The notes: a model not told the origin generated them from the sequence alone. A stretch of 64,000 nt of DNA from Candidatus Cloacimonadales bacterium (GCA_963678315.1 OY782781.1:2624001-2688000); one strand, 5' to 3'. Counted from the stretch's first letter, positions 1-64,000 are shown. Numbers and translations: made by a program.

Positions 1-94
1 AGGAATATACATCAATCATACCTTGAAAGGATAACTTTTACGTAAGCATGAACAAAGTTCAACTTTCAGTGGTTAGGCTCCAATTTGAAAAGAT

Positions 95-1510
95 CTAGCT
101 TATTGCTTTCATAAGCTTTTTTCGCCAAACTATACTTAGATAAAGTATAATCATTATACTAGATATAACAAAAGCAATAATAGTGTTATGTTGAGCAATT
201 ATATAATAAATCGTAATAAAGATTAATGTAGGAATAATATAGAATATAATTTTTAGTGTTGACTTTATCTTCTGCATATTCAGGACTTTAAATATTATGT
301 TTAAAAAGAAAAAATGAAGTAATACTGAGACGCTAGCATAGAGTTTTAGAGCAAAGATAAAACTTGTTTGATAACCTATATACAAGGCTAAACCCTTCAA
401 TATTATACTAAGAAGAGAATAAACTATTTCATAGTGCGGTTTCTCGAAAACATATGGTATAGAAGAGATTGGATTCATTAACATTGTAGATGCGAACGGA
501 AAAGCTAATATTGCAACTACAGGCAAAGCTTCAGTCCATTTATCCCCTAAAATATATGGTACAATATTAATTACAGCTATTACAAAGAGAAAGAACATGG
601 GAAAGGCTGTAAAGGTAACCAACCTGAAAAACTTACTGACTTTCTGAACTATCTCTGATTTACTGAGAAAAGTAAAGGTTGGGAATAAGACTTGATTAAG
701 AGAATTACAAGAAAGTACAACTATTTGTCCTACAAGTTGATTTGCTAAATAGTATATGCCAATATAGACTGGGTCATAAAGATAGCCTAGAATTATTACA
801 GGCAAATCACTTCCAATAATATTAACAAAATTATTGATAGAAGAATTTATCAAAAACTTTATGTTACCTGAAATCATTTCAAGCAGATTAAGCCAAGTTC
901 CAACAAAGAAAACTGCTTTTAGGGATTGCCAAACTAATTTTCTAAAATAGAAAACATAAGATACAAGTTCACTTATATTGCCTATATAAAAGACTATAAC
1001 TAAAGTTCTAATATCTAGTTTATGAAAAAAGAAGAAGACTATTAGAGAAGAATATACTACAACATTGAAGGTTTCTACAATAGCTAAGAATCTAAATTTT
1101 AACCTTTTTTGTGTATAAGCCCTGAACAGAGCTCTGAAAACTTCTATAATAACAAGTGGTGCTAATTGCCTAATTAAATCAGCTAGTACACTGCTATTAT
1201 AATAAAAACCTATGGGATTAGAAGTCAACCAGAGAATAGCAAAAGCCAAAAAACTGCTTATTACTGAAAAGCTAAATAGACTCTTAAAGTTCTTTTCAAT
1301 ATTATCCTTTTTGACAATCAGTATTTCCTTTAATCCCCAGAAGGACAGGTTAGTAAATATCACTAAAACAAGTGAAAACTCCCTAAATATTCCTAATTCA
1401 TCTTTGGTAATTGCCTTTGCTATTAAGAGAAAAACTGAAAACAGAATTGCTTTTCTCAGTATTGCAGAGAAGAAAGACCATTGAAAAGACTTTAAAGTAT
1501 TTCTAACCAT
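95..1510 (-). CDS. Oligosaccharide flippase (Wzx/MOP family)
   Basis: 471 aa, many hydrophobic segments; flippase-like motifs ('ITKDELGIF', 'IGIYYLANQL', 'ILGDKWTEALP'). Confidence 0.85.
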   Translation of the reverse strand: MVRNTLKSFQWSFFSAILRKAILFSVFLLIAKAITKDELGIFREFSLVLVIFTNLSFWGLKEILIVKKDNIEKNFKSLFSFSVISSFLAFAILWLTSNPIGFYYNSSVLADLIRQLAPLVIIEVFRALFRAYTQKRLKFRFLAIVETFNVVVYSSLIVFFFFHKLDIRTLVIVFYIGNISELVSYVFYFRKLVWQSLKAVFFVGTWLNLLEMISGNIKFLINSSINNFVNIIGSDLPVIILGYLYDPVYIGIYYLANQLVGQIVVLSCNSLNQVLFPTFTFLSKSEIVQKVSKFFRLVTFTAFPMFFLFVIAVINIVPYILGDKWTEALPVVAILAFPFASTMLMNPISSIPYVFEKPHYEIVYSLLSIILKGLALYIGYQTSFIFALKLYASVSVLLHFFFLNIIFKVLNMQKIKSTLKIIFYIIPTLIFITIYYIIAQHNTIIAFVISSIMIILYLSIVWRKKLMKAIS

Positions 1511-1515
1511 ACTAA

Positions 1516-2580
1516 TTAATTATGAGCAAACCATTCTTCTACTGATTCTTGAATATATTCTGCATCTGCATCAGTAACATTTGGAGCAACAAAAGAAGTT
1601 TCATTTGCAGGGAGATTAAATAGTTTCCTGTAGAAACAAGCTGAAGCAAGATAAGAACCTTGTGGAGAAGGGTGTGATCCATCTCCAGCATACAAGTTAA
1701 TTTCATAATCATCAACAAAAACTGAATTAAATACTTGTCCGACAGGGACAACTATAGCATCACATTCTTGTCCTGCTTGATTATAGGCAGCCGCCAAGCC
1801 TTCAATTTGGCTTTGGTCATATTCCCTAGCCCAAGTCATAAAGAAACAAGTTTGTGCTCCTGTTAAATCTATTACACTATCAAGTTTAGTAGCATAGGTT
1901 AAGAAATGCTCAGTATCCAAGATTGGCATTTGACTCTGTTCCTGCAATACAACAATATCCCAAGCTTCACTTTGAATTGCATTGATTGTATTCTGTGAAT
2001 TGAAATGATTTTCTAGTGTCATTCCTCCACCAGTAATAGCTAAAGTTTCCAGCTCAATATCTTGTCCTGAGCTGCTTGCATATTCTCTTAACATATTATC
2101 TAAACCATTGTTATAATAGGTGTAAGAATTCCCTATAAATAGTATTCTGCTCGGCAAAGCTTCTACAATTTCCCAATCAACATTAATTGTAACAGAACCA
2201 GTAATATCATTGATAAGCAGAGTTAGATTAACTTCAGATTCTTGCCCAGGCAAAATCTCTACTTGGGCATTTCCTTCAGCTACAAGATATTCATTAGAAT
2301 AAAGTTGAACTAATAAGTCCCATATCCCTGGCTCAAGTCCATCAACTGTTACACTGGCATTTGAATCTTGAATTAGCATAGACCTTTCAACCTCAAGGTC
2401 ACCTTTACTCAATTTAACTATACCTGAAGTAACATCAACATCAAGTTCTTCCAAGGGAGCAAGTGAAAATTCTATTGGTAAAGAACCAGATTCATCACTA
2501 ATTGGGTTTGTTGAATCCTCACATCCCACCATAAAGATAAGTGCAAGAATTACTATCAAAAGATATAAGTATTTCTTCAT
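1516..2580 (-). CDS. Lipoprotein with C-terminal SGNH/GDSL-type hydrolase domain
   Basis: Lipobox 'FMVGC'; 'ILFIGNSYT', 'WDIVVLQEQS' and 'DGSHP' motifs. Confidence 0.8.
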   Translation of the reverse strand: MKKYLYLLIVILALIFMVGCEDSTNPISDESGSLPIEFSLAPLEELDVDVTSGIVKLSKGDLEVERSMLIQDSNASVTVDGLEPGIWDLLVQLYSNEYLVAEGNAQVEILPGQESEVNLTLLINDITGSVTINVDWEIVEALPSRILFIGNSYTYYNNGLDNMLREYASSSGQDIELETLAITGGGMTLENHFNSQNTINAIQSEAWDIVVLQEQSQMPILDTEHFLTYATKLDSVIDLTGAQTCFFMTWAREYDQSQIEGLAAAYNQAGQECDAIVVPVGQVFNSVFVDDYEINLYAGDGSHPSPQGSYLASACFYRKLFNLPANETSFVAPNVTDADAEYIQESVEEWFAHN

Positions 2581-2590
2581 TGCTGTTTAC

Positions 2591-2959
2591 CTATTTGCTT
2601 GAATGGAGGCCAAGTCTATTTCCTTCAGTATCATGAAAGACAGCATAGAAACCATGGTCTCCTAAGTCTGTCTTTTTAATCTCTATTTTACCACCAGCAG
2701 CTTCAACTCTGCTAAGAATATTATTTAGGTCTTCCCCACCATCAAAATAAGGAAAGAAACCTATTTTAGAAGGTGTTTGTCCTGGTCCAGCTACTAAAGA
2801 ACCAGTAGCTTTTTCTGTTTGAAATATCGCCATTTTATATTCTCCAGCTTCAATCAAAGAGATATCGATTTGAAAAATTGATTCATAGAATAACTTTGCT
2901 CTATCGATATCAATAACTGGAATATCAAACCAGTGTACTTGTCCTATCATATCTACCAC
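2591..2959 (-). CDS. VOC (glyoxalase/bleomycin-resistance) family protein; true start possibly ATG at 2950
   Basis: 'WFDIPV..DRAKLFY' and 'F.DTEGNRLGL' motifs. Confidence 0.9.
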   Translation of the reverse strand: MVDMIGQVHWFDIPVIDIDRAKLFYESIFQIDISLIEAGEYKMAIFQTEKATGSLVAGPGQTPSKIGFFPYFDGGEDLNNILSRVEAAGGKIEIKKTDLGDHGFYAVFHDTEGNRLGLHSSK

Positions 2960-3757
2960 CTATAAATTATAAAGGTCTGTTCTCCTATCAGCAAAGGCAT
3001 CATTGTATTCAGTAACGCTTTTGTTAAGAGCATCTGCTGGATTTATTCTTGTGAAGATAATTGTTTCTTCTACTTTGTTCAATGATTTTAAAACTTCACC
3101 CTTTGTATTAAGTATCTGACTCATACCGGTAAAATATAGCTCTTTTTCACCATTGATTTCAGTACCGATTCTGTTAGATGTAATACTAAAAACTCTATTT
3201 TCTAAAGAGCGAATTGTCATTGCCTTCTGACACCAAGGCAAGACTAAGTTAGCAGGATGAGCAATAATTTGAGCACCATTGAGAGCTAATGATCTTGCTG
3301 ATTCAGGGAACTGCCAATCAAAGCAAATCATCATTCCAACTTTAACTCCCCCCTTAGCAGGGAATACACCAAAACCACTATCTCCAGGTTCAAAGAATAA
3401 TTTTTCTTCAAAAAAAAGATGCGTTTTCCTGTAAGTAAAGATAGTTCCATCAGGATTAAACAAGGAGCAAGAATTATAAATTTTATCACCATCTCTTTCT
3501 ACAAATCCTACTACAAATGAACAATCTCTTTCTTGAGCTAAACGAGTAAAGAGCCTAGCAGTAACTCCATCTATAGCATCCTCTGCAACACTTTCAACTT
3601 CTTCCTTTGTATTAAATACATAACCTGAAGTAGCTAATTCTGGTAATACAACTAAATCAGCTTCAACATCTTCTAACATTGTTCTGAGACTATTTAAATT
3701 CTTTTCGACATTTAACAAACTAGGTTTAAACTGTAAGACTCCAACTTTATACATCAA
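2960..3757 (-). CDS. Nitrilase-family carbon-nitrogen hydrolase
   Basis: E-K-C triad contexts 'VLPEL', 'YRKTHL', 'ICFDWQFPE'. Confidence 0.92.
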   Translation of the reverse strand: MMYKVGVLQFKPSLLNVEKNLNSLRTMLEDVEADLVVLPELATSGYVFNTKEEVESVAEDAIDGVTARLFTRLAQERDCSFVVGFVERDGDKIYNSCSLFNPDGTIFTYRKTHLFFEEKLFFEPGDSGFGVFPAKGGVKVGMMICFDWQFPESARSLALNGAQIIAHPANLVLPWCQKAMTIRSLENRVFSITSNRIGTEINGEKELYFTGMSQILNTKGEVLKSLNKVEETIIFTRINPADALNKSVTEYNDAFADRRTDLYNL

Positions 3758-3767
3758 AACTCTCCTT

Positions 3768-4913
3768 CTAATATTTCCATGGTAATAGAAAATCTTTTAT
3801 TTCTTCATTATAATATCTATCAGTCATTGTTGCTATAAAATCTCTTACATATTGCTCATTTGAGAATTTATTTTTATAAGCATCATTTTTGTGATTTAAG
3901 AAATGAATAAAGATCTTTGAATCCTCATTTCCTGCTTTCAAATCTTCCATATATTTCTCAAAAAGAATTTCCATTGTTCTATTAATAATACTATTAGCAT
4001 GTTTTACATTTTCATCTGTATATATATATTTATAGTTAAACTGTTTAAGTTTTAAAAGATACTTTGAGGTATCTTCGTCAAAAGCTATATGCTCTTTATC
4101 AAAACTATTAACAATAACACTTTTTACCAAGGTATCAATTATTTGACTGTTTGAGGCTCCCAAATAATCAGTACAATCTTTTGGTAACTGCTCAGGCTTT
4201 AATATCTTATATCTAAAAGCATCTTCAATATCTTGACCAATGTAAGCGATTGTATCGGATATTCTAACTACACAACCTTCCATAGTAGCTGGCATCCAGA
4301 GAACATTTTGGTCTTCTGTCTTTTTAGCAATATAGTTCTGAATATGACTTTCTTGTTTTGTTCTATCAGGCCTTAGAACTGTATTATGAACCTCTCCATC
4401 ATGAGAAATAATACCATCTCTTACTTGGAAAGTTAAGTTCATCCCCCTACCTTTTTTGGCTATATGGTCTACAATTTGTAGAGATTCAATATTGTGATGG
4501 AAAGAACCAATCCCATGTGCTCGACATATCTTAGATAATGCACGTTCACCATCATGACCAAATGGACAATGACCTAAATCATGTCCCAAGGCTATAGCTT
4601 CAATCAATTCAAGATTCAACCTCAAGGCTTTACCAATAGTTCTTGATATTTGAGAAACATAAGTTGTATGAAGATTTCTATTAGTCATCTCTTCATCTAT
4701 TAAGTTGGTGAAAGAGAATACTTGCGTCTTACCATGATATCTTCGATAAGAACCACTATACAAGATTCTATCTCTATCTAAAGCAAAATTAGTTCTTATA
4801 TGTTCTTTAGGTTCTGGTAATTTACGAAATGCTTCTGTATCTCTAAAAGCGTAATCAGATAAATTTTCATAGTTATTCTCTGCAATTATCTTAAAAATCT
4901 CTTTCTTATCCAT
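3768..4913 (-). CDS. HD-domain dNTP triphosphohydrolase (dGTPase-like)
   Basis: 'DRDRI', 'KTQVF', 'GHDLGH.PFGH.GE', 'D.IA.MTD' motifs. Confidence 0.88.
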   Translation of the reverse strand: MDKKEIFKIIAENNYENLSDYAFRDTEAFRKLPEPKEHIRTNFALDRDRILYSGSYRRYHGKTQVFSFTNLIDEEMTNRNLHTTYVSQISRTIGKALRLNLELIEAIALGHDLGHCPFGHDGERALSKICRAHGIGSFHHNIESLQIVDHIAKKGRGMNLTFQVRDGIISHDGEVHNTVLRPDRTKQESHIQNYIAKKTEDQNVLWMPATMEGCVVRISDTIAYIGQDIEDAFRYKILKPEQLPKDCTDYLGASNSQIIDTLVKSVIVNSFDKEHIAFDEDTSKYLLKLKQFNYKYIYTDENVKHANSIINRTMEILFEKYMEDLKAGNEDSKIFIHFLNHKNDAYKNKFSNEQYVRDFIATMTDRYYNEEIKDFLLPWKY

Positions 4914-4949
4914 ATTAACCTCTTACTAGATGTTATAATTTCTTTATAC

Positions 4950-5591
4950 TTAGATTTTTCGGTAAAACATGAAGCGAGGAGGAAAACCTTCTGCTTCTTT
5001 TACGTTCTCGAAATATGTTTCTATATGATTAGCCTGTCTTTCAAAAGTAAATCCATTTTCAAACAATGATTCGAATTTATCACTTTCCCCAAAGTGCTCA
5101 ACTATCCACTCAGAATAATCTGGATGATCTGTGGCTATTTCAACATTAGCCCCATGTTTCAACATAAGATTAAGGACTTCTATAAAGTCTTTATTTATCA
5201 ATCTATTTTTATGATGTCTCTTCTTTGGCCATGGGTCAGGATGTTGAATAAAAATCTTAGCTATTGACTCTTTTGGAAAGACATTTATAATATTCTTATC
5301 TACAAACTGATGCATTAATCTAACATTTGTATGAATTTCAAAATCTAATTTTTTCATTATAGAATAAATTCTATTGGGTTTTAACTCTATTCCAATAAAA
5401 TTTATTTCAGGATGTTGTTTTGCTTTCTCTGTTAAAAAATATCCATTCCCAGAACCTATTTCTAGATAAACAGGGTTATCATTCCCGAAAACTTCACTAA
5501 AACTTATTAGCTCATTTTCTTTAGGTTCAAGTAAAAATTTTTCTGCTCTTATATCGTAATCTGCAGGTTTCTTTACTTTTCTTCTACTCAA
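4950..5591 (-). CDS. trmB: tRNA (guanine-N7)-methyltransferase
   Basis: 'LEIGSGNG', 'PDPWPKKRHHKNRL', 'ATD', 'TYFE'. Confidence 0.95.
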   Translation of the reverse strand: MSRRKVKKPADYDIRAEKFLLEPKENELISFSEVFGNDNPVYLEIGSGNGYFLTEKAKQHPEINFIGIELKPNRIYSIMKKLDFEIHTNVRLMHQFVDKNIINVFPKESIAKIFIQHPDPWPKKRHHKNRLINKDFIEVLNLMLKHGANVEIATDHPDYSEWIVEHFGESDKFESLFENGFTFERQANHIETYFENVKEAEGFPPRFMFYRKI

Positions 5592-6166
5592 CTATTTTCA
5601 CCTCTTGATATTTGATCATGTACTACTAACCCTACTCCAAAACAAAAACCTATGAAGAGATATATGTTAAATCCTTCTGTCAGAATTTGCTTTATTATAG
5701 CCATATCTAGACTCTTTCCTAAAGTCATAAATATGATAATATGCCCTATTGAATAGGCTAATATCCCTCCAATAATAAATATAAAATTCCTAAAGCGTGC
5801 TAGACTCTCTACAAAATATGCTTTTAATATCACTATATCTAGAATCATTAAAATTATTAAATCCATAATTATTCGCGACACATATTCTATGTCCATACTC
5901 TTTATATTCTGATTGACCGATAATGCCAAAATAGGAGCTAATACTAATACAAGAATATGACTAACAAGGGATAAATTCCTGTTATGAAAGATATAAAACA
6001 ATGAAGAAATCACACCGAATGTTATCAGATATCTAGCAGAGCTTACAAACTGTTCAACTTCAAAGTTCTTTATTGAAAATATAAAGTAACTTATCCCATA
6101 TAATGCCAAACTAGAAATCAATACAAGCAAAATATCTGCTAAGACTAACCTAATATTATCTTTCAT
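5588..6166 (-). CDS. Hypothetical integral membrane protein (about 6 TM)
   Basis: Hydrophobic segments; GGAG Shine-Dalgarno; 4-nt overlap with trmB start. Confidence 0.7.
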   Translation of the reverse strand: MKDNIRLVLADILLVLISSLALYGISYFIFSIKNFEVEQFVSSARYLITFGVISSLFYIFHNRNLSLVSHILVLVLAPILALSVNQNIKSMDIEYVSRIIMDLIILMILDIVILKAYFVESLARFRNFIFIIGGILAYSIGHIIIFMTLGKSLDMAIIKQILTEGFNIYLFIGFCFGVGLVVHDQISRGENS

Positions 6167-6203
6167 TATATCTCCTATTTTATAAATACTAAGTGTTTAA
6201 GTC

Positions 6204-6231
6204 ATTATAGCATGTAAGAGATATTTGGCAA
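6204..6231 (-). promoter_or_regulatory. Putative sigma70 promoter of the left housekeeping operon
   Basis: TTGCCA-16 nt-TATAAT with extended -10 (TGcTATAAT) on minus strand. Confidence 0.6.
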
Positions 6232-6289
6232 GATTAAAATATTTATTTCATCAGAGGAAAAGTCTTTTTTGAATAGTCTAGGCACCTTT

Positions 6290-6475
6290 ACAGCCTATTA
6301 GCCCAAGGCTGTGCTATGAGAAGTTTTCAAAACATCTCTACCTGGGTATTCAAGCTTCTAGCTTGTATCTGAGACGTTCTGCCGAACCTCTCTACAATAC
6401 CATGTTACTCCATCCTTACTGGTCTCCTTGAAAATTTGGCCTTTTTTCAAGGTGGCAAGTAAGGGTCAACTATGA
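6290..6475. repeat. Array of abutting REP-like imperfect palindromes
   Basis: Hairpins at 6290-6317, 6318-6341, 6342-6365, 6371-6395 and 6421-6456; two read GTAG+palindrome on the minus strand. Confidence 0.6.
6421..6475 (+). repeat. 55-bp direct repeat, copy 1 (identical to 49572-49626)
   Basis: ggtctccttgaaaatttggccttttttcaaggtggcaagtaagggtcaactatga read at both loci. Confidence 0.95.
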
Positions 6476-6497
6476 AAGAATCATTTTAGTAATAAGG

Positions 6498-9400
6498 TTA
6501 AATTCTTATCCCTACAACCGTTATATCATCTCTTTGAGAATGTTGACTATGGCAATCAGAGATTGTCTTAGATAACCCATCTTTAGCAGTAGCAAGACTA
6601 ATATTTCTATGTTGATTGATAAAGTCTATGAGTCCTTTTTGTTTAAATCTTTTTCTAGCACCGTCTTCAATTACAGCCATATCATAGATTCCATCTGTTG
6701 AAAGATATAATTCAATTTGATTATCATAACTCAATTGGAAGGCTTCGAAAGGTATATCTTTTGTATCACCTATACTTCTTTTTGTACCTTTAATAACTTG
6801 TAATTTTTCATTATCTTTCCTGAGAAACATATTGCATCTAGCTCCAATAAACTCAATCTCTTTGATAGTCTTATCGATTAGAACAATGCCAATATCAAGT
6901 CCAGCTTTTAAACCTGTATCTTTATCTCTAACTAAATTCCGGATACGATTATCAATTTCTTCAAGGCATTCATTAATTGAACTAAATTTACTATCCTTGA
7001 GAACATTATTCATAATAGAATTAGCAGCAATTGTCAAAAGTGCTCCAGGAACGCCGTGTCCTGTACAATCAACAACTGCACAGATAGCCCTATCCTTGTC
7101 TATTTGATAGAACCAGATAAAGTCACCACTTACTCTATCTTTTGGAAGATAGATAGAGAAGTATTCTTTTACGAAATTGCACACCTCTTTATCAGAAGGC
7201 AAGATAGATCTCTGCAGGGTCGCTGCATAGGTTATTGAGCTATTAATAAGATTGTTACTTTTCATAACTTCCAGCTTTTCTTCTTCTAATTCCTGGGTTC
7301 GGATAAGGACTAGTTCTTCTAACTTCTCCTTTGATTTGTTTAAATATCTAACCCTATATTTAATTATGAAAATAATTAGCATAGTGACTAAAAGTAGAAC
7401 GATTAATGTGTAAATAATTATCTTAATTATGTTTGGTATAACAACAAAAGGAATTGATTTTTGTTCAATAATATTACCTGAGGGGGATAAAATTCTTAAC
7501 TTTAATGTATATCTACCTAGAGGGAGGATACCATAGTCCTTAAAATTGTTTTTACTAAAGGTAGACCAATCGTCATCATATCCTTCTAGCCAGAAGCTAT
7601 ATTCAACACTTCTAAGATTGTTTAGGGAGTTGTATGAAGCGAATACCTTCACCTTATTCTTATCTGAATACTCAAAAATAACACTTCGATAATCATTGAA
7701 TATACTTTTGTACAAACGCGTATTTAGATTAGAATATAATATTCTTGTTTGTACATTTGATTCAACAATAATACTATAATCTCCATCTGTTGGTTCTTTG
7801 AACTTGTAAACACCTCCATCCGTTACTAAAATGAATGTGTTATTTTTAAGTATTGTACATCTACAAATTTGATCAGGTAAATAGTCATTGGTATCATAAG
7901 TTGTAAACCTATCCAACTCTTCAATATATTTTAGCAAATTATGTTGTTGCACAATCCATAATTTATCATTTTTATCAACTAGTACATCCCAAATATAATC
8001 AATTTTATCTCTTTCAGAACTAGCTATTTCAATAGCTTTATCGTTCTTCAGTTGCCATACCTTGGATAGATTTCTGCAATAACAATAAACAGATTGACCA
8101 GCATGCAGCAGTTTAACTTCTTGTTTTTTTAGCAAAGGCAGGCCAATATTGATTACTTTTGAAAAATCATTATTCATACAGCCTTCTAAAGGCACTTTAC
8201 AAATACTTGTTCCACTACTATCAGGATATGTTACATACAAAGTATCGTTAAAACAATAAATGTTCGCATAGTTATTATCAGGTAGATAGATAAAGTCTTT
8301 GTAGCTTAGCGAAAAGTACTTAATATTTCCATTAGTAAGTTCAAAAGGTATTAAATCACCTTTAGGAACCCTCACAGAACTTATCGTATCGGATTTATTT
8401 ATGAGTTCTTTGACATATAATGTTCCGTTTTCAAGAAGATATACTGTTGTTGCAGAATGATAAAGAAATGTCGACTCATCTAATTTTATCTTACCAGTAA
8501 TTGTTTCAGGTATTTTTAAAGCCACCTGCATAGAATCAACTTGCTTTTCTATTTGTTTAAAATTATCTTTATGAAGACAATTGAACTCATTGATATAATG
8601 TAAATATTTATATTTCATTTCTTTGTTATTAAAATTGATTGGATATAATTTATAGTCTAAAGTATCGATACTGAGTAAACTTAATGAATCTTCAGAAACA
8701 AAATCTGCATGAACTCCATCTACAACCCTATAAAATCCTCGAATTTCATATTCAAACCTTGATTCTCTAGATGATATCATAGCTTTTAAATCTAGTACCC
8801 TAGTCCCTTCTGAGCTAAAAATGAAACATAAATCTTTATTAACATAAACTTCATGAGGGCTATCATTAAATGGATAGTCAATAATTATAAATGAAGAATC
8901 TGACTTAACAATTATTTGACTATTTTTCCTGCTTGTTAATGTTAATGAGTACTCATCTTTTTTATAATAAGACAGTTGTGTAAACCTGTAAGAACTTGCT
9001 AGCTTTTTTTTACTATTAATATCAATTGTTTTATACATAATCTCATTATCATAGTTAGGACCAGGGAAAGTATAAAATGTCTCAATTAAACCATTTTTTA
9101 GTATTTTTAGACTACGAGATATTTTTGAAATAAATATTAACTCATTATCATATTCATATAGTTTATTATTACTAGCAAAATTACGTATACCCCAAAGATA
9201 GTCTTTCCCTTCAAATTGGTTTCTAATTTTATTTATAGCAGCATCCCAATTATTGCTTATGGTAAAATACACATCCTTAGCTGTAACATCTACATCAATA
9301 ATAGTTCTATCTCCTAGTTTTTTAGCCAGATTCCTGTCTATTTTAAAGTTATCTATGTTGTACAAGCTTGTTGCAGGTTTTTTACTCTCACCAAAAATAT

Positions 9401-10331
9401 CAAAAATTACAAGACTTTCATTATTAACTTTTACAACTCTTTGTAAACAGTCATCTGCTTTAATAATAACTTTCTTTTCAATTTCTCCTTTAGATATTTT
9501 CCAAAATACAGTACTTTCCTTCGTCTCATAATACACAACAAAAGAATTGCCTTTACTTTCACATACCTTGATATCATTCGTAGATAATAACCCAAAGTCG
9601 ATTGGATATTCTGCAACCCCATTCTCTCCCCAATATAGATATTTATCTTGCAGTAAGATTAGCATGTTCCCATTACTATTGATTGTGTGTTTAATTATAT
9701 CTTTGCTGTTGGGAATTACAAACCTTGATTCACTTACTGGTAATCCATTATGGTCAATTTCACTATTTTGGTAGAAATCTTCATTATTTTCAATCCTATA
9801 TATATAAGATTCATTTTCTAAATAAATAACTTTGTTGCAATCAGAGTGTATTCTCCTTGATTGTTGTATGTTGTAGCTGCTTATTGATCTATCATTTACT
9901 AATCGTACACTTTGTCCAAAAACTTTTATATAATTATCATTTTCAAAGAAGATAATATCCCTCAATGTATCAATAACAGTCAGATCTTTTTTAATCTCTT
10001 CTTCAAAAATTTGTAGAGGATATTCTTTATAAATATGAGATTGATCAAAGAATTCATAGCCATTGAAAAAATAAAACTTATCAGGATCAGCCCCTTCTCC
10101 TTTCTTTCTAAAAATAGCAAAGTTATCTTTAGTCACTCCCACTAGTTCATCTAGAATAGGATTACCATTTTTGTGAAGAAAAGAAGTGGTGTAAAGAAAT
10201 GGTTTATCTTCTTTTGTTATATGTATAGCATTTTCATATATATCACTATATTCCGAATTTACCTCGTTAAGAGCACATTCCAGGCTAGTAAACATAAGTA
10301 TAATCAAGCAAATTAAGATTATGTGTTTCAT
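6498..10331 (-). CDS. Membrane sensor PP2C/SpoIIE phosphatase (SiaA-like): signal peptide, large extracytoplasmic region, Y_Y_Y-like domain, TM, phosphatase
   Basis: 'YSFWLEGYDDDWS' Y_Y_Y-like; TM 'IIIYTLIVLLLV'; 'VSGDF', 'DCTGHGVPGA', 'STDG', 'QRDDIT'. Confidence 0.88.
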   Translation of the reverse strand: MKHIILICLIILMFTSLECALNEVNSEYSDIYENAIHITKEDKPFLYTTSFLHKNGNPILDELVGVTKDNFAIFRKKGEGADPDKFYFFNGYEFFDQSHIYKEYPLQIFEEEIKKDLTVIDTLRDIIFFENDNYIKVFGQSVRLVNDRSISSYNIQQSRRIHSDCNKVIYLENESYIYRIENNEDFYQNSEIDHNGLPVSESRFVIPNSKDIIKHTINSNGNMLILLQDKYLYWGENGVAEYPIDFGLLSTNDIKVCESKGNSFVVYYETKESTVFWKISKGEIEKKVIIKADDCLQRVVKVNNESLVIFDIFGESKKPATSLYNIDNFKIDRNLAKKLGDRTIIDVDVTAKDVYFTISNNWDAAINKIRNQFEGKDYLWGIRNFASNNKLYEYDNELIFISKISRSLKILKNGLIETFYTFPGPNYDNEIMYKTIDINSKKKLASSYRFTQLSYYKKDEYSLTLTSRKNSQIIVKSDSSFIIIDYPFNDSPHEVYVNKDLCFIFSSEGTRVLDLKAMISSRESRFEYEIRGFYRVVDGVHADFVSEDSLSLLSIDTLDYKLYPINFNNKEMKYKYLHYINEFNCLHKDNFKQIEKQVDSMQVALKIPETITGKIKLDESTFLYHSATTVYLLENGTLYVKELINKSDTISSVRVPKGDLIPFELTNGNIKYFSLSYKDFIYLPDNNYANIYCFNDTLYVTYPDSSGTSICKVPLEGCMNNDFSKVINIGLPLLKKQEVKLLHAGQSVYCYCRNLSKVWQLKNDKAIEIASSERDKIDYIWDVLVDKNDKLWIVQQHNLLKYIEELDRFTTYDTNDYLPDQICRCTILKNNTFILVTDGGVYKFKEPTDGDYSIIVESNVQTRILYSNLNTRLYKSIFNDYRSVIFEYSDKNKVKVFASYNSLNNLRSVEYSFWLEGYDDDWSTFSKNNFKDYGILPLGRYTLKLRILSPSGNIIEQKSIPFVVIPNIIKIIIYTLIVLLLVTMLIIFIIKYRVRYLNKSKEKLEELVLIRTQELEEEKLEVMKSNNLINSSITYAATLQRSILPSDKEVCNFVKEYFSIYLPKDRVSGDFIWFYQIDKDRAICAVVDCTGHGVPGALLTIAANSIMNNVLKDSKFSSINECLEEIDNRIRNLVRDKDTGLKAGLDIGIVLIDKTIKEIEFIGARCNMFLRKDNEKLQVIKGTKRSIGDTKDIPFEAFQLSYDNQIELYLSTDGIYDMAVIEDGARKRFKQKGLIDFINQHRNISLATAKDGLSKTISDCHSQHSQRDDITVVGIRI
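6502..7243. repeat. About 740-bp near-identical duplication of the phosphatase domain (partner 10332-11073)
   Basis: Ungapped match at offset 3830, about 23 mismatches by manual count. Confidence 0.92.
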
Positions 10332-13300
10332 ATTCTTATCCCTACAACCGTTATATCATCTCTTTGAGAGTGTTGACTATGGCAATCAGAGATTGTCTTA
10401 GATAACACATCTTTAGCAGTAGCAAGACTAATATTTCTATGTTGATTGATAAAGTCTATGAGTCCTTTTTGTTTAAATCTTTTTCTAGCACCATCTTCAA
10501 TTACAGCCATATCATAGATTCCATCTGTTGAAAGATATAATTCAATTTGATTATCATAACTCAATTGGAAGGCTTCGAAAGGTATATCTTTTGTATCACC
10601 TATACTTCTTTTTGTACCTTTGACAACTTGTAATTCTTCATTATCTTTCCTGACAAACATATTGCACCTAGCTCCTATAAACTCAATCTCTTTGATAGTC
10701 TTATCTATTAGAACAATGCCAAGATCAAGTCCAGCTTTTAAACCTGTATCTTTATCCCTAACTAAATTCCGGATACGATTATCAATTTCTTCAAGACATT
10801 CATTAATTGAACTAAATTTACTATCCTTGAGAACATTATTCATAATAGAATTAGCAGCAATTGTCAAAAGTGCTCCAGGTACCCCGTGTCCTGTACAATC
10901 AACAACTGCACAGATAGCCCTATCCTTGTCTATTTGATAGAACCAGATAAAATCTCCACTTACTCTATCTTTTGGAAGATAGATAGAGAAGTATTCTTTT
11001 ACAAAATTGCACACCTCTTTATCGGAAGGCAAAATCGATTTCTGAAGGGTCGCTGCATAGGTTATTGAGCTATGCAAAGATTTTTGTTTATTAACAATTT
11101 CTAAAGTTTGTTGATCAACTAGACTAGCCAGTCTCTTCTTATCTCTATTTATTTTTTTAACTCTTCTTACAAAAAAAGCTCTAACAATTAATACTATCGC
11201 AGTAAGCAATAAGATTACATATATAACAATAATTACAATTTGTGGACCTAATCTACTAACTCTGAAAGGATAGATATCAGTCTCAATAATCTCACCATTA
11301 TCTAATTTAATTCTAGCTTGGACACTATAACGCCCTGGTTTTAAGATACCAAATTCCCTTTCAGCATTATTATTAAATTTAGGCCAGTCTGTATCATATC
11401 CCTGTAAAAAGATGGAATACTTAATATTTTTATCTGAGTAAAAACTATTACTTTTTATCCTAATTATTGTTTTCTTGTTGGAGACATATACATATCGATC
11501 AATAGTGTTCTCATTTGAAGCCTCCAAGTCCTTAAAAACATTTCCATCTTGAACAAAAGAGAAATTAAGAAATTTGTAATCTTGTTCAGGCTCATCGAAT
11601 AAAAAAAGTCCATTATTAGATGCTATGGCAATTTGCTTGTTATATGAATGAATGGAGGTAATATTGGTTGGAACTCCATAATAGGAATCATATTGTAAAA
11701 ACTCTTTACTTTGGGAGTTATATTTCAAAAGACTATTACTAGTTGAAAACCATAAGTTCCCCTCTGAATCTTTACAAGAACTTAATACTTCACCTTTGAT
11801 TTTAAAGCTTTTAATTTCATCATTCTTAAATCTATAAATGAAATTTTGATTACCATAGATAAAAACATTTTCCCCATCACTAGCAAATGATGGATCAAAG
11901 GATTTTTGCGAGAGTCTGTAGCTTTTAACCTTATCCTTAATCTTATCTAGATATGCTAGACTATCAACAGAAACAACATTTAACCTAAATTCATTGTTAA
12001 ATGTAGTATAGAATACTAAATCATCAAAACTTTCTATATAATTACCACAAAATCCTGATAGCCAAGGCTTAAAACAATATTTATTTTCAATTACATCATA
12101 TATATTTGTAGGTAAATCTGTTTTTTGTACACTAATTACAAAAATTTGTCTATAGTTTAACTTGGAAATAGCAAGTGCCAGTAAATGATTGCTATCTTTA
12201 AAATCTGTAACTAATGAATCTGTATCAGTGTTAATTAAGTAGGTCTGCCTTTTCTCATCAAATTTTAACTCAAAGTTTCCCTTTTCTTCTAGCTCAAATA
12301 CATATTTTGACAACTTTAATAAATTTTCTTTTGCTATCTGTTTAGGATAAATAGAATCTATAGAAAAAGATAATGTATCGACTAATAAAAAAGATTCTTC
12401 ACTTATCTCAATAAATCTTTTGCTTGTTTTGGGGAAAGTTACGTTTATCGAGTCAATGAAATTTTTAAAACTTTCATGTTCTCTAAGGTTTAGCTTTTCA
12501 CAAGGATGAAAAGCGATATAACTGTTATTATCTATAGAAAATAATCCCTTGTCATTTGATAAAATACTCTCAATAACTTTATCATCAAGCATTCTTATTG
12601 TGTTGTTGGAATTCTTTATTTTATAAAATGCTCTGTTAGTAAAACAGAGACTAATCTTACCAAAAGTCTGCATTAATTTGATTTCTTCCTGATGAGGAAA
12701 AATGATTAATTTACTTTCATCAAGATATTTAGTTCCAATATAAGATGTATTCTCCAGCTCTGAAACAAAAGAAAATTCATCAAAGCTTTTATAAGCAAGT
12801 TGTTTAATGACTCCAAGATTCGTGATAAGATAATTGTTCTGAGCAATAAGTAATTCATATGAGCTGTTAATATTACTTCCAATCGAAAGTGATCCTATCT
12901 TCCTTGTTATGTGACTATTAATAACAGCTGTTGTAATTAGTTCTTTTGTTGAGTCTATTTTTGGAAAAGATTTATAAGGAACTTCTTTTATTGCTTTAAG
13001 TTGTCCCTGACAATACTGAAAAATAGTTGGACCAGATGATTCTTTTTCTTTTGCTAAAATGAAGAGACTATTTTCAGCTGTGCAAAAATCATAAATTTGG
13101 TTTACTCCTAAACTTGATAATAGATCATCTTTATTTTTTATCTGCAAGTTATCTTTATCTAATAGCCAATATTTACAATAATAGTTTTCATCGTCAGTTT
13201 CGTAAAGCGTTTTAATCAAAACAATAGTATTATACTCTGGTAAGATGAAGTATTTATCAAAAGAACCATTTGCGCTGTTTTTTTGTGTTATTTTTCCAGA

Positions 13301-14110
13301 TTCTACATTTAATATTTCTAATGAGTCACTTTCACTTCTGTGGGAATAAGTAATTTTATCTTCACTAAAATCAAGTAATTGCAAGTATTTTCCTACTGGA
13401 TGAGTAAGAGAGTATTTTCTGATTTCTTCATCCCAGACAAAATAAGCATCATCTGAGACAGCACAAGCCACACCTAAGCTATCTACTTCAAACTTAATAT
13501 CATTTGGAAAATGTACCTTTTCAACACAGTCATTCAAATTCCGATTAGTAAACTTACTAAAGTCTATTCTACATATATAGTCTTTTTCTCTAAAATACAA
13601 TCGATTATTAATCGTTTTAGAAATTGGAATGGGATGTTCAGCCTTATGAAATCCATATCTTTCATCCGCTTTAATTTCAAATCTATCGTTATAAAACTGC
13701 AGGTAAGAGCTTTCATCGATTTTTGCCACATACTTGAGTGTATCTTGATATTCATAATCAATCTTAGACAAAGTTAACCCTTTAACACTATAATCGCTAA
13801 TTTGAAATGTTACATCTTGAACATGAATACCATCGAATTTATAGTATCTAGCAAAGTTTTCATCATCAGCATCAGGATTCTTTTTAAGCCAAATGTAGCC
13901 TTCATAGTCTTGAAATAGAGCTTTATCAACTTCTGGGAATCCATCTTTTTGAGAATACTTAGTGATATACTGATAAGAATCTTCAACTCTAGATATAAGA
14001 CTACATTCATCCTTAAAAGACTTGAAATTCTCTGTATTAGCAGATAAGACAACAACTGCAAGAAGAGGACAAATTACCAATAACCACCTTATTTTCATAC
14101 CAAACCTCAT
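10328..14110 (-). CDS. Second membrane sensor PP2C/SpoIIE phosphatase (SiaA-like); true start probably ATG at 14098
   Basis: Same architecture and catalytic motifs as 6498..10331; ATGA overlap with it; GAGG precedes second ATG. Confidence 0.88.
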   Translation of the reverse strand: MRFGMKIRWLLVICPLLAVVVLSANTENFKSFKDECSLISRVEDSYQYITKYSQKDGFPEVDKALFQDYEGYIWLKKNPDADDENFARYYKFDGIHVQDVTFQISDYSVKGLTLSKIDYEYQDTLKYVAKIDESSYLQFYNDRFEIKADERYGFHKAEHPIPISKTINNRLYFREKDYICRIDFSKFTNRNLNDCVEKVHFPNDIKFEVDSLGVACAVSDDAYFVWDEEIRKYSLTHPVGKYLQLLDFSEDKITYSHRSESDSLEILNVESGKITQKNSANGSFDKYFILPEYNTIVLIKTLYETDDENYYCKYWLLDKDNLQIKNKDDLLSSLGVNQIYDFCTAENSLFILAKEKESSGPTIFQYCQGQLKAIKEVPYKSFPKIDSTKELITTAVINSHITRKIGSLSIGSNINSSYELLIAQNNYLITNLGVIKQLAYKSFDEFSFVSELENTSYIGTKYLDESKLIIFPHQEEIKLMQTFGKISLCFTNRAFYKIKNSNNTIRMLDDKVIESILSNDKGLFSIDNNSYIAFHPCEKLNLREHESFKNFIDSINVTFPKTSKRFIEISEESFLLVDTLSFSIDSIYPKQIAKENLLKLSKYVFELEEKGNFELKFDEKRQTYLINTDTDSLVTDFKDSNHLLALAISKLNYRQIFVISVQKTDLPTNIYDVIENKYCFKPWLSGFCGNYIESFDDLVFYTTFNNEFRLNVVSVDSLAYLDKIKDKVKSYRLSQKSFDPSFASDGENVFIYGNQNFIYRFKNDEIKSFKIKGEVLSSCKDSEGNLWFSTSNSLLKYNSQSKEFLQYDSYYGVPTNITSIHSYNKQIAIASNNGLFLFDEPEQDYKFLNFSFVQDGNVFKDLEASNENTIDRYVYVSNKKTIIRIKSNSFYSDKNIKYSIFLQGYDTDWPKFNNNAEREFGILKPGRYSVQARIKLDNGEIIETDIYPFRVSRLGPQIVIIVIYVILLLTAIVLIVRAFFVRRVKKINRDKKRLASLVDQQTLEIVNKQKSLHSSITYAATLQKSILPSDKEVCNFVKEYFSIYLPKDRVSGDFIWFYQIDKDRAICAVVDCTGHGVPGALLTIAANSIMNNVLKDSKFSSINECLEEIDNRIRNLVRDKDTGLKAGLDLGIVLIDKTIKEIEFIGARCNMFVRKDNEELQVVKGTKRSIGDTKDIPFEAFQLSYDNQIELYLSTDGIYDMAVIEDGARKRFKQKGLIDFINQHRNISLATAKDVLSKTISDCHSQHSQRDDITVVGIRI
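10332..11073. repeat. Second copy of duplicated phosphatase-domain DNA
   Basis: Matches 6502-7243. Confidence 0.92.
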
Positions 14111-14123
14111 TTAATATTAAAGA

Positions 14124-15074
14124 CTAGTAAACTTTTTCTAACAACCTTAAAATATTTTCTTTTGTAGCTTTAGATTTATCAATGATCAGCTTATCTCCCT
14201 CAATTCTATAAGCATTTTCAATGTCTTCTTTTTCAGATTTGAAGGTAATCAACTGGTGAGTTATCTTAGGATGGTTAAATCCTTTCAATATTTTTTCATC
14301 TGGAGGATTGCAGTTGATATATTCTTGAGCTATTCCCCATGTAGTATGGCAAATCTGTATTTCATCAACTTCGGCACTCTGTTCAAGTCTGGAAGCTAGA
14401 TTAACGGTTTTACCACTTATTGTATAATCCATCCTTTCAGATGAACCAAAGTTACCCACCATACACCAGCCAGTAGCAATTCCGATTCTTATATGAAATG
14501 GTTGTTCATAGCCCATCAGAAACCACTTTTTACGAATTGTCTTCATCTTCTCTCTCATCTCATAAGACATTTGAAGGCAATTCTTAACATTATCTTCTAT
14601 ACTTGAATTACCTGGAGCTCCAAAAAAAACCATGATAGCATCACCAATATACTTATCTAATGTACCACCATATTTATTAACAATAATGGTCATCTCCTCT
14701 AAGTAGCTATTGAGGAATTCGGAGAGCGTTTCTCCGTCCATCTCTGAGGTAATTGTACTAAAACTCTTTATATCAGAAAAGAAAACTGTTATATTTTTCC
14801 TTACTGTTTGATAGTTTTCTGCAAGCTCTCTTCCTTTGACGATATTTTTATAGAGTTGTTGTGATACATATTTCTTTAGTCTGTGTTCAATTCTTCTGAG
14901 TTTAGCAGACTGCTTATCATTGTGTTTAGTTAGCATTTTAATCTGTTTAAGTAATTTGGAATACTCAAGCATTAATTGACCGAACTTTTCTTTACAAACT
15001 TTATCACTAATTTTATCTACATCTATATCTGACAGATCAGCTATGAATTTTGATTCTTTCTCAAACATACTCAT
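14124..15074 (-). CDS. Class III adenylate cyclase with N-terminal coiled-coil stalk
   Basis: 'FFSDIKSFS', 'DKYIGDA', 'DYTISGKTVNLASRLE'; Lys/Thr at substrate-specifying positions favours ATP. Confidence 0.9.
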   Translation of the reverse strand: MSMFEKESKFIADLSDIDVDKISDKVCKEKFGQLMLEYSKLLKQIKMLTKHNDKQSAKLRRIEHRLKKYVSQQLYKNIVKGRELAENYQTVRKNITVFFSDIKSFSTITSEMDGETLSEFLNSYLEEMTIIVNKYGGTLDKYIGDAIMVFFGAPGNSSIEDNVKNCLQMSYEMREKMKTIRKKWFLMGYEQPFHIRIGIATGWCMVGNFGSSERMDYTISGKTVNLASRLEQSAEVDEIQICHTTWGIAQEYINCNPPDEKILKGFNHPKITHQLITFKSEKEDIENAYRIEGDKLIIDKSKATKENILRLLEKVY

Positions 15075-15077
15075 AAT

Positions 15078-15449
15078 CTAATAGCCAATATAATCAATAT
15101 TTAAATGAGTTTCATCAGTCAAATCTTCACCAGTCTCTTTAAGATCTTCATCATCTTCAGGATATCTCCATTTAATTTTAATTGATTTTCCAGAATCAGC
15201 CATCTCTTGAAAATACTGTATTAAATCGTAGATTGACTTATAAGAACTACTATTAAGATATTCAATATCGAATACAATTTCAGCAGAATCTTTCATTGTG
15301 AAGTATTCAGTTACCCAATTGACAACAGGTTCAAAAAACTCAAGTGTATTTTCAGGATAAGACTCACCTTCAAAAGATAAAACTTCCTTATTATAATCTA
15401 GATCTATTTTTAAGGTTTGTTCTGTTGCTTCTATATTTAAATTGTTCAT
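15078..15449 (-). CDS. SiaC-family (DUF1987) regulatory phosphoprotein
   Basis: 'GESYPEN..EFF.PV..W', 'YLNSSS.K', 'W.Y..DDED..E.GED'. Confidence 0.9.
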   Translation of the reverse strand: MNNLNIEATEQTLKIDLDYNKEVLSFEGESYPENTLEFFEPVVNWVTEYFTMKDSAEIVFDIEYLNSSSYKSIYDLIQYFQEMADSGKSIKIKWRYPEDDEDLKETGEDLTDETHLNIDYIGY

Positions 15450-15991
15450 ATATTCTCCTTATTCATTGTTACTTGGATTTTTAGAAAGTAATAATCCTCA
15501 TTAACTTGCTTGAAATCATAATCAATCTTAGATTTAGATTTTAAGGCAACTTCAACAAGCCCAAACCCAGCACCTTCTCTCTTTCTCTCTTTTTTTAATG
15601 CTTGCTTTTTCATTAGAGTTAGTTCATCTGTAGATTTGCTATTTATCATATCCAAATAAGTAGAGATTGCATCAATTTTATTTTTATGAACTGCATTTCC
15701 TGATTGTACAACGAAACAATTGTTTTCTTCATAAACATGCATAATACCTTCACTTACTATATGTGAGTCATGTTCTGTTCTGTTGGCTGAATAATGTACT
15801 ATATTTTGGGCCATTTCAACAAAAACAGAAAATATCCTTCTACTTAATTTTTTTTCTTTGCCAAATAACTTTGATTTAAGGGATTTAGCTAAATCATTAT
15901 AAATATCTTCTGCAAAATTACCACAAAATATAACTATTGTCTTCTTATTTTCCCGAGTAAACATATTGTAAATATCGAATAAATCTGACAT
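15446..15991 (-). CDS. SiaB-family GHKL-type Ser/Thr kinase
   Basis: 'FVEMAQNIVHYS' and 'GAGFGL' motifs; ATGA overlap with siaC-like gene. Confidence 0.88.
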   Translation of the reverse strand: MSDLFDIYNMFTRENKKTIVIFCGNFAEDIYNDLAKSLKSKLFGKEKKLSRRIFSVFVEMAQNIVHYSANRTEHDSHIVSEGIMHVYEENNCFVVQSGNAVHKNKIDAISTYLDMINSKSTDELTLMKKQALKKERKREGAGFGLVEVALKSKSKIDYDFKQVNEDYYFLKIQVTMNKENI

Positions 15992-16035
15992 AATATCTCC
16001 TTGGATATTTATTATCTGTTAGCAAACGTTTATTA

Positions 16036-16063
16036 ATTATTAGTTTAGATTATTTTTTGTCAA
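16036..16063 (-). promoter_or_regulatory. Putative sigma70 promoter upstream of siaB-like gene
   Basis: TTGACA-16 nt-AATAAT on minus strand. Confidence 0.5.
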
Positions 16064-16121
16064 GTTATTATTGCATCTTCTTTAGCTACTATAATCAGTT
16101 AGTAAACTAAATATTAGTGTA

Positions 16122-19100
16122 TTATTGAACTTTACTTTTCATTCTATCTAGCTGTTGCTGAGTTATAGTTGTAAAGTTTTTATCTTTTGCTTTCAAAAAC
16201 AGTTGATTAGCTAGTGACAGCTTTTCAATACCAGCTTGAATATTCTTAGTAATTTCAAGTGTTATTCCCCAATTAAATAGAGCCTTGCCTTCTCCAATTA
16301 CATCTCCTATCTGGTTAAGAGATGATTGTTGCCTTGAATAGTATTCTACTGCTTTCTCAAAATCCTTTTTCTCTCTATATACATTTGCTAGATTTCCGAT
16401 AGTATGTGCAATTCCCTCAATATCATTCAACTCTTCCTGGATTTTTAAATTCTGCTCATATATATATTTGGCTTTATCAATTTTACCTTGCATAAAAAAA
16501 GCATCTCCCAAGCCATCATTGCAAAAAGTTACTCCAACTCTATCGCCAATCTCTTCAGCTATAAGCTTTGCTTTATTCAAAAAATCACAGGATTGGTTAG
16601 GTTCATTTATTACATTCTTAATATAACCCATATTGTATAAAACTGTATGTTCTTGTTGTCTATCACCAATATATCTAGCGATTTTTAAACATACTTCTAA
16701 ATTTTCTTGGGCTTTTTGATCTTGCCCTTCTGCAAATTGAATCATCGCTAGTTCAGTGAGCACTTTTGAATAACCATTTTTATCACCAATCTCTTCTGCG
16801 ATTTTATAAGCCTTACTGTAATAATCAATCGCTAATTGAGGATTACCTGTCCTTATAGATATTGTCCCTAAAGATGTGTAAGCAATTCTAATGTATAGCT
16901 TTTTATTCTCAGCTATAGCTAAATCAAGAAGCTTAGAATAGTAGTATTTAGCATTTTCATAATTTGCTTTATCGAGATAAAATTGTCCTTGAACTGAATT
17001 TAAAAGAATCTTATTTACTATAGATAAACTTTTTTCTTCTGAATTTAGCATATCACGAGTTTTGATGAATTCGTCATCTAGTGAGCAAGCCCTATAAAAG
17101 TCTAAGGCAGTTAAACGTATACGGTTTAAAATTTCTAAAGATTTTATCTTTTTTAAAGCCTTTGCATAAACTGAAGAAAATCTCTTAAAATCCTTTTTCA
17201 ATTCATAGAAGCGTAAAATATTTTGAAGATATCTATCCTGCTGAAAATCTCTTAATTTATCGAAACGTAATACTTTAAGAATTTCTTTAATTTCACTAAC
17301 ATCCCCTCTGATAAGTAATAACTCTAAATATTCCAACCTTAAACTGTTTTTGATACTTTTATCAAGAGTATTATCTATAGCAATTTTGTAGTAATAACTT
17401 GAGTCAACAAATGCAGAAATTGAATAATTCTTTTCAGCCGCTAATTTACACCAAAATGCAATTTCAGCTTTTATATCAGCTAAAATATAGTGATTAGCAA
17501 TTATTTCATAATATTCATATTGGTTATCTGAGAAATTATTGATATAAAACTCAGCAATCTTAACATGCATAGATTTTTTTTCTTTATGCAGTATAGTTCG
17601 ATAAATTGCCTCCCGCATAGTTTTATTATTGAATAAATACTCAACTTCTGGTAACATTTTCTTTTCAAGTATGTATTTATCTGCTGATAACTTAATCAAA
17701 ACATCTTCAATATGGATATTTATCTGTTTATCCGTTAATTTTTTAATCATACTATTAGAAAAACTTACTCCAATAATCGATGCATATTTAAGAATACTTT
17801 TTGATTCTTGCGACAGTTTTTCAAACTGATTAAGCAGTAAATTTTCATAGCTCTTAGGAATAATATTTTTTTGGATTAATTGGTTCAAATCAGCAAGATT
17901 AAAAATAGCTCTATTGTTATCCCAATTAGATTTTATTATCCTTAATGTATCAACGGTGTATGCTGGATTCCTATCTGTTAGATCAAGTAAATTACTTATT
18001 GCTTGATTCGATATTTTAATCTCAAGACTTTTAGCTAAGCTTCTAGTTATATTCTCTGTGAACTTCTTTGTTCTAAATAAGGCTGGATTACATTTATCTA
18101 AATCTTTTACATCTGACTTATCTCTACTTGTTAAGATAATCTTTATTCCAAGATTTGAAAGTTTTGATACAACTACACTACAAAGGAGTTTAGAAAACTG
18201 ATCTAGCCATTGATAATTATCAATAACAAATACTTTGTAGTCTTTGAGCAGAAACAAGAACATTTCTGAAAATATGTCAATAATAAGCCCTAAGTTGATT
18301 TTATCATCCCTTTTTAACAGATAATCCTCAATTAACTGATAACTAACATGCAAATCATTTTGATCAATGAAATCCTTAATAATTAATCTGTCGTTTATTA
18401 TATTAGTAATATTCAGTTTAATATTGAACAGCTGGTAAACTAAGTTCAAGGGTCTAAGACCATCATGTTCAGAGAGAGAGAATAAAAATACATCATTAGA
18501 AACATAGTTATGCTTAAGATAAGTGTGCGTTAATAATGATTTCCCTGATCCTGATTCCCCATATACAATGTTAATCATGGGTTTGAACAGAGAAGTAATA
18601 TCATCATAACCTAAAAGTTCTACATTTGCATACCTTTTGTTAAAGATATCCCATGTATCAGATATTTCTTTCGTTATATGAAATATCGAGATATCCTCAG
18701 CAATACCTTTGACTTTAACTCTTTTCAATAGTTCTGTTTCAAATCGACCAACCAGATGTTCTAAAATTTCTTTCGAGAAAGTAACCTTGCCATATTCAGA
18801 CTCATTCATAAGTCTTGCTGCGATATTTACAGCATTACCAATTATGCCATATTCAAAGCGATTCTTTGCTCCTAGTATTCCAGCAAATACCTTATTATAT
18901 GTTAATCCTATTTTAGATTTTATAAACATACTAGGAAGTTCAACAATACGTTTTGAACACACGAAAGCTCTTTGAATATCATCTTGATGAGTATTAGGTA
19001 ATCCAAATGAGATTAAAACTACGTATCCTTTATCACTATAGTCAATTTTATTGATTAATCCATCATAATAATATACAATATCTTGCACTTGCTTGTAATA

Positions 19101-19850
19101 AGAATTAAAAGATTCAATTGGAATATCTTCTTTGTCGCCTATATCCTTTAATGACAAGAAAATAGTTACAGAATCTCGCAGTTCTCCCGTAGCAGAATTT
19201 AAAGTAAGCCAATCAGTAACTTTTGGATGGATAAATTTATCGCTACAAGAAGATAAATCATCATTCTTTGCTTTATTAACATCCTTTAAAATGTAATCAT
19301 CTGAAGTCTCGATTTCATAAAGGTCAGATATAGAAAAAGTTCTATCCAGAACCTCTCCTGTGAAATAGTAATCCAAATGATATTTTTGTGAGCCAACAAT
19401 ATGCACATTTAGTTTGCCCCACCCACTACTATGATGGAAATCTATCTCAACAGAATACTTTTCATAAATAGTCTTGTTCAATAAGATTAAGCTTGACTTC
19501 ATTGATTTAAGACATGATTCAATAATTGGAATAACATCCTCTTCCGACCCAGGAAATATAGCCTGCAATGAGTCTCCACCATATTTTACTAAATCACCAT
19601 TATAATGATCAATTATATTGTACATTAAATCAAAGTAACTATTTAAAATATCTATTATAATTTCTACTGAGTAATAACCATTTTTACTAGTAGTTTCAGT
19701 CAGTTTTGTGAAAGACTTCACATCAGTAAATATAACACCTGCATTAATTTCCTTAGTAATTGGTATGTCTATTTTATTCTTACAATCTCTGACTAAATTT
19801 GTTATTATCTTAGGTATTAATCCTCTTAGCTGTTGGATATCATCCTCCAT
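16122..19850 (-). CDS. Tandem-domain adenylate/guanylate cyclase with P-loop (STAND/AAA-like) ATPase and TPRs (soluble-AC-like architecture)
   Basis: CHD1 'FTDVKSFT..KYGGDS'; CHD2 'NKIDYSDKG..GNAVNIAARLM'; 'GESGSGKS'; 'DNYQWLD'; C-terminal TPR repeats. Confidence 0.87.
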   Translation of the reverse strand: MEDDIQQLRGLIPKIITNLVRDCKNKIDIPITKEINAGVIFTDVKSFTKLTETTSKNGYYSVEIIIDILNSYFDLMYNIIDHYNGDLVKYGGDSLQAIFPGSEEDVIPIIESCLKSMKSSLILLNKTIYEKYSVEIDFHHSSGWGKLNVHIVGSQKYHLDYYFTGEVLDRTFSISDLYEIETSDDYILKDVNKAKNDDLSSCSDKFIHPKVTDWLTLNSATGELRDSVTIFLSLKDIGDKEDIPIESFNSYYKQVQDIVYYYDGLINKIDYSDKGYVVLISFGLPNTHQDDIQRAFVCSKRIVELPSMFIKSKIGLTYNKVFAGILGAKNRFEYGIIGNAVNIAARLMNESEYGKVTFSKEILEHLVGRFETELLKRVKVKGIAEDISIFHITKEISDTWDIFNKRYANVELLGYDDITSLFKPMINIVYGESGSGKSLLTHTYLKHNYVSNDVFLFSLSEHDGLRPLNLVYQLFNIKLNITNIINDRLIIKDFIDQNDLHVSYQLIEDYLLKRDDKINLGLIIDIFSEMFLFLLKDYKVFVIDNYQWLDQFSKLLCSVVVSKLSNLGIKIILTSRDKSDVKDLDKCNPALFRTKKFTENITRSLAKSLEIKISNQAISNLLDLTDRNPAYTVDTLRIIKSNWDNNRAIFNLADLNQLIQKNIIPKSYENLLLNQFEKLSQESKSILKYASIIGVSFSNSMIKKLTDKQINIHIEDVLIKLSADKYILEKKMLPEVEYLFNNKTMREAIYRTILHKEKKSMHVKIAEFYINNFSDNQYEYYEIIANHYILADIKAEIAFWCKLAAEKNYSISAFVDSSYYYKIAIDNTLDKSIKNSLRLEYLELLLIRGDVSEIKEILKVLRFDKLRDFQQDRYLQNILRFYELKKDFKRFSSVYAKALKKIKSLEILNRIRLTALDFYRACSLDDEFIKTRDMLNSEEKSLSIVNKILLNSVQGQFYLDKANYENAKYYYSKLLDLAIAENKKLYIRIAYTSLGTISIRTGNPQLAIDYYSKAYKIAEEIGDKNGYSKVLTELAMIQFAEGQDQKAQENLEVCLKIARYIGDRQQEHTVLYNMGYIKNVINEPNQSCDFLNKAKLIAEEIGDRVGVTFCNDGLGDAFFMQGKIDKAKYIYEQNLKIQEELNDIEGIAHTIGNLANVYREKKDFEKAVEYYSRQQSSLNQIGDVIGEGKALFNWGITLEITKNIQAGIEKLSLANQLFLKAKDKNFTTITQQQLDRMKSKVQ

Positions 19851-19858
19851 TATCTTTA

Positions 19859-20263
19859 CTAAATTGTATTTTTTATCCTATTAACAAGGATTTTATTTAC
19901 TCCTAAAAAAAACTTGTTAGCGATAATACTGTTTTTTACTAATAAATTGCATAATTCAGAGTAATCAATTTTAACTATTTCACAATCCTCAATAGCTTTT
20001 ACAAAGGCTGATCTATGAATTGGAATCGTAAAATTCAATTCCCCTATAAGTGTTCCACTGTTTAATTCTGCAACTTTTATTAGCTTATTTTCATCACATA
20101 TTTCTACAATAGCTTTACCAGATTTAATAAGAAGCAAATTTCTATCTCTTTCGCCACTGCTTATTATATATTCGTCCTTATTGTAATTACTTATTGAAGA
20201 TATATTTAGAATTTGTTTAACCTCTGTATGATCAAAATTAAATACTTTTGGTAACATTAACAT
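19859..20263 (-). CDS. Stand-alone cyclic-nucleotide-binding domain protein
   Basis: 'LIKSGKAIV', 'IGELNF..PIHRSAFVKA' phosphate-binding cassette. Confidence 0.85.
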   Translation of the reverse strand: MLMLPKVFNFDHTEVKQILNISSISNYNKDEYIISSGERDRNLLLIKSGKAIVEICDENKLIKVAELNSGTLIGELNFTIPIHRSAFVKAIEDCEIVKIDYSELCNLLVKNSIIANKFFLGVNKILVNRIKNTI

Positions 20264-20676
20264 CCTCTTTTTTTGATTTCATTTATTCTAATTAATTTTT
20301 CAACCAAGGAATCATTCAGAGCAGCATTGATTTTACTATTCATTGAATTTGATTCTTCAAGTATTGATAAATTTAAGGAGATTCTTTCTAAATCAACACT
20401 TGTCTCAGAAAAGTATGATAAGAATGTTTCATTTTCAAAAACAGACTCTTCACCAAAAATTTCTCCTTCAGATAAAGTCATTACTTCTTTTTTATCTTCT
20501 TCAAGACTAATTGTTACAAGCCCTTTTTTGATGATATAAACTGAGTCTTTTAATATTTCAATCCTACAATTAGAATTTACTTCAATTCTTTCAATATTGA
20601 AATTTAAGTCTTCAATTTCTTCTTTACTTAAGTATTTAAATAAATCTACACTATTCTTGCGTACATAAATATTCAT
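20257..20676 (-). CDS. Stand-alone cyclic-nucleotide-binding-like protein (degenerate)
   Basis: 'YIIKKGLV', 'EGEIFGEES'; lacks the conserved Arg. Confidence 0.7.
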   Translation of the reverse strand: MNIYVRKNSVDLFKYLSKEEIEDLNFNIERIEVNSNCRIEILKDSVYIIKKGLVTISLEEDKKEVMTLSEGEIFGEESVFENETFLSYFSETSVDLERISLNLSILEESNSMNSKINAALNDSLVEKLIRINEIKKRGC

Positions 20677-23600
20677 TAAAAATTCCTAATCTTCTTCAAT
20701 GTTATTAAGTTAAAAATAAGACAGAATACTATGATTACAGATTCTGCAAACTTCCTAGTAGAGTATTTATTATTGAAAACAATATAGTTTTTCGAAATGA
20801 AATGATTTTTTGAATCTTTCATAGACTTTACATGAGCAAAATCTACTAACATAGAATTGCTTTTATTAATATAATTATCATGAGGGTATAGTGACAAGAT
20901 TGCATTTTTCTGATCAGTCAGGTTACTTATTAAATCCAAATCACTTTGACCCTTTAGTTTATTATCAAGATCTTTTAGAACTCGAGATCGTTGATTATTG
21001 TTTACCGAATTTAAGGTGATATTTTCGAACAACCACTTAGTGGGTATTACTTCACAGAATTCAGGAACTTCTCTTTTAGAATTAATCTTTAAATTTTTAT
21101 TCATTGAACTAAATGGAATAATTGCTCCGCCAAAGATTATCATCGGAATTAAAGTCAAAGGTAGTACCATAAGTAAGCTCTTTCTCTCTTTTATTGTTGC
21201 TGAAGAAAATAAGCCAATACTAATACCACACAATCCTGAAAGATTCAATGTAGTAAAATATACCCAAAAATGACCCTTTATTTCCAGTATATAGGTTGTT
21301 ATAAATACATACAATAATGTTTGGATAATATTAAAAATCTCCAAAGTTGTTAGTTTTGCTACAAGATAGCTTAATGCAGATAGACCTACTTTTTTTTCTC
21401 TAACAATAATAAGCTTTTCCGGAAGTATTTCATATATAGATCCTGACAAGCCCAAAAAGATAAATATCAAGATTGATATAAAATTGAAATGAGGGATATT
21501 TCCATTATCCCAAAATGAGTAATTAGTCCCTGAACTATTCTTTAGCAGAACTGATGTGAATAGCCCTAATAGAAAAGGAACCACTGACAACATAATTATG
21601 TTTTGTATACTGGATAAACTATTATGTAGATCTCTAAAGAAGCAATACCAAAATTGAATTAACTTATCAACTAAGCTATGATTTTTATTTTTCTTTTCTT
21701 TAGAGAAAACATAAGAATCTTTGTTTTTATCCCCCTTAAATTGTTCCATCAAGACTTTAGATTCTCTCTTCTTTTTCCAATAGTTCCGAGGAAAAAGCCT
21801 TTCTGTATGCTTATCTTTTGAGCTATTTACAGTTTTATATTCTACAATATCAAAGAAATAATCTGGATTTTTTCTCTCTTTTTTTATTGTTAATTCTTTT
21901 TTATTTATAATTATTTGCTTTAATTCTTCATCAAAATAGTCAAATGCTTTTGATACATCACCAAAATAGACTACAACCCCTTGTTTATCTAAGAAAAGAA
22001 GTTTATCAAATTTACTAAACAATAATGAACTTGGTTGATGGATTGTAGTTAATATAATCTTTCCTGTAAACTTTAAATCACTTAGAATTGATAATAATTG
22101 TTCGGAATCTTTGGAAGATAAACCAGATGTTGGTTCATCAAGAATAAATATTGCAGGATCGAATAAAAGTTCAAGGGCAATATTTAATCTTTTTCTTTCC
22201 CCCCCACTTAGAACTTTCTTTTCTTCGTTACCAACAACTAGATTCTTTTTTTCTAGAAGACCCACCTTATTCAGTATAGAATCGATTTTATCAGCTAATA
22301 AAGGACCTTTCATTCTGCCAACAGACCTTATTTTTGCATAAAAAAACATATTTTGAAAGACTGTTAGATTATTAAATAGTAGATCACTTTGAGGAACATA
22401 TCCAATATTTTTAATTATATCTTTATATTTATCAATAAAGTCCATATCATCGACTTGGATATTCACTTCATCTGCAGATAATTCACCATTAAGTACTTTA
22501 AGTAAGGTAGTTTTTCCACTTCCACTTGGCCCCATTATTGCTGCTATTTCACCTTTATTCAATTTAAAAGAAACATCAGTTAAACCTAATATTTTATTAT
22601 TAAAATAATGTTTCACTTGCTTCACATTCAATGTTTCATACACTATCTCATGTTTTACTAGTTCTCCGCTTTTCAAAATTTTGTAGGATACATTCTTCCA
22701 AGTTAAGATATCTATACTGGAATTAATTTCTATCTGACCATTAACTTGTTTGTTGTTTACTAATATATTACTGTTATTTACGATTAAATTATATTTATCT
22801 CTATTTATTTCGAGTATAGCGATACTATTTTCATGTAAGACTTGTGAAGTTATTAATCCATTCATATACTCAACAATATGTAATTCATACTTTAAATTGC
22901 TTGATTGATCAGATTTATATAAATCAATTACAGGATTTTTATTTTTAGCCCCAATATAACCATCTAAATAAAGTTTTCGGATTCTCTTTATCTTATTCCT
23001 ACTTCTTCTTTTGTTAGGTAAGCATAATGTAAAATGGTTTTCCTCTTGAAATATTAGTTCATTTTCACTGTAACTAGATATAAGCTGAGAAGTATCAAGA
23101 ACTTTATTTTGAAACATTTTTGTTAAAAGACTCTTTGTCAAAATGATGTTATTAAGTTCAGGGAAAGCCCTATCTTCAACAAACTTTGCTATGATAATTT
23201 GAGTATTGTTGACCTTTGTAAGAGAAACAATATAATCTTCATATAATTTATGAAAGATTATTTTACAACTTTTAGAGCTTATATCGACATCTCCATTTTC
23301 ATTCGAAAACAAGAGACTACTATTGAAACTAATGTCAAAAACATCATCCCAGAAACCATTATGGTCTAAGATAAAACTTGCTTTCTTACCACAAAAGAAA
23401 TCAATTAAGTCATCAAATAAATTAACATTAATTCTAAGTAAATCTAACACTTTTATCATCTCAATAGAACCAATATTGTAGGTATGAATTTTATATCTAA
23501 CCACAAATTGAAACACTTTAAGCATCAATAGTATCTTATCTGCATTGTTTAAATGGTCGTTTAAAAAGTTTGCTGAATAGCGTGTAGGATATGGTTCTCT

Positions 23601-23777
23601 AGCAAGTTCAGAAATCACTTTAGGGTCGATTGAATTAATCTTTAAATCAACAATTATAGAACTTAAAAACTCAATCTTGTCTATATTATCATCGACATTA
23701 TTACCACTTAAAAAAAAGAGTGATATAATTGATTTTAGAATAGCTTTATCTATCTCCATTGAACCTTTCCAAAACAT
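20676..23777 (-). CDS. ABCG-like fused ABC exporter (long N-terminal extension + NBD + ABC2 membrane domain)
   Basis: 'GPSGSGKTT', 'LSGGERKR', 'LDEPTSGL', 'TIHQPS'; C-terminal TM bundle. Confidence 0.88.
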   Translation of the reverse strand: MFWKGSMEIDKAILKSIISLFFLSGNNVDDNIDKIEFLSSIIVDLKINSIDPKVISELAREPYPTRYSANFLNDHLNNADKILLMLKVFQFVVRYKIHTYNIGSIEMIKVLDLLRINVNLFDDLIDFFCGKKASFILDHNGFWDDVFDISFNSSLLFSNENGDVDISSKSCKIIFHKLYEDYIVSLTKVNNTQIIIAKFVEDRAFPELNNIILTKSLLTKMFQNKVLDTSQLISSYSENELIFQEENHFTLCLPNKRRSRNKIKRIRKLYLDGYIGAKNKNPVIDLYKSDQSSNLKYELHIVEYMNGLITSQVLHENSIAILEINRDKYNLIVNNSNILVNNKQVNGQIEINSSIDILTWKNVSYKILKSGELVKHEIVYETLNVKQVKHYFNNKILGLTDVSFKLNKGEIAAIMGPSGSGKTTLLKVLNGELSADEVNIQVDDMDFIDKYKDIIKNIGYVPQSDLLFNNLTVFQNMFFYAKIRSVGRMKGPLLADKIDSILNKVGLLEKKNLVVGNEEKKVLSGGERKRLNIALELLFDPAIFILDEPTSGLSSKDSEQLLSILSDLKFTGKIILTTIHQPSSLLFSKFDKLLFLDKQGVVVYFGDVSKAFDYFDEELKQIIINKKELTIKKERKNPDYFFDIVEYKTVNSSKDKHTERLFPRNYWKKKRESKVLMEQFKGDKNKDSYVFSKEKKNKNHSLVDKLIQFWYCFFRDLHNSLSSIQNIIMLSVVPFLLGLFTSVLLKNSSGTNYSFWDNGNIPHFNFISILIFIFLGLSGSIYEILPEKLIIVREKKVGLSALSYLVAKLTTLEIFNIIQTLLYVFITTYILEIKGHFWVYFTTLNLSGLCGISIGLFSSATIKERKSLLMVLPLTLIPMIIFGGAIIPFSSMNKNLKINSKREVPEFCEVIPTKWLFENITLNSVNNNQRSRVLKDLDNKLKGQSDLDLISNLTDQKNAILSLYPHDNYINKSNSMLVDFAHVKSMKDSKNHFISKNYIVFNNKYSTRKFAESVIIVFCLIFNLITLKKIRNF

Positions 23778-23805
23778 TTCTTAACCTCAAGTTATTATTT
23801 AATCA

Positions 23806-23834
23806 AGAATAGTGAATCAAATGTGTCTAGTCAA
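23806..23834 (-). promoter_or_regulatory. Putative sigma70 promoter of ABC-cNMP-cyclase operon
   Basis: TTGACT-17 nt-TATTCT on minus strand, about 30 nt before the start codon. Confidence 0.5.
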
Positions 23835-24302
23835 GAAATAATATTACGGTGCACTAATTTAGCGTGGTGCAGAAATTTCTGGATACTTTAGCAGTCTTCT
23901 ATACTAAAGGATATTAGGAAAATAGTACTTATTACAAGTTTTTCTTCTTTCAACTGTATAAAAAGTCTATCGTCACAATTATAGTAACATCTGGAGGGTG
24001 TTTTTTAAGTCTAGTTTTTGATTCATTTTTGACTTATTTTACTCCTTCAGTCTTTTCTTACCTTTTAACCCATTTGATGCTAAATATTTAGTAAAATCTT
24101 TCTATATATCAATTATAAAGCATGATCTCGGATCATGATATATTCCTACTTTCTCATTATTTGCTAAGGACTTGCTTACTTTAGCCTTTAAGAAATCGCA
24201 ACTTTTCTTATAGGTTATAGTAAGTGACACATAGTAATCCCTTGGGCCTATTGTCAAAACTCCACTTATAGCCCAACATCCTAGGTAACATTCTAAACAA
24301 GC

Positions 24303-24334
24303 AAAAAGAGAGTGAAATAAACTTCACTCTCTTT
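24303..24334 (-). terminator. Rho-independent terminator of giant gene
   Basis: aaagagagtgaa/ttcactctcttt stem followed by T-run on minus strand, about 20 nt past stop. Confidence 0.8.
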
Positions 24335-24352
24335 AGATTATTTTCCTGTAAG

Positions 24353-27300
24353 CTATTTTAACTTTTTCTTTACTACTAATCCATTCCTGGTCATGTACCT
24401 ATGAGTTCGGATAAACTCATCTAGAGACTCTCTTGCTCCAGAAGAGAAGGCAATAACAAAGTAGAATCTAGTTTTATCAACATCAAGTGGATTTGAATCA
24501 ATCCAATTGGTAGTTAAAACATTTGCTTTATATTCATAGATTCCTGATGGATCATCACAACAGTAGACAAGATAGTTAGGATTAACTACACTGTCTCCAT
24601 TTATATCTTCACTAACTGGATCCCATGATATTGAAGGATTTCCATTTTCAAATGATATTTGCATATTATTTGGAGCTTCTAGAGGTATAGATTGGTTAAC
24701 AGTGAAACCTTCTCTAAAGAGCACATCGGTAATTAGACCTGTTTCCATAGTTAGTGTAACAGTATAAATACCAACATTATTATATGTGTGATAAGGATTT
24801 CTTTCATGACTGATAGTGCCATCTCCAAAGTCCCATGTTACAGAAGTTTCTTGTAAATCATGACCTTCTGATAAGTTTGTAAATCCAATACTCTCACCAA
24901 CTGTGGTGAACCTTCTATCAGAATTATATTCTGCTAAGTGATGATAATAATTCATACCAATATCAGCGATGGAATCATCATTATCATATGGATTATTTGG
25001 ATTACCCGCATCTATACAAGGAGAATAAACAGTTAACATATAACTATCAGGAATACTAGTATCAAACATTGGATCTGAGTTGATATTTCCTAAACCTTGA
25101 GCAATACCTGATTCCATTGAGATATCATTATATTCAAATGAAGTACTAAGGTTAGTTCCTGAACTTAGGTTATTGTTAGATAACGAAGAGTTCCAGATAA
25201 TGTTCTGACTTAGATTAATAACTGAATCTTCACCATAAACAATATTATTATAACCAAGAATATTGTTATTCATTATATCGATACCACTTATTGCTGTAGT
25301 ATTAAAACATGGTCCATTCATGTTACTTGTATTTTCTATATGGTTATTATGTATTGATGGAGTACATCCTGAAGCAGAAAGAGAGAATGCTGTATAGTTT
25401 CCTATAATTGAGTTATTATAAATATCTGATGTATTAACTGAGTTAACCATTAGACCAGTATTAAATCCTTCAATTGTACAATCTCTAACTAGGGCGTTTA
25501 CTCCTTCTGTTAGATATATACCTGTACCAGTATTTTCTCTTGTATTTGTTGTATGCCTAACTCTTACGTTAGTTAGAACTGGAGCTATTTCTTCATCTGA
25601 ATAGATTTCTATACCGTTTGTTACATCTACAATATCACTATTCTCAATATATAATTTCATTTTTCCATGTAACTCTATACCTACGAAGTTTGACGGGTAA
25701 TCACCTGTTGTTAAAGAGATGTTTGCTTTTCTTAAATAAGATATATACACATCACTAGAGTTAGTGTTTTCATAATAAATACCTTTTTCGCAGTCTTTAA
25801 CATTTAAAGTATCAATAGTCGCTTTGATTTTACCAATCATTTTGACACCATAACTACCATATTGTCTTGTATTAGTAGTATGTCTTACTCTAACATTAGT
25901 TAATACTGGTGCTATTTCTTCATCTGAATAAATGTTTATACCATCATTCATATTAACAACTTCAAGATTACTAACTTCTAAATCCATTTTACCAATAAAC
26001 TTAAATCCTGCTGACTCTTCAAAAACAAGATTGTGATCTTTCTCAATCACCACATTTTTGAAATGTTGTAAAGGTTTAATATTACCTTCACTATTGTCAC
26101 AGAATATACCATATTTATAGTTTTCAACGTGTAGAGAATCAACTATAACCTTTTGGTTTGGACTAAGTTTAACAGCAGTGTTTCCAAGCTCTCTTGTATT
26201 AGTTGTGTGGCGAATTCTTACATTTGTTAAAACAGGAACAACATCATCTTCTGTGCCAAGAATTATTGGATCAGCATAATCATCAACATACAGTCCTGTA
26301 AAATGAGGAGCACTTCTACCTAAGATTTTAACAGCATAGCTGTCTAATGGTCGAGTATTAGTAGTATGACGAACTCTTACATTTGTTAATACTGGTGCTG
26401 AATCTACATCACCTTTTATAATAATTCCTTGATCAAAACCTTCTACCAATAAATCTGAAATATTGATATTAGATTTCTCTAACTTGACAGCAAAAGATTC
26501 TACAGGTCGGGTATTAGTAGTATGACGAACTCTTACATTTGTCATAATAGGAATTTCATCAGATGAGTCACCTCTAATATCCATTGCACTTCCGTAACCA
26601 CTTATATCTATATCATCAATAACAGCTTGAGAATTACCGTAAAGCTTAATTGCAGGTAATAACGAGCCAGATCCTTCAATAGTTATATGTTCTAAGGTTG
26701 GAGAAGAATTTGTTATCTCAAATACTTTTTCTGCATTTTTTATAGTACAATTTGATAAATGAGATTGAGTATCTGAAGAGAGGAATTTAAATCCTTGCCA
26801 TTTTGTAACTTCTCTACTTTCATCATATACATCAAATGTTACACCATCTGCTACCAAAGAACCACTAACTAAGAAATTAGTATCTTCTAAGAAGTTAATC
26901 ACAACTCCAGATTCTATTTCTAGATTATTGGTTATTGAGACCTCTCCGTAAACATTGTAAGGAGAGTTTATTAGTTCCCAAGAACCTGCATATTCAGCTC
27001 CAGGAATACCTGTTCCTTCAACACTAATATAATCATCAATTGTTTCAAAGCCACTATCAACTACGACATCGTTTTCATCAATATATTTAACAGTTAAAGA
27101 TACTGAATAAACACCACTGAAATTATAAATATAAGTAGGATGTTGTTCATAACTATCAATAAAACCATCATTTTCAAAATCCCATTCCCAATAATTATGA
27201 TTACCTACAGTTAGATCAGTAAATTGTATTTCTTGACCACCAAGAATATCTATTAAATCAGCTTCAAATTGGACATTATAGCTATCTATAACTTGGATAT

Positions 27301-30300
27301 CCAGTTCAGTCGATGCAAGCAATCTACCCGTTCCATCACTAACTGAGATAGTGATAGTTTCTCTTCCAACCCAGTCAGACGGAGCTTCTAACTCCGCTTC
27401 CAAACCAGTAATTTGACTACTTATATGTTGATTACCAGCTATAGTTATGGTAAGTAAAGATAATCCTTGTTCAGGATCGTAAACATGATTTGATAGATCA
27501 ATAACACTAGTCGTATTTTGTAACAAGGTTATTTCTTCTGGTAAATCAAAAATAACAGGTGCATCAGAAACTGCGTTTACTGTAACCTGTATTGTATCTT
27601 GTGCAATACCTTGGTGATTATCGTTTGCAATTATTATTAAGTCTGCAATTCCAAACCAGTCTTCGTCAGGAACTATGCGGAGATTTCCGTTATTATTACT
27701 TACACTGAGATTATTGTTGGTATAGAAACTATATGCAAGATTATCTCCATCTTCATCAGTGAACCAATCATTCAGAACTAATGTTTCATTAATAGTATCT
27801 TCATTAAAAGCAATATCTGGCATAGCTGCCACTAGCTCAGGAATACTATTATCAACTGTAACATAGTTTTCTCTGATAAGCTCATGAGAAATGCCATTCT
27901 CATTGATAACTTTTAATCTAATACTATATGTTCCTCTTTGGTTATAAACATGCGTTACATCTTCTTCAAAACTATCCACTTCTCCATCATTTTCGAAATC
28001 CCATTCGTAAGAAATTATTTCCGTACCATCTGATGTTTGAGATAGATTATTGAAGGCAACTTCAAGTCCTGTATAGCCTGTTAATGGGCTTCCACTAAAG
28101 TTAGCAGTCACTAATCTTTCAAGAACTACCATGTTAAGGCTAATAACTTTATTAGAAAGTTCTGGATCGTTAGTTTTAATTACTAGATTATTATTGTATA
28201 TACCCTGGTTAGTATCAAAACTATTTATGTCGAGTGTTATAGTTTGACTATCTCCTGCCTGTATTGTGCTATTATAATTTCCACAACTTAACCAACTTGT
28301 ATCATCAATAGTTATTGATTGAATAATCAAATCACTACCCCCTGTATTTGATACAACAAAACTTGTCTCTGTTGTTTCGAAACGAGGTATAGATATACTG
28401 ATATTTACAGAAGATGTTTCGATTTCAGGAGCAATGGTTGAGATTCCATGTAATGAAACTTCTTTGACTGGAGTTTCTGGATCATTTGTCTCAATTTCTA
28501 ATACCGCATTCAAAATCCCTGCTTCTTGAGGGTTATATGTCAGCATAATTGATTCATTTGCACCATTCAATACTAATTCTGGGTATGAATCAATGCTTAC
28601 ATAATCAGAATTTACTGTAATATTTGTTATTTCTAACGGAGTAAATCCATCATTTGTAAGCTGAATATTTTTACTTCTAGGATAACCAATATATGTGCTA
28701 AAGAAATCTAGACTATTTGCAATTACTATACTTGGAGTATCAGTAAGAATAGAGAAATTAACTGAAGCTTCATCTTGTTTTATTGAAGTTTCAAAATCAT
28801 AGATTTCAGTTAGTACAGTATAATCACCTATAGCTAATGTTTCAGGAATTGGTATTTCATAATTATTAACAAGAGGACTATTCGATGATAACTCATGTAA
28901 GTTACTAATTTGTGAAACTACATTTCCTTCTACATCCATAATTTTTATTGTTTCAGTTACTTCCTGATTATATACTCTACTTGTCAAGCTTGTACTTAAG
29001 CTAATGGTTTCTGATGGATAGTAGCTTGAGCTGTCAAGACTAAGATTACTAATTGCTGCATTGTAAGGTATTTGATTCAATTCAAGTTGTCCCCAATTAA
29101 TCCTTGAAGTACCACTTGAAGTATTATTTACATCTAATTCAATTTGTATATTGTTTGATACATTTTCTCCTAGATTAATAATATCTGAATCAACCATAAA
29201 TTCAGTAATTGTATTTCTATTGGAAGCCCCAATAAGATTACCCACATAATTACCATTTAGGAATACATAATCAACTTCATTACTATCTATATCATAAGCA
29301 CTTATCCTTAATTTTGCATAGTTTACTTCTGATTCATTTGTATAAATAATAAACTCAACAGGAGCATTTACATCATTTGAACTAATATCTTGATTGAGGT
29401 CATTATCAGGGTTTGCTACAAAACCATTTCCAGCATTGTCAGAATCAGTGAAATTCCAATTTGAATGATTCAAGGTTGCATGTATTGTAACAACTTCATT
29501 ATCTGGGTCATTGCTATTTACAACTATATTCTCATACAAACTTCCATAGTCCAATTCTCTTGTGTCAATTGTTACTGTAATTAGTTGACTTTCACCAGGG
29601 CTCACGTTTGCAGTAACAGGATTAAAACTCAACCACGGAATATTAAGTGTTGCTTGACTAAATGAATAAGATAACTCTGCATTACCAGTGTTCTGAACAA
29701 CAAAATCATCATAGTTCAATGTATTATCAAGGATAGACCAATATAAATAACTCTTGTTAACATTTATTATTGGAACATTTAAACCTTGTCCATATAGACT
29801 AATATTCTCACTTGTGCTATTTGTTGCATTACTTGTTATTGCAATATTTGCAGTAATTTCTCCAGCTATTGAAGGCTGATAAGTAACATTAACATTAGCA
29901 TAAGATCCAGGTTGAATATTTAAAGTATGCTCAGGACTTGCATTTGTGCTAGAAACAAAATCTGGATGATCTATTTCAATTCCATTTATTCTGAGAATAC
30001 CAGTTCCTTGATTATATATTTTGAAATCTTTGATTAGGTTATCACCAATATTTACATCTCCAAAATTAAGACTAGTTTCTGATAAAGCTATTTCAGCTTC
30101 AGCAACAATAGCCTGTCCTTCCAGATTCACATTGATTTGACGATTATTAATATCATTACTATTTACCGTTAGAACTCCTTCTTTACTACCACTAGATGTT
30201 GGTGTAAAGGCAATTGAGAATGTTTTTTCATTCCCTGCTTGAATATTACTTGAAGAAGGATAAACAGTAAACTCTTCATTATCTATCATAATGGAAGAAA

Positions 30301-33300
30301 TTTGTAAAACGGAACTACCATTATTGCTAATAGTTAATGTTTCCACACTTGAGTTACCGATTAAAGTAGGACTATACTCGATTGTTCTGTTTTCTATTGA
30401 AATTGCAGGAGAACCAGTTACAATTAATTGAACTGGTATTACTTTTGTAGATTCTAATGAATTGTTATCAATCACTATATTCGCATTATAAGTACCAGCA
30501 TATAATTGTTCAGCTGAAATATTTATGTTTATAGTTTCACTAGTACCACTAGCTAACTCTCCTTCAGTTTGATCAATATTTATCCAAGTACTAGTGTTAA
30601 CATTATTTCTAGCTGTATTCAAGGATTGCCTAATCTCAGAATTAACAGAGATATTGTAATCAAGCATCCTATCACCAACATTTGAAATAGTTAAGTATTT
30701 AATCTCACTCTCACCAAAAGTTAATGATGAAGTTAAATTCTCTTCAGACAAACTAATTATAGGAGGATTATATCCGATTCCAGTTAAAGAAACTTCATAA
30801 TTTCCAGCATTGGTTTGAATATGCATAATAGAATTAAAATCACTATTACTTGATGGTGTAAAGCTAACATCTATGTTGTCAGATGAACTTGAGCTTATTA
30901 CAAGAGATGTTGTAGTTGAAGTAAACTCATCAACATCACCACTAAAGAATACATTTTCAATATTTAATTGGTCATCACCACTATTCTCAACATTAACTTG
31001 GTATTCAACTGTTTCATTAACAGCTACTTCTCCAAAGTTATGATTTTCATCTGAAACTTGAGCAACAGCTTGACCAGTTACATTCATTGAAGCATTGATT
31101 AAAGATATTGGATTTTGAGGATCGTTAGTTAATACTGAAATAGTACCGCTATATTCTCCACCAAATATATTATTGGCATCCATGGTAATATCAACATCGA
31201 CAAAATCTCCAGCTTGAAGAGAAGCTGAAACTACATTAGTTGATAACCAAATGCCATCATCAACCTTAACCAATGGACCATTCAAATCTGATATCCAAAA
31301 ATCTTTACCATCGTTTGTGAATGAATAAATTATTGAAGTATCATAATATTCCTTTTCTTGAATAACCAGTATTGAATGATTGGCTAAACTAAGTTGTACT
31401 ATATTACCACTAGTATAACTAGAGTTTTCAAGAGTGTTTCTGATGCCCCATAGCTCTTTACCTGAATATTGCTCTACCCAAACCAATTGACTTACACAGT
31501 CGCCAATTGCAGCACTGTATGTGTCAATTATAGATCCACTATGGTCTATTCTATAAATAGTTGTATAATAATCATCACTGAAGGATTTAGTTACAATAAA
31601 GTAATTACCATCAAATGTGATCGCTGGAGAATAATTGAATGGGCATGTAAAACTTCCAATTGGAAGATTTGCCTCACTATTTAAACTTTCAATATTATAT
31701 CCAAAAACATTTCCTGATTGACTACCAACCCAGAAATAATCACCATCATAAGCAATACCATAAGGCTGTGTATGAATTGGGTAGCTTTGAACTATTGAAG
31801 AATTTTCAACATCATATTTTATTAAAGTACCAGCCTCAGCGCCATTTGTAACTACAACAAATAAATATCCATTTAACCAATATATTCCAGAATTAAAATT
31901 TGGTATTCCAGTAAATGAATCATTGTAATCACCAATAAACCTACTATTATCATAATCATTAACTAATTCATCAATTGGTAAAGATACATAATTTTGAGAC
32001 AGATCTGCGTAAAAACCTAGTGGAGCACGTTCTATACAATCACTGTATTCTCCCGACAAATCTCTAATATTACTTGAAGTTTCATTTAGGTAAATGCTGA
32101 AATCTAAGTTTGAATTTCCATTATTATTAATCCTGAATGTTGAGTTGCCTTCAGAGTTTGTATTCAATTGTAGTGATAAATCTGAATTTGAGATACTTAC
32201 TTCAGGTTCACCTATTGAAACTGCATTCAACTCAATTATAGAAATTGGATTATTAATATCATTTGAGTAAATTTGCAAGTTTGAATCATAATCTTGTGAA
32301 CTCAATGGTGCAAAAGCTACTTGAATTTGACATGTAGAGTGTGGTTGAACAACAAATGAAGTTTCATCAACACTAAAGTCAGAATTATCAATAGAAATAT
32401 TATCTACAATTAAGCTTGATGAACCATTATTTCCAATTGTTACGGTACGTGTATCTATTTGTCCATTAAAAATTGTACCAAAATCGATTATATTAGTTTC
32501 AACAACTATTTCAGCTTCACCTGTAACACTTAATTCTATCGGAATAATCTCTCTTGGATTATTAACATCATTACTGTCAATAATTAGCTTTGCTTGATAA
32601 TTACCTGCTAAGAGATTTCTACTGTTAAATGTAAGATTAACATTTGTATTAGAACCATTTGAAACTGTTCCAGAACTTGGATTTACAGAAATCCAATTGA
32701 ACTCTTCAATTCCATCATCTATTCTATATAGTTTCGAACTTAAACTACTATCATCTGAAATCCATAGATCTTTTCCATTATGTGCTAAAGCATAGGAAGC
32801 ACTATCGAAATAATCATATTCTAACTCACCAGTACAATCCAATGTTGAAGAATTAAACTGTCTTATTATTTGGTCTTGATAATCTAGTGCCCACAACTCA
32901 CAATCTTGGTGATCAGCAACCCAGACTATTTGATTCATTCTTCCATTAAAATATGTTGATTGACTATCAATAATTTCTCCAGAAATAGAAACATAATATA
33001 TTTGAGGATTAACCAACTGAGATGGAACAATTAATAAATTATCTCCATTAAAGGTTATGGCTGGATTATTAAATAATGGATTATTGAATTGATCTAAAAG
33101 ACCAAACGAGTTATCATAACAATAAACAGTTCCACTTGATGAGCCTATCCAGAAATTACTTCCATCATAAGTAATACCAAATGGAGTAGTATGTATTGGA
33201 TATTGGGAAACTAATGTCTCTGTATCAATATCATACTTATATACTTTAGCTTGAGAATAACTAACAATATAGAGGTAGCCATCTACCCAAACCATACCTT

Positions 33301-36300
33301 TATTACTTGTTGGAGTATTTTCAAATTCACCATCAATCATATTTCTTGATAATACTTCTTCAACATCAATACTAAATAATAAATCTTCACCTTGAGTATT
33401 ACTGATTACTAAGTTATCAGATATAACTTCCCCACTTGCAAGTTCTTGATTTATTGCATAACTATCGATTAATATAGATGGAGCTAATAAACCTTCACCC
33501 TCTAAACTAATTCCGATAGTTTCTTGTCCTGGAGCATTAGTAATTAAACTTAGTGTTCCAGAATAAAGAGTCTCTTCTGTAGGTAAGAAATTTACGACTA
33601 ATCTTCTAGATTCATTTGCAGGAATATAAAAACTACTTTGTTGAGGAATAAAGATGCTTGGCTGGTCACAACTAATTGAAGATATATCCAAGTAATCTGT
33701 TCCATTATTTGTAATCAATACTGAGCATGTATCAACACTATTGACATAACCATTGTCAAAAATCATATCCTGACTTGTAATTTCAATACTTGGGATACCT
33801 GTTACTTCAATATTAATTGGTAAATAGATTATAGGTTCATCTGGATCATTAGAATTTACACTTACATCTATATTATAAGTACCACCTATTAATCCATTTC
33901 CATCGACACTGACTTCTACATTTGAACTTTCTCCTCCAAGGCAAGAGCCATAATTTTGACTAAAGGTCAACCATTCTGGAATTGAGTTAATATCACTTTC
34001 TTCAAAATTGACCTGTCCATGCATATTACCATCTGTTTGATAAGCAGTCATATCATCCAAATCATTATTATCAAAGTTCCAATAGCCTACTAAGTTACTT
34101 TCCAAGCCAGTAAGCTTACAGTTCATTCTGTTTTGAATTAAATTAAAGTCTAAAGCAGAAGACCATATTCTAAATTCATCTAAGAATCCATCGAAACGGT
34201 ACCAATAATTGCTGCTTGCAGATAACTTACCCAATATCCATTGAGATTGGTTTCCGTTAAAGTCAGTAACTTCTCTTTCTAAGGTCTTTTGGCCGTCTAA
34301 GAAAGCTGATAACTGATTGTTGCTATAGCTAATTGCTAAGTGATACCATTGATCTAATTCAATATTATCAGAAATATTATAATTCCTAATCTGTCCATTA
34401 TTCAAGGAAACATTTAGATTCTTATTAAGACCTTGAGTATAAACACCAAAGAAACCAATATCAGATGTATTGGACTTAGATATTAGATACTGTGTTCCTC
34501 CATTAGCAATATTACCATTTGATAATTGACCTAAATGAGAATCTACTTTGAACCAAAATTCTAAAGCGAATTCTCCACCATTCAATTGAATAGCTGGTCT
34601 ATTATCTATGGTAACAAAGTCTGCTTCACTTCTAGTGAAACCATGTGTTCTCAATGAATTACCAAAGTTAGAATCAATACTCCATAATAACTCATTATCA
34701 TCTGGGTTAGACAGGGTAATTTCTTGATTGAATGACTGTCCACTATTCATTTGAATATCCAAGCTATTTGGATTTAAAGAAACTTGCGGAGCAATTACAC
34801 CATTACCTATCAAGTTTATCACCTTCATTGGTTCATTGTCAGCATTACTTGTAATTATTAAATTATCAGTGTAGTTCGTATTTGTTGTTGGTAAGAACTC
34901 TACCCCTATTGTTATATTTTCATTTGAGCCAATTTGAATACCAGAATAATTATTATCTAAAGTATAAACATTGTTACTTACTGAGATATTATCTATTGTA
35001 AGGTTTGCAGGACCGACATTGGAAACTGTCACATATTTAGTTTCTGGAACAATAGTGTAAGTATCCTCAAAGATTAATGTTTCTTCTGACACTTGTATAT
35101 ATGGTACATTAGCGATTCCAGCACCAGACAAAGTAATAATTGTTACAGAGTTATTAGCAGAATTACTTTGAATAGACATAGTTCCAGAATATTCATCAAT
35201 TGAAGTTGGATTAAACATTACCTCTAGATCATAGCAATTATTGTAAGGAATGACAATAACATCATTCATTGCTGTGAAATTACTATTACTAAAAGTAATA
35301 TCATCAATCACTAAATCAGAATGACCCTGGTTGCTAATTCTCAAGGTTAGCACTTTGTTTTCACCACTTAAAACCATTCCGAAGTCTAATTCATCGACAT
35401 TTACTGCAATCTCTGAATCATAATCTTTAACTAGGAAATCTCTTTCAAAACTTGTTTGTTGTAAATTTGAGTTTGAATCAAAAACAAGCGTCCTTAATAT
35501 ATAGCTACCTGGACTAAACTGTTCTGCAATATCCAAAGTCTCAATAAAAGCATCATTTTGTGTGTTATATATTGTAAGACTTCTTGATGCGCTAGATACT
35601 AATATGTTGTTAGGATCAAAGATGCTAGTTTCTACTCTAATATCTTGGTTAGATAAATTACTATCAATTTCTTCTGTCACAGAAACTATTGCACCTGGAT
35701 AATATGAATCTTTATCCATCTCAATATACCTAATAGAAGCATTTAATGCAGCATCATTGTAACTTAACTGTCCCCAATCAACAATAATATTGTTACCCAC
35801 AAAATCATTATCTACAATAATCGTTACATTATTGACTAGTGTACTTGTAAGTATCTCAGGATCAATATCAAAGATAGTTGTTGACCAACTATCACTCATT
35901 CCAAGTAATCTTCCAATCTCATGACCATTAAATTTAACAATATGATTACCACCATTGTTACTTTGCACATTATATGCTCTTATTAGTAATGTAGCAGATT
36001 CTGGATTTGGATTATTGGAGTGAATTAAGAAATCAACTGGAGCATTTTGGCTATTATAACCAATCTCGACATCAAGGTCATTATCGGATTCTTCTTGACC
36101 ATGATTACCAAAATTATCGTAGGTTGTAAAGTTATAAATCTCCTTAAATATATTTATATTGTAAGTTACGGACTCATTGTTTGGGTCATTACTTGAAAGT
36201 TGGAATGAACCTTGATTCAAACCTGTATCCAAGCTTGTTCCATTAACAGTTATTAGTACATGTAATGAATCACCAGGATCTATCTGTCCCATAAATGGTG

Positions 36301-39300
36301 AGAAACTTAGCCAGGATTCATTAGCATCTAAATTATAGTTTAATTCAGAAGTACCACTGTTGAATAGTGTTATAGAACTGTTAACCAAATTGTTACCTAA
36401 AGTATATATCTCAGAATCATCATATTCTACAGACATTTCAGGAGGTTCTATACTATTAGCTGTTAGGTTAACTGAGTAAGGGTTGTTATTGAAATCATTA
36501 GAGTAGATACTGAGTACAGAATTATCAACACCTGAAACAACTGGTACATATTCTACATTAACAATTCTATTTTGATTTGCAGGTATTGTGAAAGTAGTAA
36601 AGTTAACACTGAAGGAATTACTTGATGATGTAATGTTATTTATTACTAAGTCATTCTCTCCATGGTTATAAATAGTTAATGGTAATATTTTTGAGGTAGC
36701 TACATATACATCCCCAAAATCTATATTTTGAGTATTACAACTTATTTCAGGAAGTCCTTCAACGGTTAGATTGACATTTAAATCATACACACTTCCCATA
36801 GTACCATTGTGATCAAATCTAAGACTACCATTGTAATCTCCAGCTGATAAATCTGCAGCATTGAATGTTAAATCAAGGTCTATAAACTGACCAGCTTCCA
36901 AAAGACCATTCATAGTGCTTACTTCAATCCATTCAGATGAACTAAATGGATTTACATTCCAAACTAAAGGAGCAGTACCATCATTAGCAATTCTAACACT
37001 ACTATAATATAGTTCTCCAACAGCAACAGTTGCTTCAATTGTTTCAGGTAACAATGCACATATAGGTTCTGCAATAAGTTCTATAGTGAAGGTATCAGTT
37101 ACACTCTGCCCAGTATTAGTATAAGCAGTTACATTTCCAATTCCTGTTCCAACCATAGATCCATCTGTTTCAATAGTTATCACATCCCCAGATATGGTAT
37201 TGCTAACAATAGTACTAGCAATATAACCAGAGAACTCAGCTTCGTATGATATAATATCACTATCGACATCACTAAAGACATTAGATAGATTAATTATACC
37301 GCTATCACCAAATGGCCCAGAGCTCATACCAAACCAAGTAATAGGATTAGCAACTATCGGTTCATCATCAACAGGAGAAACAACTACCAAAACTTCTTGG
37401 GTATCGACGTCTCTCAACTCTCGACTATCAATATGGTCATCTAAATAGAATTCAACTATTTCAGAACCATACCAGTTTTCTGGAGCACTAAATGTAACTA
37501 GATTATTTTCATTTATAGTAATGTTAATTGAATCATTACCTGTAACTGTTAATTCTAGATCTGCATCTGGATTATTATCTTCCATATACGGATTAAAATC
37601 TAACGCCATTGCAGTATCTTCATCAAAGCTAATAGTGTCTGGAATTGTTAAAACTGGAGGATAGTTTAAGTAGTTAACAGTTATGTAGTTTTCTTTAGTT
37701 TTAACTTGTGTAACATCATCATTGCTTACTGTTAAAGTTACTGTATAAAGACCAGATTCTTGATATGTATGAACTGGGTTTTCTTCGGTAGATGTTGTGC
37801 CATCTCCAAAATCCCAAAGATAAGAAGTTATGTTGCCATTAGATTGATTAGTAAACAGAACTTCTGTCCCTTCATAGATGTTAGTATTATTAGCAATAAA
37901 ATCAGCATTTAACATATTAGGATTTGTTGATATTACCAAGTCATCAATAAAGATTTCACTACTTGTAGTGATATCTCTTACCCTTATGATTAATTCAGTG
38001 ACAAATTCATTAATTTCAACTTCTCTTTGTCTATATATAGTATCTGCTGAATGGTCATTGCTTGGTGAATTACCAATATAGAAATTAGGTAATATTTCTC
38101 CATCTAATTTAATGTAACCACTTGATCCCCAATTACCATAAAGCTCCATTTCTTTATACCTAATATGGTCAATGTGAGTAGGACTATCAAAGACTATCCT
38201 CATATTAGTTCCAAAGTTCTCAAAAGCACTAGCTCCTTGGGTTGACCGTCCAAAACCAAAAGCATGGGCACTTCCAAAGTTGGTAATTTCTTTGATACCT
38301 GGGTAGTAATTAAAAGTTCCATTAGTAGCGATTTCAATCTGTTCATTTAAATCACCATTTTCAAAATCTTCACTTATTAAAAGAACTTCATCGAGAACTT
38401 GAATATAATCGTTCTTTATAACTTGATCTGATGAAATAATACTATTTATTGTCAGGCTAATACTATAGTTTCCAGCTTCAGAATAGGTATGAATCGGATT
38501 CTCTTCATTTGAAGTAGAACCATCACCAAAGTCCCAAAGATAAGAAGTTATATTAGCATTTGATTGATTAGTGAAGGTTATTTCTTGATTTATATATGAT
38601 AATGTATCTGAGGCAATAAAATCTGCTTCAAGCATATTAATTGTAACATCTTGATTATTAGACGCTTCTGATTCTCCAGTAGAATAAACAGCAGTCACAT
38701 AATATTGGTAATCACCATTATCTAGGTCTAAATCTGTATATGTTGTATCACTTGTGGAAGCTATTTCTATAGAATCTCGGTAAATTTTGTACTCAGTGAA
38801 ATTAGCTATTCCTGCCATGTCGGTCCAAGTCAAGTTAACATTTGATTCATTTATTGAAGTTACAACATTGGTTGGAGCAAATAAAGGGACAGGAAACTGA
38901 ACATCCCAAATCCTGAAAGTTGGATCTTCTTTGAACAGTTCTATACTATTACCTTCAGCATTACATAAATAGGTTACAGAAGGATTATCTCCATCAAAAA
39001 GATGATATATAACATCACCTTGGAAATTTAGATAATTTGCAAACATGCTCTTATAAGAACCTGACGTTTCGTGTAATACATGAACTGAGTTATCGCTTAA
39101 ATCAATATACTTTAAATCATTATTACCAGTATAAGAATTGTCTGTTTCAATAAATAGTACTTTAGTTCCATCTGGACTGAATAGTGGACGATAATCTGAC
39201 TTACCATTGGAAGGATATATGTTTGTATCTGTCCCATTAATATTATCTCTTATGTATATATTTCGACTTGGTGACCAGTTCCCATAGTCAAAAATATATA

Positions 39301-42300
39301 CTAATTGATTTGAATTCATACGATTCATGTTTGGAGCTAAGTCTTTATCATTAACATGATCAATAAAGCTCTGATTATTATTACCATCAATATCAATAAT
39401 TTTTATAATATCTTCTGATGAAGAAACACCTGTTCTATAGATAATTCTTTGATTATCATTGTGCCAAGTCATTAAACCAATATTAATATTTGATATTATT
39501 ACTGTATCATTCGAGCCATCAGCATCACAAACGTGCAGTGAAGAGTTTGTAGCTCCTGTAGTATAAGACTTATATGCTATCTTTGAATAATCAGGTGACC
39601 AACATGGACTGTATGAGTTATCCAGACTATATGTTAATTGAATATCATTTGCAAAAGTAGCATCTGATTTAAAGACTTGATAAATTCCATTAACCTTTTT
39701 AGAGTATAAGAAAATAGCATCTTCAGGATTATCTATATTAGATTCAACTATTACATAACCGCTTTTAGTCATGTTTGATTCATTAGTACCATCTTTGATA
39801 GTTAATGAAACTGAATAGATACCTGGTCTACTATATTCCCAAACTGGGTTTTGCTCTGTTGAATCAATTTCTCCATCATTTTCAAAATCCCACTCCCAAG
39901 AAGTAATATTACCAATTGATTGATCAGTGAAAGTTAGTTCTGTTCCATAAACAACAGTTTCATTATCTACTATGAAATCTGCAACGAAAGTAATTGGAGG
40001 TTCATAACCACCCTCTTGATATAGTTCTGTAACATCAGATTCAGATAAAGGTCTGTTATAGATTCTTATATCATCTAGTTTACCTTGGAAATACCTATCA
40101 TCGTAATTACCATCACCATCGTTTCTACCAATTTCTAAATATCTATTAGTGTTGTTAATTGAGAGTCCTTCCCATATTTCCTCAACTTCAAACTCACCGT
40201 TAACAAATAATTGAGCATAATTATTTTCTGCGTTATAAATACAAACAACATGGTACCAGTTATCTACCTCAGCAATTGTATTTGATCTAATGTCAAAATG
40301 ACTTCCTTGTCCATCTGAAGCATGAAATCTAAACTTACCAGTAGCTAGTAATTCAAAAGCATATTGATCATCAGAACTACCCGATGGACCCCATTTATGA
40401 ACAAGTCCTTGATAACCATAAACCCCACTAACCCTAGTTGGATAAACCCATGCATTAATAGTAATACTGTTCTGACCATTAATATTCAATGAATTAGAGT
40501 TATTTACTTTTAACCAGCTTGATGAACCATTAAATTCAAGAGCCCTATTATCTATTCCAAATCTATCTATAGTAGGAGTTGCCCCATAATTGCTACCGTT
40601 ATTATTATAACCTGAGATATCTGCAAGATCTCCATTATTGAAAGGATAATAAGCTATCAATCCATAATCTAATTGACTAAGAATATTGATATATTCCGTT
40701 TTAGTAACAACATCTTCATTTTCAACATTCGATATCTGAAGAGTTACTGTATATCTACCAATATTAGTATATATATGACTTGGATTCTCTTCATCTGAAG
40801 TAGAACCATCACCAAAGTCCCAAAGATAAGAAGTTATATTACCATTTGATTGATTAGTGAAGGTTATTTCTTGATTTATATATGATAATGTATCTGAGGC
40901 AATAAAATCTGCGTCTAGCATATTAATTGTAACATCTTGACTATTAGATGCTTCTGATTCTCCTGTAGAATAAACAGCAGTCACATAGTATTGGTAATCA
41001 CCATTATCTAAGGCTGAATCAGTGTAGGTTGTATCTGTAGTAGATGCTATTTCAAGAGTATCTCGATATACTTTGTATGATTGATGCTCATCAAATATAC
41101 TTAAGTTTGACCATGAGAGTAAAACATCACTATTGTCTACAGTTGCTGTTAAATTTGTTGGAGCATAGAGATAATCTGAATATCCATCTTCTAAGCTGAG
41201 ATGAGGATAGTCATTGTTTACTGCTACCCATATATCATCTGTGCCATTATCACTTTCATTAACGAAATCCCATCCTGCATTTAGATAAGTATTTATATCC
41301 TGCATCTGGGCTGTTGTTAAGCCAGTTCCACCACCTGCACTACTTGCTTGGCCTGTAGTTTCAGTATCCCAGAAACTGTTTGAGATGGAAGAAGATGAAT
41401 TACGTCCTACCAAACCTCCGATATTAACTGAACCTGAAACACTACCTGTAGCATAAGAGTTTAAGATGGTAGAAGAATAATTTGATCCAACCAGACCACC
41501 AACTTTCTCTGAACCTGAAACTGTTCCAGTGGCATAAGAGTTTGAGATTGAGGAGGAATAGCCATTAAATCCAACCAAGCCTCCGACAGTAACATCCATA
41601 CTTGATACTGCTACAGAAGCATAAGAACTTAAGATAGTTGAGTTAGAATAATTACTTCCTACCAAACCTCCCACTGCAACCCCCATTCCTATAACTTCTC
41701 CAGTTGCACATGAGCTTGAAACATGAGAAGAATTAGAGTTTAATCCCAGTAAACCACCTACAGCATTTGAACCTAAAATATTTACATTAATTAAAGAAAT
41801 ATTATCAAGATTAGCTTGAGTAGTACATCCAAACAGACCAATTTGGCTAGTTGAAGGTCTATTAATATAGAGATTGGATATAATATAATTTTGACCGTTA
41901 TAAGATCCTGTAAAGCGTCTATTATCATTATCATTTAAATAATCACCAATAGGAGAAAAACCTGCTCCATTATTCCAGTTTTGGGTATCTGTAGCATCTA
42001 TGTCTGCTGTTTGAATGAAGTGATAGTTTTGATTCCATAGTTCAGGAGTCTCACTCAAGAACCTTAAATCTACTAGAGACGATATTTGGTATGGGGATTC
42101 TTCAGTACCTTGTCCAGCTAAAGCAAACTCTTCAATAGTAACTGAAACAATGTTAGATGCTTCTGATTCTCCAGTAGAATAAACAGCAGTCACATAATAT
42201 TGGTAATCTCCATTATTTAAATCTAAATCTGTATATGTTGTATCACTTGTGGAAGCTATTTCTATAGAATCTCTATACACTTTATAAGATTGCAAGTTAG

Positions 42301-45300
42301 TTAGCATACTTAAGTTTGACCATGATAATTGAACTTGATTATTTTCTACACTTGCACTTAAGTTTGTTGGAGAATAAAGATTTCCTTCCCACCCATTTTC
42401 ATGATAAAGACTAAGCATTTCTTCTTCATCTATGACTGTGTTATAAAATCTGATGTCATCTATACATCCAACAAATGGACTACGCATGCCGTGACTAGAA
42501 TTATTATTAGCACCTATTGCAAAAGTTCTTGTATTTAAATTATTTATTGTTGAAACTGTCTCATCAATAATGTTATTATCAAACTCACCATCAATATAAA
42601 GTTCTAACATATTTGAATCCGCATTTCTAAGATAAACAATATTATGCCAATAATTATCATTAACAATAATACTAGATTCAAGAGCTATATCATTGTGGTT
42701 GTCATCTCGTAAATAAACTTGTAATTTCCCGTCATTAAGTATTTTATAGGAAAATTCTTGATGATTTGATTGCTCAAAACCTGCTATGTAAAGACCTAGA
42801 CTCTCTATTCCGCATTTAATCCACATACTAACACTAAATGAATCATTTTGATTGTAGATAGGAGCTAAAGTTGTAGATATAAAATCTGTTCCATCAAAAC
42901 TAAAAGCAGAGTTTTCTTGGTTAAATCTATTAGTACAAGCACTTGCTCCATTATTAAGTCCATTTAAATTATTACCACTTAAATCATTGACATTACCATC
43001 TAAAGGATAATATGCAACTAAAGGAGATTCAGCAACATTAAATGACCACACCGTTGCTAGACTGTCTGCAGTTTCACCTGTAGTATTTCTGCAGACTACC
43101 TTCCAGTTGTAAGTTGAACCAGGATTTAAGTCTGAGATACTATACTCTTCCACTGCTTCAACATTATCAAGAAGTTTTGCCATCTCTCGCCCACCTGATT
43201 CACCAAACCAAAGATCTATTGTCTCGGTATAATCAGCATTTCCCCATGTCAGTGTCACTGATGTAGAATCTATCTGACTACTATTAGCAGGATAAGGATT
43301 AACTGCTGCTAAAGGAAGTGGAGATATTATAGGAGTTGCAGTTAAGTTGATTGTATAATCAATTGCTTGAGGACTTGGGTAAGTTGATATAATCAAGAAG
43401 TAAGTACCAGCTGGTAAAGCTTCTGCTGTGTATGTTAAGGTAGTAGATGAAGTAGTTTTTTGAATTTCAACTGCAGCAGGAGTTGCTGCATTTGGTTCGT
43501 CTGCAAGAATAAATGCTCCCATCCAAGAACCTGTTGTAACTATTGTACCATCAAGAGTTACATCTGTAGCAAGAGTGAATTGATAAACAACATCGTCACC
43601 ATTAAGATAATTTGAATTAGGAGAAATCATATTAGAACTATAATCATCACCAAAGTCACCTGTGTTTCCTGCTACATCAACAGCAGGAAAAGTTAATACT
43701 AAAGGATCGTAACATATTGAACCTGTAGGAGGGACAAAACCATTACCAGTTAAATTAACAGTATAAGTGCCGATTTGAGTATTATCTGTAATTATTAATG
43801 TAGCTGTTTTGTCCCCTGCAGAAGTAGGGCTAAATGTAACATTTAATTCAACCATTTCATTTGCTAAAAGAGTATCTGGCAGAGTAATACCATCAAAAGT
43901 AAACATTCCAGCATCACTTCCAGAAATTTCAACATTGCTAACTATTAGCTCACCAGTACCAACATTCGAAAAGTTAAATGATTGAGTAATAGAAGTTACA
44001 CCAACATTAACTTCACCAAAAGCTAATTCTGTTTCAGTAACTTGACCGATAGGTTCTTGAGGGATAGCTTCGAAAGCAATATCATCAAGATATACAAAAT
44101 CATTAATTCCACCGAAGATAGGTCTAAATACTAATCTTTTGTTAGTCATGCTAGTATCAAATTCATAGATAAATTGTGTATAAGTTAATGGCACATCTAT
44201 TGTGTCAATAGCTGTTAATACATCCATACTTGCATCGTAGAGAGCAAATATTAATTGACCTTCAGTATCACCTTTCATCCAGAATTTAGCTCTGTTTCCA
44301 TTAAAGTCAGGGACTATTACAGGAGAAATAAGCATCATATCTGCATCTTGGTCACTAGAATCATAGAATTCTATTGATTTAGAACCAGTGTGGGCATTTG
44401 TTGGGCTAGTATCTACAGTGATTGCAGCATAAGATGAAGTTGTTTGGATATTATTTTCCCATCCAATGAAAGAATCATTTTCTTCAAAACTATTAGTATA
44501 TGGTAAACCTTCAGCATAGATATTTGTATCTATTGAGTTACCAACAATAGCAACAGTATGAACTGCACGTTGGTCATCTGTAATTTCGATAGTTGCAGTA
44601 TGGTCACCTAATGTCTCAGGACTAAAAGCAAGAGTGAATGATAAGATTTCACCAGTTGATAATGTGTCAGGGTAAGTATTACCATCAACTAAATCAAATT
44701 CTACTGCATTAGTACCTGTAAGTGCAACGCTTGCAATTACAAGATCACCATGACCTAAGTTACTTACAGTTACAGTTTGAGGATCACTAGCTGTATCCAT
44801 AACTTGATTAGCAAATGTAAGAGTATCTGCACTTACACTGAATACAGGTTCTTGTGCAACTTCTTGGAAATTAAAACCACTTACAGGGATATAAGCTTTA
44901 AGAGAGCCTTGAGGTACTGTTGCCCATGTTTGGTCTTGTGCATCATAGTAATCAGAGTCGTATATAGATCTATTACCTTCAACTGGGTATGTATAGAAGT
45001 CATCACTATATGAATGAGAACCTGAACTTGTTTCGAAAACACAAACAACAAGGTTGTCAACGTTGTTGTAAATAAATGGTGTATCTAAAACAAGATTAAC
45101 TATTGGAACATCAGTAGTAGTTTCTAATTGACCATCATAAACTTGAGTTAATCCAGTAATAACCCAATCATAAGAATCTGAGAATGTTTCTTTATTTGTA
45201 TGACCCATATAAATAACAACATTATCAGTCCATGCAGAATTATTGTCATAAAGATATGATATATCAGTAATTGAGTGATTATCAATATCTAATTCAGATT

Positions 45301-48300
45301 GATAGTAAATTGATTGAGATACATAATATGAATATCCTGCATCAATTGGTAAAGCAGGATAAGTTCCTCTATCACCATCAAAAACTAGATCGGCTGTAGG
45401 GAATGGATTAGCAAGAGTCTCAAATTGCCAAGTTTCCACTCCTTCAGTAGCTGAACCAAGAATGTTGTAAGGAATGACTTTCCAATAATATCTTGTGCCA
45501 TAATCTAAATTAGAATATGTATAAGAGTTAGTAGTAACATCTACTGCAGTTAGACCCGCAAATGTTTGGTCTGTTGAAAGGTATACATTGTAACCTGATG
45601 CACCCATAGCTTCTTCCCATTCAAGACTACCAGTTCTAGCAATATCAGTTCCTAAACTATTAGGAGAAAGGTATTGAACAGCATCAGGAACAACACCGAT
45701 AGTAGTAAATGACCAAGTTGCTACTGAATCAGCAGGAGTTTGACCGCTAAGGTTTTTACAAACAACTTTCCATTCATACTCTGTGTCAGCAAACAAATTC
45801 ATAGCAGAATATTCTTCTGTTGCAACAATATCTTCTTCAACAAGAACCATATTACCAGCTTGACCGAAATAGATATCATTCATTGTTGTCCACTCAGCAT
45901 TAGTCCATTGTAAAGTAACAGTAGTAAGTTGTTCCACAGCATCATCTTCTGGAGTTGGAGCAGTTGCTTGCATTGGTGCAGGGATATCTTCTAAATCAAT
46001 TTGTACTTGATAGTCTCCAGATGCAGTACCATAACCAGCAACAACTATATAGTAATCACCAGCTTGGGCAAGCGATTGGTTCATTTTTGACCAAAGGCCT
46101 CTATCTCTTGTTTTTGGACCTTCAACAAATCTTCCACCTGTACCAGCATCAGTTTCATCATCATTATAATACCATGCATCTTCATTTTGAGTTGCTTCTT
46201 CTATTTGAGTAAGTGAGTTGAATACCCACATTTTTGTATCGAAAGGAGAATCAAGTAATGATATTGTCATCAATCTATCAGTTTCTAAAGTAAGCCTATA
46301 AACAACGTCTTGTGAAGTTGTAAAGTCATAATCTGAATTATATATTGTTGTAGTACCTTCTGCATAAATTGAATCAGCATAAGTTAATACAAATGGGTCA
46401 TTATGTGTATCACCTATATCATCAAGTACTTCACAGGTAATTGGAATAGTATGAATTATTGGTAAAAATGGGTTACCTGGATTTTGTTCTTTAATAACTA
46501 AAGTAGATTCGTGGTCACCAATATATGATGTTAAACCTCTAGGGTAAACAATAATACTTGAACCTGGTTCAAGTGAGTATGGTAATGTTTCTTCATAAAG
46601 AACTTCGAAGTTATTGTCATCACCAACTGAGATTTCAGTAATTAGGGCTTCAGCTGCACCTGTATTTGTGATTGTTACCAGAACTGAATCAGCAACAACT
46701 TCATTTTGTAAGTATAAACCACAATCAACAGAATCTGGTACGAATGATATTTGAGAACCTTCAGGAACTTCTTCAATTAATATATCATCAAGATAAACAT
46801 TATCATAAGTTCCATCAAAATTAATATCGAATACAATTTTATCATTAGAACGTGTTGGATCCATGTTTACAGCATATTCTGCAAAAGTAGATGTAAGCTC
46901 TAATGAGTCAAGTTCTGTTAATTCATCACTTGTGTTCAATCTTCCAAGTCTGATGTATCCATCACCTTTTGCCCAGAAACGGATTCTATAAGGATCTAAT
47001 TCAGGAACTATTGTTGGAGTAATTAATCTAACAAGTGAACCTGAGTCAGAATGGCTATATGCTTTATAACTGAAATCACCAGACTGAGAAGTTCCTTCAT
47101 TTCTTACCCCGTAAGCATCACCTGTAGAAGTAACTTCTGTTTCCCAACCTAGGAATTCGTCAGCAACTTCAAAACCTTGAGTATAATTACTTTCTAAAGT
47201 ATAAATAGTTGGATCTAAAGCATCACCAGTTAAAGCAATATTATAAGCATCACCTTGATCATGATTAATTACTAAAGTTGCTGAATGTGATCCAACTGTT
47301 GTAGGTTCATAAACAACATTAGCGATATATGAGAATCCAGGACCTATTGATGTAACAGCATTATCAGTGAATGAGAATTGTGTAGCATCAGTTCCAGTAA
47401 TTTCAACAGTTCCAACTTCAATTAATCCACCACCAATATTAGTAAGTGATACTACTTGAGAATCACTTTGGCTGTTTATAACATGAGTATCAAAAGCTAA
47501 TGCTTCAGTGTTAATAACAGGTTCAGGTATTGTAGGAATTTCACCTAATGTAAAAGCTGTTACTGGAAGTTGTGATTTCAAAGTACCAGTAGGGAAGTTT
47601 CCAAATCCTAGAGCATAAGGATTTGTTCCATCAGCATGATAATGTAATGATCTATTATCCTCAATGCTAAAAGCATAAAATTCATCTGAACTTGTGTGAT
47701 ATCCTGATGTAGTTTCAAATATACAAACAACAAGATTATCAACATTATTGTAGATAAAAGGCATATCAAGTTCAAGAGTAACTAATGGATTATCAGCTGA
47801 AACAACCATGTCACCATTAAAAACTTCAGTTAATCCATCATTAAACCAATCACTTGTAGCATTAAAAGCAGTTGAACCAGTATGTCCCATATAGATAACT
47901 ACATTATCTGTAAAAGAACTATTTGGATTTTGATTAAATACATAAGTAATTTCTGTAATTGTTTGATCAACAATATTTAATTCAGATTGTAAATAAATAC
48001 TTTGAGTCAAAGAGTAACCATAAAATGGTTCAATAGGTAGACCTGTATTTGTTAAGTAGTCACCAGTAAGAACAACTTGGTCTTCACTAAATATAGTTGT
48101 TGTAAAAGTACCTTCATTTTCTATTTGTAATGCTGCAGATGTATTAATCGCAACAACTTTCCAATAATATGTTGTATTTAAATCTAAACCACTATAAGCA
48201 TAAGGTGATGTTGCACCTTCAACCATTGTAGCATCAGTAAAATCAGCATTGTCAGCTAAAATTAAATTTATACGATCTGTGTTTTCACCAATAGTCCATT

Positions 48301-48949
48301 CTAAGTTGCCAGAAGTAGCTACATTGTTAGCACCATCAGCAGGAGATGTTAGTTCTGGCATTGCAGGTTCATTAGCCAATTCCCAAACAACTTTTGTGTT
48401 AGGGTAGTAATCAGCACCGGTACCGTTTGTTTCAGGGAATGAGCCATCAGCATACTTGTATGCACCAGCACCTGTTGCAGTTGTTCTATAAAATAAAGGA
48501 TAACCTGATGCATAAGAGCCATCACGATTTTCCCAGATAATTTCAATGTTTGAAGTTCCATCATAAGCAAATGGTGTATCTAAAGTAACACCTTGCCATC
48601 CTGAACCTGTCCATGTTAAATCACCAGTCCAAACTTGACTATAAGAACTTAAATCTGAAACATAATCAGCAGTAACTGTAGTTTCTGTAGTTAATTTCAT
48701 ATATAGAGTTTGACTATTAGTTTCATAACCTGAAGGTGTATTTGAAACATTAAATTGGATTTCAGTAATATCTATTGCAGAAGTAACAGCATCACCAGGT
48801 AAAATGAAATGTGACCAACTATTATCATAATATCCATATAGTGGTAGATAGCTAGTAGGTGATGTTTCCTCACCTATTGTAGCTGAAGCAGCAAACAAAG
48901 CTGATAAAGTAAAAACAAATAGCGTAAGCACTAAAATAACTTTCCTCAT
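24353..48949 (-). CDS. Giant (8198 aa) secreted modular surface protein/adhesin: FN3-like, choice-of-anchor D (ASH-type Ig), cleaved-adhesin-like, LamG, GLUG, PKD, TolB-like propeller, cadherin-like, beta-helix
   Basis: Signal peptide 'MRKVILVLTLFVFTLSALFA'; PKD 'WDFGDG'/'WDFENDG'; LamG 'F.G.LDDIRIYN'; GLUG 'VGGLVG'; 'WSPDYSKIAY'; uninterrupted 24.6-kb ORF with GGAG SD. Confidence 0.9.
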   Translation of the reverse strand: MRKVILVLTLFVFTLSALFAASATIGEETSPTSYLPLYGYYDNSWSHFILPGDAVTSAIDITEIQFNVSNTPSGYETNSQTLYMKLTTETTVTADYVSDLSSYSQVWTGDLTWTGSGWQGVTLDTPFAYDGTSNIEIIWENRDGSYASGYPLFYRTTATGAGAYKYADGSFPETNGTGADYYPNTKVVWELANEPAMPELTSPADGANNVATSGNLEWTIGENTDRINLILADNADFTDATMVEGATSPYAYSGLDLNTTYYWKVVAINTSAALQIENEGTFTTTIFSEDQVVLTGDYLTNTGLPIEPFYGYSLTQSIYLQSELNIVDQTITEITYVFNQNPNSSFTDNVVIYMGHTGSTAFNATSDWFNDGLTEVFNGDMVVSADNPLVTLELDMPFIYNNVDNLVVCIFETTSGYHTSSDEFYAFSIEDNRSLHYHADGTNPYALGFGNFPTGTLKSQLPVTAFTLGEIPTIPEPVINTEALAFDTHVINSQSDSQVVSLTNIGGGLIEVGTVEITGTDATQFSFTDNAVTSIGPGFSYIANVVYEPTTVGSHSATLVINHDQGDAYNIALTGDALDPTIYTLESNYTQGFEVADEFLGWETEVTSTGDAYGVRNEGTSQSGDFSYKAYSHSDSGSLVRLITPTIVPELDPYRIRFWAKGDGYIRLGRLNTSDELTELDSLELTSTFAEYAVNMDPTRSNDKIVFDINFDGTYDNVYLDDILIEEVPEGSQISFVPDSVDCGLYLQNEVVADSVLVTITNTGAAEALITEISVGDDNNFEVLYEETLPYSLEPGSSIIVYPRGLTSYIGDHESTLVIKEQNPGNPFLPIIHTIPITCEVLDDIGDTHNDPFVLTYADSIYAEGTTTIYNSDYDFTTSQDVVYRLTLETDRLMTISLLDSPFDTKMWVFNSLTQIEEATQNEDAWYYNDDETDAGTGGRFVEGPKTRDRGLWSKMNQSLAQAGDYYIVVAGYGTASGDYQVQIDLEDIPAPMQATAPTPEDDAVEQLTTVTLQWTNAEWTTMNDIYFGQAGNMVLVEEDIVATEEYSAMNLFADTEYEWKVVCKNLSGQTPADSVATWSFTTIGVVPDAVQYLSPNSLGTDIARTGSLEWEEAMGASGYNVYLSTDQTFAGLTAVDVTTNSYTYSNLDYGTRYYWKVIPYNILGSATEGVETWQFETLANPFPTADLVFDGDRGTYPALPIDAGYSYYVSQSIYYQSELDIDNHSITDISYLYDNNSAWTDNVVIYMGHTNKETFSDSYDWVITGLTQVYDGQLETTTDVPIVNLVLDTPFIYNNVDNLVVCVFETSSGSHSYSDDFYTYPVEGNRSIYDSDYYDAQDQTWATVPQGSLKAYIPVSGFNFQEVAQEPVFSVSADTLTFANQVMDTASDPQTVTVSNLGHGDLVIASVALTGTNAVEFDLVDGNTYPDTLSTGEILSFTLAFSPETLGDHTATIEITDDQRAVHTVAIVGNSIDTNIYAEGLPYTNSFEENDSFIGWENNIQTTSSYAAITVDTSPTNAHTGSKSIEFYDSSDQDADMMLISPVIVPDFNGNRAKFWMKGDTEGQLIFALYDASMDVLTAIDTIDVPLTYTQFIYEFDTSMTNKRLVFRPIFGGINDFVYLDDIAFEAIPQEPIGQVTETELAFGEVNVGVTSITQSFNFSNVGTGELIVSNVEISGSDAGMFTFDGITLPDTLLANEMVELNVTFSPTSAGDKTATLIITDNTQIGTYTVNLTGNGFVPPTGSICYDPLVLTFPAVDVAGNTGDFGDDYSSNMISPNSNYLNGDDVVYQFTLATDVTLDGTIVTTGSWMGAFILADEPNAATPAAVEIQKTTSSTTLTYTAEALPAGTYFLIISTYPSPQAIDYTINLTATPIISPLPLAAVNPYPANSSQIDSTSVTLTWGNADYTETIDLWFGESGGREMAKLLDNVEAVEEYSISDLNPGSTYNWKVVCRNTTGETADSLATVWSFNVAESPLVAYYPLDGNVNDLSGNNLNGLNNGASACTNRFNQENSAFSFDGTDFISTTLAPIYNQNDSFSVSMWIKCGIESLGLYIAGFEQSNHQEFSYKILNDGKLQVYLRDDNHNDIALESSIIVNDNYWHNIVYLRNADSNMLELYIDGEFDNNIIDETVSTINNLNTRTFAIGANNNSSHGMRSPFVGCIDDIRFYNTVIDEEEMLSLYHENGWEGNLYSPTNLSASVENNQVQLSWSNLSMLTNLQSYKVYRDSIEIASTSDTTYTDLDLNNGDYQYYVTAVYSTGESEASNIVSVTIEEFALAGQGTEESPYQISSLVDLRFLSETPELWNQNYHFIQTADIDATDTQNWNNGAGFSPIGDYLNDNDNRRFTGSYNGQNYIISNLYINRPSTSQIGLFGCTTQANLDNISLINVNILGSNAVGGLLGLNSNSSHVSSSCATGEVIGMGVAVGGLVGSNYSNSTILSSYASVAVSSMDVTVGGLVGFNGYSSSISNSYATGTVSGSEKVGGLVGSNYSSTILNSYATGSVSGSVNIGGLVGRNSSSSISNSFWDTETTGQASSAGGGTGLTTAQMQDINTYLNAGWDFVNESDNGTDDIWVAVNNDYPHLSLEDGYSDYLYAPTNLTATVDNSDVLLSWSNLSIFDEHQSYKVYRDTLEIASTTDTTYTDSALDNGDYQYYVTAVYSTGESEASNSQDVTINMLDADFIASDTLSYINQEITFTNQSNGNITSYLWDFGDGSTSDEENPSHIYTNIGRYTVTLQISNVENEDVVTKTEYINILSQLDYGLIAYYPFNNGDLADISGYNNNGSNYGATPTIDRFGIDNRALEFNGSSSWLKVNNSNSLNINGQNSITINAWVYPTRVSGVYGYQGLVHKWGPSGSSDDQYAFELLATGKFRFHASDGQGSHFDIRSNTIAEVDNWYHVVCIYNAENNYAQLFVNGEFEVEEIWEGLSINNTNRYLEIGRNDGDGNYDDRYFQGKLDDIRIYNRPLSESDVTELYQEGGYEPPITFVADFIVDNETVVYGTELTFTDQSIGNITSWEWDFENDGEIDSTEQNPVWEYSRPGIYSVSLTIKDGTNESNMTKSGYVIVESNIDNPEDAIFLYSKKVNGIYQVFKSDATFANDIQLTYSLDNSYSPCWSPDYSKIAYKSYTTGATNSSLHVCDADGSNDTVIISNINIGLMTWHNDNQRIIYRTGVSSSEDIIKIIDIDGNNNQSFIDHVNDKDLAPNMNRMNSNQLVYIFDYGNWSPSRNIYIRDNINGTDTNIYPSNGKSDYRPLFSPDGTKVLFIETDNSYTGNNDLKYIDLSDNSVHVLHETSGSYKSMFANYLNFQGDVIYHLFDGDNPSVTYLCNAEGNSIELFKEDPTFRIWDVQFPVPLFAPTNVVTSINESNVNLTWTDMAGIANFTEYKIYRDSIEIASTSDTTYTDLDLDNGDYQYYVTAVYSTGESEASNNQDVTINMLEADFIASDTLSYINQEITFTNQSNANITSYLWDFGDGSTSNEENPIHTYSEAGNYSISLTINSIISSDQVIKNDYIQVLDEVLLISEDFENGDLNEQIEIATNGTFNYYPGIKEITNFGSAHAFGFGRSTQGASAFENFGTNMRIVFDSPTHIDHIRYKEMELYGNWGSSGYIKLDGEILPNFYIGNSPSNDHSADTIYRQREVEINEFVTELIIRVRDITTSSEIFIDDLVISTNPNMLNADFIANNTNIYEGTEVLFTNQSNGNITSYLWDFGDGTTSTEENPVHTYQESGLYTVTLTVSNDDVTQVKTKENYITVNYLNYPPVLTIPDTISFDEDTAMALDFNPYMEDNNPDADLELTVTGNDSINITINENNLVTFSAPENWYGSEIVEFYLDDHIDSRELRDVDTQEVLVVVSPVDDEPIVANPITWFGMSSGPFGDSGIINLSNVFSDVDSDIISYEAEFSGYIASTIVSNTISGDVITIETDGSMVGTGIGNVTAYTNTGQSVTDTFTIELIAEPICALLPETIEATVAVGELYYSSVRIANDGTAPLVWNVNPFSSSEWIEVSTMNGLLEAGQFIDLDLTFNAADLSAGDYNGSLRFDHNGTMGSVYDLNVNLTVEGLPEISCNTQNIDFGDVYVATSKILPLTIYNHGENDLVINNITSSSNSFSVNFTTFTIPANQNRIVNVEYVPVVSGVDNSVLSIYSNDFNNNPYSVNLTANSIEPPEMSVEYDDSEIYTLGNNLVNSSITLFNSGTSELNYNLDANESWLSFSPFMGQIDPGDSLHVLITVNGTSLDTGLNQGSFQLSSNDPNNESVTYNINIFKEIYNFTTYDNFGNHGQEESDNDLDVEIGYNSQNAPVDFLIHSNNPNPESATLLIRAYNVQSNNGGNHIVKFNGHEIGRLLGMSDSWSTTIFDIDPEILTSTLVNNVTIIVDNDFVGNNIIVDWGQLSYNDAALNASIRYIEMDKDSYYPGAIVSVTEEIDSNLSNQDIRVETSIFDPNNILVSSASRSLTIYNTQNDAFIETLDIAEQFSPGSYILRTLVFDSNSNLQQTSFERDFLVKDYDSEIAVNVDELDFGMVLSGENKVLTLRISNQGHSDLVIDDITFSNSNFTAMNDVIVIPYNNCYDLEVMFNPTSIDEYSGTMSIQSNSANNSVTIITLSGAGIANVPYIQVSEETLIFEDTYTIVPETKYVTVSNVGPANLTIDNISVSNNVYTLDNNYSGIQIGSNENITIGVEFLPTTNTNYTDNLIITSNADNEPMKVINLIGNGVIAPQVSLNPNSLDIQMNSGQSFNQEITLSNPDDNELLWSIDSNFGNSLRTHGFTRSEADFVTIDNRPAIQLNGGEFALEFWFKVDSHLGQLSNGNIANGGTQYLISKSNTSDIGFFGVYTQGLNKNLNVSLNNGQIRNYNISDNIELDQWYHLAISYSNNQLSAFLDGQKTLEREVTDFNGNQSQWILGKLSASSNYWYRFDGFLDEFRIWSSALDFNLIQNRMNCKLTGLESNLVGYWNFDNNDLDDMTAYQTDGNMHGQVNFEESDINSIPEWLTFSQNYGSCLGGESSNVEVSVDGNGLIGGTYNIDVSVNSNDPDEPIIYLPINIEVTGIPSIEITSQDMIFDNGYVNSVDTCSVLITNNGTDYLDISSISCDQPSIFIPQQSSFYIPANESRRLVVNFLPTEETLYSGTLSLITNAPGQETIGISLEGEGLLAPSILIDSYAINQELASGEVISDNLVISNTQGEDLLFSIDVEEVLSRNMIDGEFENTPTSNKGMVWVDGYLYIVSYSQAKVYKYDIDTETLVSQYPIHTTPFGITYDGSNFWIGSSSGTVYCYDNSFGLLDQFNNPLFNNPAITFNGDNLLIVPSQLVNPQIYYVSISGEIIDSQSTYFNGRMNQIVWVADHQDCELWALDYQDQIIRQFNSSTLDCTGELEYDYFDSASYALAHNGKDLWISDDSSLSSKLYRIDDGIEEFNWISVNPSSGTVSNGSNTNVNLTFNSRNLLAGNYQAKLIIDSNDVNNPREIIPIELSVTGEAEIVVETNIIDFGTIFNGQIDTRTVTIGNNGSSSLIVDNISIDNSDFSVDETSFVVQPHSTCQIQVAFAPLSSQDYDSNLQIYSNDINNPISIIELNAVSIGEPEVSISNSDLSLQLNTNSEGNSTFRINNNGNSNLDFSIYLNETSSNIRDLSGEYSDCIERAPLGFYADLSQNYVSLPIDELVNDYDNSRFIGDYNDSFTGIPNFNSGIYWLNGYLFVVVTNGAEAGTLIKYDVENSSIVQSYPIHTQPYGIAYDGDYFWVGSQSGNVFGYNIESLNSEANLPIGSFTCPFNYSPAITFDGNYFIVTKSFSDDYYTTIYRIDHSGSIIDTYSAAIGDCVSQLVWVEQYSGKELWGIRNTLENSSYTSGNIVQLSLANHSILVIQEKEYYDTSIIYSFTNDGKDFWISDLNGPLVKVDDGIWLSTNVVSASLQAGDFVDVDITMDANNIFGGEYSGTISVLTNDPQNPISLINASMNVTGQAVAQVSDENHNFGEVAVNETVEYQVNVENSGDDQLNIENVFFSGDVDEFTSTTTSLVISSSSSDNIDVSFTPSSNSDFNSIMHIQTNAGNYEVSLTGIGYNPPIISLSEENLTSSLTFGESEIKYLTISNVGDRMLDYNISVNSEIRQSLNTARNNVNTSTWINIDQTEGELASGTSETININISAEQLYAGTYNANIVIDNNSLESTKVIPVQLIVTGSPAISIENRTIEYSPTLIGNSSVETLTISNNGSSVLQISSIMIDNEEFTVYPSSSNIQAGNEKTFSIAFTPTSSGSKEGVLTVNSNDINNRQINVNLEGQAIVAEAEIALSETSLNFGDVNIGDNLIKDFKIYNQGTGILRINGIEIDHPDFVSSTNASPEHTLNIQPGSYANVNVTYQPSIAGEITANIAITSNATNSTSENISLYGQGLNVPIINVNKSYLYWSILDNTLNYDDFVVQNTGNAELSYSFSQATLNIPWLSFNPVTANVSPGESQLITVTIDTRELDYGSLYENIVVNSNDPDNEVVTIHATLNHSNWNFTDSDNAGNGFVANPDNDLNQDISSNDVNAPVEFIIYTNESEVNYAKLRISAYDIDSNEVDYVFLNGNYVGNLIGASNRNTITEFMVDSDIINLGENVSNNIQIELDVNNTSSGTSRINWGQLELNQIPYNAAISNLSLDSSSYYPSETISLSTSLTSRVYNQEVTETIKIMDVEGNVVSQISNLHELSSNSPLVNNYEIPIPETLAIGDYTVLTEIYDFETSIKQDEASVNFSILTDTPSIVIANSLDFFSTYIGYPRSKNIQLTNDGFTPLEITNITVNSDYVSIDSYPELVLNGANESIMLTYNPQEAGILNAVLEIETNDPETPVKEVSLHGISTIAPEIETSSVNISISIPRFETTETSFVVSNTGGSDLIIQSITIDDTSWLSCGNYNSTIQAGDSQTITLDINSFDTNQGIYNNNLVIKTNDPELSNKVISLNMVVLERLVTANFSGSPLTGYTGLEVAFNNLSQTSDGTEIISYEWDFENDGEVDSFEEDVTHVYNQRGTYSIRLKVINENGISHELIRENYVTVDNSIPELVAAMPDIAFNEDTINETLVLNDWFTDEDGDNLAYSFYTNNNLSVSNNNGNLRIVPDEDWFGIADLIIIANDNHQGIAQDTIQVTVNAVSDAPVIFDLPEEITLLQNTTSVIDLSNHVYDPEQGLSLLTITIAGNQHISSQITGLEAELEAPSDWVGRETITISVSDGTGRLLASTELDIQVIDSYNVQFEADLIDILGGQEIQFTDLTVGNHNYWEWDFENDGFIDSYEQHPTYIYNFSGVYSVSLTVKYIDENDVVVDSGFETIDDYISVEGTGIPGAEYAGSWELINSPYNVYGEVSITNNLEIESGVVINFLEDTNFLVSGSLVADGVTFDVYDESREVTKWQGFKFLSSDTQSHLSNCTIKNAEKVFEITNSSPTLEHITIEGSGSLLPAIKLYGNSQAVIDDIDISGYGSAMDIRGDSSDEIPIMTNVRVRHTTNTRPVESFAVKLEKSNINISDLLVEGFDQGIIIKGDVDSAPVLTNVRVRHTTNTRPLDSYAVKILGRSAPHFTGLYVDDYADPIILGTEDDVVPVLTNVRIRHTTNTRELGNTAVKLSPNQKVIVDSLHVENYKYGIFCDNSEGNIKPLQHFKNVVIEKDHNLVFEESAGFKFIGKMDLEVSNLEVVNMNDGINIYSDEEIAPVLTNVRVRHTTNTRQYGSYGVKMIGKIKATIDTLNVKDCEKGIYYENTNSSDVYISYLRKANISLTTGDYPSNFVGIELHGKMKLYIENSDIVDVTNGIEIYSDEEIAPVLTNVRVRHTTNTRENTGTGIYLTEGVNALVRDCTIEGFNTGLMVNSVNTSDIYNNSIIGNYTAFSLSASGCTPSIHNNHIENTSNMNGPCFNTTAISGIDIMNNNILGYNNIVYGEDSVINLSQNIIWNSSLSNNNLSSGTNLSTSFEYNDISMESGIAQGLGNINSDPMFDTSIPDSYMLTVYSPCIDAGNPNNPYDNDDSIADIGMNYYHHLAEYNSDRRFTTVGESIGFTNLSEGHDLQETSVTWDFGDGTISHERNPYHTYNNVGIYTVTLTMETGLITDVLFREGFTVNQSIPLEAPNNMQISFENGNPSISWDPVSEDINGDSVVNPNYLVYCCDDPSGIYEYKANVLTTNWIDSNPLDVDKTRFYFVIAFSSGARESLDEFIRTHRYMTRNGLVVKKKLK
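25538..26552 (-). repeat. Five copies of peptide repeat P-x-[LM]-TNVR[VI]RHTTNTR in the beta-helix region
   Basis: Copies near 25538, 25865, 26192, 26351 and 26507. Confidence 0.9.
38496..42273. repeat. Near-identical FN3/PKD DNA repeats inside giant gene
   Basis: 38496-38724 matches 40782-41010; 38658-38778 matches 42153-42273. Confidence 0.88.
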
Positions 48950-49454
48950 TTTTTCTCCTATGCACTTTAAATTAAATTTTTATTTTTTTTAAGTAAAATC
49001 CTTTTGTGGCCTAGTTCTTACTCAAGAGATGTTGAATATGCTCAACACATTTATTAACTAATTTCAATTTATCCCAACTTCCAAGCCAACTCTTGAAAAC
49101 TAAAAAACAGTATTTTTTTATTTAAAATATTCTAAAAAGAGCTTGTTTATGGGATATTTTCATCATTCCAAAACATATATTTAACCTTTATCAATATTTC
49201 CATATAATCAAATATAAACCACTGATATATATATTATTAAGGCATAATTTGATTAAATAGTCAATAATAAATATTATTTTATCAGCGTGAAATTGTCTAA
49301 TCTCCTGTATTATATCATTTTAATAAACACATTGTTAGATATTTATGTAGTCCTAATGTCTATATATTGTTCTAAACACATATACAATCTCATATAAAAA
49401 AACATATCTTGTGGGTGATAAAATAGGAGCTAAATTTTCTTCCATCTTATTTTT

Positions 49455-49626
49455 AGCAAACATCCGTTCGTCTCTACCAATTCACTTATAACTATGTTCT
49501 AAGTGAAGCCAGCACGGAGGCTGAGCGTTCCCAGTAAATCCTCACTTCTCGCTCCTAACTTCTGCATTAAGGGTCTCCTTGAAAATTTGGCCTTTTTTCA
49601 AGGTGGCAAGTAAGGGTCAACTATGA
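49455..49626. repeat. Second array of REP-like hairpins
   Basis: 49455-49477 (GTAGAGACGAACGG.. minus), 49481-49507, 49508-49534 (CTGGGAACGCTCAGC.. minus), 49572-49607. Confidence 0.55.
49572..49626 (+). repeat. 55-bp direct repeat, copy 2
   Basis: Identical to 6421-6475; offset 43151. Confidence 0.95.
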
Positions 49627-49733
49627 TACAATGTAGCACTAGTTATATTCTACGGAAATTCATCAATCTTGATTAAACTGAAAAAGCTCATTATCTTTTA
49701 CTTGCAAATAGGAATTCATTATTTAAACTACAG

Positions 49734-49760
49734 CAAGCCTAATGCATCATCTAGGTTAAA
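49734..49760 (+). repeat. 27-bp inverted repeat, left copy (partner 62063-62089)
   Basis: caagcctaatgcatcatctaggttaaa vs reverse complement of partner, 26/27 identical. Confidence 0.85.
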
Positions 49761-49819
49761 TTTCTTGACTATCTGTTGTTTGAGTTGATGATTGTATTAA
49801 AAATATCTTGGGGGATAAA

Positions 49820-52800
49820 ATGACAAAGTTTCAGAGAAATTATTTAGCATTGTTACTTGTTATCTTACTTATTCTTATCTCTTGTTCAAAGGCAAGCTAT
49901 AAGGGTGAAGATGAAAGTGGTGAAATTATTAAAGTGAAAACTGGATATGAATATGTACAGGAGCAAAATGAGAATAATGAGATAGATTCTGATAACTCAG
50001 TTTCTTATGATGCTACTGTTGTTCAGACAATTAACAATGACCAAAAAGTTATTTCTACCAGACTAAATAGCTGGAATAATAATCAAGATTATTATGAAAT
50101 TGTATTTTCTGACAAATTAAAAATCGCTTCAGCTTCTCCTGAATTTAAAGAAGCACTCACAATTAAACCAAGTATCAAAGGTAAATTTGTCTATAAAAAT
50201 GACCAAACCATCAGGTTTGAGCCTTCTGAAAACTTTAGTGCTAATACTAATTATAGGGTAACACTAAAACAAAATCTTTTATTCGATGAAGAATTACCTA
50301 AAATTGAACTATCATTTTATAACTCTACCCCATCATTAAATCTAGGAACTGTATCATTAATTCCTACAAATAATAATAAACTCAAAGTAAAGATTAACAT
50401 TGATACATACAATGGAACTTTAAGTGACCAAGAATTTATGCAGGCTGTAAAACTTGAACTTGATAGAACGAAAGTAGATCTAGATAAAATTGAAAGACAA
50501 AAAAACAATAACATTGTAATATATAGTAAAGACCTTTCTGCTACAAGTAATACACGTGTTACAGTAAGTCTCAACAACAAGTATTCTAAGATAAGGAATA
50601 GGTCTTTTACTAATAGAGTTTCTGAGATGCGTAAGCTTAGACTTTATTCCTTACGTACTGAGACATCTACAAGTGGAAAGGTAATAGTCTATGCTGAATT
50701 CTCAAAAGAGTTAAAGAAGAATCAAGTTATGGATGGTTTAGTAAAAGTTTATAAAGATGATAAGCTTATTAACTGCAAAATATCAAAATATAACAGCAAA
50801 TTAAACATCATTGGGAATTTTGAAAGAAACCAAAAATATAAAGTTGTATTCACTACTGGTATCAAAGCTGATGATGGTTCAACACTTCCACAGGAAGAGA
50901 GCAGAGAATTACAGACTTACAATATAGATAGATCAGTTGCTTTCAACGATAAAGGTATCTTTTTATCATCTGATAATGATAATGCAATTAATATCAATGT
51001 AACAAACTATTCCAAGATAAGATATAATCTTTATGAAATTCCACTTCAGAATTTTGCTGAGATGATTCATAACATAGACATCGACAATATGGCTGCTACT
51101 CAAAGCAACAATCGATATGCTTTAAGAAACATAGACTGGTTTGGAGCTCTTATTAAATCAGAAACTATTGAGCTAGATAAACAAGTCGACAAGAAGTTAA
51201 ATTATAAATTAGAGTTAGCTGATAAAATAGAAAAGGACAAAAATAAAGTATTGATTCTAAGTGTAGATGGGATTGCTGACAATAAAGATAATATTATGAC
51301 AAGCAATAACTATTGGTATTATAATGGCTCTTCATCAAAGATGATGATTCTTAGTGATTATAGTGTTTCTGCAAAAACATTTGATAATTCAATAAACATA
51401 AAGGTATCTGATATTTTAACCTTAGATAATATTTCTAATGCCGAAGTTGTTGTTAAGACTAATAACAATATCATCTATGGAAAAGGAAGAACTAACAGTC
51501 AAGGTTTTGTAAAAATCTCAAATAAAGATTTAGATTTAGTAAATAATGGCTTCTTCATTACTGTTTCAAAGAAGGATAAATTTGGATTTCTAGAAAGTTC
51601 AAGTATGTATATTGATGATACAGCTTTTGATATTCAAAGAGATTTTTCAGATAATTCTACTAAGTTCAAAGTTTTTTTAGATAGAGTTAAAATTAGACCT
51701 GGCGAAGATGTAAATATCACTTGCGTTATCAGAGATGAAAACAATGAGCTAGTTAATTCAGATATACCTACAACAATTACGATTTATGACAATCAAGGTA
51801 ATGAATTTTTAAAAGATAAACTAACTAATGGTAAATCAGGTATGTTGTCTTACAGATTTTCAACAGAAGTCACAAGTGAAACAGGAACTTGGGCAGTTGA
51901 AGTATCAAACGGCCCCAAAAAAGAAAGATTGTCTTTTAATATAGAAGAATTTGTTCCTGATAAAATTGATGTTGAGATAAGTACAGATAAAGACTATTAC
52001 ATGGCAGGAGACAGGCAATCGACAGTTACTGTAGACAATAAATATCTTTTTGGTTCTCCATTAGTTGGAAATGATTGTAATATATCTTTTCAAACTAGCA
52101 TAAACAATAGATTTGCTTATAAGAAATTTAGTGATTATGATTTTATAAGTTCTACAAACTTCGATTTTAACTCTACCAGTCCTCAAATTAGAACAATTAA
52201 AACAGATGACCAAGGAATTGTATCAACTACTTTCGATTTAATAAATGCAAGTGAAGTCTCTAGTCCTTACTTTATAACAGTTGAAGCTAAAACATCTGAT
52301 GATGGAGGAAGAGTAGTTTCAAGAAAAAAAACAAGACAAGTTTTCCCAAATGAGTATTTTATTGGCTTATATAAAGACCAATACTTGAAAAAGAAAGATG
52401 GTAAATTTAAAGTCCCTTTAGTTGTTCTAGATTATAATGAAAAGAAGGTAAGCAAGGCTTTAGAGCTTGAATATAGAGTCTATGCAAAAGAAAGAAACTG
52501 GTGGTTATCTTCTTGGGAAGCAGATCAAATTGGTTTCAAAAGTTCTGAATCAACTAAAAAGATTGCTGAAGGTGTTTTAACTAATTCTAAAAACAATGTA
52601 ATAGAATTCGAGTTGATAGATGAGAACCTTAGCGAATTCCTAGTAGAAGTTAATATAAAAGGTGATACAAGCTCTGTTATGTCTAAGAAGTACTATGATT
52701 GGTACTGGAATGACAACAATGATATTACGGAAGATACTTCTTTAGAGATAAAAACAGATAAGCCTAAATATGAAGTTGGTCAAGAAGTTAAGATTTCCAT

Positions 52801-55477
52801 TCCATCTTCAAAGGGAAGTAAAATACTTATAAATATTATTAAGAAAGATAATATCATATATTCTGAAGAGATTTTAGCTAAGAAGAATGGAAAATTTGTA
52901 TACAAGTTTGAAACAACAAAGGAAATGATTCCAAATGTCTATTGTGAAGTTAAATTAATTCAAGCAAAGAATGCTGAGAATGACCTTCCACAAAGACTGT
53001 ATGGAATAGTTCCAGTAACTGTTTATTCTCCTGATACTTACTTGGATATAAAATTAGATCATCCTGAAACGGTTAAGAGTAAATCTTCTTTTAAATGTAC
53101 AATTGATGTTGGAAAAGCAGGCAAGAGCCAATATATAGTATCAGTTGTCGATGAAGGCTTATTGAATTCTACAAACTACTCAATTCCTAATATTTGGAAG
53201 CATTTCTATAAGCAAGAAGGCTACATGGCACTCGATTATGACAACATGATGCATTTCATTGATGCTAAAGAAGTGGAGATATTCAGAAATATTTTAATTG
53301 GTGGAGACTATGATTTGGAAGTGGGTTCCGTTAGAACAGCTGCTAATGTAATGGCTTTATCAGCAGACGGAGGACACTTAAGAGCTCGTGGCGGTTCTAT
53401 GGCTAAAATGATAGCTCTACAATCTACAGGAGTAAATAGATTTAAACCTGTATCATATTTCTATGGTGTTCTTGAAACTAACGAAGATGGAATTGGAGAA
53501 ATTGAAGTTGATGTTCCTGATTATTTAGGCTCACTAAGAATAGATGTTGTAGCTTGCCAAGATAAAGCTTTTGGCAAGAAAAGCAGTCGTGTAATTGTAA
53601 GCGAAGAACTTACAGTAATCCCATCTCTACCAAGAGTATTATTCCCAGGTGACCAGTTCATAATCCCTGTTTCGGTTATAACAAGTGATCAAGTTAAAGA
53701 AGATATTACAGTTGAAATTATCTGCAATGATTTATCAAGTATCAAAGGTAAATCTTCAAAGACCATTGCCTTATCAGATGCTAAGAAACAAACTAACTTC
53801 TCAGTCAAAGTAGGTGATAATTTTGGTAAAGCTACTTATGAGATAGTGACTAAATCAGGTAAATATGAGAACAGAAGATTCTTTGAAGTAGGTGTTAGAC
53901 AGCCAAGTCCATACTTATTTGAATCAGATCCTATTGAATTAACAGACAACAAAACTTCTGTAAAAATCACAGAGAAAGGACTAGCAGGAAACAGTCTTCA
54001 ATTCTTGACATTCGAAAAGCCAACTATCTTGGATGCTAACAAACTAATTAGATATTCTGTTAGATATCCTTATGGTTGTGCAGAGCAAAGAACATCAAAT
54101 ATTCTTACTCAAATCCTTCTTAAAAACTATATTTCAGATGTAAATCAAATGAGTGCTATTGATGCTAATGTTCAAAGATATTTTGATAATATCGTTAACT
54201 ATAATGATAATGGTCTATGGTATTGGAAGAATAAGTCTTCTCATAGAGAAATCAGACCTGCACTCAATGCTTATGCGCTTCATACATTTATACTAGCTAG
54301 AGAGAATGGTTATTCTATTAACGAATTTATATATGATGAAGTTCTTAAGTATTTAAAGACTTTAGATTTCTCTGGTACAAGAATAGATTTTGATGAAGCT
54401 TATGTTCTTTATGTTTTAGCATTGGCTGATAATGCTGATATTTCTAGACTTAATTATCTGAATGAATCAGAAGAGATTTTTGTTGATAGCAATGCTACTT
54501 CAATGCTTATGCTGGCTTATAACCAAAGTAACATACGATTAAAGAGTGTCAGTGATTTGGATTGCAAAGTAACAGTTAGCGTGAGAGATAAAGCAAAGAA
54601 TATTCTAAACCCAAATCTTGAAATTGTAAGAGCAATCAATTTACTTAACAACATTATCAATAGTTCAAATAAAAACGAAGCTAACTCTATTGCTAAAAAC
54701 ATTGTAGCTAACCTGAGAAATCCTAGTTGGGGAAATACTTATAGCAAGGCTTGGAGTCTTTTAGCTTATGATACTTACAAAGAAAAGTACTTATCTAGAA
54801 ATAGTTCTCAAGATGCCAAATACCTTGTTAAAGTTGGAGATGAATCTCTAGAGATTGACCTTAAAGATGAGGCTGTTAATATTATTGTTTCAAACTATCT
54901 TGGACAAGACATAGAGATTGAACAACTATCAGGTGTTGATGATAATTTAATCTCACTTAACAAATACTTCATTGAAAAGAATGAAGATATTGAAGATTAC
55001 TCTAAAACATTGAGTTTAGTTGTTAATTATAAAGATGATGAAAACAATATTGTTAATGTAAAGAACTTGGAGCAAGGCGAGACTTTCTTTGTCGAACTTG
55101 AAGTTAGTTCTCAAGTTAGTAATTTGGAAACAGCCTTGATATATTCTTTACCTAGTGGTTGGGAATTTGTTGAAGAAGCTACTAATAGTAATAATGAATC
55201 ATACCAAAGTATTCCACAAACAAGGATACGAGATCCTTGGGACTTCGACTTAAACACCAAAAGCAATAAAGGAACTACTGATTACATAGATGTTAGAGAT
55301 GATAGACTAATTGCCTATGCTACTACAAAGAAGAATAGTAAAATCACAGTAAAAAAAGAAATTAGAGCTATATCAGTAGGAAAGTATCAGATGCCTGCAA
55401 CTACTGTAGAGGATATGTATAATTCTCGAAACAGAGCTTTAATAACTAACCCTGTTGTTTCAGTGAGAAAGAAATAG
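49820..55477 (+). CDS. Bacterial alpha-2-macroglobulin lipoprotein (ORF track starts at TTG 49808; ATG 49820 follows GGGGA)
   Basis: Lipobox 'LISC'; thioester motif 'YPYGCAEQ'; 'DVRDDR'; adjacent to pbpC. Confidence 0.92.
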   Translation: MTKFQRNYLALLLVILLILISCSKASYKGEDESGEIIKVKTGYEYVQEQNENNEIDSDNSVSYDATVVQTINNDQKVISTRLNSWNNNQDYYEIVFSDKLKIASASPEFKEALTIKPSIKGKFVYKNDQTIRFEPSENFSANTNYRVTLKQNLLFDEELPKIELSFYNSTPSLNLGTVSLIPTNNNKLKVKINIDTYNGTLSDQEFMQAVKLELDRTKVDLDKIERQKNNNIVIYSKDLSATSNTRVTVSLNNKYSKIRNRSFTNRVSEMRKLRLYSLRTETSTSGKVIVYAEFSKELKKNQVMDGLVKVYKDDKLINCKISKYNSKLNIIGNFERNQKYKVVFTTGIKADDGSTLPQEESRELQTYNIDRSVAFNDKGIFLSSDNDNAININVTNYSKIRYNLYEIPLQNFAEMIHNIDIDNMAATQSNNRYALRNIDWFGALIKSETIELDKQVDKKLNYKLELADKIEKDKNKVLILSVDGIADNKDNIMTSNNYWYYNGSSSKMMILSDYSVSAKTFDNSINIKVSDILTLDNISNAEVVVKTNNNIIYGKGRTNSQGFVKISNKDLDLVNNGFFITVSKKDKFGFLESSSMYIDDTAFDIQRDFSDNSTKFKVFLDRVKIRPGEDVNITCVIRDENNELVNSDIPTTITIYDNQGNEFLKDKLTNGKSGMLSYRFSTEVTSETGTWAVEVSNGPKKERLSFNIEEFVPDKIDVEISTDKDYYMAGDRQSTVTVDNKYLFGSPLVGNDCNISFQTSINNRFAYKKFSDYDFISSTNFDFNSTSPQIRTIKTDDQGIVSTTFDLINASEVSSPYFITVEAKTSDDGGRVVSRKKTRQVFPNEYFIGLYKDQYLKKKDGKFKVPLVVLDYNEKKVSKALELEYRVYAKERNWWLSSWEADQIGFKSSESTKKIAEGVLTNSKNNVIEFELIDENLSEFLVEVNIKGDTSSVMSKKYYDWYWNDNNDITEDTSLEIKTDKPKYEVGQEVKISIPSSKGSKILINIIKKDNIIYSEEILAKKNGKFVYKFETTKEMIPNVYCEVKLIQAKNAENDLPQRLYGIVPVTVYSPDTYLDIKLDHPETVKSKSSFKCTIDVGKAGKSQYIVSVVDEGLLNSTNYSIPNIWKHFYKQEGYMALDYDNMMHFIDAKEVEIFRNILIGGDYDLEVGSVRTAANVMALSADGGHLRARGGSMAKMIALQSTGVNRFKPVSYFYGVLETNEDGIGEIEVDVPDYLGSLRIDVVACQDKAFGKKSSRVIVSEELTVIPSLPRVLFPGDQFIIPVSVITSDQVKEDITVEIICNDLSSIKGKSSKTIALSDAKKQTNFSVKVGDNFGKATYEIVTKSGKYENRRFFEVGVRQPSPYLFESDPIELTDNKTSVKITEKGLAGNSLQFLTFEKPTILDANKLIRYSVRYPYGCAEQRTSNILTQILLKNYISDVNQMSAIDANVQRYFDNIVNYNDNGLWYWKNKSSHREIRPALNAYALHTFILARENGYSINEFIYDEVLKYLKTLDFSGTRIDFDEAYVLYVLALADNADISRLNYLNESEEIFVDSNATSMLMLAYNQSNIRLKSVSDLDCKVTVSVRDKAKNILNPNLEIVRAINLLNNIINSSNKNEANSIAKNIVANLRNPSWGNTYSKAWSLLAYDTYKEKYLSRNSSQDAKYLVKVGDESLEIDLKDEAVNIIVSNYLGQDIEIEQLSGVDDNLISLNKYFIEKNEDIEDYSKTLSLVVNYKDDENNIVNVKNLEQGETFFVELEVSSQVSNLETALIYSLPSGWEFVEEATNSNNESYQSIPQTRIRDPWDFDLNTKSNKGTTDYIDVRDDRLIAYATTKKNSKITVKKEIRAISVGKYQMPATTVEDMYNSRNRALITNPVVSVRKK

Positions 55478-57784
55478 TTGAATAAAAAGCTTAGAATATC
55501 ACTAATAATAATATCTGCAATAGGCTTGCTTATTGCAGGTATTCTTTTTTTTCTGCCTATCCCTTCACCTAATTCATGGACTTATTCTCGAGTTATTAGG
55601 GATGAGAATAATAAGTTGCTACGAGTATATCTGGACGATAATGAACAATGGCATTTAGAATATAAAGACCAGATTCCTGATAAGCTTAAAAAAGCTATTC
55701 TAACTTATGAGGATAAGGACTTTTATAATCATTTTGGGATTAGCTTTACTGGTATATTAAGAGCTCTAAAACAGAATATTTCTGAACAAAAGGTAGTAAG
55801 TGGTGGTTCTACCATAACTATGCAAGTTGCTAGAATTTATGGACAAAGAGATAGAACTGTCTTCAATAAAAGCATAGAAATGTTACAGGCTGTTAAAATG
55901 GAGATGCTTTATTCTAAAGAAGATATACTCAGAATGTACTTAAATAATGCACCTTATGGTTCTAACATAGTTGGAATATCTTCAGCTTCTTATAAATACT
56001 ATCAGAAAGACCTGACTGAGTTAACCTGGGCTGAAGCTTGTCTTTTTGCAGTTTTACCAAATAATCCTGGTTACCTCTACCCTGGTTCTAATACCGATAA
56101 ATTAAAGAACAAAAGAGATAAACTTCTCTTAAAGTTATATAATGAAGGAATAATTACAGAGCTTCAATACAAAACTTCTTTTAAGGAAAGTATTTCTAGC
56201 AGAATTTATAGATTCCCATTACATGCTCCCCACTTCTGCGATTATGTTAATAGAAACAACAAGAACGTTGAACAAACAAGCCTTTCTTTGGATATACAAA
56301 AGACATTAGAAAACAATCTAAATACTTATAAATACTTCCTGCATAGCCAAGGAATTAAGAATCTAGCTATTTTAGTTACAGATACACAAACTCAAGAAGT
56401 CAAAGCTTATGTTGGTTCACATGATTATTTAGATGACCACCTTAATGGGCCTATTGATGGTGTTCAAGCACAAAGGTCAACAGGTTCTGTATTAAAACCA
56501 TTCATTTATGGATATTGCTTTGAGAAAGGGATTATAACTCCCGAATCTTTAATAGAAGATGTGGAGATGGGTTATTCTATAAACTTACCTAAGAACTACA
56601 ATGATACATATATGGGGGTTGTTAAAGCCAAAAGGGCTCTTCAGAAATCATTAAATATCCCTGCATATTTCGTAACGCAAGAGCTAGGATTACAGAATAC
56701 TCTAAATGTCTTAACTAGTGTGGGGATGAAATCACTAGACAAAAAGGCTGATCACTACGGACTCTCAATCTGTATTGGTGGAGCTGAAGTGAGCCTCTGG
56801 AACCTTTCAGAGATGTATCTTACATTGGCAAACCAAGGAATACACCGAAGTTTAAAATACTATCCTAAGCAAGAACAATCTCAAAGTAAGAGTTTATTGA
56901 GTCCAGCTTCCTGCTGGCAAGTCTTAGATATTCTTGAAGGTATCAAGCGACCAAGATTAATTACATCAAAGAAAGTTAGTAATATTAGATTTTCATGGAA
57001 AACAGGTACCAGTAATGGCTTTAGAGATGCTTGGGCTGTGGGAAGTAACAAGAAATGGACTATTGCTGTTTGGTGTGGTAACTTTACTGGTGAAGGTAAC
57101 CCTAACTTGATTGGTTCTACTATAGCAGGAAGAATTCTCTTTGAAACACTTGAGAATCTTGATAACAACGGACAATTAGTATTCCCTTATCCTAATGCTT
57201 CGTTTAAGACAATACCTATCTGTGCTGAAACTGGATATTCTATAACTAAAAGCTGTGAAGATACATTATGGTACAATGTTCCAAAAAGTTCTTTTATTCT
57301 GCCTAAATGTCCTTATCATAAGACTATTATTGTTAATGAAGATAGCACCATGCAGGTGTGTTCAAAATGTTGGCAAGGAATTAAAACTAACAAGATGAAT
57401 GTTCTTGATTATCCAGCTAATATAGATTACACACTAGTAAGCAATGGTGACCAAGTTCCCTTTATTCCTCCCCATAAGAAAGATTGCCCTTCTATACTTG
57501 GGGAAGAAAACTCTTTTACTATTCTATATCCTAAACATGGACACAAAATCTATCTACCTATAGATTCTTCTGGTCGAGTTAATTCATTTAGAGCAATTGC
57601 TCATTGTAACGATATGAACGAGAGTCTGTATTGGTATCTAGATAAGAAGTATCTAGGTAAGACTGATAATAGCCATGAACTAGATATAGTAACTAGGCAA
57701 GGTCAACATGATTTGCTTTTAATTAATCAGGATGGAGTTGAAAAAAGAGTTTCTTTCAACGTCATCAGAAAAAAACTTAATTGA
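55478..57784 (+). CDS. pbpC: Penicillin-binding protein 1C
   Basis: Transglycosylase 'ED..F..H.G', 'GGSTITMQ'; transpeptidase 'SVLK', 'SLN', 'KTGT'; canonical A2M neighbour. Confidence 0.92.
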   Translation: MNKKLRISLIIISAIGLLIAGILFFLPIPSPNSWTYSRVIRDENNKLLRVYLDDNEQWHLEYKDQIPDKLKKAILTYEDKDFYNHFGISFTGILRALKQNISEQKVVSGGSTITMQVARIYGQRDRTVFNKSIEMLQAVKMEMLYSKEDILRMYLNNAPYGSNIVGISSASYKYYQKDLTELTWAEACLFAVLPNNPGYLYPGSNTDKLKNKRDKLLLKLYNEGIITELQYKTSFKESISSRIYRFPLHAPHFCDYVNRNNKNVEQTSLSLDIQKTLENNLNTYKYFLHSQGIKNLAILVTDTQTQEVKAYVGSHDYLDDHLNGPIDGVQAQRSTGSVLKPFIYGYCFEKGIITPESLIEDVEMGYSINLPKNYNDTYMGVVKAKRALQKSLNIPAYFVTQELGLQNTLNVLTSVGMKSLDKKADHYGLSICIGGAEVSLWNLSEMYLTLANQGIHRSLKYYPKQEQSQSKSLLSPASCWQVLDILEGIKRPRLITSKKVSNIRFSWKTGTSNGFRDAWAVGSNKKWTIAVWCGNFTGEGNPNLIGSTIAGRILFETLENLDNNGQLVFPYPNASFKTIPICAETGYSITKSCEDTLWYNVPKSSFILPKCPYHKTIIVNEDSTMQVCSKCWQGIKTNKMNVLDYPANIDYTLVSNGDQVPFIPPHKKDCPSILGEENSFTILYPKHGHKIYLPIDSSGRVNSFRAIAHCNDMNESLYWYLDKKYLGKTDNSHELDIVTRQGQHDLLLINQDGVEKRVSFNVIRKKLN

Positions 57785-57808
57785 CACTATTGTTAAAGAT
57801 TATATAAT
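57781..57808 (+). promoter_or_regulatory. Consensus sigma70 promoter
   Basis: TTGACA-16 nt-TATAAT then GAGAGG SD before 57825. Confidence 0.7.
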
Positions 57809-57824
57809 ATGAAGAGAGGTTTAT

Positions 57825-58604
57825 ATGAAAAGTAAAATAATGATATCATTGCTATTTGTAATGTGTGTTTTTTCTGTGTGGTCTAGTAATATTCAAGATT
57901 TAGAAACTCTTACATTTGATATTAGATATGGTGTAATTTCAGCTGCTGAAGCTGAATTAAAAGCAGAATATATAGAATATACAGATATTTTTAATACTGA
58001 ACCTGTCAGTGCTTTAAAAGTTACATCTACAGCTAAAACTTATTCATTCTTTGATGTTTTCTTTGAAGTTAGAGACGAGATAACATCTATTTCTGAGAAA
58101 GAAAGTGGATTAGCACTGTTTTACAGAAAGAAGCTTAGAGAAGGCGGTTATAAGCAAAGACGCCTACACTATTATTTGAGAGATTCTGGTCTGTGTATTT
58201 ATAAGAAATGGCGTTATAAACAAGAGAATTTCAAAACTAAGTATATAGATATTCCGGAAGACACTTATGACTTTCTTGGTGCATTCTACAAGATAAGACA
58301 GATGGATTTACAGGTTGGAGATGAACATTTAATGAACATGTCAGGAGATGGAACTACCTTTACTGCAAAGATAATAGTGCATAAGAAAGAAACATTAGAC
58401 ACTATCTTTGGTAAGAAAGAGTGCTTGTTGATTGAACCTCAATTAGCTGGTGAAACCATTTTCAAGAACACAGGTAAAATCATGATATGGTTAACTAATG
58501 ATGAGTACAAGATTCCAGTAAAAATGGAATCTGAAGTTAAATTTGGTTCTTTTGTAGCAGATTTGAAAGATGCTAAGAATGTTGGATTAAGTAAGAAAGA
58601 CTAG
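57825..58604 (+). CDS. DUF3108-like exported protein
   Basis: Signal peptide; 'E.L.F.IRYG.I.A', 'F.VRD', 'IWLTNDEYKIPVKM...VKFGS'. Confidence 0.75.
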   Translation: MKSKIMISLLFVMCVFSVWSSNIQDLETLTFDIRYGVISAAEAELKAEYIEYTDIFNTEPVSALKVTSTAKTYSFFDVFFEVRDEITSISEKESGLALFYRKKLREGGYKQRRLHYYLRDSGLCIYKKWRYKQENFKTKYIDIPEDTYDFLGAFYKIRQMDLQVGDEHLMNMSGDGTTFTAKIIVHKKETLDTIFGKKECLLIEPQLAGETIFKNTGKIMIWLTNDEYKIPVKMESEVKFGSFVADLKDAKNVGLSKKD

Positions 58605-58628
58605 ACTTTTCTTTTAATAATAAAGATA

Positions 58629-58652
58629 AAGGGAAGGGTTTACCCCTTCCTT
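58629..58652. terminator. Probable bidirectional terminator
   Basis: aagggaagggtttaccccttcctt hairpin between convergent genes. Confidence 0.6.
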
Positions 58653-58965
58653 ATTTTACATAATTATTTATCTTTGATTTAAGAACGTTCTTTGAAACAA
58701 CTCCAATTGTCTTATCTACAAGTTCTCCATCCTTAAAAATCAGTATTGTAGGTATGCTTAATATGTTAAATTTAGCAGTCAATTCAGGTTCATCATCAAC
58801 ATTAACTTTAAACACATTAACGAAATCCATTTCGTCTTGAACTTCTTCAACTGTAGGCGTCATCATTCTACATGGACCACACCAGATTGCCCAAAAATCT
58901 ACGATACTAATTCCAGTTTTAACAGATTCTTCAAAGTTTTTGTTGGTAAGAGACTTAAGCAACAT
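58651..58965 (-). CDS. trxA: Thioredoxin
   Basis: 'DFWAIWCGPC', 'SIPT'. Confidence 0.93.
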   Translation of the reverse strand: MLLKSLTNKNFEESVKTGISIVDFWAIWCGPCRMMTPTVEEVQDEMDFVNVFKVNVDDEPELTAKFNILSIPTILIFKDGELVDKTIGVVSKNVLKSKINNYVK

Positions 58966-59077
58966 ACTATCTTCTCCTTTGACACATTTCTTAGTTATAC
59001 ATACAAGATTAATGCGTTTTATTTCATAAACATATTATAACTTGTTTTCTATAGATTACAAACTTAAATAATAAAAA

Positions 59078-59098
59078 AAGGCTGATTTAATCAGCCTT
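59078..59098 (-). terminator. Rho-independent terminator
   Basis: aaggctgatt/aatcagcctt stem followed by T-run on minus strand. Confidence 0.75.
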
Positions 59099-59124
59099 AT
59101 GTCATATCAGATGTGAAATATAAC

Positions 59125-60801
59125 TTACTTGAGGAGTGTCATTTTACTGACAGTGCTATTATCTCCAGCAGTTAGTTTATATAAATATATTCCTGAGGGA
59201 ATTTGCTTATCATCATTGTTTCTTCCATTCCATACAACTTTATTGCTATTTGAATCTAGGTTATTGAATGTCTTAACTAATTGGCCTTTTACATTATAAA
59301 TTGAGATAGATCCTTTTATTCCTTGAGGGATGTTATAGCTAATAGTAGTTTGTGGGTTAAATGGGTTTGGATAGTTTGAAAGAGAAACTTGAGGAGCTTC
59401 TATATCAGCATCAGCATTTGCTACTGAAGTTTGAACAATTGAGAGATCATCCATCAATAAAACAAATTGAGCAAAGTTATCTTGTGTATATGCATGGAAT
59501 CCTAAGAACTTAACCCCATTTTCTTGAGGAGTATATTCGAATGTTGCTAATTGATAGCTTGAATTTGTGATTGCAGAATTATCATATAATTGAACAGTCA
59601 TTGCATCAGCATTTGCATCATCACCAATACACACTTCCATTTGTTCTGAAACTCCGCCATAAGCAGCAGCTTTATACCAGAAAGATATTTCATAAGTATT
59701 ACCTGCAATCATATTCAGAGCTGGAGTCCATAACCAGTCATCGTGTGGACCTGAGAATGAGAACATCATATGAACAGCATTGTCACCAGTATGGGCATTT
59801 TGGCTATTCTCACTATTAGCCAAGATAGACCAGAATGAACCATCACTATTAGTATCATCATAAGTCATTCCAAGAGGTAAGTAGCCAACTTCACCTGATT
59901 CGAAACCTTCTGTATACATGTCAACAGTATTAAAATCAACAACTATTTCATTTTGAGTAATGAATGACCAAACAGGACAGTCACTTGCATCGCCATTTTC
60001 ATTACTTGGAACAATTTGCCAGTTATATGCTTCAGAATATGCTAAAGCTTGCTCTAAATGATATTCGAATACATCACTTACATCAATACCGTTAGCAACA
60101 TTTGTTGGGGGATAGTCTGTTCCTACATACAATTTATAAGTTGTTGGTCTTCCACCATTAGAAGTCCATTTAAAATTAGACTGCATAGTTTGATCATCTA
60201 AGCTTAACAAAACACTAGATTCATTTTCTGCAGGGAAAACAACAGATGCTGGGTTAGGAGTAACTTGGCTTGATTCCCATGATACATCATCAATATAAAT
60301 TGAATATGCATAATCACCAATAGGGTGATGGTAGAATGCAATATAGCTATCAGTTGTTGCTTCAAAATTAACTTCATAAGTTCCATAATCCATTGTAAGA
60401 GGAACTAAAGAAGTTTCAGTATAAGTAGAAGCATCATTAGGGTCAGTCATAGTTCCAACTGAGATATATAAGTCACCAGAAGCTAAGCCACCAAAAGCTT
60501 TAAATTGTAAGCTGTTTGCAGAGATATCTGTAAGCTCAGGTGTTACAAGATATAAATTATCTTCATTATTTTCAGTATCACCATTCAATTTTACAAAGTT
60601 ACTACCTGAATAAGCATCGTAGCTAAAATCTTGTACCCATACCCCACCTTGGTCATAATCTGTTTCGATGTTTGATGTCCAGCCAGTTGGTAAAGTAAAT
60701 TCTGATGTTGTTTCGAATGATTCAAACAATGTACTAACAGGGTCAGCAACCAATGACAACATAGAAATTAAACAAAAAACTAATGTTAGAATCTTTTTCA
60801 T
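59125..60801 (-). CDS. Secreted protein with cleaved-adhesin-like (choice-of-anchor J) domains and FlgD-Ig/T9SS-like C-terminal domain
   Basis: Signal peptide; 'DDWLWTP', 'YIDDV'; 'NYPNPFNPQTTISY...SGIYLYKL...KMTLLK'. Confidence 0.82.
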   Translation of the reverse strand: MKKILTLVFCLISMLSLVADPVSTLFESFETTSEFTLPTGWTSNIETDYDQGGVWVQDFSYDAYSGSNFVKLNGDTENNEDNLYLVTPELTDISANSLQFKAFGGLASGDLYISVGTMTDPNDASTYTETSLVPLTMDYGTYEVNFEATTDSYIAFYHHPIGDYAYSIYIDDVSWESSQVTPNPASVVFPAENESSVLLSLDDQTMQSNFKWTSNGGRPTTYKLYVGTDYPPTNVANGIDVSDVFEYHLEQALAYSEAYNWQIVPSNENGDASDCPVWSFITQNEIVVDFNTVDMYTEGFESGEVGYLPLGMTYDDTNSDGSFWSILANSENSQNAHTGDNAVHMMFSFSGPHDDWLWTPALNMIAGNTYEISFWYKAAAYGGVSEQMEVCIGDDANADAMTVQLYDNSAITNSSYQLATFEYTPQENGVKFLGFHAYTQDNFAQFVLLMDDLSIVQTSVANADADIEAPQVSLSNYPNPFNPQTTISYNIPQGIKGSISIYNVKGQLVKTFNNLDSNSNKVVWNGRNNDDKQIPSGIYLYKLTAGDNSTVSKMTLLK

Positions 60802-60837
60802 TTTTTTCTCCTAATTATATATAATAAATCATAAACA

Positions 60838-60864
60838 TTAACACTGTTTCCTTAACAGCGTTAA
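60838..60864. promoter_or_regulatory. Two putative TetR operators
   Basis: TTAACACTGTTT and TTAACAGCGTTAA; same motif at 61493-61504. Confidence 0.6.
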
Positions 60865-60900
60865 CTTTCATCCTAAAAAAAATTTATCCTTATAAATCTA

Positions 60901-61488
60901 TTAACATACACCTTTCACTACAGTGTTGATGCTTTCATTAATAAGTTCTTCAACATTTTCCCAATGAAAACTAGGTCTACTTGTTAGCAAGGAACATAAG
61001 CCGTGTGTATTAATCCAAAGTATTTGAGCAACCAATTGCTTATTGGTCATCTTAATTTTTCCAGTCTTAATACATCTTTCAGTTAATAGAACAAGAATTT
61101 CGTAACCTCTTCCTGCATTACTAATTCCCAGCTTAAATGATTCAGTTTCAGAAAACAACTTTGTCATAAGCTTATACAAACCAGGATTTTCCATTGCTCT
61201 TTCTACATAAACTCTCATATAAAGTTTCAAGTTTTCCAAGCAATCCTTTTCGGTATCATTGAGGATTTTCTCGTACATCTCAGCATACTCGTTAAAGTAG
61301 TCTTGGGTAAGAGTTTTTAAAATATCATTTTTGTTAGAAAAATATATATAAAGAGTTGTAGGAGAATAATGTATTTTCTTTGCTATATTTCGCATAGAAA
61401 CATTATCAATTCCTTTTTCTATAAATAGCTCTCTCGCAGCATTTATAATCAACTCTTTCTTTTTTATTTCATTATTAATATTTTTCAT
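60901..61488 (-). CDS. TetR/AcrR family transcriptional regulator
   Basis: 'AARELF.EKG...VSMRNIA....YSPTTLYIYFSNK'; WHG-like 'W...HG'. Confidence 0.93.
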   Translation of the reverse strand: MKNINNEIKKKELIINAARELFIEKGIDNVSMRNIAKKIHYSPTTLYIYFSNKNDILKTLTQDYFNEYAEMYEKILNDTEKDCLENLKLYMRVYVERAMENPGLYKLMTKLFSETESFKLGISNAGRGYEILVLLTERCIKTGKIKMTNKQLVAQILWINTHGLCSLLTSRPSFHWENVEELINESINTVVKGVC

Positions 61489-61492
61489 AAAA

Positions 61493-61504
61493 TAACGCTG
61501 TTAA
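61493..61504. promoter_or_regulatory. Putative TetR autoregulatory operator
   Basis: TAACGCTGTTAA 4 nt upstream of tetR start. Confidence 0.6.
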
Positions 61505-61532
61505 TTCTTAACAAAAATGTCAAGAACTTTTT

Positions 61533-61922
61533 TTAATTATTTAGCCTAAAGGTATGAGGCAAAATCTCTTTAAGTGTTGTTGCAATAATCTTATCATCAT
61601 TACCATAGATAATGTCAACATCTTCCCCAAATTCAGCGATTACTTGTCTGCAAGCTCCGCAAGGAGGAAATAATTTATCTGTATCAACATAAATGGCAAT
61701 AGCTTTAATATTTTTTTCTCCATTGGCTACCATATTAAATATGGCATTTCGTTCTCCACAGATAGAGAGTCCATAAGAAGCATTCTCGACATTACATCCA
61801 ACGAATATTTTATCTGTATCAGTTAAAACTGCTGCACCTACATGATAATTAGAATATGGAGCATAAGCTTGCTTAGAAACTTCTTTTGCCTTTTCAAACA
61901 ATTCTTTATATATATATTTCAT
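61533..61922 (-). CDS. cdd: Cytidine deaminase (homotetrameric type)
   Basis: 'AYAPYS', 'GCNVENASYGLSICGER', 'PCGACRQ'. Confidence 0.95.
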   Translation of the reverse strand: MKYIYKELFEKAKEVSKQAYAPYSNYHVGAAVLTDTDKIFVGCNVENASYGLSICGERNAIFNMVANGEKNIKAIAIYVDTDKLFPPCGACRQVIAEFGEDVDIIYGNDDKIIATTLKEILPHTFRLNN

Positions 61923-61941
61923 GATCTTCTCCTATAAGCTA

Positions 61942-61969
61942 ATTATAATAATAATTTGTTTTTTGTCAA
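61942..61969 (-). promoter_or_regulatory. Consensus sigma70 promoter of cdd
   Basis: TTGACA-16 nt-TATAAT on minus strand. Confidence 0.65.
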
Positions 61970-62062
61970 CAATAAGGATTATTTTTTTAGTATTACTTAC
62001 GACTAGATGATTTTCAATATAAGTTACAATCATTTCTTAGCGATAAATCATTCTGATTTACC

Positions 62063-62089
62063 TTTAACCCAGATGATGCATTAGGCTTG
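62063..62089 (-). repeat. 27-bp inverted repeat, right copy
   Basis: Reverse complement matches 49734-49760 at 26/27. Confidence 0.85.
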
Positions 62090-62251
62090 ACAAAAATAGT
62101 GCAGATTCTTTCAGCAAAATAGCTTACAGAATCGAAGCTTGAATAATATATATTCTAGTTGAGATTATGGAAGTTATTCTTGCCAAATAATATAGTGCTA
62201 TTTTCAAGTCCTAGTGTATTATTTGGGTATAATATAAGTAGCATTCTATTG

Positions 62252-62287
62252 GCCACCTGCATTAAAACATAATTTAATGCAGGAGGC
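62252..62287. repeat. REP-like hairpin
   Basis: gccacctgcattaaa-acataa-tttaatgcaggaggc. Confidence 0.6.
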
Positions 62288-62311
62288 ACTTGAAGATTAA
62301 GCAAAAAATAA

Positions 62312-62331
62312 GAGAGATGCAAGCATCTCTC
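62312..62331 (-). terminator. Rho-independent terminator
   Basis: gagagatgc/gcatctctc stem followed by T-rich tract on minus strand. Confidence 0.7.
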
Positions 62332-62367
62332 AATAGTATTAAAATATAAGTACTACTTAATGAGGTA

Positions 62368-63477
62368 TTAAGATGAAAGAAGTGCAATTATAATTCCACC
62401 TGCGATAACAGAACCAATTTGCCCAGCAACATTAGCAGAAACAGCTGGCATAAGTAAGAAGTTAAATGGGTCTTCTTTCTGTCCCATTTTATGGACTACT
62501 CTAGCAGACATTGGGAAAGCTGAGATACCACAACCACCAACCATTGGGTTTATCTTCTTGGAGCTAAACAAGTTTAATATTTTAGCAAAAATAACACCGC
62601 CGGCAGTATCAAAAATAAAGGCAATTAGCCCTAAGCCCATAATCATCAATGTTTGAAGATTTAAGAATTTATCTGGTGTCATTGTTGAAGCTATAGAAAT
62701 ACCCAATACAATAGTTATTAAGTTAGCTAAAGTTGTTTGAGCAGTTTCTGAAATAGAATTAAGAACTCCACATTCTCTGATTAGATTTCCGAACATTAGA
62801 AATCCAATTAAGGAAACTGAGTCTGGAGCAATGAGTCCAGCGATAAAAGTTATCAAGATTGGGAAAAGTATTTTCACAATTCTAGGAATATCTTCAGCTT
62901 TATAATCCATTCTAATCAATCTTTCTTCTTTTGTAGTAAGAAGTTTGATTACTGGAGGTTGAATAAGTGGCACAAGAGCCATATAGGAATAAGCTGCGAC
63001 CGATATTGGAGCAAGTAAATCTTTTGCAAAACGGTTAGCCACAAAGATAGAGGTAGGACCATCAGCAGCACCTATCACACCAATAGCTGAAGCATCTGTA
63101 ATTTTAAATCCAAGAGCAGCAGCTAAGACTATAGTAACAAAAATACCAAATTGGGCAGCACCGCCAAATAAGAGCATTTTAGGATTCTGCAGAAGAGGTG
63201 TAAAATCAATCATAGCACCTATAGCTATAAACAAAATTAGTGGAAACATCTCATTGCTAATACCATAGTCAAATAGTATAGAAAGAGCACCTGTACCTTC
63301 AACAACAGCCCCCGAGAAGGGGATATTTGTTAAAATTGTACCAAAACCTAATGGTAACAACAATGTTGGTTCATACTCTTTTGCAATTGCAAGATAGATA
63401 AGAGTACCACCGATAATGTACATTACCCATAATTTCCAATCACCTAAACCAATAATTCCTTTAAGAAAAACGTCCAT
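62368..63477 (-). CDS. Na+-translocating decarboxylase beta subunit (OadB/GcdB/MmdB family)
   Basis: 'EP.LLLPLGFG', 'GAAQFGIF', 'IGAADGPTSIF', 'AAYSYMALVP', 'SAFPMSAR'. Confidence 0.93.
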   Translation of the reverse strand: MDVFLKGIIGLGDWKLWVMYIIGGTLIYLAIAKEYEPTLLLPLGFGTILTNIPFSGAVVEGTGALSILFDYGISNEMFPLILFIAIGAMIDFTPLLQNPKMLLFGGAAQFGIFVTIVLAAALGFKITDASAIGVIGAADGPTSIFVANRFAKDLLAPISVAAYSYMALVPLIQPPVIKLLTTKEERLIRMDYKAEDIPRIVKILFPILITFIAGLIAPDSVSLIGFLMFGNLIRECGVLNSISETAQTTLANLITIVLGISIASTMTPDKFLNLQTLMIMGLGLIAFIFDTAGGVIFAKILNLFSSKKINPMVGGCGISAFPMSARVVHKMGQKEDPFNFLLMPAVSANVAGQIGSVIAGGIIIALLSS

Positions 63478-63502
63478 TAAATCTCCGAGTTTATATTATA
63501 TT

Positions 63503-64000
63503 TTATTTTTCAATATATTTAAAAATAGTTTTAGGGAACTTATCAGTAACGATTAAAAAGCCGTCTTTATAATTAACTATTCCTTCCCAGTTAGAAGAGT
63601 AATCTAATGCTTCTTTTTTTATGTACACAGGTTCCCTATTGTTATCATAGATTAATTTATCATTAACTAACTTTAATGGTATAATTCTTTCTACACCTTG
63701 TTCAAAATTGTTAATAGTACTATAAGGATTAGCAATATAATCTGTGCTTGGTTTATATTTTTCAACATCACCTGGCCAGAGATAATTTATAGCCCATCCT
63801 TCTCCAGCTTTATTAAACTGAGTAACATCAGTAATTCTATACTCAATAGAGTCCATCGCTAAGTCTTCTACACTTGAAAATGTTTTGCTAATTCGCTTTA
63901 CTATTGCTTTCTTGTTAATCAAAGCTCCATTTGCTTCATAAATAACATAGATGTAATCATCTGTTGTAAAACTAGATTCAAAGGAAGCATTAAAAACATC
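63503..64000 (-). CDS. Hypothetical protein, 5'-truncated by window edge
   Basis: Frame stays open upstream of 63922 to the window end (DVFNASFESSFTTDDYIYVIYEANG..). Confidence 0.65.
   Translation of the reverse strand, partial: DVFNASFESSFTTDDYIYVIYEANGALINKKAIVKRISKTFSSVEDLAMDSIEYRITDVTQFNKAGEGWAINYLWPGDVEKYKPSTDYIANPYSTINNFEQGVERIIPLKLVNDKLIYDNNREPVYIKKEALDYSSNWEGIVNYKDGFLIVTDKFPKTIFKYIEK

Follow-up and report, generated by a model that had tools for sequence, protein, structure and literature searches.

To our knowledge, a SiaABC-type switch is known only for the activation of a c-di-GMP enzyme in Pseudomonas. The SiaABCD system of P. aeruginosa is made up of the PP2C phosphatase SiaA, the kinase SiaB, the phosphoprotein SiaC and the diguanylate cyclase SiaD (PDB 6kko/6k4f/7e6g; PMC8457831, PMC7647112). 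Switches built on STAS proteins also act on diguanylate cyclases, namely HptB-HsbR-HsbA/HsbD in P. aeruginosa and BgrSTUWV/BgrR in Sinorhizobium (cited in PMC8457831). The feature they would share with the locus described here is that a small STAS-like protein binds and modulates a nucleotide cyclase, or does not, according to whether it is phosphorylated; the HsbA/HsbD and BgrR-type systems, however, have canonical STAS proteins and GGDEF outputs, whereas the module here has SiaC and a class III cyclase. A literature search turned up no cAMP-producing class III cyclase in the role of partner to such a switch and no paper describing SiaABC wired to an adenylate cyclase.

The window, a 64,000-nucleotide stretch of DNA from a Candidatus Cloacimonadales bacterium (GCA_963678315.1 OY782781.1:2624001-2688000), carries on its minus strand five closely packed genes for a SiaB-family kinase, a SiaC phosphoprotein, a class III cyclase and two sensor PP2C phosphatases (Table 1), the tightly coupled set that an earlier note had recognized from the sequence alone. 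Overlaps of 4 nt join siaB to siaC and the first siaA-like gene to the second, and gaps of 3 and 13 nt separate the cyclase gene from siaC and from the first siaA-like gene, respectively. The gap upstream of siaB holds a promoter-like site, of a kind that is not enriched in this AT-rich region (124 found, 114 expected from shuffles). The five genes most probably (roughly 75%) make up a partner switch of the SiaABC type in which a homodimeric class III adenylate cyclase takes the place of the diguanylate cyclase SiaD as output; this wiring, proposed in the earlier note, is backed by synteny, a shared motif, catalytic residues and a predicted complex. The gene after siaC encodes no GGDEF domain, as the note had also said: PF00211 was found and PF00990 was absent. 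Without a GGDEF output the module is a variant of SiaABCD and not a strict member.

Table 1. Features of the SiaABC-cyclase locus and its neighborhood (positions in the window; functions assigned by homology).
Feature	Position	Strand	Basis and remarks
siaB-family serine/threonine kinase, 181 aa	15446..15991	-	PF19788/DUF6272 1.3e-34; NF038262
siaC-family phosphoprotein, 123 aa	15078..15449	-	PF09345 1.7e-33; putative acceptor Ser67 in Y64-L-N-S-S-S69
Class III (CyaB-like) adenylate cyclase, 316 aa	14124..15074	-	PF00211 1.1e-28; stalk, catalytic domain and C-terminal tail
Cyclase catalytic domain, residues 91-278	14241..14804	-	Pfam match over residues 92-275
Long stalk helix, cyclase residues 25-69	14868..15002	-	AF2 secondary structure, helix H25-69
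Proposed SiaC-docking motif, cyclase residues 47-59 (M-L-T-K-H-N-D53-K-Q-S-A-K-L)	14898..14936	-	alignment to SiaD motif
siaA-like sensor phosphatase 1, 1260 aa	10328..14110	-	SpoIIE 1.8e-17, Y_Y_Y, Reg_prop; PP2C
siaA-like sensor phosphatase 2, 1277 aa	6498..10331	-	SpoIIE 7e-18, Y_Y_Y 3.9e-08; architecture as in phosphatase 1, TM 971-990
Near-identical PP2C-coding 3' tract, copy 1	10328..11073	-	shared with 6498-7243
Near-identical PP2C-coding 3' tract, copy 2	6498..7243	-	shared with 10328-11073
Promoter-like site	16036..16063	-	130-nt gap upstream of siaB; TTGACA-16-AATAAT, 11/12, consensus match only
Cyclase-ATPase-TPR protein, 1242 aa	16122..19850	-	PF00211, AAA_16, TPR; between cNMP-binding genes and siaB
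Stand-alone cNMP-binding protein, 134 aa, candidate cAMP reader	19859..20263	-	PF00027 2.1e-11
Second stand-alone cNMP-binding protein, 139 aa	20257..20676	-	PF00027 5.8e-07, 29.8 bits, cut-off 27.5
ABC_tran + ABC2_membrane (ABCG-type) exporter, 1033 aa, candidate effector	20676..23777	-	domain matches; homologues beside module elsewhere

The module and SiaABCD have in common a SiaB-family kinase, the SiaC fold family, a Y-L-N-[TS]-S-S acceptor loop and a SiaA-like PP2C domain. The kinase scores 129.5 bits against the family model NF038262 (SiaB_fam_kinase; cut-off 85) and 69.7 bits against the strict SiaB equivalog NF038264 (cut-off 225); the phosphoprotein scores 115.2 bits against PF09345 (DUF1987; cut-off 24.5) and 84.3 bits against the SiaC equivalog NF038265 (cut-off 150). 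For both phosphatases the best NCBIfam match is SiaA (NF038263; 168.8 and 182.9 bits, cut-off 700), which covers the PP2C part only, so the sensor parts differ from that of SiaA. Since the equivalog models for SiaA, SiaB and SiaC all fall below their cut-offs, the proteins of the module are family members and not orthologues. The siaC-like protein matches P. aeruginosa SiaC (PDB 6kko/6k4f) at 2.4e-16; its YLNsSS pairs with YLNtSS there, so that Ser67 supplies a hydroxyl acceptor at the Thr68 position. The serine-for-threonine difference that the earlier note had stated is thus borne out by the aligned chain, YLNTSS in P. aeruginosa. Each of 32 cyclase-linked SiaCs keeps S68 and S69 and has T or S in the acceptor column, and in a tree of SiaC proteins the clades sort by output type.

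Gene order differs from that of P. aeruginosa (siaB-siaC-cyclase-siaA-siaA here, siaA-B-C-D there), and the module has two phosphatases with large extracytoplasmic Reg_prop/Y_Y_Y sensors, unlike the sensor part of SiaA. Phosphatase 1 consists of a signal peptide, the Reg_prop/Y_Y_Y extracytoplasmic part, one transmembrane segment (958-976) and the PP2C domain. The 3' tracts of the two genes differ at 25 of 746 nt, with 98% identity over the first 300 nt; between the sensor parts, protein identity is about 20-26%.

The output enzyme resembles SiaD in having an N-terminal stalk helix that bears an '[RK]-x-[SGN]-D' docking motif and, by prediction, in working as a dimer. In the AF2 model (pLDDT 81.8), stalk residues 21-70 have means of 76-89 per 10-residue block. 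SiaD orthologues carry two 'A-R-x-S-D-x-Y-Q'-type motifs, and the SiaC contacts on SiaD are S50/Q54 and S82/D83/Q86 according to PMC8457831. The N-terminal profile of the cyclase family aligns to the second of these motifs, proximal to the catalytic domain (hhalign P 5e-5, score 29.9, 34 columns); all 31 controls scored lower (reversed profile, 12.8; best of 30 column shuffles, 16.2). The helical segment that the earlier note had likened to a SiaD-type stalk, residues 37-59, does carry the motif. A phmmer search of PDB sequences with residues 1-92 of the cyclase did not find SiaD, returning coiled-coil noise at E>=0.3. Only one apparent SiaC site is present here, compared with two per stalk in SiaD. 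D53 is invariant and T49 nearly so in the family alignment; the window's own motif is divergent, with Asn at position 52, usually Ser in the family, and Ser at position 56, usually Gln or Glu. A 6-residue form of the motif, found upstream of the catalytic domain in 36 of 36 SiaC-linked cyclases by construction, having been fitted to them, occurs in 0 of 73 cyclases without SiaC. A stricter 12-residue form has two matches in the 2352 ORFs of the whole genome: one is the adjacent cyclase, the only protein with a docking-type motif at its N-terminus, and the other lies mid-protein in a TPR protein.

Co-folding of two cyclase and two SiaC chains, a comparison that the earlier note had suggested, placed the SiaC acceptor loop on that same stalk helix with a score of 0.75 against 0.00 for the best of three controls, values that express model confidence only and that were obtained with a similar solved complex (7E6G) in existence. 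Of 157 solved complexes, 116 reach the pass mark used, as do 2 of 215 mismatched pairs; the input consisted of custom alignments, and the 2+2 stoichiometry is unlike the tool's calibration set. The prediction could in part reproduce the solved structure of SiaC-SiaD as learned by the model. Three runs agreed in at least 94% of contacts, with partner pLDDT of at least 90. The predicted interface comprises cyclase residues 2-6, 40-60, 64 and 80 and SiaC residues 10-11, 31-36, 64-68, 70-75 and 99-113, and thus takes in residues 47-58 of the proposed docking motif. In the model the stalk is a parallel dimer with paired catalytic domains, and SiaC is predicted to contact it by the same surface as in SiaABCD (acceptor loop, alpha2 and alpha3). 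Ser67 is modeled touching residues 48, 51 and 52 of one cyclase protomer and 53 of the other, and would thus lie between the two stalk helices, as Thr68 is reported to do in SiaC-SiaD (PMC8457831).

These features suggest the following sequence of events. The two membrane phosphatases, whose architecture is observed and whose activity would follow that of SiaA, may read extracytoplasmic signals through unrelated beta-propeller/Y_Y_Y domains and, through nearly identical PP2C domains, dephosphorylate SiaC-P. The SiaB-family kinase, clearly homologous to SiaB, presumably phosphorylates SiaC at Ser67 (Thr68 of P. aeruginosa SiaC). Unphosphorylated SiaC would use its acceptor loop, alpha2 and alpha3 to dock on the paired parallel stalk helices of the dimeric cyclase, in the region of residues ~40-60 around Asp53; this physical binding, which we infer, is backed by motif homology and synteny. 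Docking most likely stabilizes the stalk dimer and turns on cAMP synthesis, by analogy with the effect of SiaC on SiaD, and a phosphate on Ser67, adjoining Asp53, would expel SiaC from the stalk.

The same wiring could operate with the opposite sign: SiaC without its phosphate would lock the stalk in an inactive register and inhibit cAMP synthesis until phosphorylation by SiaB frees the cyclase. N-terminal coiled coils of class III cyclases can pass on activation or inhibition, and the docking site ends ~30 residues ahead of the catalytic domain, with a short separate helix (72-79 in the AF2 model) between them. Class III cyclases form active sites only as dimers, however, and the co-fold has SiaC on the paired dimer; in the sole case known to have been studied, SiaC binding promotes the active SiaD dimer (PMC8457831). 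An inhibitory SiaC is consequently considered unlikely.

SiaC as the partner of the cyclase also agrees with the distribution of the genes. The siaBC-cyclase survey that the earlier note had proposed found siaC directly upstream of the short cyclase in 36 of 36 relatives inspected (23/23 in the same phylum and 13/13 in other phyla), compared with 0 of 79 other cyclase loci, and the two genes lie -1 to 18 nt apart in 33 of the 34 pairs on a common strand. Inside the phylum, where a full-length family cyclase is present in 24 of 201 genomes, siaC lies directly upstream in all 23 besides the window's own and siaB is present in 22 of the 23; neither gene accompanies the other cyclase loci (0/6). 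The phylum locus without siaB sits at a contig end. Outside the phylum, 80 genome_contigs loci comprised 13 with a short (~325-375 aa) family cyclase (11 Alphaproteobacteria, 1 Porticoccaceae and 1 Cloacimonas), all 13 with adjoining SiaB and SiaC and most also with a sensor PP2C (Pfam confirms SiaC in 8 and DUF6272 in 9), and 67 others with neither SiaB nor SiaC. A search for a SiaC-cyclase fusion protein found none, which is weak evidence. It has to be considered that the cyclase is merely co-transcribed and that SiaC acts on another protein, such as the ABC exporter or a histidine kinase, and never on the cyclase: other SiaC paralogues in the phylum precede histidine-kinase-like genes. This is very improbable, given the constant synteny with gaps of a few bases, a single SiaC in the window's genome, the sole N-terminal docking-type motif on the adjacent cyclase, the lack of that motif in cyclases not linked to SiaC, and the co-fold score relative to its controls.

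The nature of the output rests on the catalytic domain (PF00211, 100.5 bits, cut-off 21.9). P. aeruginosa CyaB is a proven adenylate cyclase. The 36-sequence family alignment shows no variation at D101, K141, D145, R196, T218, N225 and R229, and all of these except R196 were compared with, and equal, the aligned residues of CyaB (PDB 3r5g, 5.8e-55), which upholds the earlier note's claim of an intact class III catalytic set (two Asp, Lys/Thr, N..R). From the class III cyclase literature we take D101/D145 to bind metal, K141/T218 to bind substrate and N225/R229 to stabilize the transition state. Foldseek superimposes the model on 3r5g with an rmsd of 1.5 A over 189 columns, and adenylate cyclases head its structural matches. 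The class IIIb enzymes P. aeruginosa CyaB and Spirulina CyaC (PDB 3r5g, 1wc0) have the same metal-binding, substrate-binding and transition-state residues; unlike these two enzymes, the cyclase has no Pfam-detectable N-terminal sensor domain, relatives with N-terminal PF05230 or PAS domains being only more distant matches, and has instead a 90-residue helical stalk with the SiaC-docking motif and a conserved C-terminal tail of ~35 residues. The catalytic residues, a full adenylate-specific set, point to cAMP synthesis (in place of the c-di-GMP made by the GGDEF enzyme of SiaABCD), and although GGDEF fusions among close relatives indicate that outputs in the family can be mixed, the invariant CyaB residues (both metal Asp, Lys141/Thr218, Asn225, Arg229) and the adenylate cyclases among the structural matches make it scarcely credible that the protein makes cGMP or another nucleotide or is a dead scaffold.

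The genes for two small cNMP-binding proteins lie 4-5 kb upstream. These proteins, which account for two of the four PF00027 matches in the whole genome, are the probable readers of cAMP and may control the adjoining ABCG-type exporter, as their recurrent gene neighborhood suggests. In 11 of 24 phylum genomes the module has the ABC and cNMP-binding set as a neighbor no more than 10 kb away, and in the other 13 the set is absent from the fetched flanks; a homologue of the exporter's N-terminal domain (398 aa, no Pfam match even at E<=1) occurs in 16 of 24 module genomes and 15 of 177 others, counts that come from related, not independent, genomes. At the Porticoccaceae locus a cNMP-binding gene adjoins siaC. 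cAMP for these proteins could equally come from the second cyclase gene, at 16122-19850, in whose product the genome-wide scan did not find the strict docking motif. In sibling SiaABC modules of the phylum, the histidine-kinase-like proteins encoded after the SiaC paralogues bear the same docking motif, and the same type of switch may therefore feed them too.

The same docking helix would thus wire the switch to a cAMP-making enzyme here and, judging from their genes, in dozens of other uncultured bacteria; new here are the cNMP-binding and exporter neighbors and the histidine-kinase-like outputs of the sibling modules. It is tentatively suggested that the SiaC-docking helix is a portable plug found on GGDEF cyclases, class III cyclases and histidine kinases, and that the pathway here is complete as far as the exporter. 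If so, evolution would have added the helix to three or more classes of dimeric signaling enzymes, and several extracytoplasmic sensor phosphatases would converge on one SiaC and, through the cyclase, on cAMP, which two stand-alone cNMP-binding proteins would read to gate an ABCG-type exporter, a previously undescribed pathway.

The genome that carries the window is a single contig of 2.99 Mb (~30% G+C) with about seven genes for cyclase homology domains and one for SiaC. Five genes lie on the minus strand between 6498 and 15991 with hardly any spacing (table below); the operon boundaries were drawn from gene spacing alone because a promoter and terminator scan of the region gave no enrichment over shuffles. 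Profile matches assign these genes the identities that the earlier note had proposed from the sequence alone, namely a siaB-like kinase, a siaC-like protein, a class III cyclase in place of a GGDEF protein after siaC, and two sensor PP2C phosphatases. Both PP2C proteins have a signal peptide, a large outside part and a single membrane helix; their PP2C domains both match SiaA best among NCBIfam models, although this match covers the catalytic part only and falls far under the equivalog cut-off. The acceptor loop of SiaC reads YLNSSS and aligns with YLNTSS of Pseudomonas aeruginosa, in agreement with the Ser-for-Thr difference given in the note. The catalytic set that the note describes for the cyclase is likewise intact: both metal-binding Asp residues, Lys/Thr and Asn/Arg are the same as in the aligned P. 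aeruginosa CyaB. The note's description was right on all checkable points.

Genes of the minus-strand siaB-siaC-cyclase module in the window
Feature	Position	Strand	Evidence
SiaB-family kinase	15446-15991	-	PF19788 1.3e-34; NF038262 129.5 bits vs cut-off 85
SiaC-family phosphoprotein	15078-15449	-	PF09345 1.7e-33; P. aeruginosa SiaC 6kko/6k4f 2.4e-16
Class III cyclase, 316 residues	14124-15074	-	PF00211 1.1e-28; without GGDEF domain
Sensor PP2C protein, ~1,270 residues	10328-14110	-	Y_Y_Y and Reg_prop outside, C-terminal PP2C (SpoIIE)
Sensor PP2C protein, ~1,270 residues	6498-10331	-	Y_Y_Y outside, C-terminal PP2C (SpoIIE)

The catalytic domain of the cyclase matches CyaB (3r5g) at 5.8e-55, and the rmsd between its predicted model and 3r5g is 1.5 Å. 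A protein search with the window cyclase returned thousands of relatives, the best of which are ~320 residues long and align along the whole query, covering both the 90 residues N-terminal to the catalytic domain and the ~35-residue tail that follows it. By source name these relatives belong to Desulfonema and other Desulfobacterales, Cloacimonas, Acidobacteriota and unclassified metagenome-assembled genomes (MAGs), and the nearest named ones are Cloacimonas/Cloacimonetes MAGs; the cyclase is a member of a distinct, widespread family. Conserved N-terminal positions in a 36-sequence alignment are L34, Y38, L41, L42, Q44, T49, D53, R65, L66, Y69, V70, and S71, and residues 25–69 form one long helix in the AF2 model. 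The C-terminal tail (residues ~282–316; window 14124–14230) is conserved throughout the family, is modeled as a β-hairpin and a helix (residues 282–292 at low confidence) outside the predicted SiaC interface, and gave only chance-level matches when searched. Some Desulfobacterales relatives (P0005, P0011, P0012, P0014, P0020, P0022, and P0046) are ~490 aa long and carry an extra C-terminal GGDEF domain, with the tail between the two domains; the GGDEF motif is GGDEI in P0014 and looks degenerate in P0005 and P0012.

The strongest evidence for the switch is synteny, which the earlier note had proposed surveying and which supports its reading of the locus. Outside the phylum, the family alignment was scanned against one genome per species, giving 80 loci among the matches listed; these were mainly CyaB-like multi-domain cyclases, and the unrelated loci were used as a negative set. 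A short family cyclase is present at 13 of the 80 listed loci, and SiaB and SiaC lie beside it at all 13, directly upstream on the same strand at 12 and adjacent on the other strand in Porticoccaceae; at five of these 13 listed loci SiaC was identified by tblastn instead of Pfam, an antisense ORF having been picked, and three of the five were also identified by alignment. Neither SiaB nor SiaC was found at any of the remaining 67 listed loci, six of which were scanned with Pfam: five encode long cyclases whose sensor parts are HAMP, GAF, 7TMR-DISM, or Tll0287, and the sixth (L054) has thiolase and dehydrogenase genes upstream. Sensors of the upstream phosphatases at the alphaproteobacterial loci are PAS, SBP_bac_3, or MASE1; thus the input domain is variable and the SiaB-SiaC-cyclase core is fixed. 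Within the phylum, a family profile search found the full-length cyclase in 24 of 201 genomes; in those other than the window's own, siaC is directly upstream in 23/23 and siaB in 22/23 (the exception is at a contig end), and other cyclase loci in the phylum genomes have siaB or siaC at 0/6. Of 34 pairs on the same strand, 33 have a spacing of −1 to 18 nt between siaC and the cyclase gene. No SiaC-domain protein longer than SiaC, as a fusion would be, was found at E ≤ 1e-5, which is weak evidence.

A putative SiaC docking site on the cyclase can be recognized by comparison with SiaD. In the structural study of the SiaC-SiaD complex (PMC8457831), a SiaD dimer holds four SiaC molecules through two motifs repeated along its parallel stalk helices. 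Thr68 reaches in between these helices, against S82/Q86 (and S50/Q54), and binding is abolished by phosphorylation of Thr68 or by mutation of N67/T68/S69. The stalks of five SiaD orthologs each have two A-R-[VI]-S-D-x-Y-Q-type motifs, and around its invariant Asp53 the cyclase family reads L-T-R-x-S-D-x-x-Q (L-T-K-H-N-D-K-Q-S in the window). Exactly these motifs were aligned in a profile-profile comparison of the cyclase N-terminus with the SiaD N-terminus (P 5e-5; score 29.9 over 34 columns), against a score of 12.8 for a reversed SiaD alignment and at most 16.2 for 30 column shuffles, bearing out the SiaD-type stalk suggested in the note. The similarity is visible by profile-profile comparison alone, since a phmmer search of the PDB with cyclase residues 1–92 returned coiled-coil noise (E ≥ 0.3) and not SiaD. 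None of 73 SiaC-less cyclases (21,238 residues; loci among the matches listed) has a 6-residue pattern of the motif ahead of its catalytic domain; its presence in 36/36 SiaC-linked cyclases is by construction, the pattern having been broadened after a narrower one matched 21/36, so the informative counts are 0/73 and the whole-genome count. A stricter 12-residue pattern has two matches in 2352 genome ORFs of at least 100 residues, one at residue 48 of the window cyclase and one at residue 420, in the middle of a TPR protein; the latter match was taken as chance.

The predicted complex of the two proteins resembles that of SiaC with SiaD. Two cyclase and two SiaC chains were co-folded with separate alignments, alongside three controls; the score was 0.75 (runs of 0.74, 0.75, and 0.76) vs. 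0.00 for the best control. Among solved complexes 116 of 157 reach the pass mark, and among mismatched pairs 2 of 215 do, a calibration that does not extend to the alignments and the 2+2 set-up used here. Contact agreement between runs was at least 94% and partner pLDDT at least 90. The interface comprises residues 2–6, 40–60, 64, and 80 of the cyclase and residues 10–11, 31–36, 64–68, 70–75, and 99–113 of SiaC, that is, its acceptor loop, α2, and α3, the same surface that PMC8457831 describes as contacting SiaD. The acceptor Ser67 of one SiaC contacts one cyclase chain at residues 48, 51, and 52 and the other at residue 53, and would therefore sit between the two stalk helices in the model. 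The score is a model confidence, not a measurement, and may stem partly from the model's memory of the similar solved complex (7E6G).

Together, comparative genomics, motif homology, and the controlled co-fold prediction strongly support a variant of the switch that is real, conserved, and apparently undescribed, and the mechanism is most likely a SiaABC partner switch with cAMP output. When signals are present, the sensor phosphatases would hold SiaC in the unphosphorylated form, which would dock on the cyclase stalk and, by analogy with SiaD, most likely turn the cyclase on; phosphorylation of Ser67 by SiaB would then release SiaC. The direction of regulation is something we only infer: activation is favored because of the SiaD analogy and because class III cyclases need to form a dimer, and the opposite sign, in which docked SiaC would hold the cyclase off, is given about one chance in six.

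SiaC is also linked to outputs other than cyclases. The 201 phylum genomes contain 43 copies in 40 genomes, 24 of them cyclase-linked; 17 of the 19 other loci were fetched and 16 scanned with Pfam, L114 being omitted because it nearly duplicates L113. At these 16 loci siaC is followed by a gene for a PAS-HisKA protein of 320–490 residues (12 loci), a histidine kinase (two), a 153-residue protein with no Pfam match (one), or an NlpC/P60 protein (one). Most of the encoded proteins have an N-terminal helix with a docking-type motif, e.g., K-I-T-N-I-G-D-S-T-Q or V-T-K-V-G-D-A-A-Q, five recognized by pattern and nine more by eye. The PAS-HisKA and histidine kinase proteins are a third output class of the switch; at L112, L115-L118, and L120-L128, genes for PP2C, SiaB, and SiaC precede such a protein with a K-I-T-N-I-G-D-like helix motif. 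The 153-residue protein (L113:1867-2328, also at L114), with V-T-R-I-S-D at residue 57, may be a minimal SiaC target. Clades in a tree of 58 SiaC sequences track output type (seven label changes; minimum six, shuffled mean 30.2), a result that describes clustering and not independent events, as relatives share labels; one tip, locus L002, is labeled Candidatus Cloacimonadota. Genome G089 has a kinase-linked and a cyclase-linked SiaC in separate clades. SiaC and the cyclase of the window are closest to those of G087, a genome of another family (57 and 66% identity, vs. ~37 and ~47% within its own family), so that the module seems to be either mobile between lineages or an old paralog.

The input side of the module is variable in number as well as in sensor type. 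The outside parts of the two window phosphatases are ~20–26% identical as protein, and the last 746 nt of their genes (6498-7243 and 10328-11073) differ at 25 positions; this near-identical PP2C tract indicates that gene conversion or a recent swap of the domain probably took place, and fits two sensors with one common substrate. A genome of the same family as the window's (L142; G085:C1:2344000-2363999) has five PP2C genes around the siaB-siaC-cyclase core; three of them lie upstream and the other two, which encode Y_Y_Y, downstream, and the exporter gene is divergent upstream; modules in other genomes have one or two PP2C genes. Multiple inputs appear to converge on one SiaC. At another locus (L119:3-797, in G022) a PP2C-GGDEF fusion is encoded upstream of the siaB-siaC pair.

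Candidate readers of cAMP are encoded upstream on the same strand: a 1033-residue ABC_tran/ABC2_membrane exporter and a pair of stand-alone cNMP-binding proteins (139 and 134 residues), which account for two of the four cNMP-binding matches in the genome. The gene between these and siaB (16122-19850, minus strand) encodes a protein of 1242 aa that combines two stretches of cyclase homology with an AAA/NTPase region and TPR repeats, a second possible source of cAMP for the cNMP-binding proteins. Exporter and cNMP-binding genes lie within the 10 kb of fetched flank in 11 of the 24 phylum genomes with the module. In eight they are on the cyclase strand, two of those directly after the cyclase; of the other three sets, one is truncated where its contig stops, one is divergent and lies at the limit of the fetched sequence, and one is that of the window itself. 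A homolog of the exporter N-domain occurs in 16 of 24 genomes with the module vs. 15 of 177 without it; these counts are descriptive, as related genomes are not independent. The N-domain (398 residues) has no Pfam match, even at E ≤ 1. In the Porticoccaceae MAG, a cNMP-binding gene (L006:7955-8560) is the immediate neighbor of siaC-siaB, encoded on the other strand from the family cyclase. Because of this recurring neighborhood, the N-domain counts, and the Porticoccaceae neighbor, we propose, at lower confidence than the switch itself, that cAMP from the window cyclase is read by the two small cNMP-binding proteins acting on the exporter. Also on the minus strand is a single ORF of 8198 codons (24353-48949), followed by a strong hairpin (24305-24334).

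To our knowledge, the SiaABC switch has been studied solely as a regulator of c-di-GMP and biofilm in one pathogen. The published output of SiaABCD is a GGDEF enzyme; the authors of PMC8457831, in the available portions of that paper, pointed in general terms to the wide distribution of DUF1987 and to its possible role in modulating neighboring proteins, adenylate cyclases not being named there, and the available portions of PMC7647112 and PMC9239204 do not mention SiaC-adenylate cyclase wiring. A search of full-text literature, whose coverage excludes most subscription journals, found no SiaC-regulated adenylate cyclase. The window locus and its 36 relatives would provide a concrete second output, cAMP, for the SiaABC switch, and a short docking motif that predicts SiaC targets by sequence alone. 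If this is true, many proteins annotated as "adenylate/guanylate cyclase domain-containing protein" in Cloacimonadota, Alphaproteobacteria and, by source names, Desulfobacterales would become a defined regulatory class, and reversible Ser/Thr phosphorylation of a protein partner would join the known controls of bacterial class III cyclases; the locus also represents a candidate path, open to testing, by which an extracellular signal could reach an exporter.

Follow-up and report, generated by a model that had tools for sequence, protein, structure and literature searches.

Does a run of ten co-oriented genes, encoding a giant secreted or surface protein, an exporter, cNMP-binding proteins, cyclases and a Sia-type switch, amount to one signaling system or to several? 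We addressed this question for a block from a Candidatus Cloacimonadales bacterium, located at positions 6498..48949 of the window (the whole 64,000-nt stretch analyzed, GCA_963678315.1 OY782781.1:2624001-2688000). We hold it to be somewhat probable that the block is a cAMP-signaling supercluster assembled from three separately inherited modules (A, B and C), in which C makes and B reads cAMP. This locus, in an uncultured phylum, places candidate cAMP sources, receptors and an effector side by side. What was established directly comprises the domain identities, the catalytic residues, the order of the genes and how it is conserved, and a shared stalk; the binding and regulatory steps are our inferences.

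Organization of the block

ORF coordinates, translations and Pfam domains confirmed the ten minus-strand genes, with the positions and parts that a sequence-only reading had given them (Table 1).

Table 1. Genes and other features of the block (window coordinates).
Feature	Position	Strand	Description
Giant secreted/surface protein gene	24353..48949	-	ORF, 8198 aa; module A
Terminator-like hairpin	24305..24334	-	13-bp stem followed by T-rich tail, 19 nt past giant stop
ABCG-type half-transporter gene	20676..23777	-	1033 aa; module B
cNMP1 gene	20257..20676	-	139 aa; PF00027; module B
cNMP2 gene	19859..20263	-	134 aa; PF00027; module B
STAND cyclase gene	16122..19850	-	1242 aa; module A, here final gene of ABC operon
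Promoter-like site	16036..16063	-	TTGACA-16 nt-AATAAT; 11/12 consensus positions; in 130-nt gap ahead of SiaB
SiaB-family protein kinase gene	15446..15991	-	181 aa; DUF6272, NF038262; module C
SiaC phosphoprotein gene	15078..15449	-	123 aa; PF09345; module C
CyaB-like class III adenylate cyclase gene	14124..15074	-	316 aa; Guanylate_cyc; in SiaD slot; module C
SiaA-like sensor phosphatase a gene	10328..14110	-	1260 aa; SpoIIE, Y_Y_Y, Reg_prop; module C
SiaA-like sensor phosphatase b gene	6498..10331	-	1277 aa; SpoIIE, Y_Y_Y; module C
3' end of phosphatase b, PP2C domain	6498..7240	-	~97% DNA identity to 10328-11070
3' end of phosphatase a, second copy of homogenized PP2C tract	10328..11070	-	repeat family D1

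The exporter, cNMP1, cNMP2 and STAND cyclase genes form a tight operon (overlaps of 1 and 7 nt, then a gap of 8 nt), as do the genes for SiaB, SiaC, the second cyclase and the two phosphatases (4-nt overlap, gaps of 3 and 13 nt, 4-nt overlap). Larger gaps separate the giant gene from the exporter gene (575 nt) and the STAND cyclase gene from SiaB (130 nt). The earlier suggestion that the block is split into three units agreed with this spacing and holds because a terminator-like hairpin follows the giant stop codon by 19 nt. A comparable strong hairpin was found 3' of the giant-like gene in all six related loci examined. The promoter-like site ahead of SiaB is a consensus match only, of a kind not enriched in the region (126 sites observed versus 117.9 expected from shuffled sequence). 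A search of the whole window against Rfam at gathering thresholds gave no match.

Contigs of an independent study, derived from four DNA runs and informative on presence and order only, span the STAND cyclase, cNMP2, cNMP1 and exporter genes (19566-21767) and the SiaB/STAND junction (15623-16172). Because these contigs bridge it, the gene order is not an artefact of the source assembly. Among the sequencing runs listed as containing the stretch there was no RNA run.

Two putative cAMP sources and a Sia-type switch

In module C, a SiaA/SiaB/SiaC partner switch would drive a CyaB-like adenylate cyclase where the Pseudomonas system has the diguanylate cyclase SiaD. The SiaB-like protein matched DUF6272 (119 bits) and the NCBIfam SiaB kinase family NF038262 (129.5 bits, cut-off 85), and its residues 4-170 matched P. 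aeruginosa SiaB (6KKO_A, E 2.9e-11). SiaC matched PF09345 (115.2 bits, cut-off 24.5) and 6KKO_C (E 2.4e-16); its score against the equivalog NF038265 was 84.3 bits, below the cut-off of 150. What had been proposed as an analogy with Sia signaling is, on these matches to both 6KKO chains, real homology. Ser67 of SiaC aligns with the P. aeruginosa phosphosite Thr68 (YLNSSS versus YLNTSS), and the equivalent position is Thr in two related genomes (G009 and G010) and Ser in a third (G016).

The 316-aa cyclase had a Guanylate_cyc match (100.5 bits), no GGDEF match, and strong similarity to the catalytic domain of P. aeruginosa CyaB (3R5G, E 5.8e-55 over 189 residues). Residues D101, K141, D145, T218, N225 and R229 aligned with their CyaB counterparts, the metal, substrate and transition-state positions all being conserved, and D101, D145, N225 and R229 were invariant in seven SiaC-linked cyclases. 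From the class III cyclase literature we take these to be the metal-binding Asp residues, the substrate-binding Lys/Thr pair and the transition-state Asn and Arg. CyaB has a membrane MASE2 domain, whereas the N-terminus of the 316-aa enzyme is a soluble helical stalk of ~90 aa.

This stalk was used to build a profile (residues 22-80 of the seven SiaC-linked cyclases, threshold E <= 1e-3), which was searched against ORFs of SiaC loci. Among proteins encoded downstream of SiaC, it matched the N-termini of 19 of 22 GGDEF proteins and 19 of 27 histidine kinases, as well as Pkinase (3/3), other HATPase (2/2) and SpoIIE (1/3) proteins; none of nine unrelated or no-family ORFs in this position was matched. 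Elsewhere in SiaC loci only 21 of 2515 ORFs matched, 19 of which lie on SiaC's strand and start downstream of it. Judged by this profile, the N-terminal stalk of the cyclase is a module common to enzymes encoded beside SiaC. A PDB search with the 95-aa stalk returned coiled-coil proteins only (E >= 0.3), SiaD not being among them. Modeled as a monomer, the cyclase gave a poor structure (pLDDT 56.2), of which only a long helix (residues 24-69) was usable.

Prediction of a complex of two cyclase chains with SiaC gave a weak pass (0.55 versus 0.00 for the best control), with runs agreeing in at least 95% of contacts and a partner pLDDT of at least 88. Of 157 solved complexes, 116 passed the mark applied, as did 2 of 215 mismatched pairs; scores of 0.60 or less that reach it comprise 18 of the 157 solved complexes and both passing mismatches. 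Since a SiaC-SiaD complex has already been solved, the pass may reflect likeness to it. In P. aeruginosa, according to PMC8457831, SiaC binds the SiaD stalk, and Thr68 goes between the stalk helices. By analogy, unphosphorylated SiaC would bind the cyclase dimer at its N-terminal stalk and turn on cAMP synthesis, and SiaB would re-phosphorylate SiaC.

Removal of phosphate from SiaC-P, at Ser67, would fall to the two phosphatases. Both had SpoIIE matches above cut-off (64-66 bits) and Y_Y_Y matches, phosphatase a also matching Reg_prop; the Pfam scores of these sensor domains were near or below cut-offs. They also matched NF038263 (168.8 bits for phosphatase a, residues 999-1260, and 182.9 bits for phosphatase b; cut-off 700), a 658-position profile that covers only the C-terminal 260-280 aa of each protein. 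TM-like segments were found at residues 3-29 and 949-985 of phosphatase a and at 1-24 and 959-997 of phosphatase b. Phosphatase a contains, in order, a signal/TM segment, a periplasmic Reg_prop/Y_Y_Y region, a TM segment and the PP2C domain; phosphatase b has the same architecture with a diverged sensor region. Compared without gaps in 60-nt bins, the two genes had DNA identities of 0.90-1.00 across their last 720 nt and ~0.3 further upstream. The pair would represent envelope-spanning enzymes that couple different periplasmic beta-propeller/Y_Y_Y sensors to a near-identical PP2C domain. Reg_prop/Y_Y_Y domains bind oligosaccharides in Bacteroides. The hybrid two-component sensors of Bacteroides resemble the phosphatases in having Reg_prop/Y_Y_Y matches that precede a TM segment, but there the sensor is carried by a histidine kinase and here by a PP2C phosphatase.

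Compared with P. aeruginosa SiaABCD (6KKO, 6K4F, 7E6G), module C shares the SiaB-family kinase, SiaC (DUF1987), putative SiaA-like PP2C phosphatases and, by alignment, a residue that could be phosphorylated in the position of Thr68. A further similarity to SiaD (PMC8457831) is that the gene next after SiaC encodes the presumed output enzyme, which bears a predicted N-terminal helical stalk. In contrast, this output is a class III adenylate cyclase and not of the GGDEF type, Ser takes the place of Thr at the phosphosite, and there are two ~1270-aa phosphatases with periplasmic Reg_prop/Y_Y_Y sensors, whose genes trail the cyclase in the operon, whereas SiaA leads. As judged from sequence, module C is a system that probably works like Sia and yet is not the SiaABCD system; the wiring of the switch to cAMP is well supported.

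The order SiaB-SiaC-cyclase followed by phosphatase(s) was kept in three of 14 SiaC loci fetched from relatives (G016, G009 and G010). The SiaB/SiaC-cyclase module occurred in 4 of 41 Cloacimonadales genomes and also in other phyla: among 74 loci scanned (of 80 returned), a class III cyclase directly followed SiaC in five, namely two from Cloacimonadota, two from Desulfobacterales and one from Acidobacteria. To our knowledge, experiments on Sia-type switches have so far shown them controlling c-di-GMP synthesis in Pseudomonas and nothing else. In this block the switch is paired with an adenylate cyclase that has the shared stalk, and in neighboring lineages with histidine kinases, Ser/Thr kinases and diguanylate cyclases, which points to a general plug-in controller of signaling enzymes.

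The second cyclase is of a different type. Residues 37-117 and 216-386 of the STAND cyclase aligned to the C1 and C2 domains of human soluble adenylyl cyclase ADCY10 (4CLF, residues 41-123 and 281-456; E 1.4e-19), and two tandem cyclase domains in a single chain are followed by a P-loop STAND module and TPR repeats. In Pfam, Guanylate_cyc (54 bits) and TPR_12 (87.6 bits) were matched, and AAA_16 (20.1 bits) scored below its cut-off. As in ADCY10, the metal Asp residues are kept in the first cyclase domain and the Lys, Asn and Arg residues in the second, and a P-loop NTPase module with TPR repeats follows; full-length soluble adenylyl cyclase has such a P-loop/TPR C-terminus. D43, D93, K268, N342 and R346 were invariant in 11 homologs, as were D550 and four residues of the Walker A stretch G431-K437 (G431, G434, G436 and K437). 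Gly occupies the position of the substrate-contacting Thr of soluble adenylyl cyclase, and Lys89 aligns with a Lys that we take to bind bicarbonate in the soluble enzyme. A look-alike of soluble adenylyl cyclase was reportedly described in Chloroflexus in 2004. A metagenome scan with the STAND cyclase sequence alone found no relative; a scan with an alignment returned 80 loci, of which 14 were examined, including ten full-length homologs (L146-L155). The bacterial enzyme differs from ADCY10 in having a conserved genomic neighbor, the giant surface-protein gene, and this partner offers a possible handle on the role of the STAND/TPR half.

Both enzymes look like adenylate cyclases from their 3R5G and 4CLF matches, in keeping with the earlier assignment of two cNMP synthases as makers of cAMP. 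cGMP was considered as the product and judged unlikely, because both enzymes have their nearest solved relatives among adenylate cyclases and the Lys/Thr pair is present in the 316-aa protein.

Exporter and cNMP-binding proteins

The exporter of module B had ABC_tran (114 bits) and ABC2_membrane (62 bits) domains and scored 249.8 bits, below cut-off, against TIGR00955. Its cytoplasmic N-terminus of 380 aa was modeled (pLDDT 76.6) as TerB-like helices plus an FHA-like beta domain. The best structural matches of this model were FHA-2 of Rv1747 (Z 7.8) and the TerB-like 2OU3 (Z 7.6); residues 298-379 superimposed on Rv1747 FHA-2 with an rmsd of 3.5 over 73 aligned residues (VIA-align). FHA domains made up most of the 50 matches listed by VIA-align, with Z below 8, a level that the tool rates as common. 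Residues 1-380 had no Pfam match at E <= 5 (FHA included), a word-indexed search with them returned only the query, and Foldseek found no match to the model at E <= 0.001.

Rv1747 of Mycobacterium tuberculosis (PMC3138270, PMC5549992) is an ABC exporter that carries FHA domains and is under the control of the kinase PknF. Both proteins combine an ABC-2/ABCG-like exporter with a cytoplasmic N-terminus, regulatory in Rv1747 and putatively so here, in one chain. The exporter described here differs in that no FHA match exists at the sequence level, a TerB-like helical domain comes first, and the neighbors are two cNMP-binding proteins rather than a Ser/Thr kinase.

Both small proteins exceeded the cNMP_binding (PF00027) cut-off of 27.5 bits (cNMP1, 29.8; cNMP2, 44). 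In alignments of six orthologs each, the canonical cassette of cNMP2 (GELNFTIPxHR[ST]A) was kept in all, and the phosphate-binding cassette of cNMP1 lacked the conserved Arg in all. cNMP2 also matched CRP below cut-off. Module B may accordingly be pictured as reading cAMP through cNMP2, with cNMP1 as a degenerate partner, the two gating the ABCG-type exporter via its TerB-like/FHA-like N-terminus; the output would then be post-translational control of export. We regard cAMP control of the exporter as plausible.

The source genome encodes four cNMP-binding ORFs, all small (134-189 aa) and with no other Pfam domain. The two outside the block adjoin an AI-2E transporter and a K+ channel, and genes for a membrane transporter or channel are present at three of the four loci. 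Given these small ORFs and their neighbors, cAMP is suggested to act on transport, not transcription, in this organism.

Distribution of the modules and competing readings

Relatives split the block into three separable modules. Module A comprises the giant gene, with its own terminator, and its conserved neighbor, the STAND cyclase gene. The giant protein is the sole ORF of at least 5000 aa in the source genome. It has a single N-terminal hydrophobic segment (residues 1-26) and contains PKD, Laminin_G_3, HYDIN/ASH-type Ig, GLUG, BACON and NosD-like beta-helix domains, from which we infer a putative adhesin. No Por_Secre_tail/CHU_C T9SS sorting domain was detected in its last 1000 aa (Pfam E <= 5; NCBIfam E <= 0.01). 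Orthologs measure 7259-7668 aa in four genomes (G001, G003, G005 and G007) and at least 6893 aa in G010. A giant ortholog lay directly upstream of a STAND ortholog in five of the six ortholog loci fetched, the sixth being cut by a contig end, and the flanking genes were not common to these loci. In the five related genomes where the two genes adjoin, modules B and C are absent or on other contigs; G001, G003, G005 and G007 have neither a SiaC match nor an ABC/cNMP ortholog. The pairing recurred at 28-32% identity in G013 and in the metagenome locus L153.

The exporter-cNMP1-cNMP2 trio was found in 6 of 41 genomes from three families (G000, which is the source genome, G009, G010, G011, G017 and G024), three of which (G011, G017 and G024) do not have the cyclase-type Sia module. 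Conversely, G016 has this Sia module and module B was not found in it. G000, G009 and G010 each have both module B and module C; the contigs of G010 break in a repeat between the two. In G009 the trio adjoins the Sia-cyclase operon, the exporter and first Sia-type phosphatase genes diverging from a 249-nt gap. That genome lacks a STAND cyclase ortholog and yielded no match (E <= 1e-40) to the C-terminal 1899 aa of the giant.

These patterns did not bear out the sequence-only proposal of one system deploying the giant protein. The refutation it had named, units unlinked and independently distributed in relatives, came true in part: the modules are separable, but the giant-STAND cyclase linkage and the ABC/cNMP-Sia-cyclase linkage are both real. 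In the present block the trio sits between the two genes of module A, so the STAND cyclase gene is the last of the exporter operon, where its product would be a second cAMP source.

Could the three modules lie side by side without cross-talk, each cyclase serving receptors encoded elsewhere? Their independent distribution is what one would then expect, and the source genome is rich in the relevant gene types, with seven class III cyclase genes, any of which cNMP1 and cNMP2 could therefore read, and 112 ORFs of at least 1000 aa, such that 10% of genes adjoin one of this size. In addition, the SiaBC-cyclase loci of Desulfobacterales and Acidobacteria contained no cNMP-binding or ABCG gene among ORFs in the middle 14 kb. 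Nevertheless, G000 and G009, which belong to different genera, both have B next to C. In G000 only 8 nt separate the STAND cyclase gene from the rest of B's operon, and two of only four genomic cNMP-binding ORFs sit between two of the seven cyclase genes. We consider such mere juxtaposition unlikely.

It is quite unlikely, in our judgment, that sensors, Sia switch, cyclases, cNMP proteins and exporter form one pathway controlling production, export or display of the giant protein. All ten genes are contiguous and co-oriented both here and in a related strain of another study, the STAND cyclase (the giant's neighbor elsewhere) is here joined to the exporter/cNMP operon, and G031 encodes a 1500-aa protein that has the C-terminal beta-helix region of the giant in common with it and an exporter paralog ~2.7 kb downstream. 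Against such a pathway stand the four genomes with the giant and STAND cyclase but without B and C, G009 with B and C but no match to the giant's C-terminal region, and the strong terminator 3' of every giant gene examined. Furthermore, no CRP-type regulator able to carry cAMP to a promoter was present among the four cNMP-binding ORFs of the source genome, and we know of no ABCG-type exporter that carries proteins.

A complete, purely post-translational cAMP circuit serving the cell surface may also be imagined, and is highly doubtful when all its parts are taken jointly. Glycan-sensing phosphatases would set the SiaB/SiaC switch and activate the CyaB-like cyclase; the STAND cyclase would be a second input tied to the giant, its TPR region sensing, e.g., precursor or secretion load; pooled cAMP would be read by the cNMP1/cNMP2 pair gating the FHA/TerB-regulated ABCG exporter; and the lipid or glycan cargo of this exporter would be needed for anchoring or maturing the giant protein. 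A bolder addition is that the FHA-like domain might read phospho-SiaC, giving both switch states a target.

Finally, it is very improbable that the trio represents peptide/bacteriocin-type export with a cNMP-binding accessory protein and has nothing to do with envelope or surface structures: cNMP2 matched TIGR03896 (bacteriocin-type transport-associated cNMP-binding; E 2.7e-10), but at 40.1 bits, far under the family cut-off of 161, and the transporter belongs to the ABC-2/ABCG type (TIGR00955, PF01061) rather than to the type I exporters that contain a peptidase.

The preferred reading, three separately inherited modules with cAMP made by C and read by B, concerns this block; the source genome also holds a pair paralogous to module A, consisting of a 1021-aa type IX secretion (T9SS) beta-helix protein and a STAND cyclase. 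Two ORFs next to this STAND paralog are as long as SiaC and SiaB (123 and 181 aa) and were rejected as such after BLASTP revealed no similarity (E <= 10). A T9SS sorting domain was present in the 1021-aa protein of the paralogous locus and in a neighboring 558-aa protein.

Organization of the ten-gene block

The sequence-only reading had described ten co-oriented genes in this part of the window, and ten ORFs occupy it on the minus strand, just as described and with the ends as proposed. All gene labels were borne out by Pfam and NCBIfam, and the division into three units by gene spacing and a hairpin. The first unit is the 8198-aa giant gene alone, followed by a hairpin with a 13-bp stem 19 nt past the stop and by a 575-nt gap. 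The second includes the ABCG-type exporter, cNMP1, cNMP2 and the STAND cyclase (overlaps of 1 and 7 nt, then a gap of 8 nt), and is separated by 130 nt from the third, which runs SiaB, SiaC, cyclase, phosphatase a and phosphatase b (SiaB–SiaC and phosphatase a–phosphatase b each overlap by 4 nt; the two junctions between them measure 3 and 13 nt). The source genome (G000) is a single contig of 2.99 Mb with a G+C content of about 30%. The stretch is also covered by contigs of an independent study, which bridge the exporter–STAND and STAND–SiaB junctions.

Two additional observations concern this region. In 4/4 runs, contigs of high depth (25–45x, where the locus itself has 3–7x) connect segments of the ABC region with unrelated letters of sequence, and are probably conserved ABC segments from a different, more abundant organism. 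A CTTGCC/CTTGAC-like box was found 40–100 nt 5' of start codons, just past terminator hairpins, both in the window and before STAND genes in the fetched loci L030–L034 and L040; it may be a −35-like promoter element of the lineage.

Coordinates of features in the window and in fetched loci (window positions unless a contig or locus is named)
Feature	Position	Strand
Ten-ORF block	6498-48949	-
PP2C-coding 3' ends of the two phosphatase genes	6498-7240; 10328-11070	
CTTGCC/CTTGAC-like boxes (intergenic regions)	before 23777, 15991 and 6166	
Independent-study contig bridge, SiaB to STAND	15623-16172	
Independent-study contig bridge, STAND to ABC	19566-21767	
High-depth contigs	20179-22426	
Alpha-2-macroglobulin and PBP1C genes	49808-57784	+
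558-aa protein gene	59125-60801	-
Locus with five phosphatase genes (L020)	G009:C1:2344000-2363999	
Giant-to-STAND spacer in G010 (L034, G010:C316)	9255-10134 of L034	
Loci of the 189-aa and 167-aa cNMP-binding ORFs (L143 and L144)	G000:C1:1429000-1432500 and 1827500-1831000	
Locus with the STAND cyclase paralog (L145)	G000:C1:533000-546000	

A Sia switch followed by a class III cyclase

The DUF6272 protein aligned over its full length with Pseudomonas aeruginosa SiaB (E 2.9e-11) and scored 129.5 bits with the SiaB-family model, above the cut-off of 85. The SiaC protein matched P. aeruginosa SiaC (6KKO_C, E 2.4e-16), and its Ser67 aligned with the phosphosite Thr68. In contrast to the P. aeruginosa Sia system, the gene after SiaC encodes not a GGDEF enzyme but a cyclase of class III. 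Its catalytic domain matched P. aeruginosa CyaB (E 5.8e-55), and the catalytic residues of the two line up.

SiaC homologs occurred in 14 of the 41 genomes searched, G000 included, and 14 loci were fetched from the 13 relatives. The order SiaB-SiaC-cyclase-phosphatase was preserved in three of these loci (G016, G009 and G010); the next gene in all 11 others encoded a PAS-HisKA protein or histidine kinase. We also scanned SiaC loci with one genome per species (80 returned, 74 with a scannable downstream ORF). This ORF encoded a histidine kinase in 27 loci, a GGDEF protein in 22, another HATPase in 2, and Pkinase, SpoIIE and DUF6272 proteins in 3 each; 9 ORFs were unrelated or had no family, and 5 were class III cyclases (two in Cloacimonadota, two in Desulfobacterales and one in Acidobacteria).

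SiaC of P. aeruginosa docks on the SiaD stalk, with Thr68 inserted between the helices (PMC8457831). A profile of stalk residues 22–80 built from seven SiaC-linked cyclases matched, at E <= 1e-3, the N-termini of other SiaC partners: 19/22 GGDEF proteins, 19/27 kinases, 3/3 Ser/Thr kinases, 2/2 other HATPases and 1/3 SpoIIE proteins, and 0/9 unrelated ORFs. The profile also hit 21 of the 2515 remaining ORFs in these loci, and 19 of the hits are on the SiaC strand and start downstream of SiaC. At this threshold it matched three, and at E <= 1e-2 nine, of the 11 PAS-HisKA or kinase partners in Cloacimonadales. Complex prediction with two cyclase chains and SiaC gave weak support (0.55, compared to 0.00 for the best control). 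Few of the solved complexes, and both of the mismatches that passed, fell in this score band, and the structure of a similar complex is already known. The proposed wiring of the Sia switch to the cyclase is well supported on comparative evidence. We found no published description of a SiaB/SiaC switch acting on an adenylate cyclase in the literature searched, which omits most subscription journals.

Both phosphatases have an N-terminal hydrophobic segment, a region of ~900 aa matching Reg_prop/Y_Y_Y, a second transmembrane segment and a C-terminal SiaA-like PP2C domain. At the DNA level, the 3' ends of their genes share about 97% identity across ~740 nt, beyond which ungapped identity drops to about 30%; this tract looks like the product of gene conversion, which would preserve a single catalytic output for two sensors that have diverged.

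Further variation was seen among the relatives. At L020, a single SiaB-SiaC-cyclase trio is flanked by five SiaA-like phosphatase genes (880–1344 aa), suggesting many sensory inputs that converge on one switch. Most Cloacimonadales SiaC partners in L013–L022 are PAS-HisKA proteins of about 330 aa, in which Pfam detected no HATPase domain at E <= 1e-4 and the profile match within the first 90 residues was weak.

The exporter and the cNMP-binding proteins

Pfam and NCBIfam identify the ABC protein as a half-transporter of the ABC-2/ABCG type. Its 380-aa N-terminus had no Pfam match, and a model based on 16 homologs (pLDDT 76.6) contained one helical and two beta domains. The best structural matches in the representative set were the FHA-2 domain of the Mycobacterium tuberculosis exporter Rv1747 (Z 7.8) and TerB-like proteins (Z 7.6 and 7.3), all under the trust level of the tool.

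cNMP1 and cNMP2 also follow the exporter in G009, G010, G011, G017 and G024, and the pair was present at 2 of 16 exporter-paralog loci checked. The canonical phosphate-binding cassette was kept in all six cNMP2 orthologs; the Arg was absent from all six of cNMP1. G000 has seven class III cyclase genes and just four cNMP-binding ORFs, all small and with no other domain detected by Pfam; of the two besides cNMP1 and cNMP2, one has an AI-2E family transporter as its immediate neighbor and the other adjoins a K+ channel with an RCK domain. A search with PF00027 turned up no CRP-type regulator. Taken together, this favors an action of cAMP on membrane transport proteins and offers no route to transcription.

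The giant protein, the STAND cyclase and linkage of the modules

The N-terminal 400 aa of the STAND cyclase cover the two catalytic domains of its human counterpart, soluble adenylyl cyclase, in an alignment with E 1.4e-19; the metal-binding Asp residues are kept in domain 1 and Lys, Asn and Arg in domain 2. These residues and the Walker A motif were invariant in 11 homologs. The literature searched yielded only unrelated papers on bacterial soluble adenylyl cyclases with STAND and tetratricopeptide modules. Orthologs (42–46% identity) were detected in G001, G003, G005, G007, G010 and G011. A giant ortholog lay directly upstream in five of these six loci (43–46% identity, 1500–3100 aa; proteins of 7259–7668 aa), and the sixth was truncated by a contig end; no other window genes were found in the six loci. 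G013 has a 2926-aa protein sharing the C-terminal ~900 aa of the giant protein upstream of a STAND cyclase, and metagenome locus L153 has the same arrangement; a further distant pair of this kind, with a 1021-aa protein, is present in G000 itself (L145). At 11 of 13 loci of other STAND homologs, a co-oriented giant-like gene directly upstream was absent; 10% of all G000 genes have an immediate neighbor of at least 1000 aa. Since a strong hairpin closes each of the giant-like genes examined, and the CTTGCC/CTTGAC-like box comes after it, ahead of the cyclase, the pair is a conserved neighborhood and not an operon.

In G000, the exporter-cNMP trio sits exactly in the interval from the giant terminator to the STAND gene, which has thereby become the last gene of the exporter operon; the Sia module comes next. 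The giant-STAND pair occurred alone in G001, G003, G005 and G007, and with the trio in G011. G009 has the trio and the Sia-cyclase module adjacent and divergent (249-nt gap), and has no STAND ortholog and no match to the C-terminal 1899 aa of the giant protein at E <= 1e-40. All three modules are present in G010, on separate short contigs; G016 has the cyclase-type Sia module only, and G017 and G024 combine the trio with a Sia module of the kinase type. In the Desulfobacterales and Acidobacteria SiaBC-cyclase loci, the ORFs scanned in the middle 14 kb included no cNMP-binding or ABCG genes.

The supercluster would place two cAMP sources beside an exporter and the pair of cAMP receptors that belongs to it. 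The earlier proposal of one cAMP system controlling deployment of the giant protein stands in part: the link between the exporter and Sia modules is moderately supported, and nothing other than adjacency supports a step from cAMP to the giant protein. What the window adds is a Sia-cyclase module paired with a cNMP-receptor/exporter operon, a soluble-adenylyl-cyclase-like enzyme captured into that operon, and the conserved giant-STAND neighborhood.

Several other features were observed around these genes. At L145, the STAND cyclase paralog lies downstream of the gene for the 1021-aa protein, a beta-helix protein that carries a sorting domain for type IX secretion (T9SS); a gene for a sigma-54 response regulator is on the same strand as both. 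No recognizable sorting domain was detected in the giant protein. The window's 558-aa protein contains a Cleaved_Adhesin domain and a T9SS C-terminal sorting domain; therefore, the organism has T9SS cargo. The G010 giant-to-STAND spacer (878 nt) contains inverted and repeated segments, and a repeat at the start of L023 breaks the G010 contigs between exporter and Sia operon. Two genes diverging from the giant gene encode a bacterial alpha-2-macroglobulin (1889 aa) and, immediately after it, a penicillin-binding protein of PBP1C type (768 aa), a known conserved pair.
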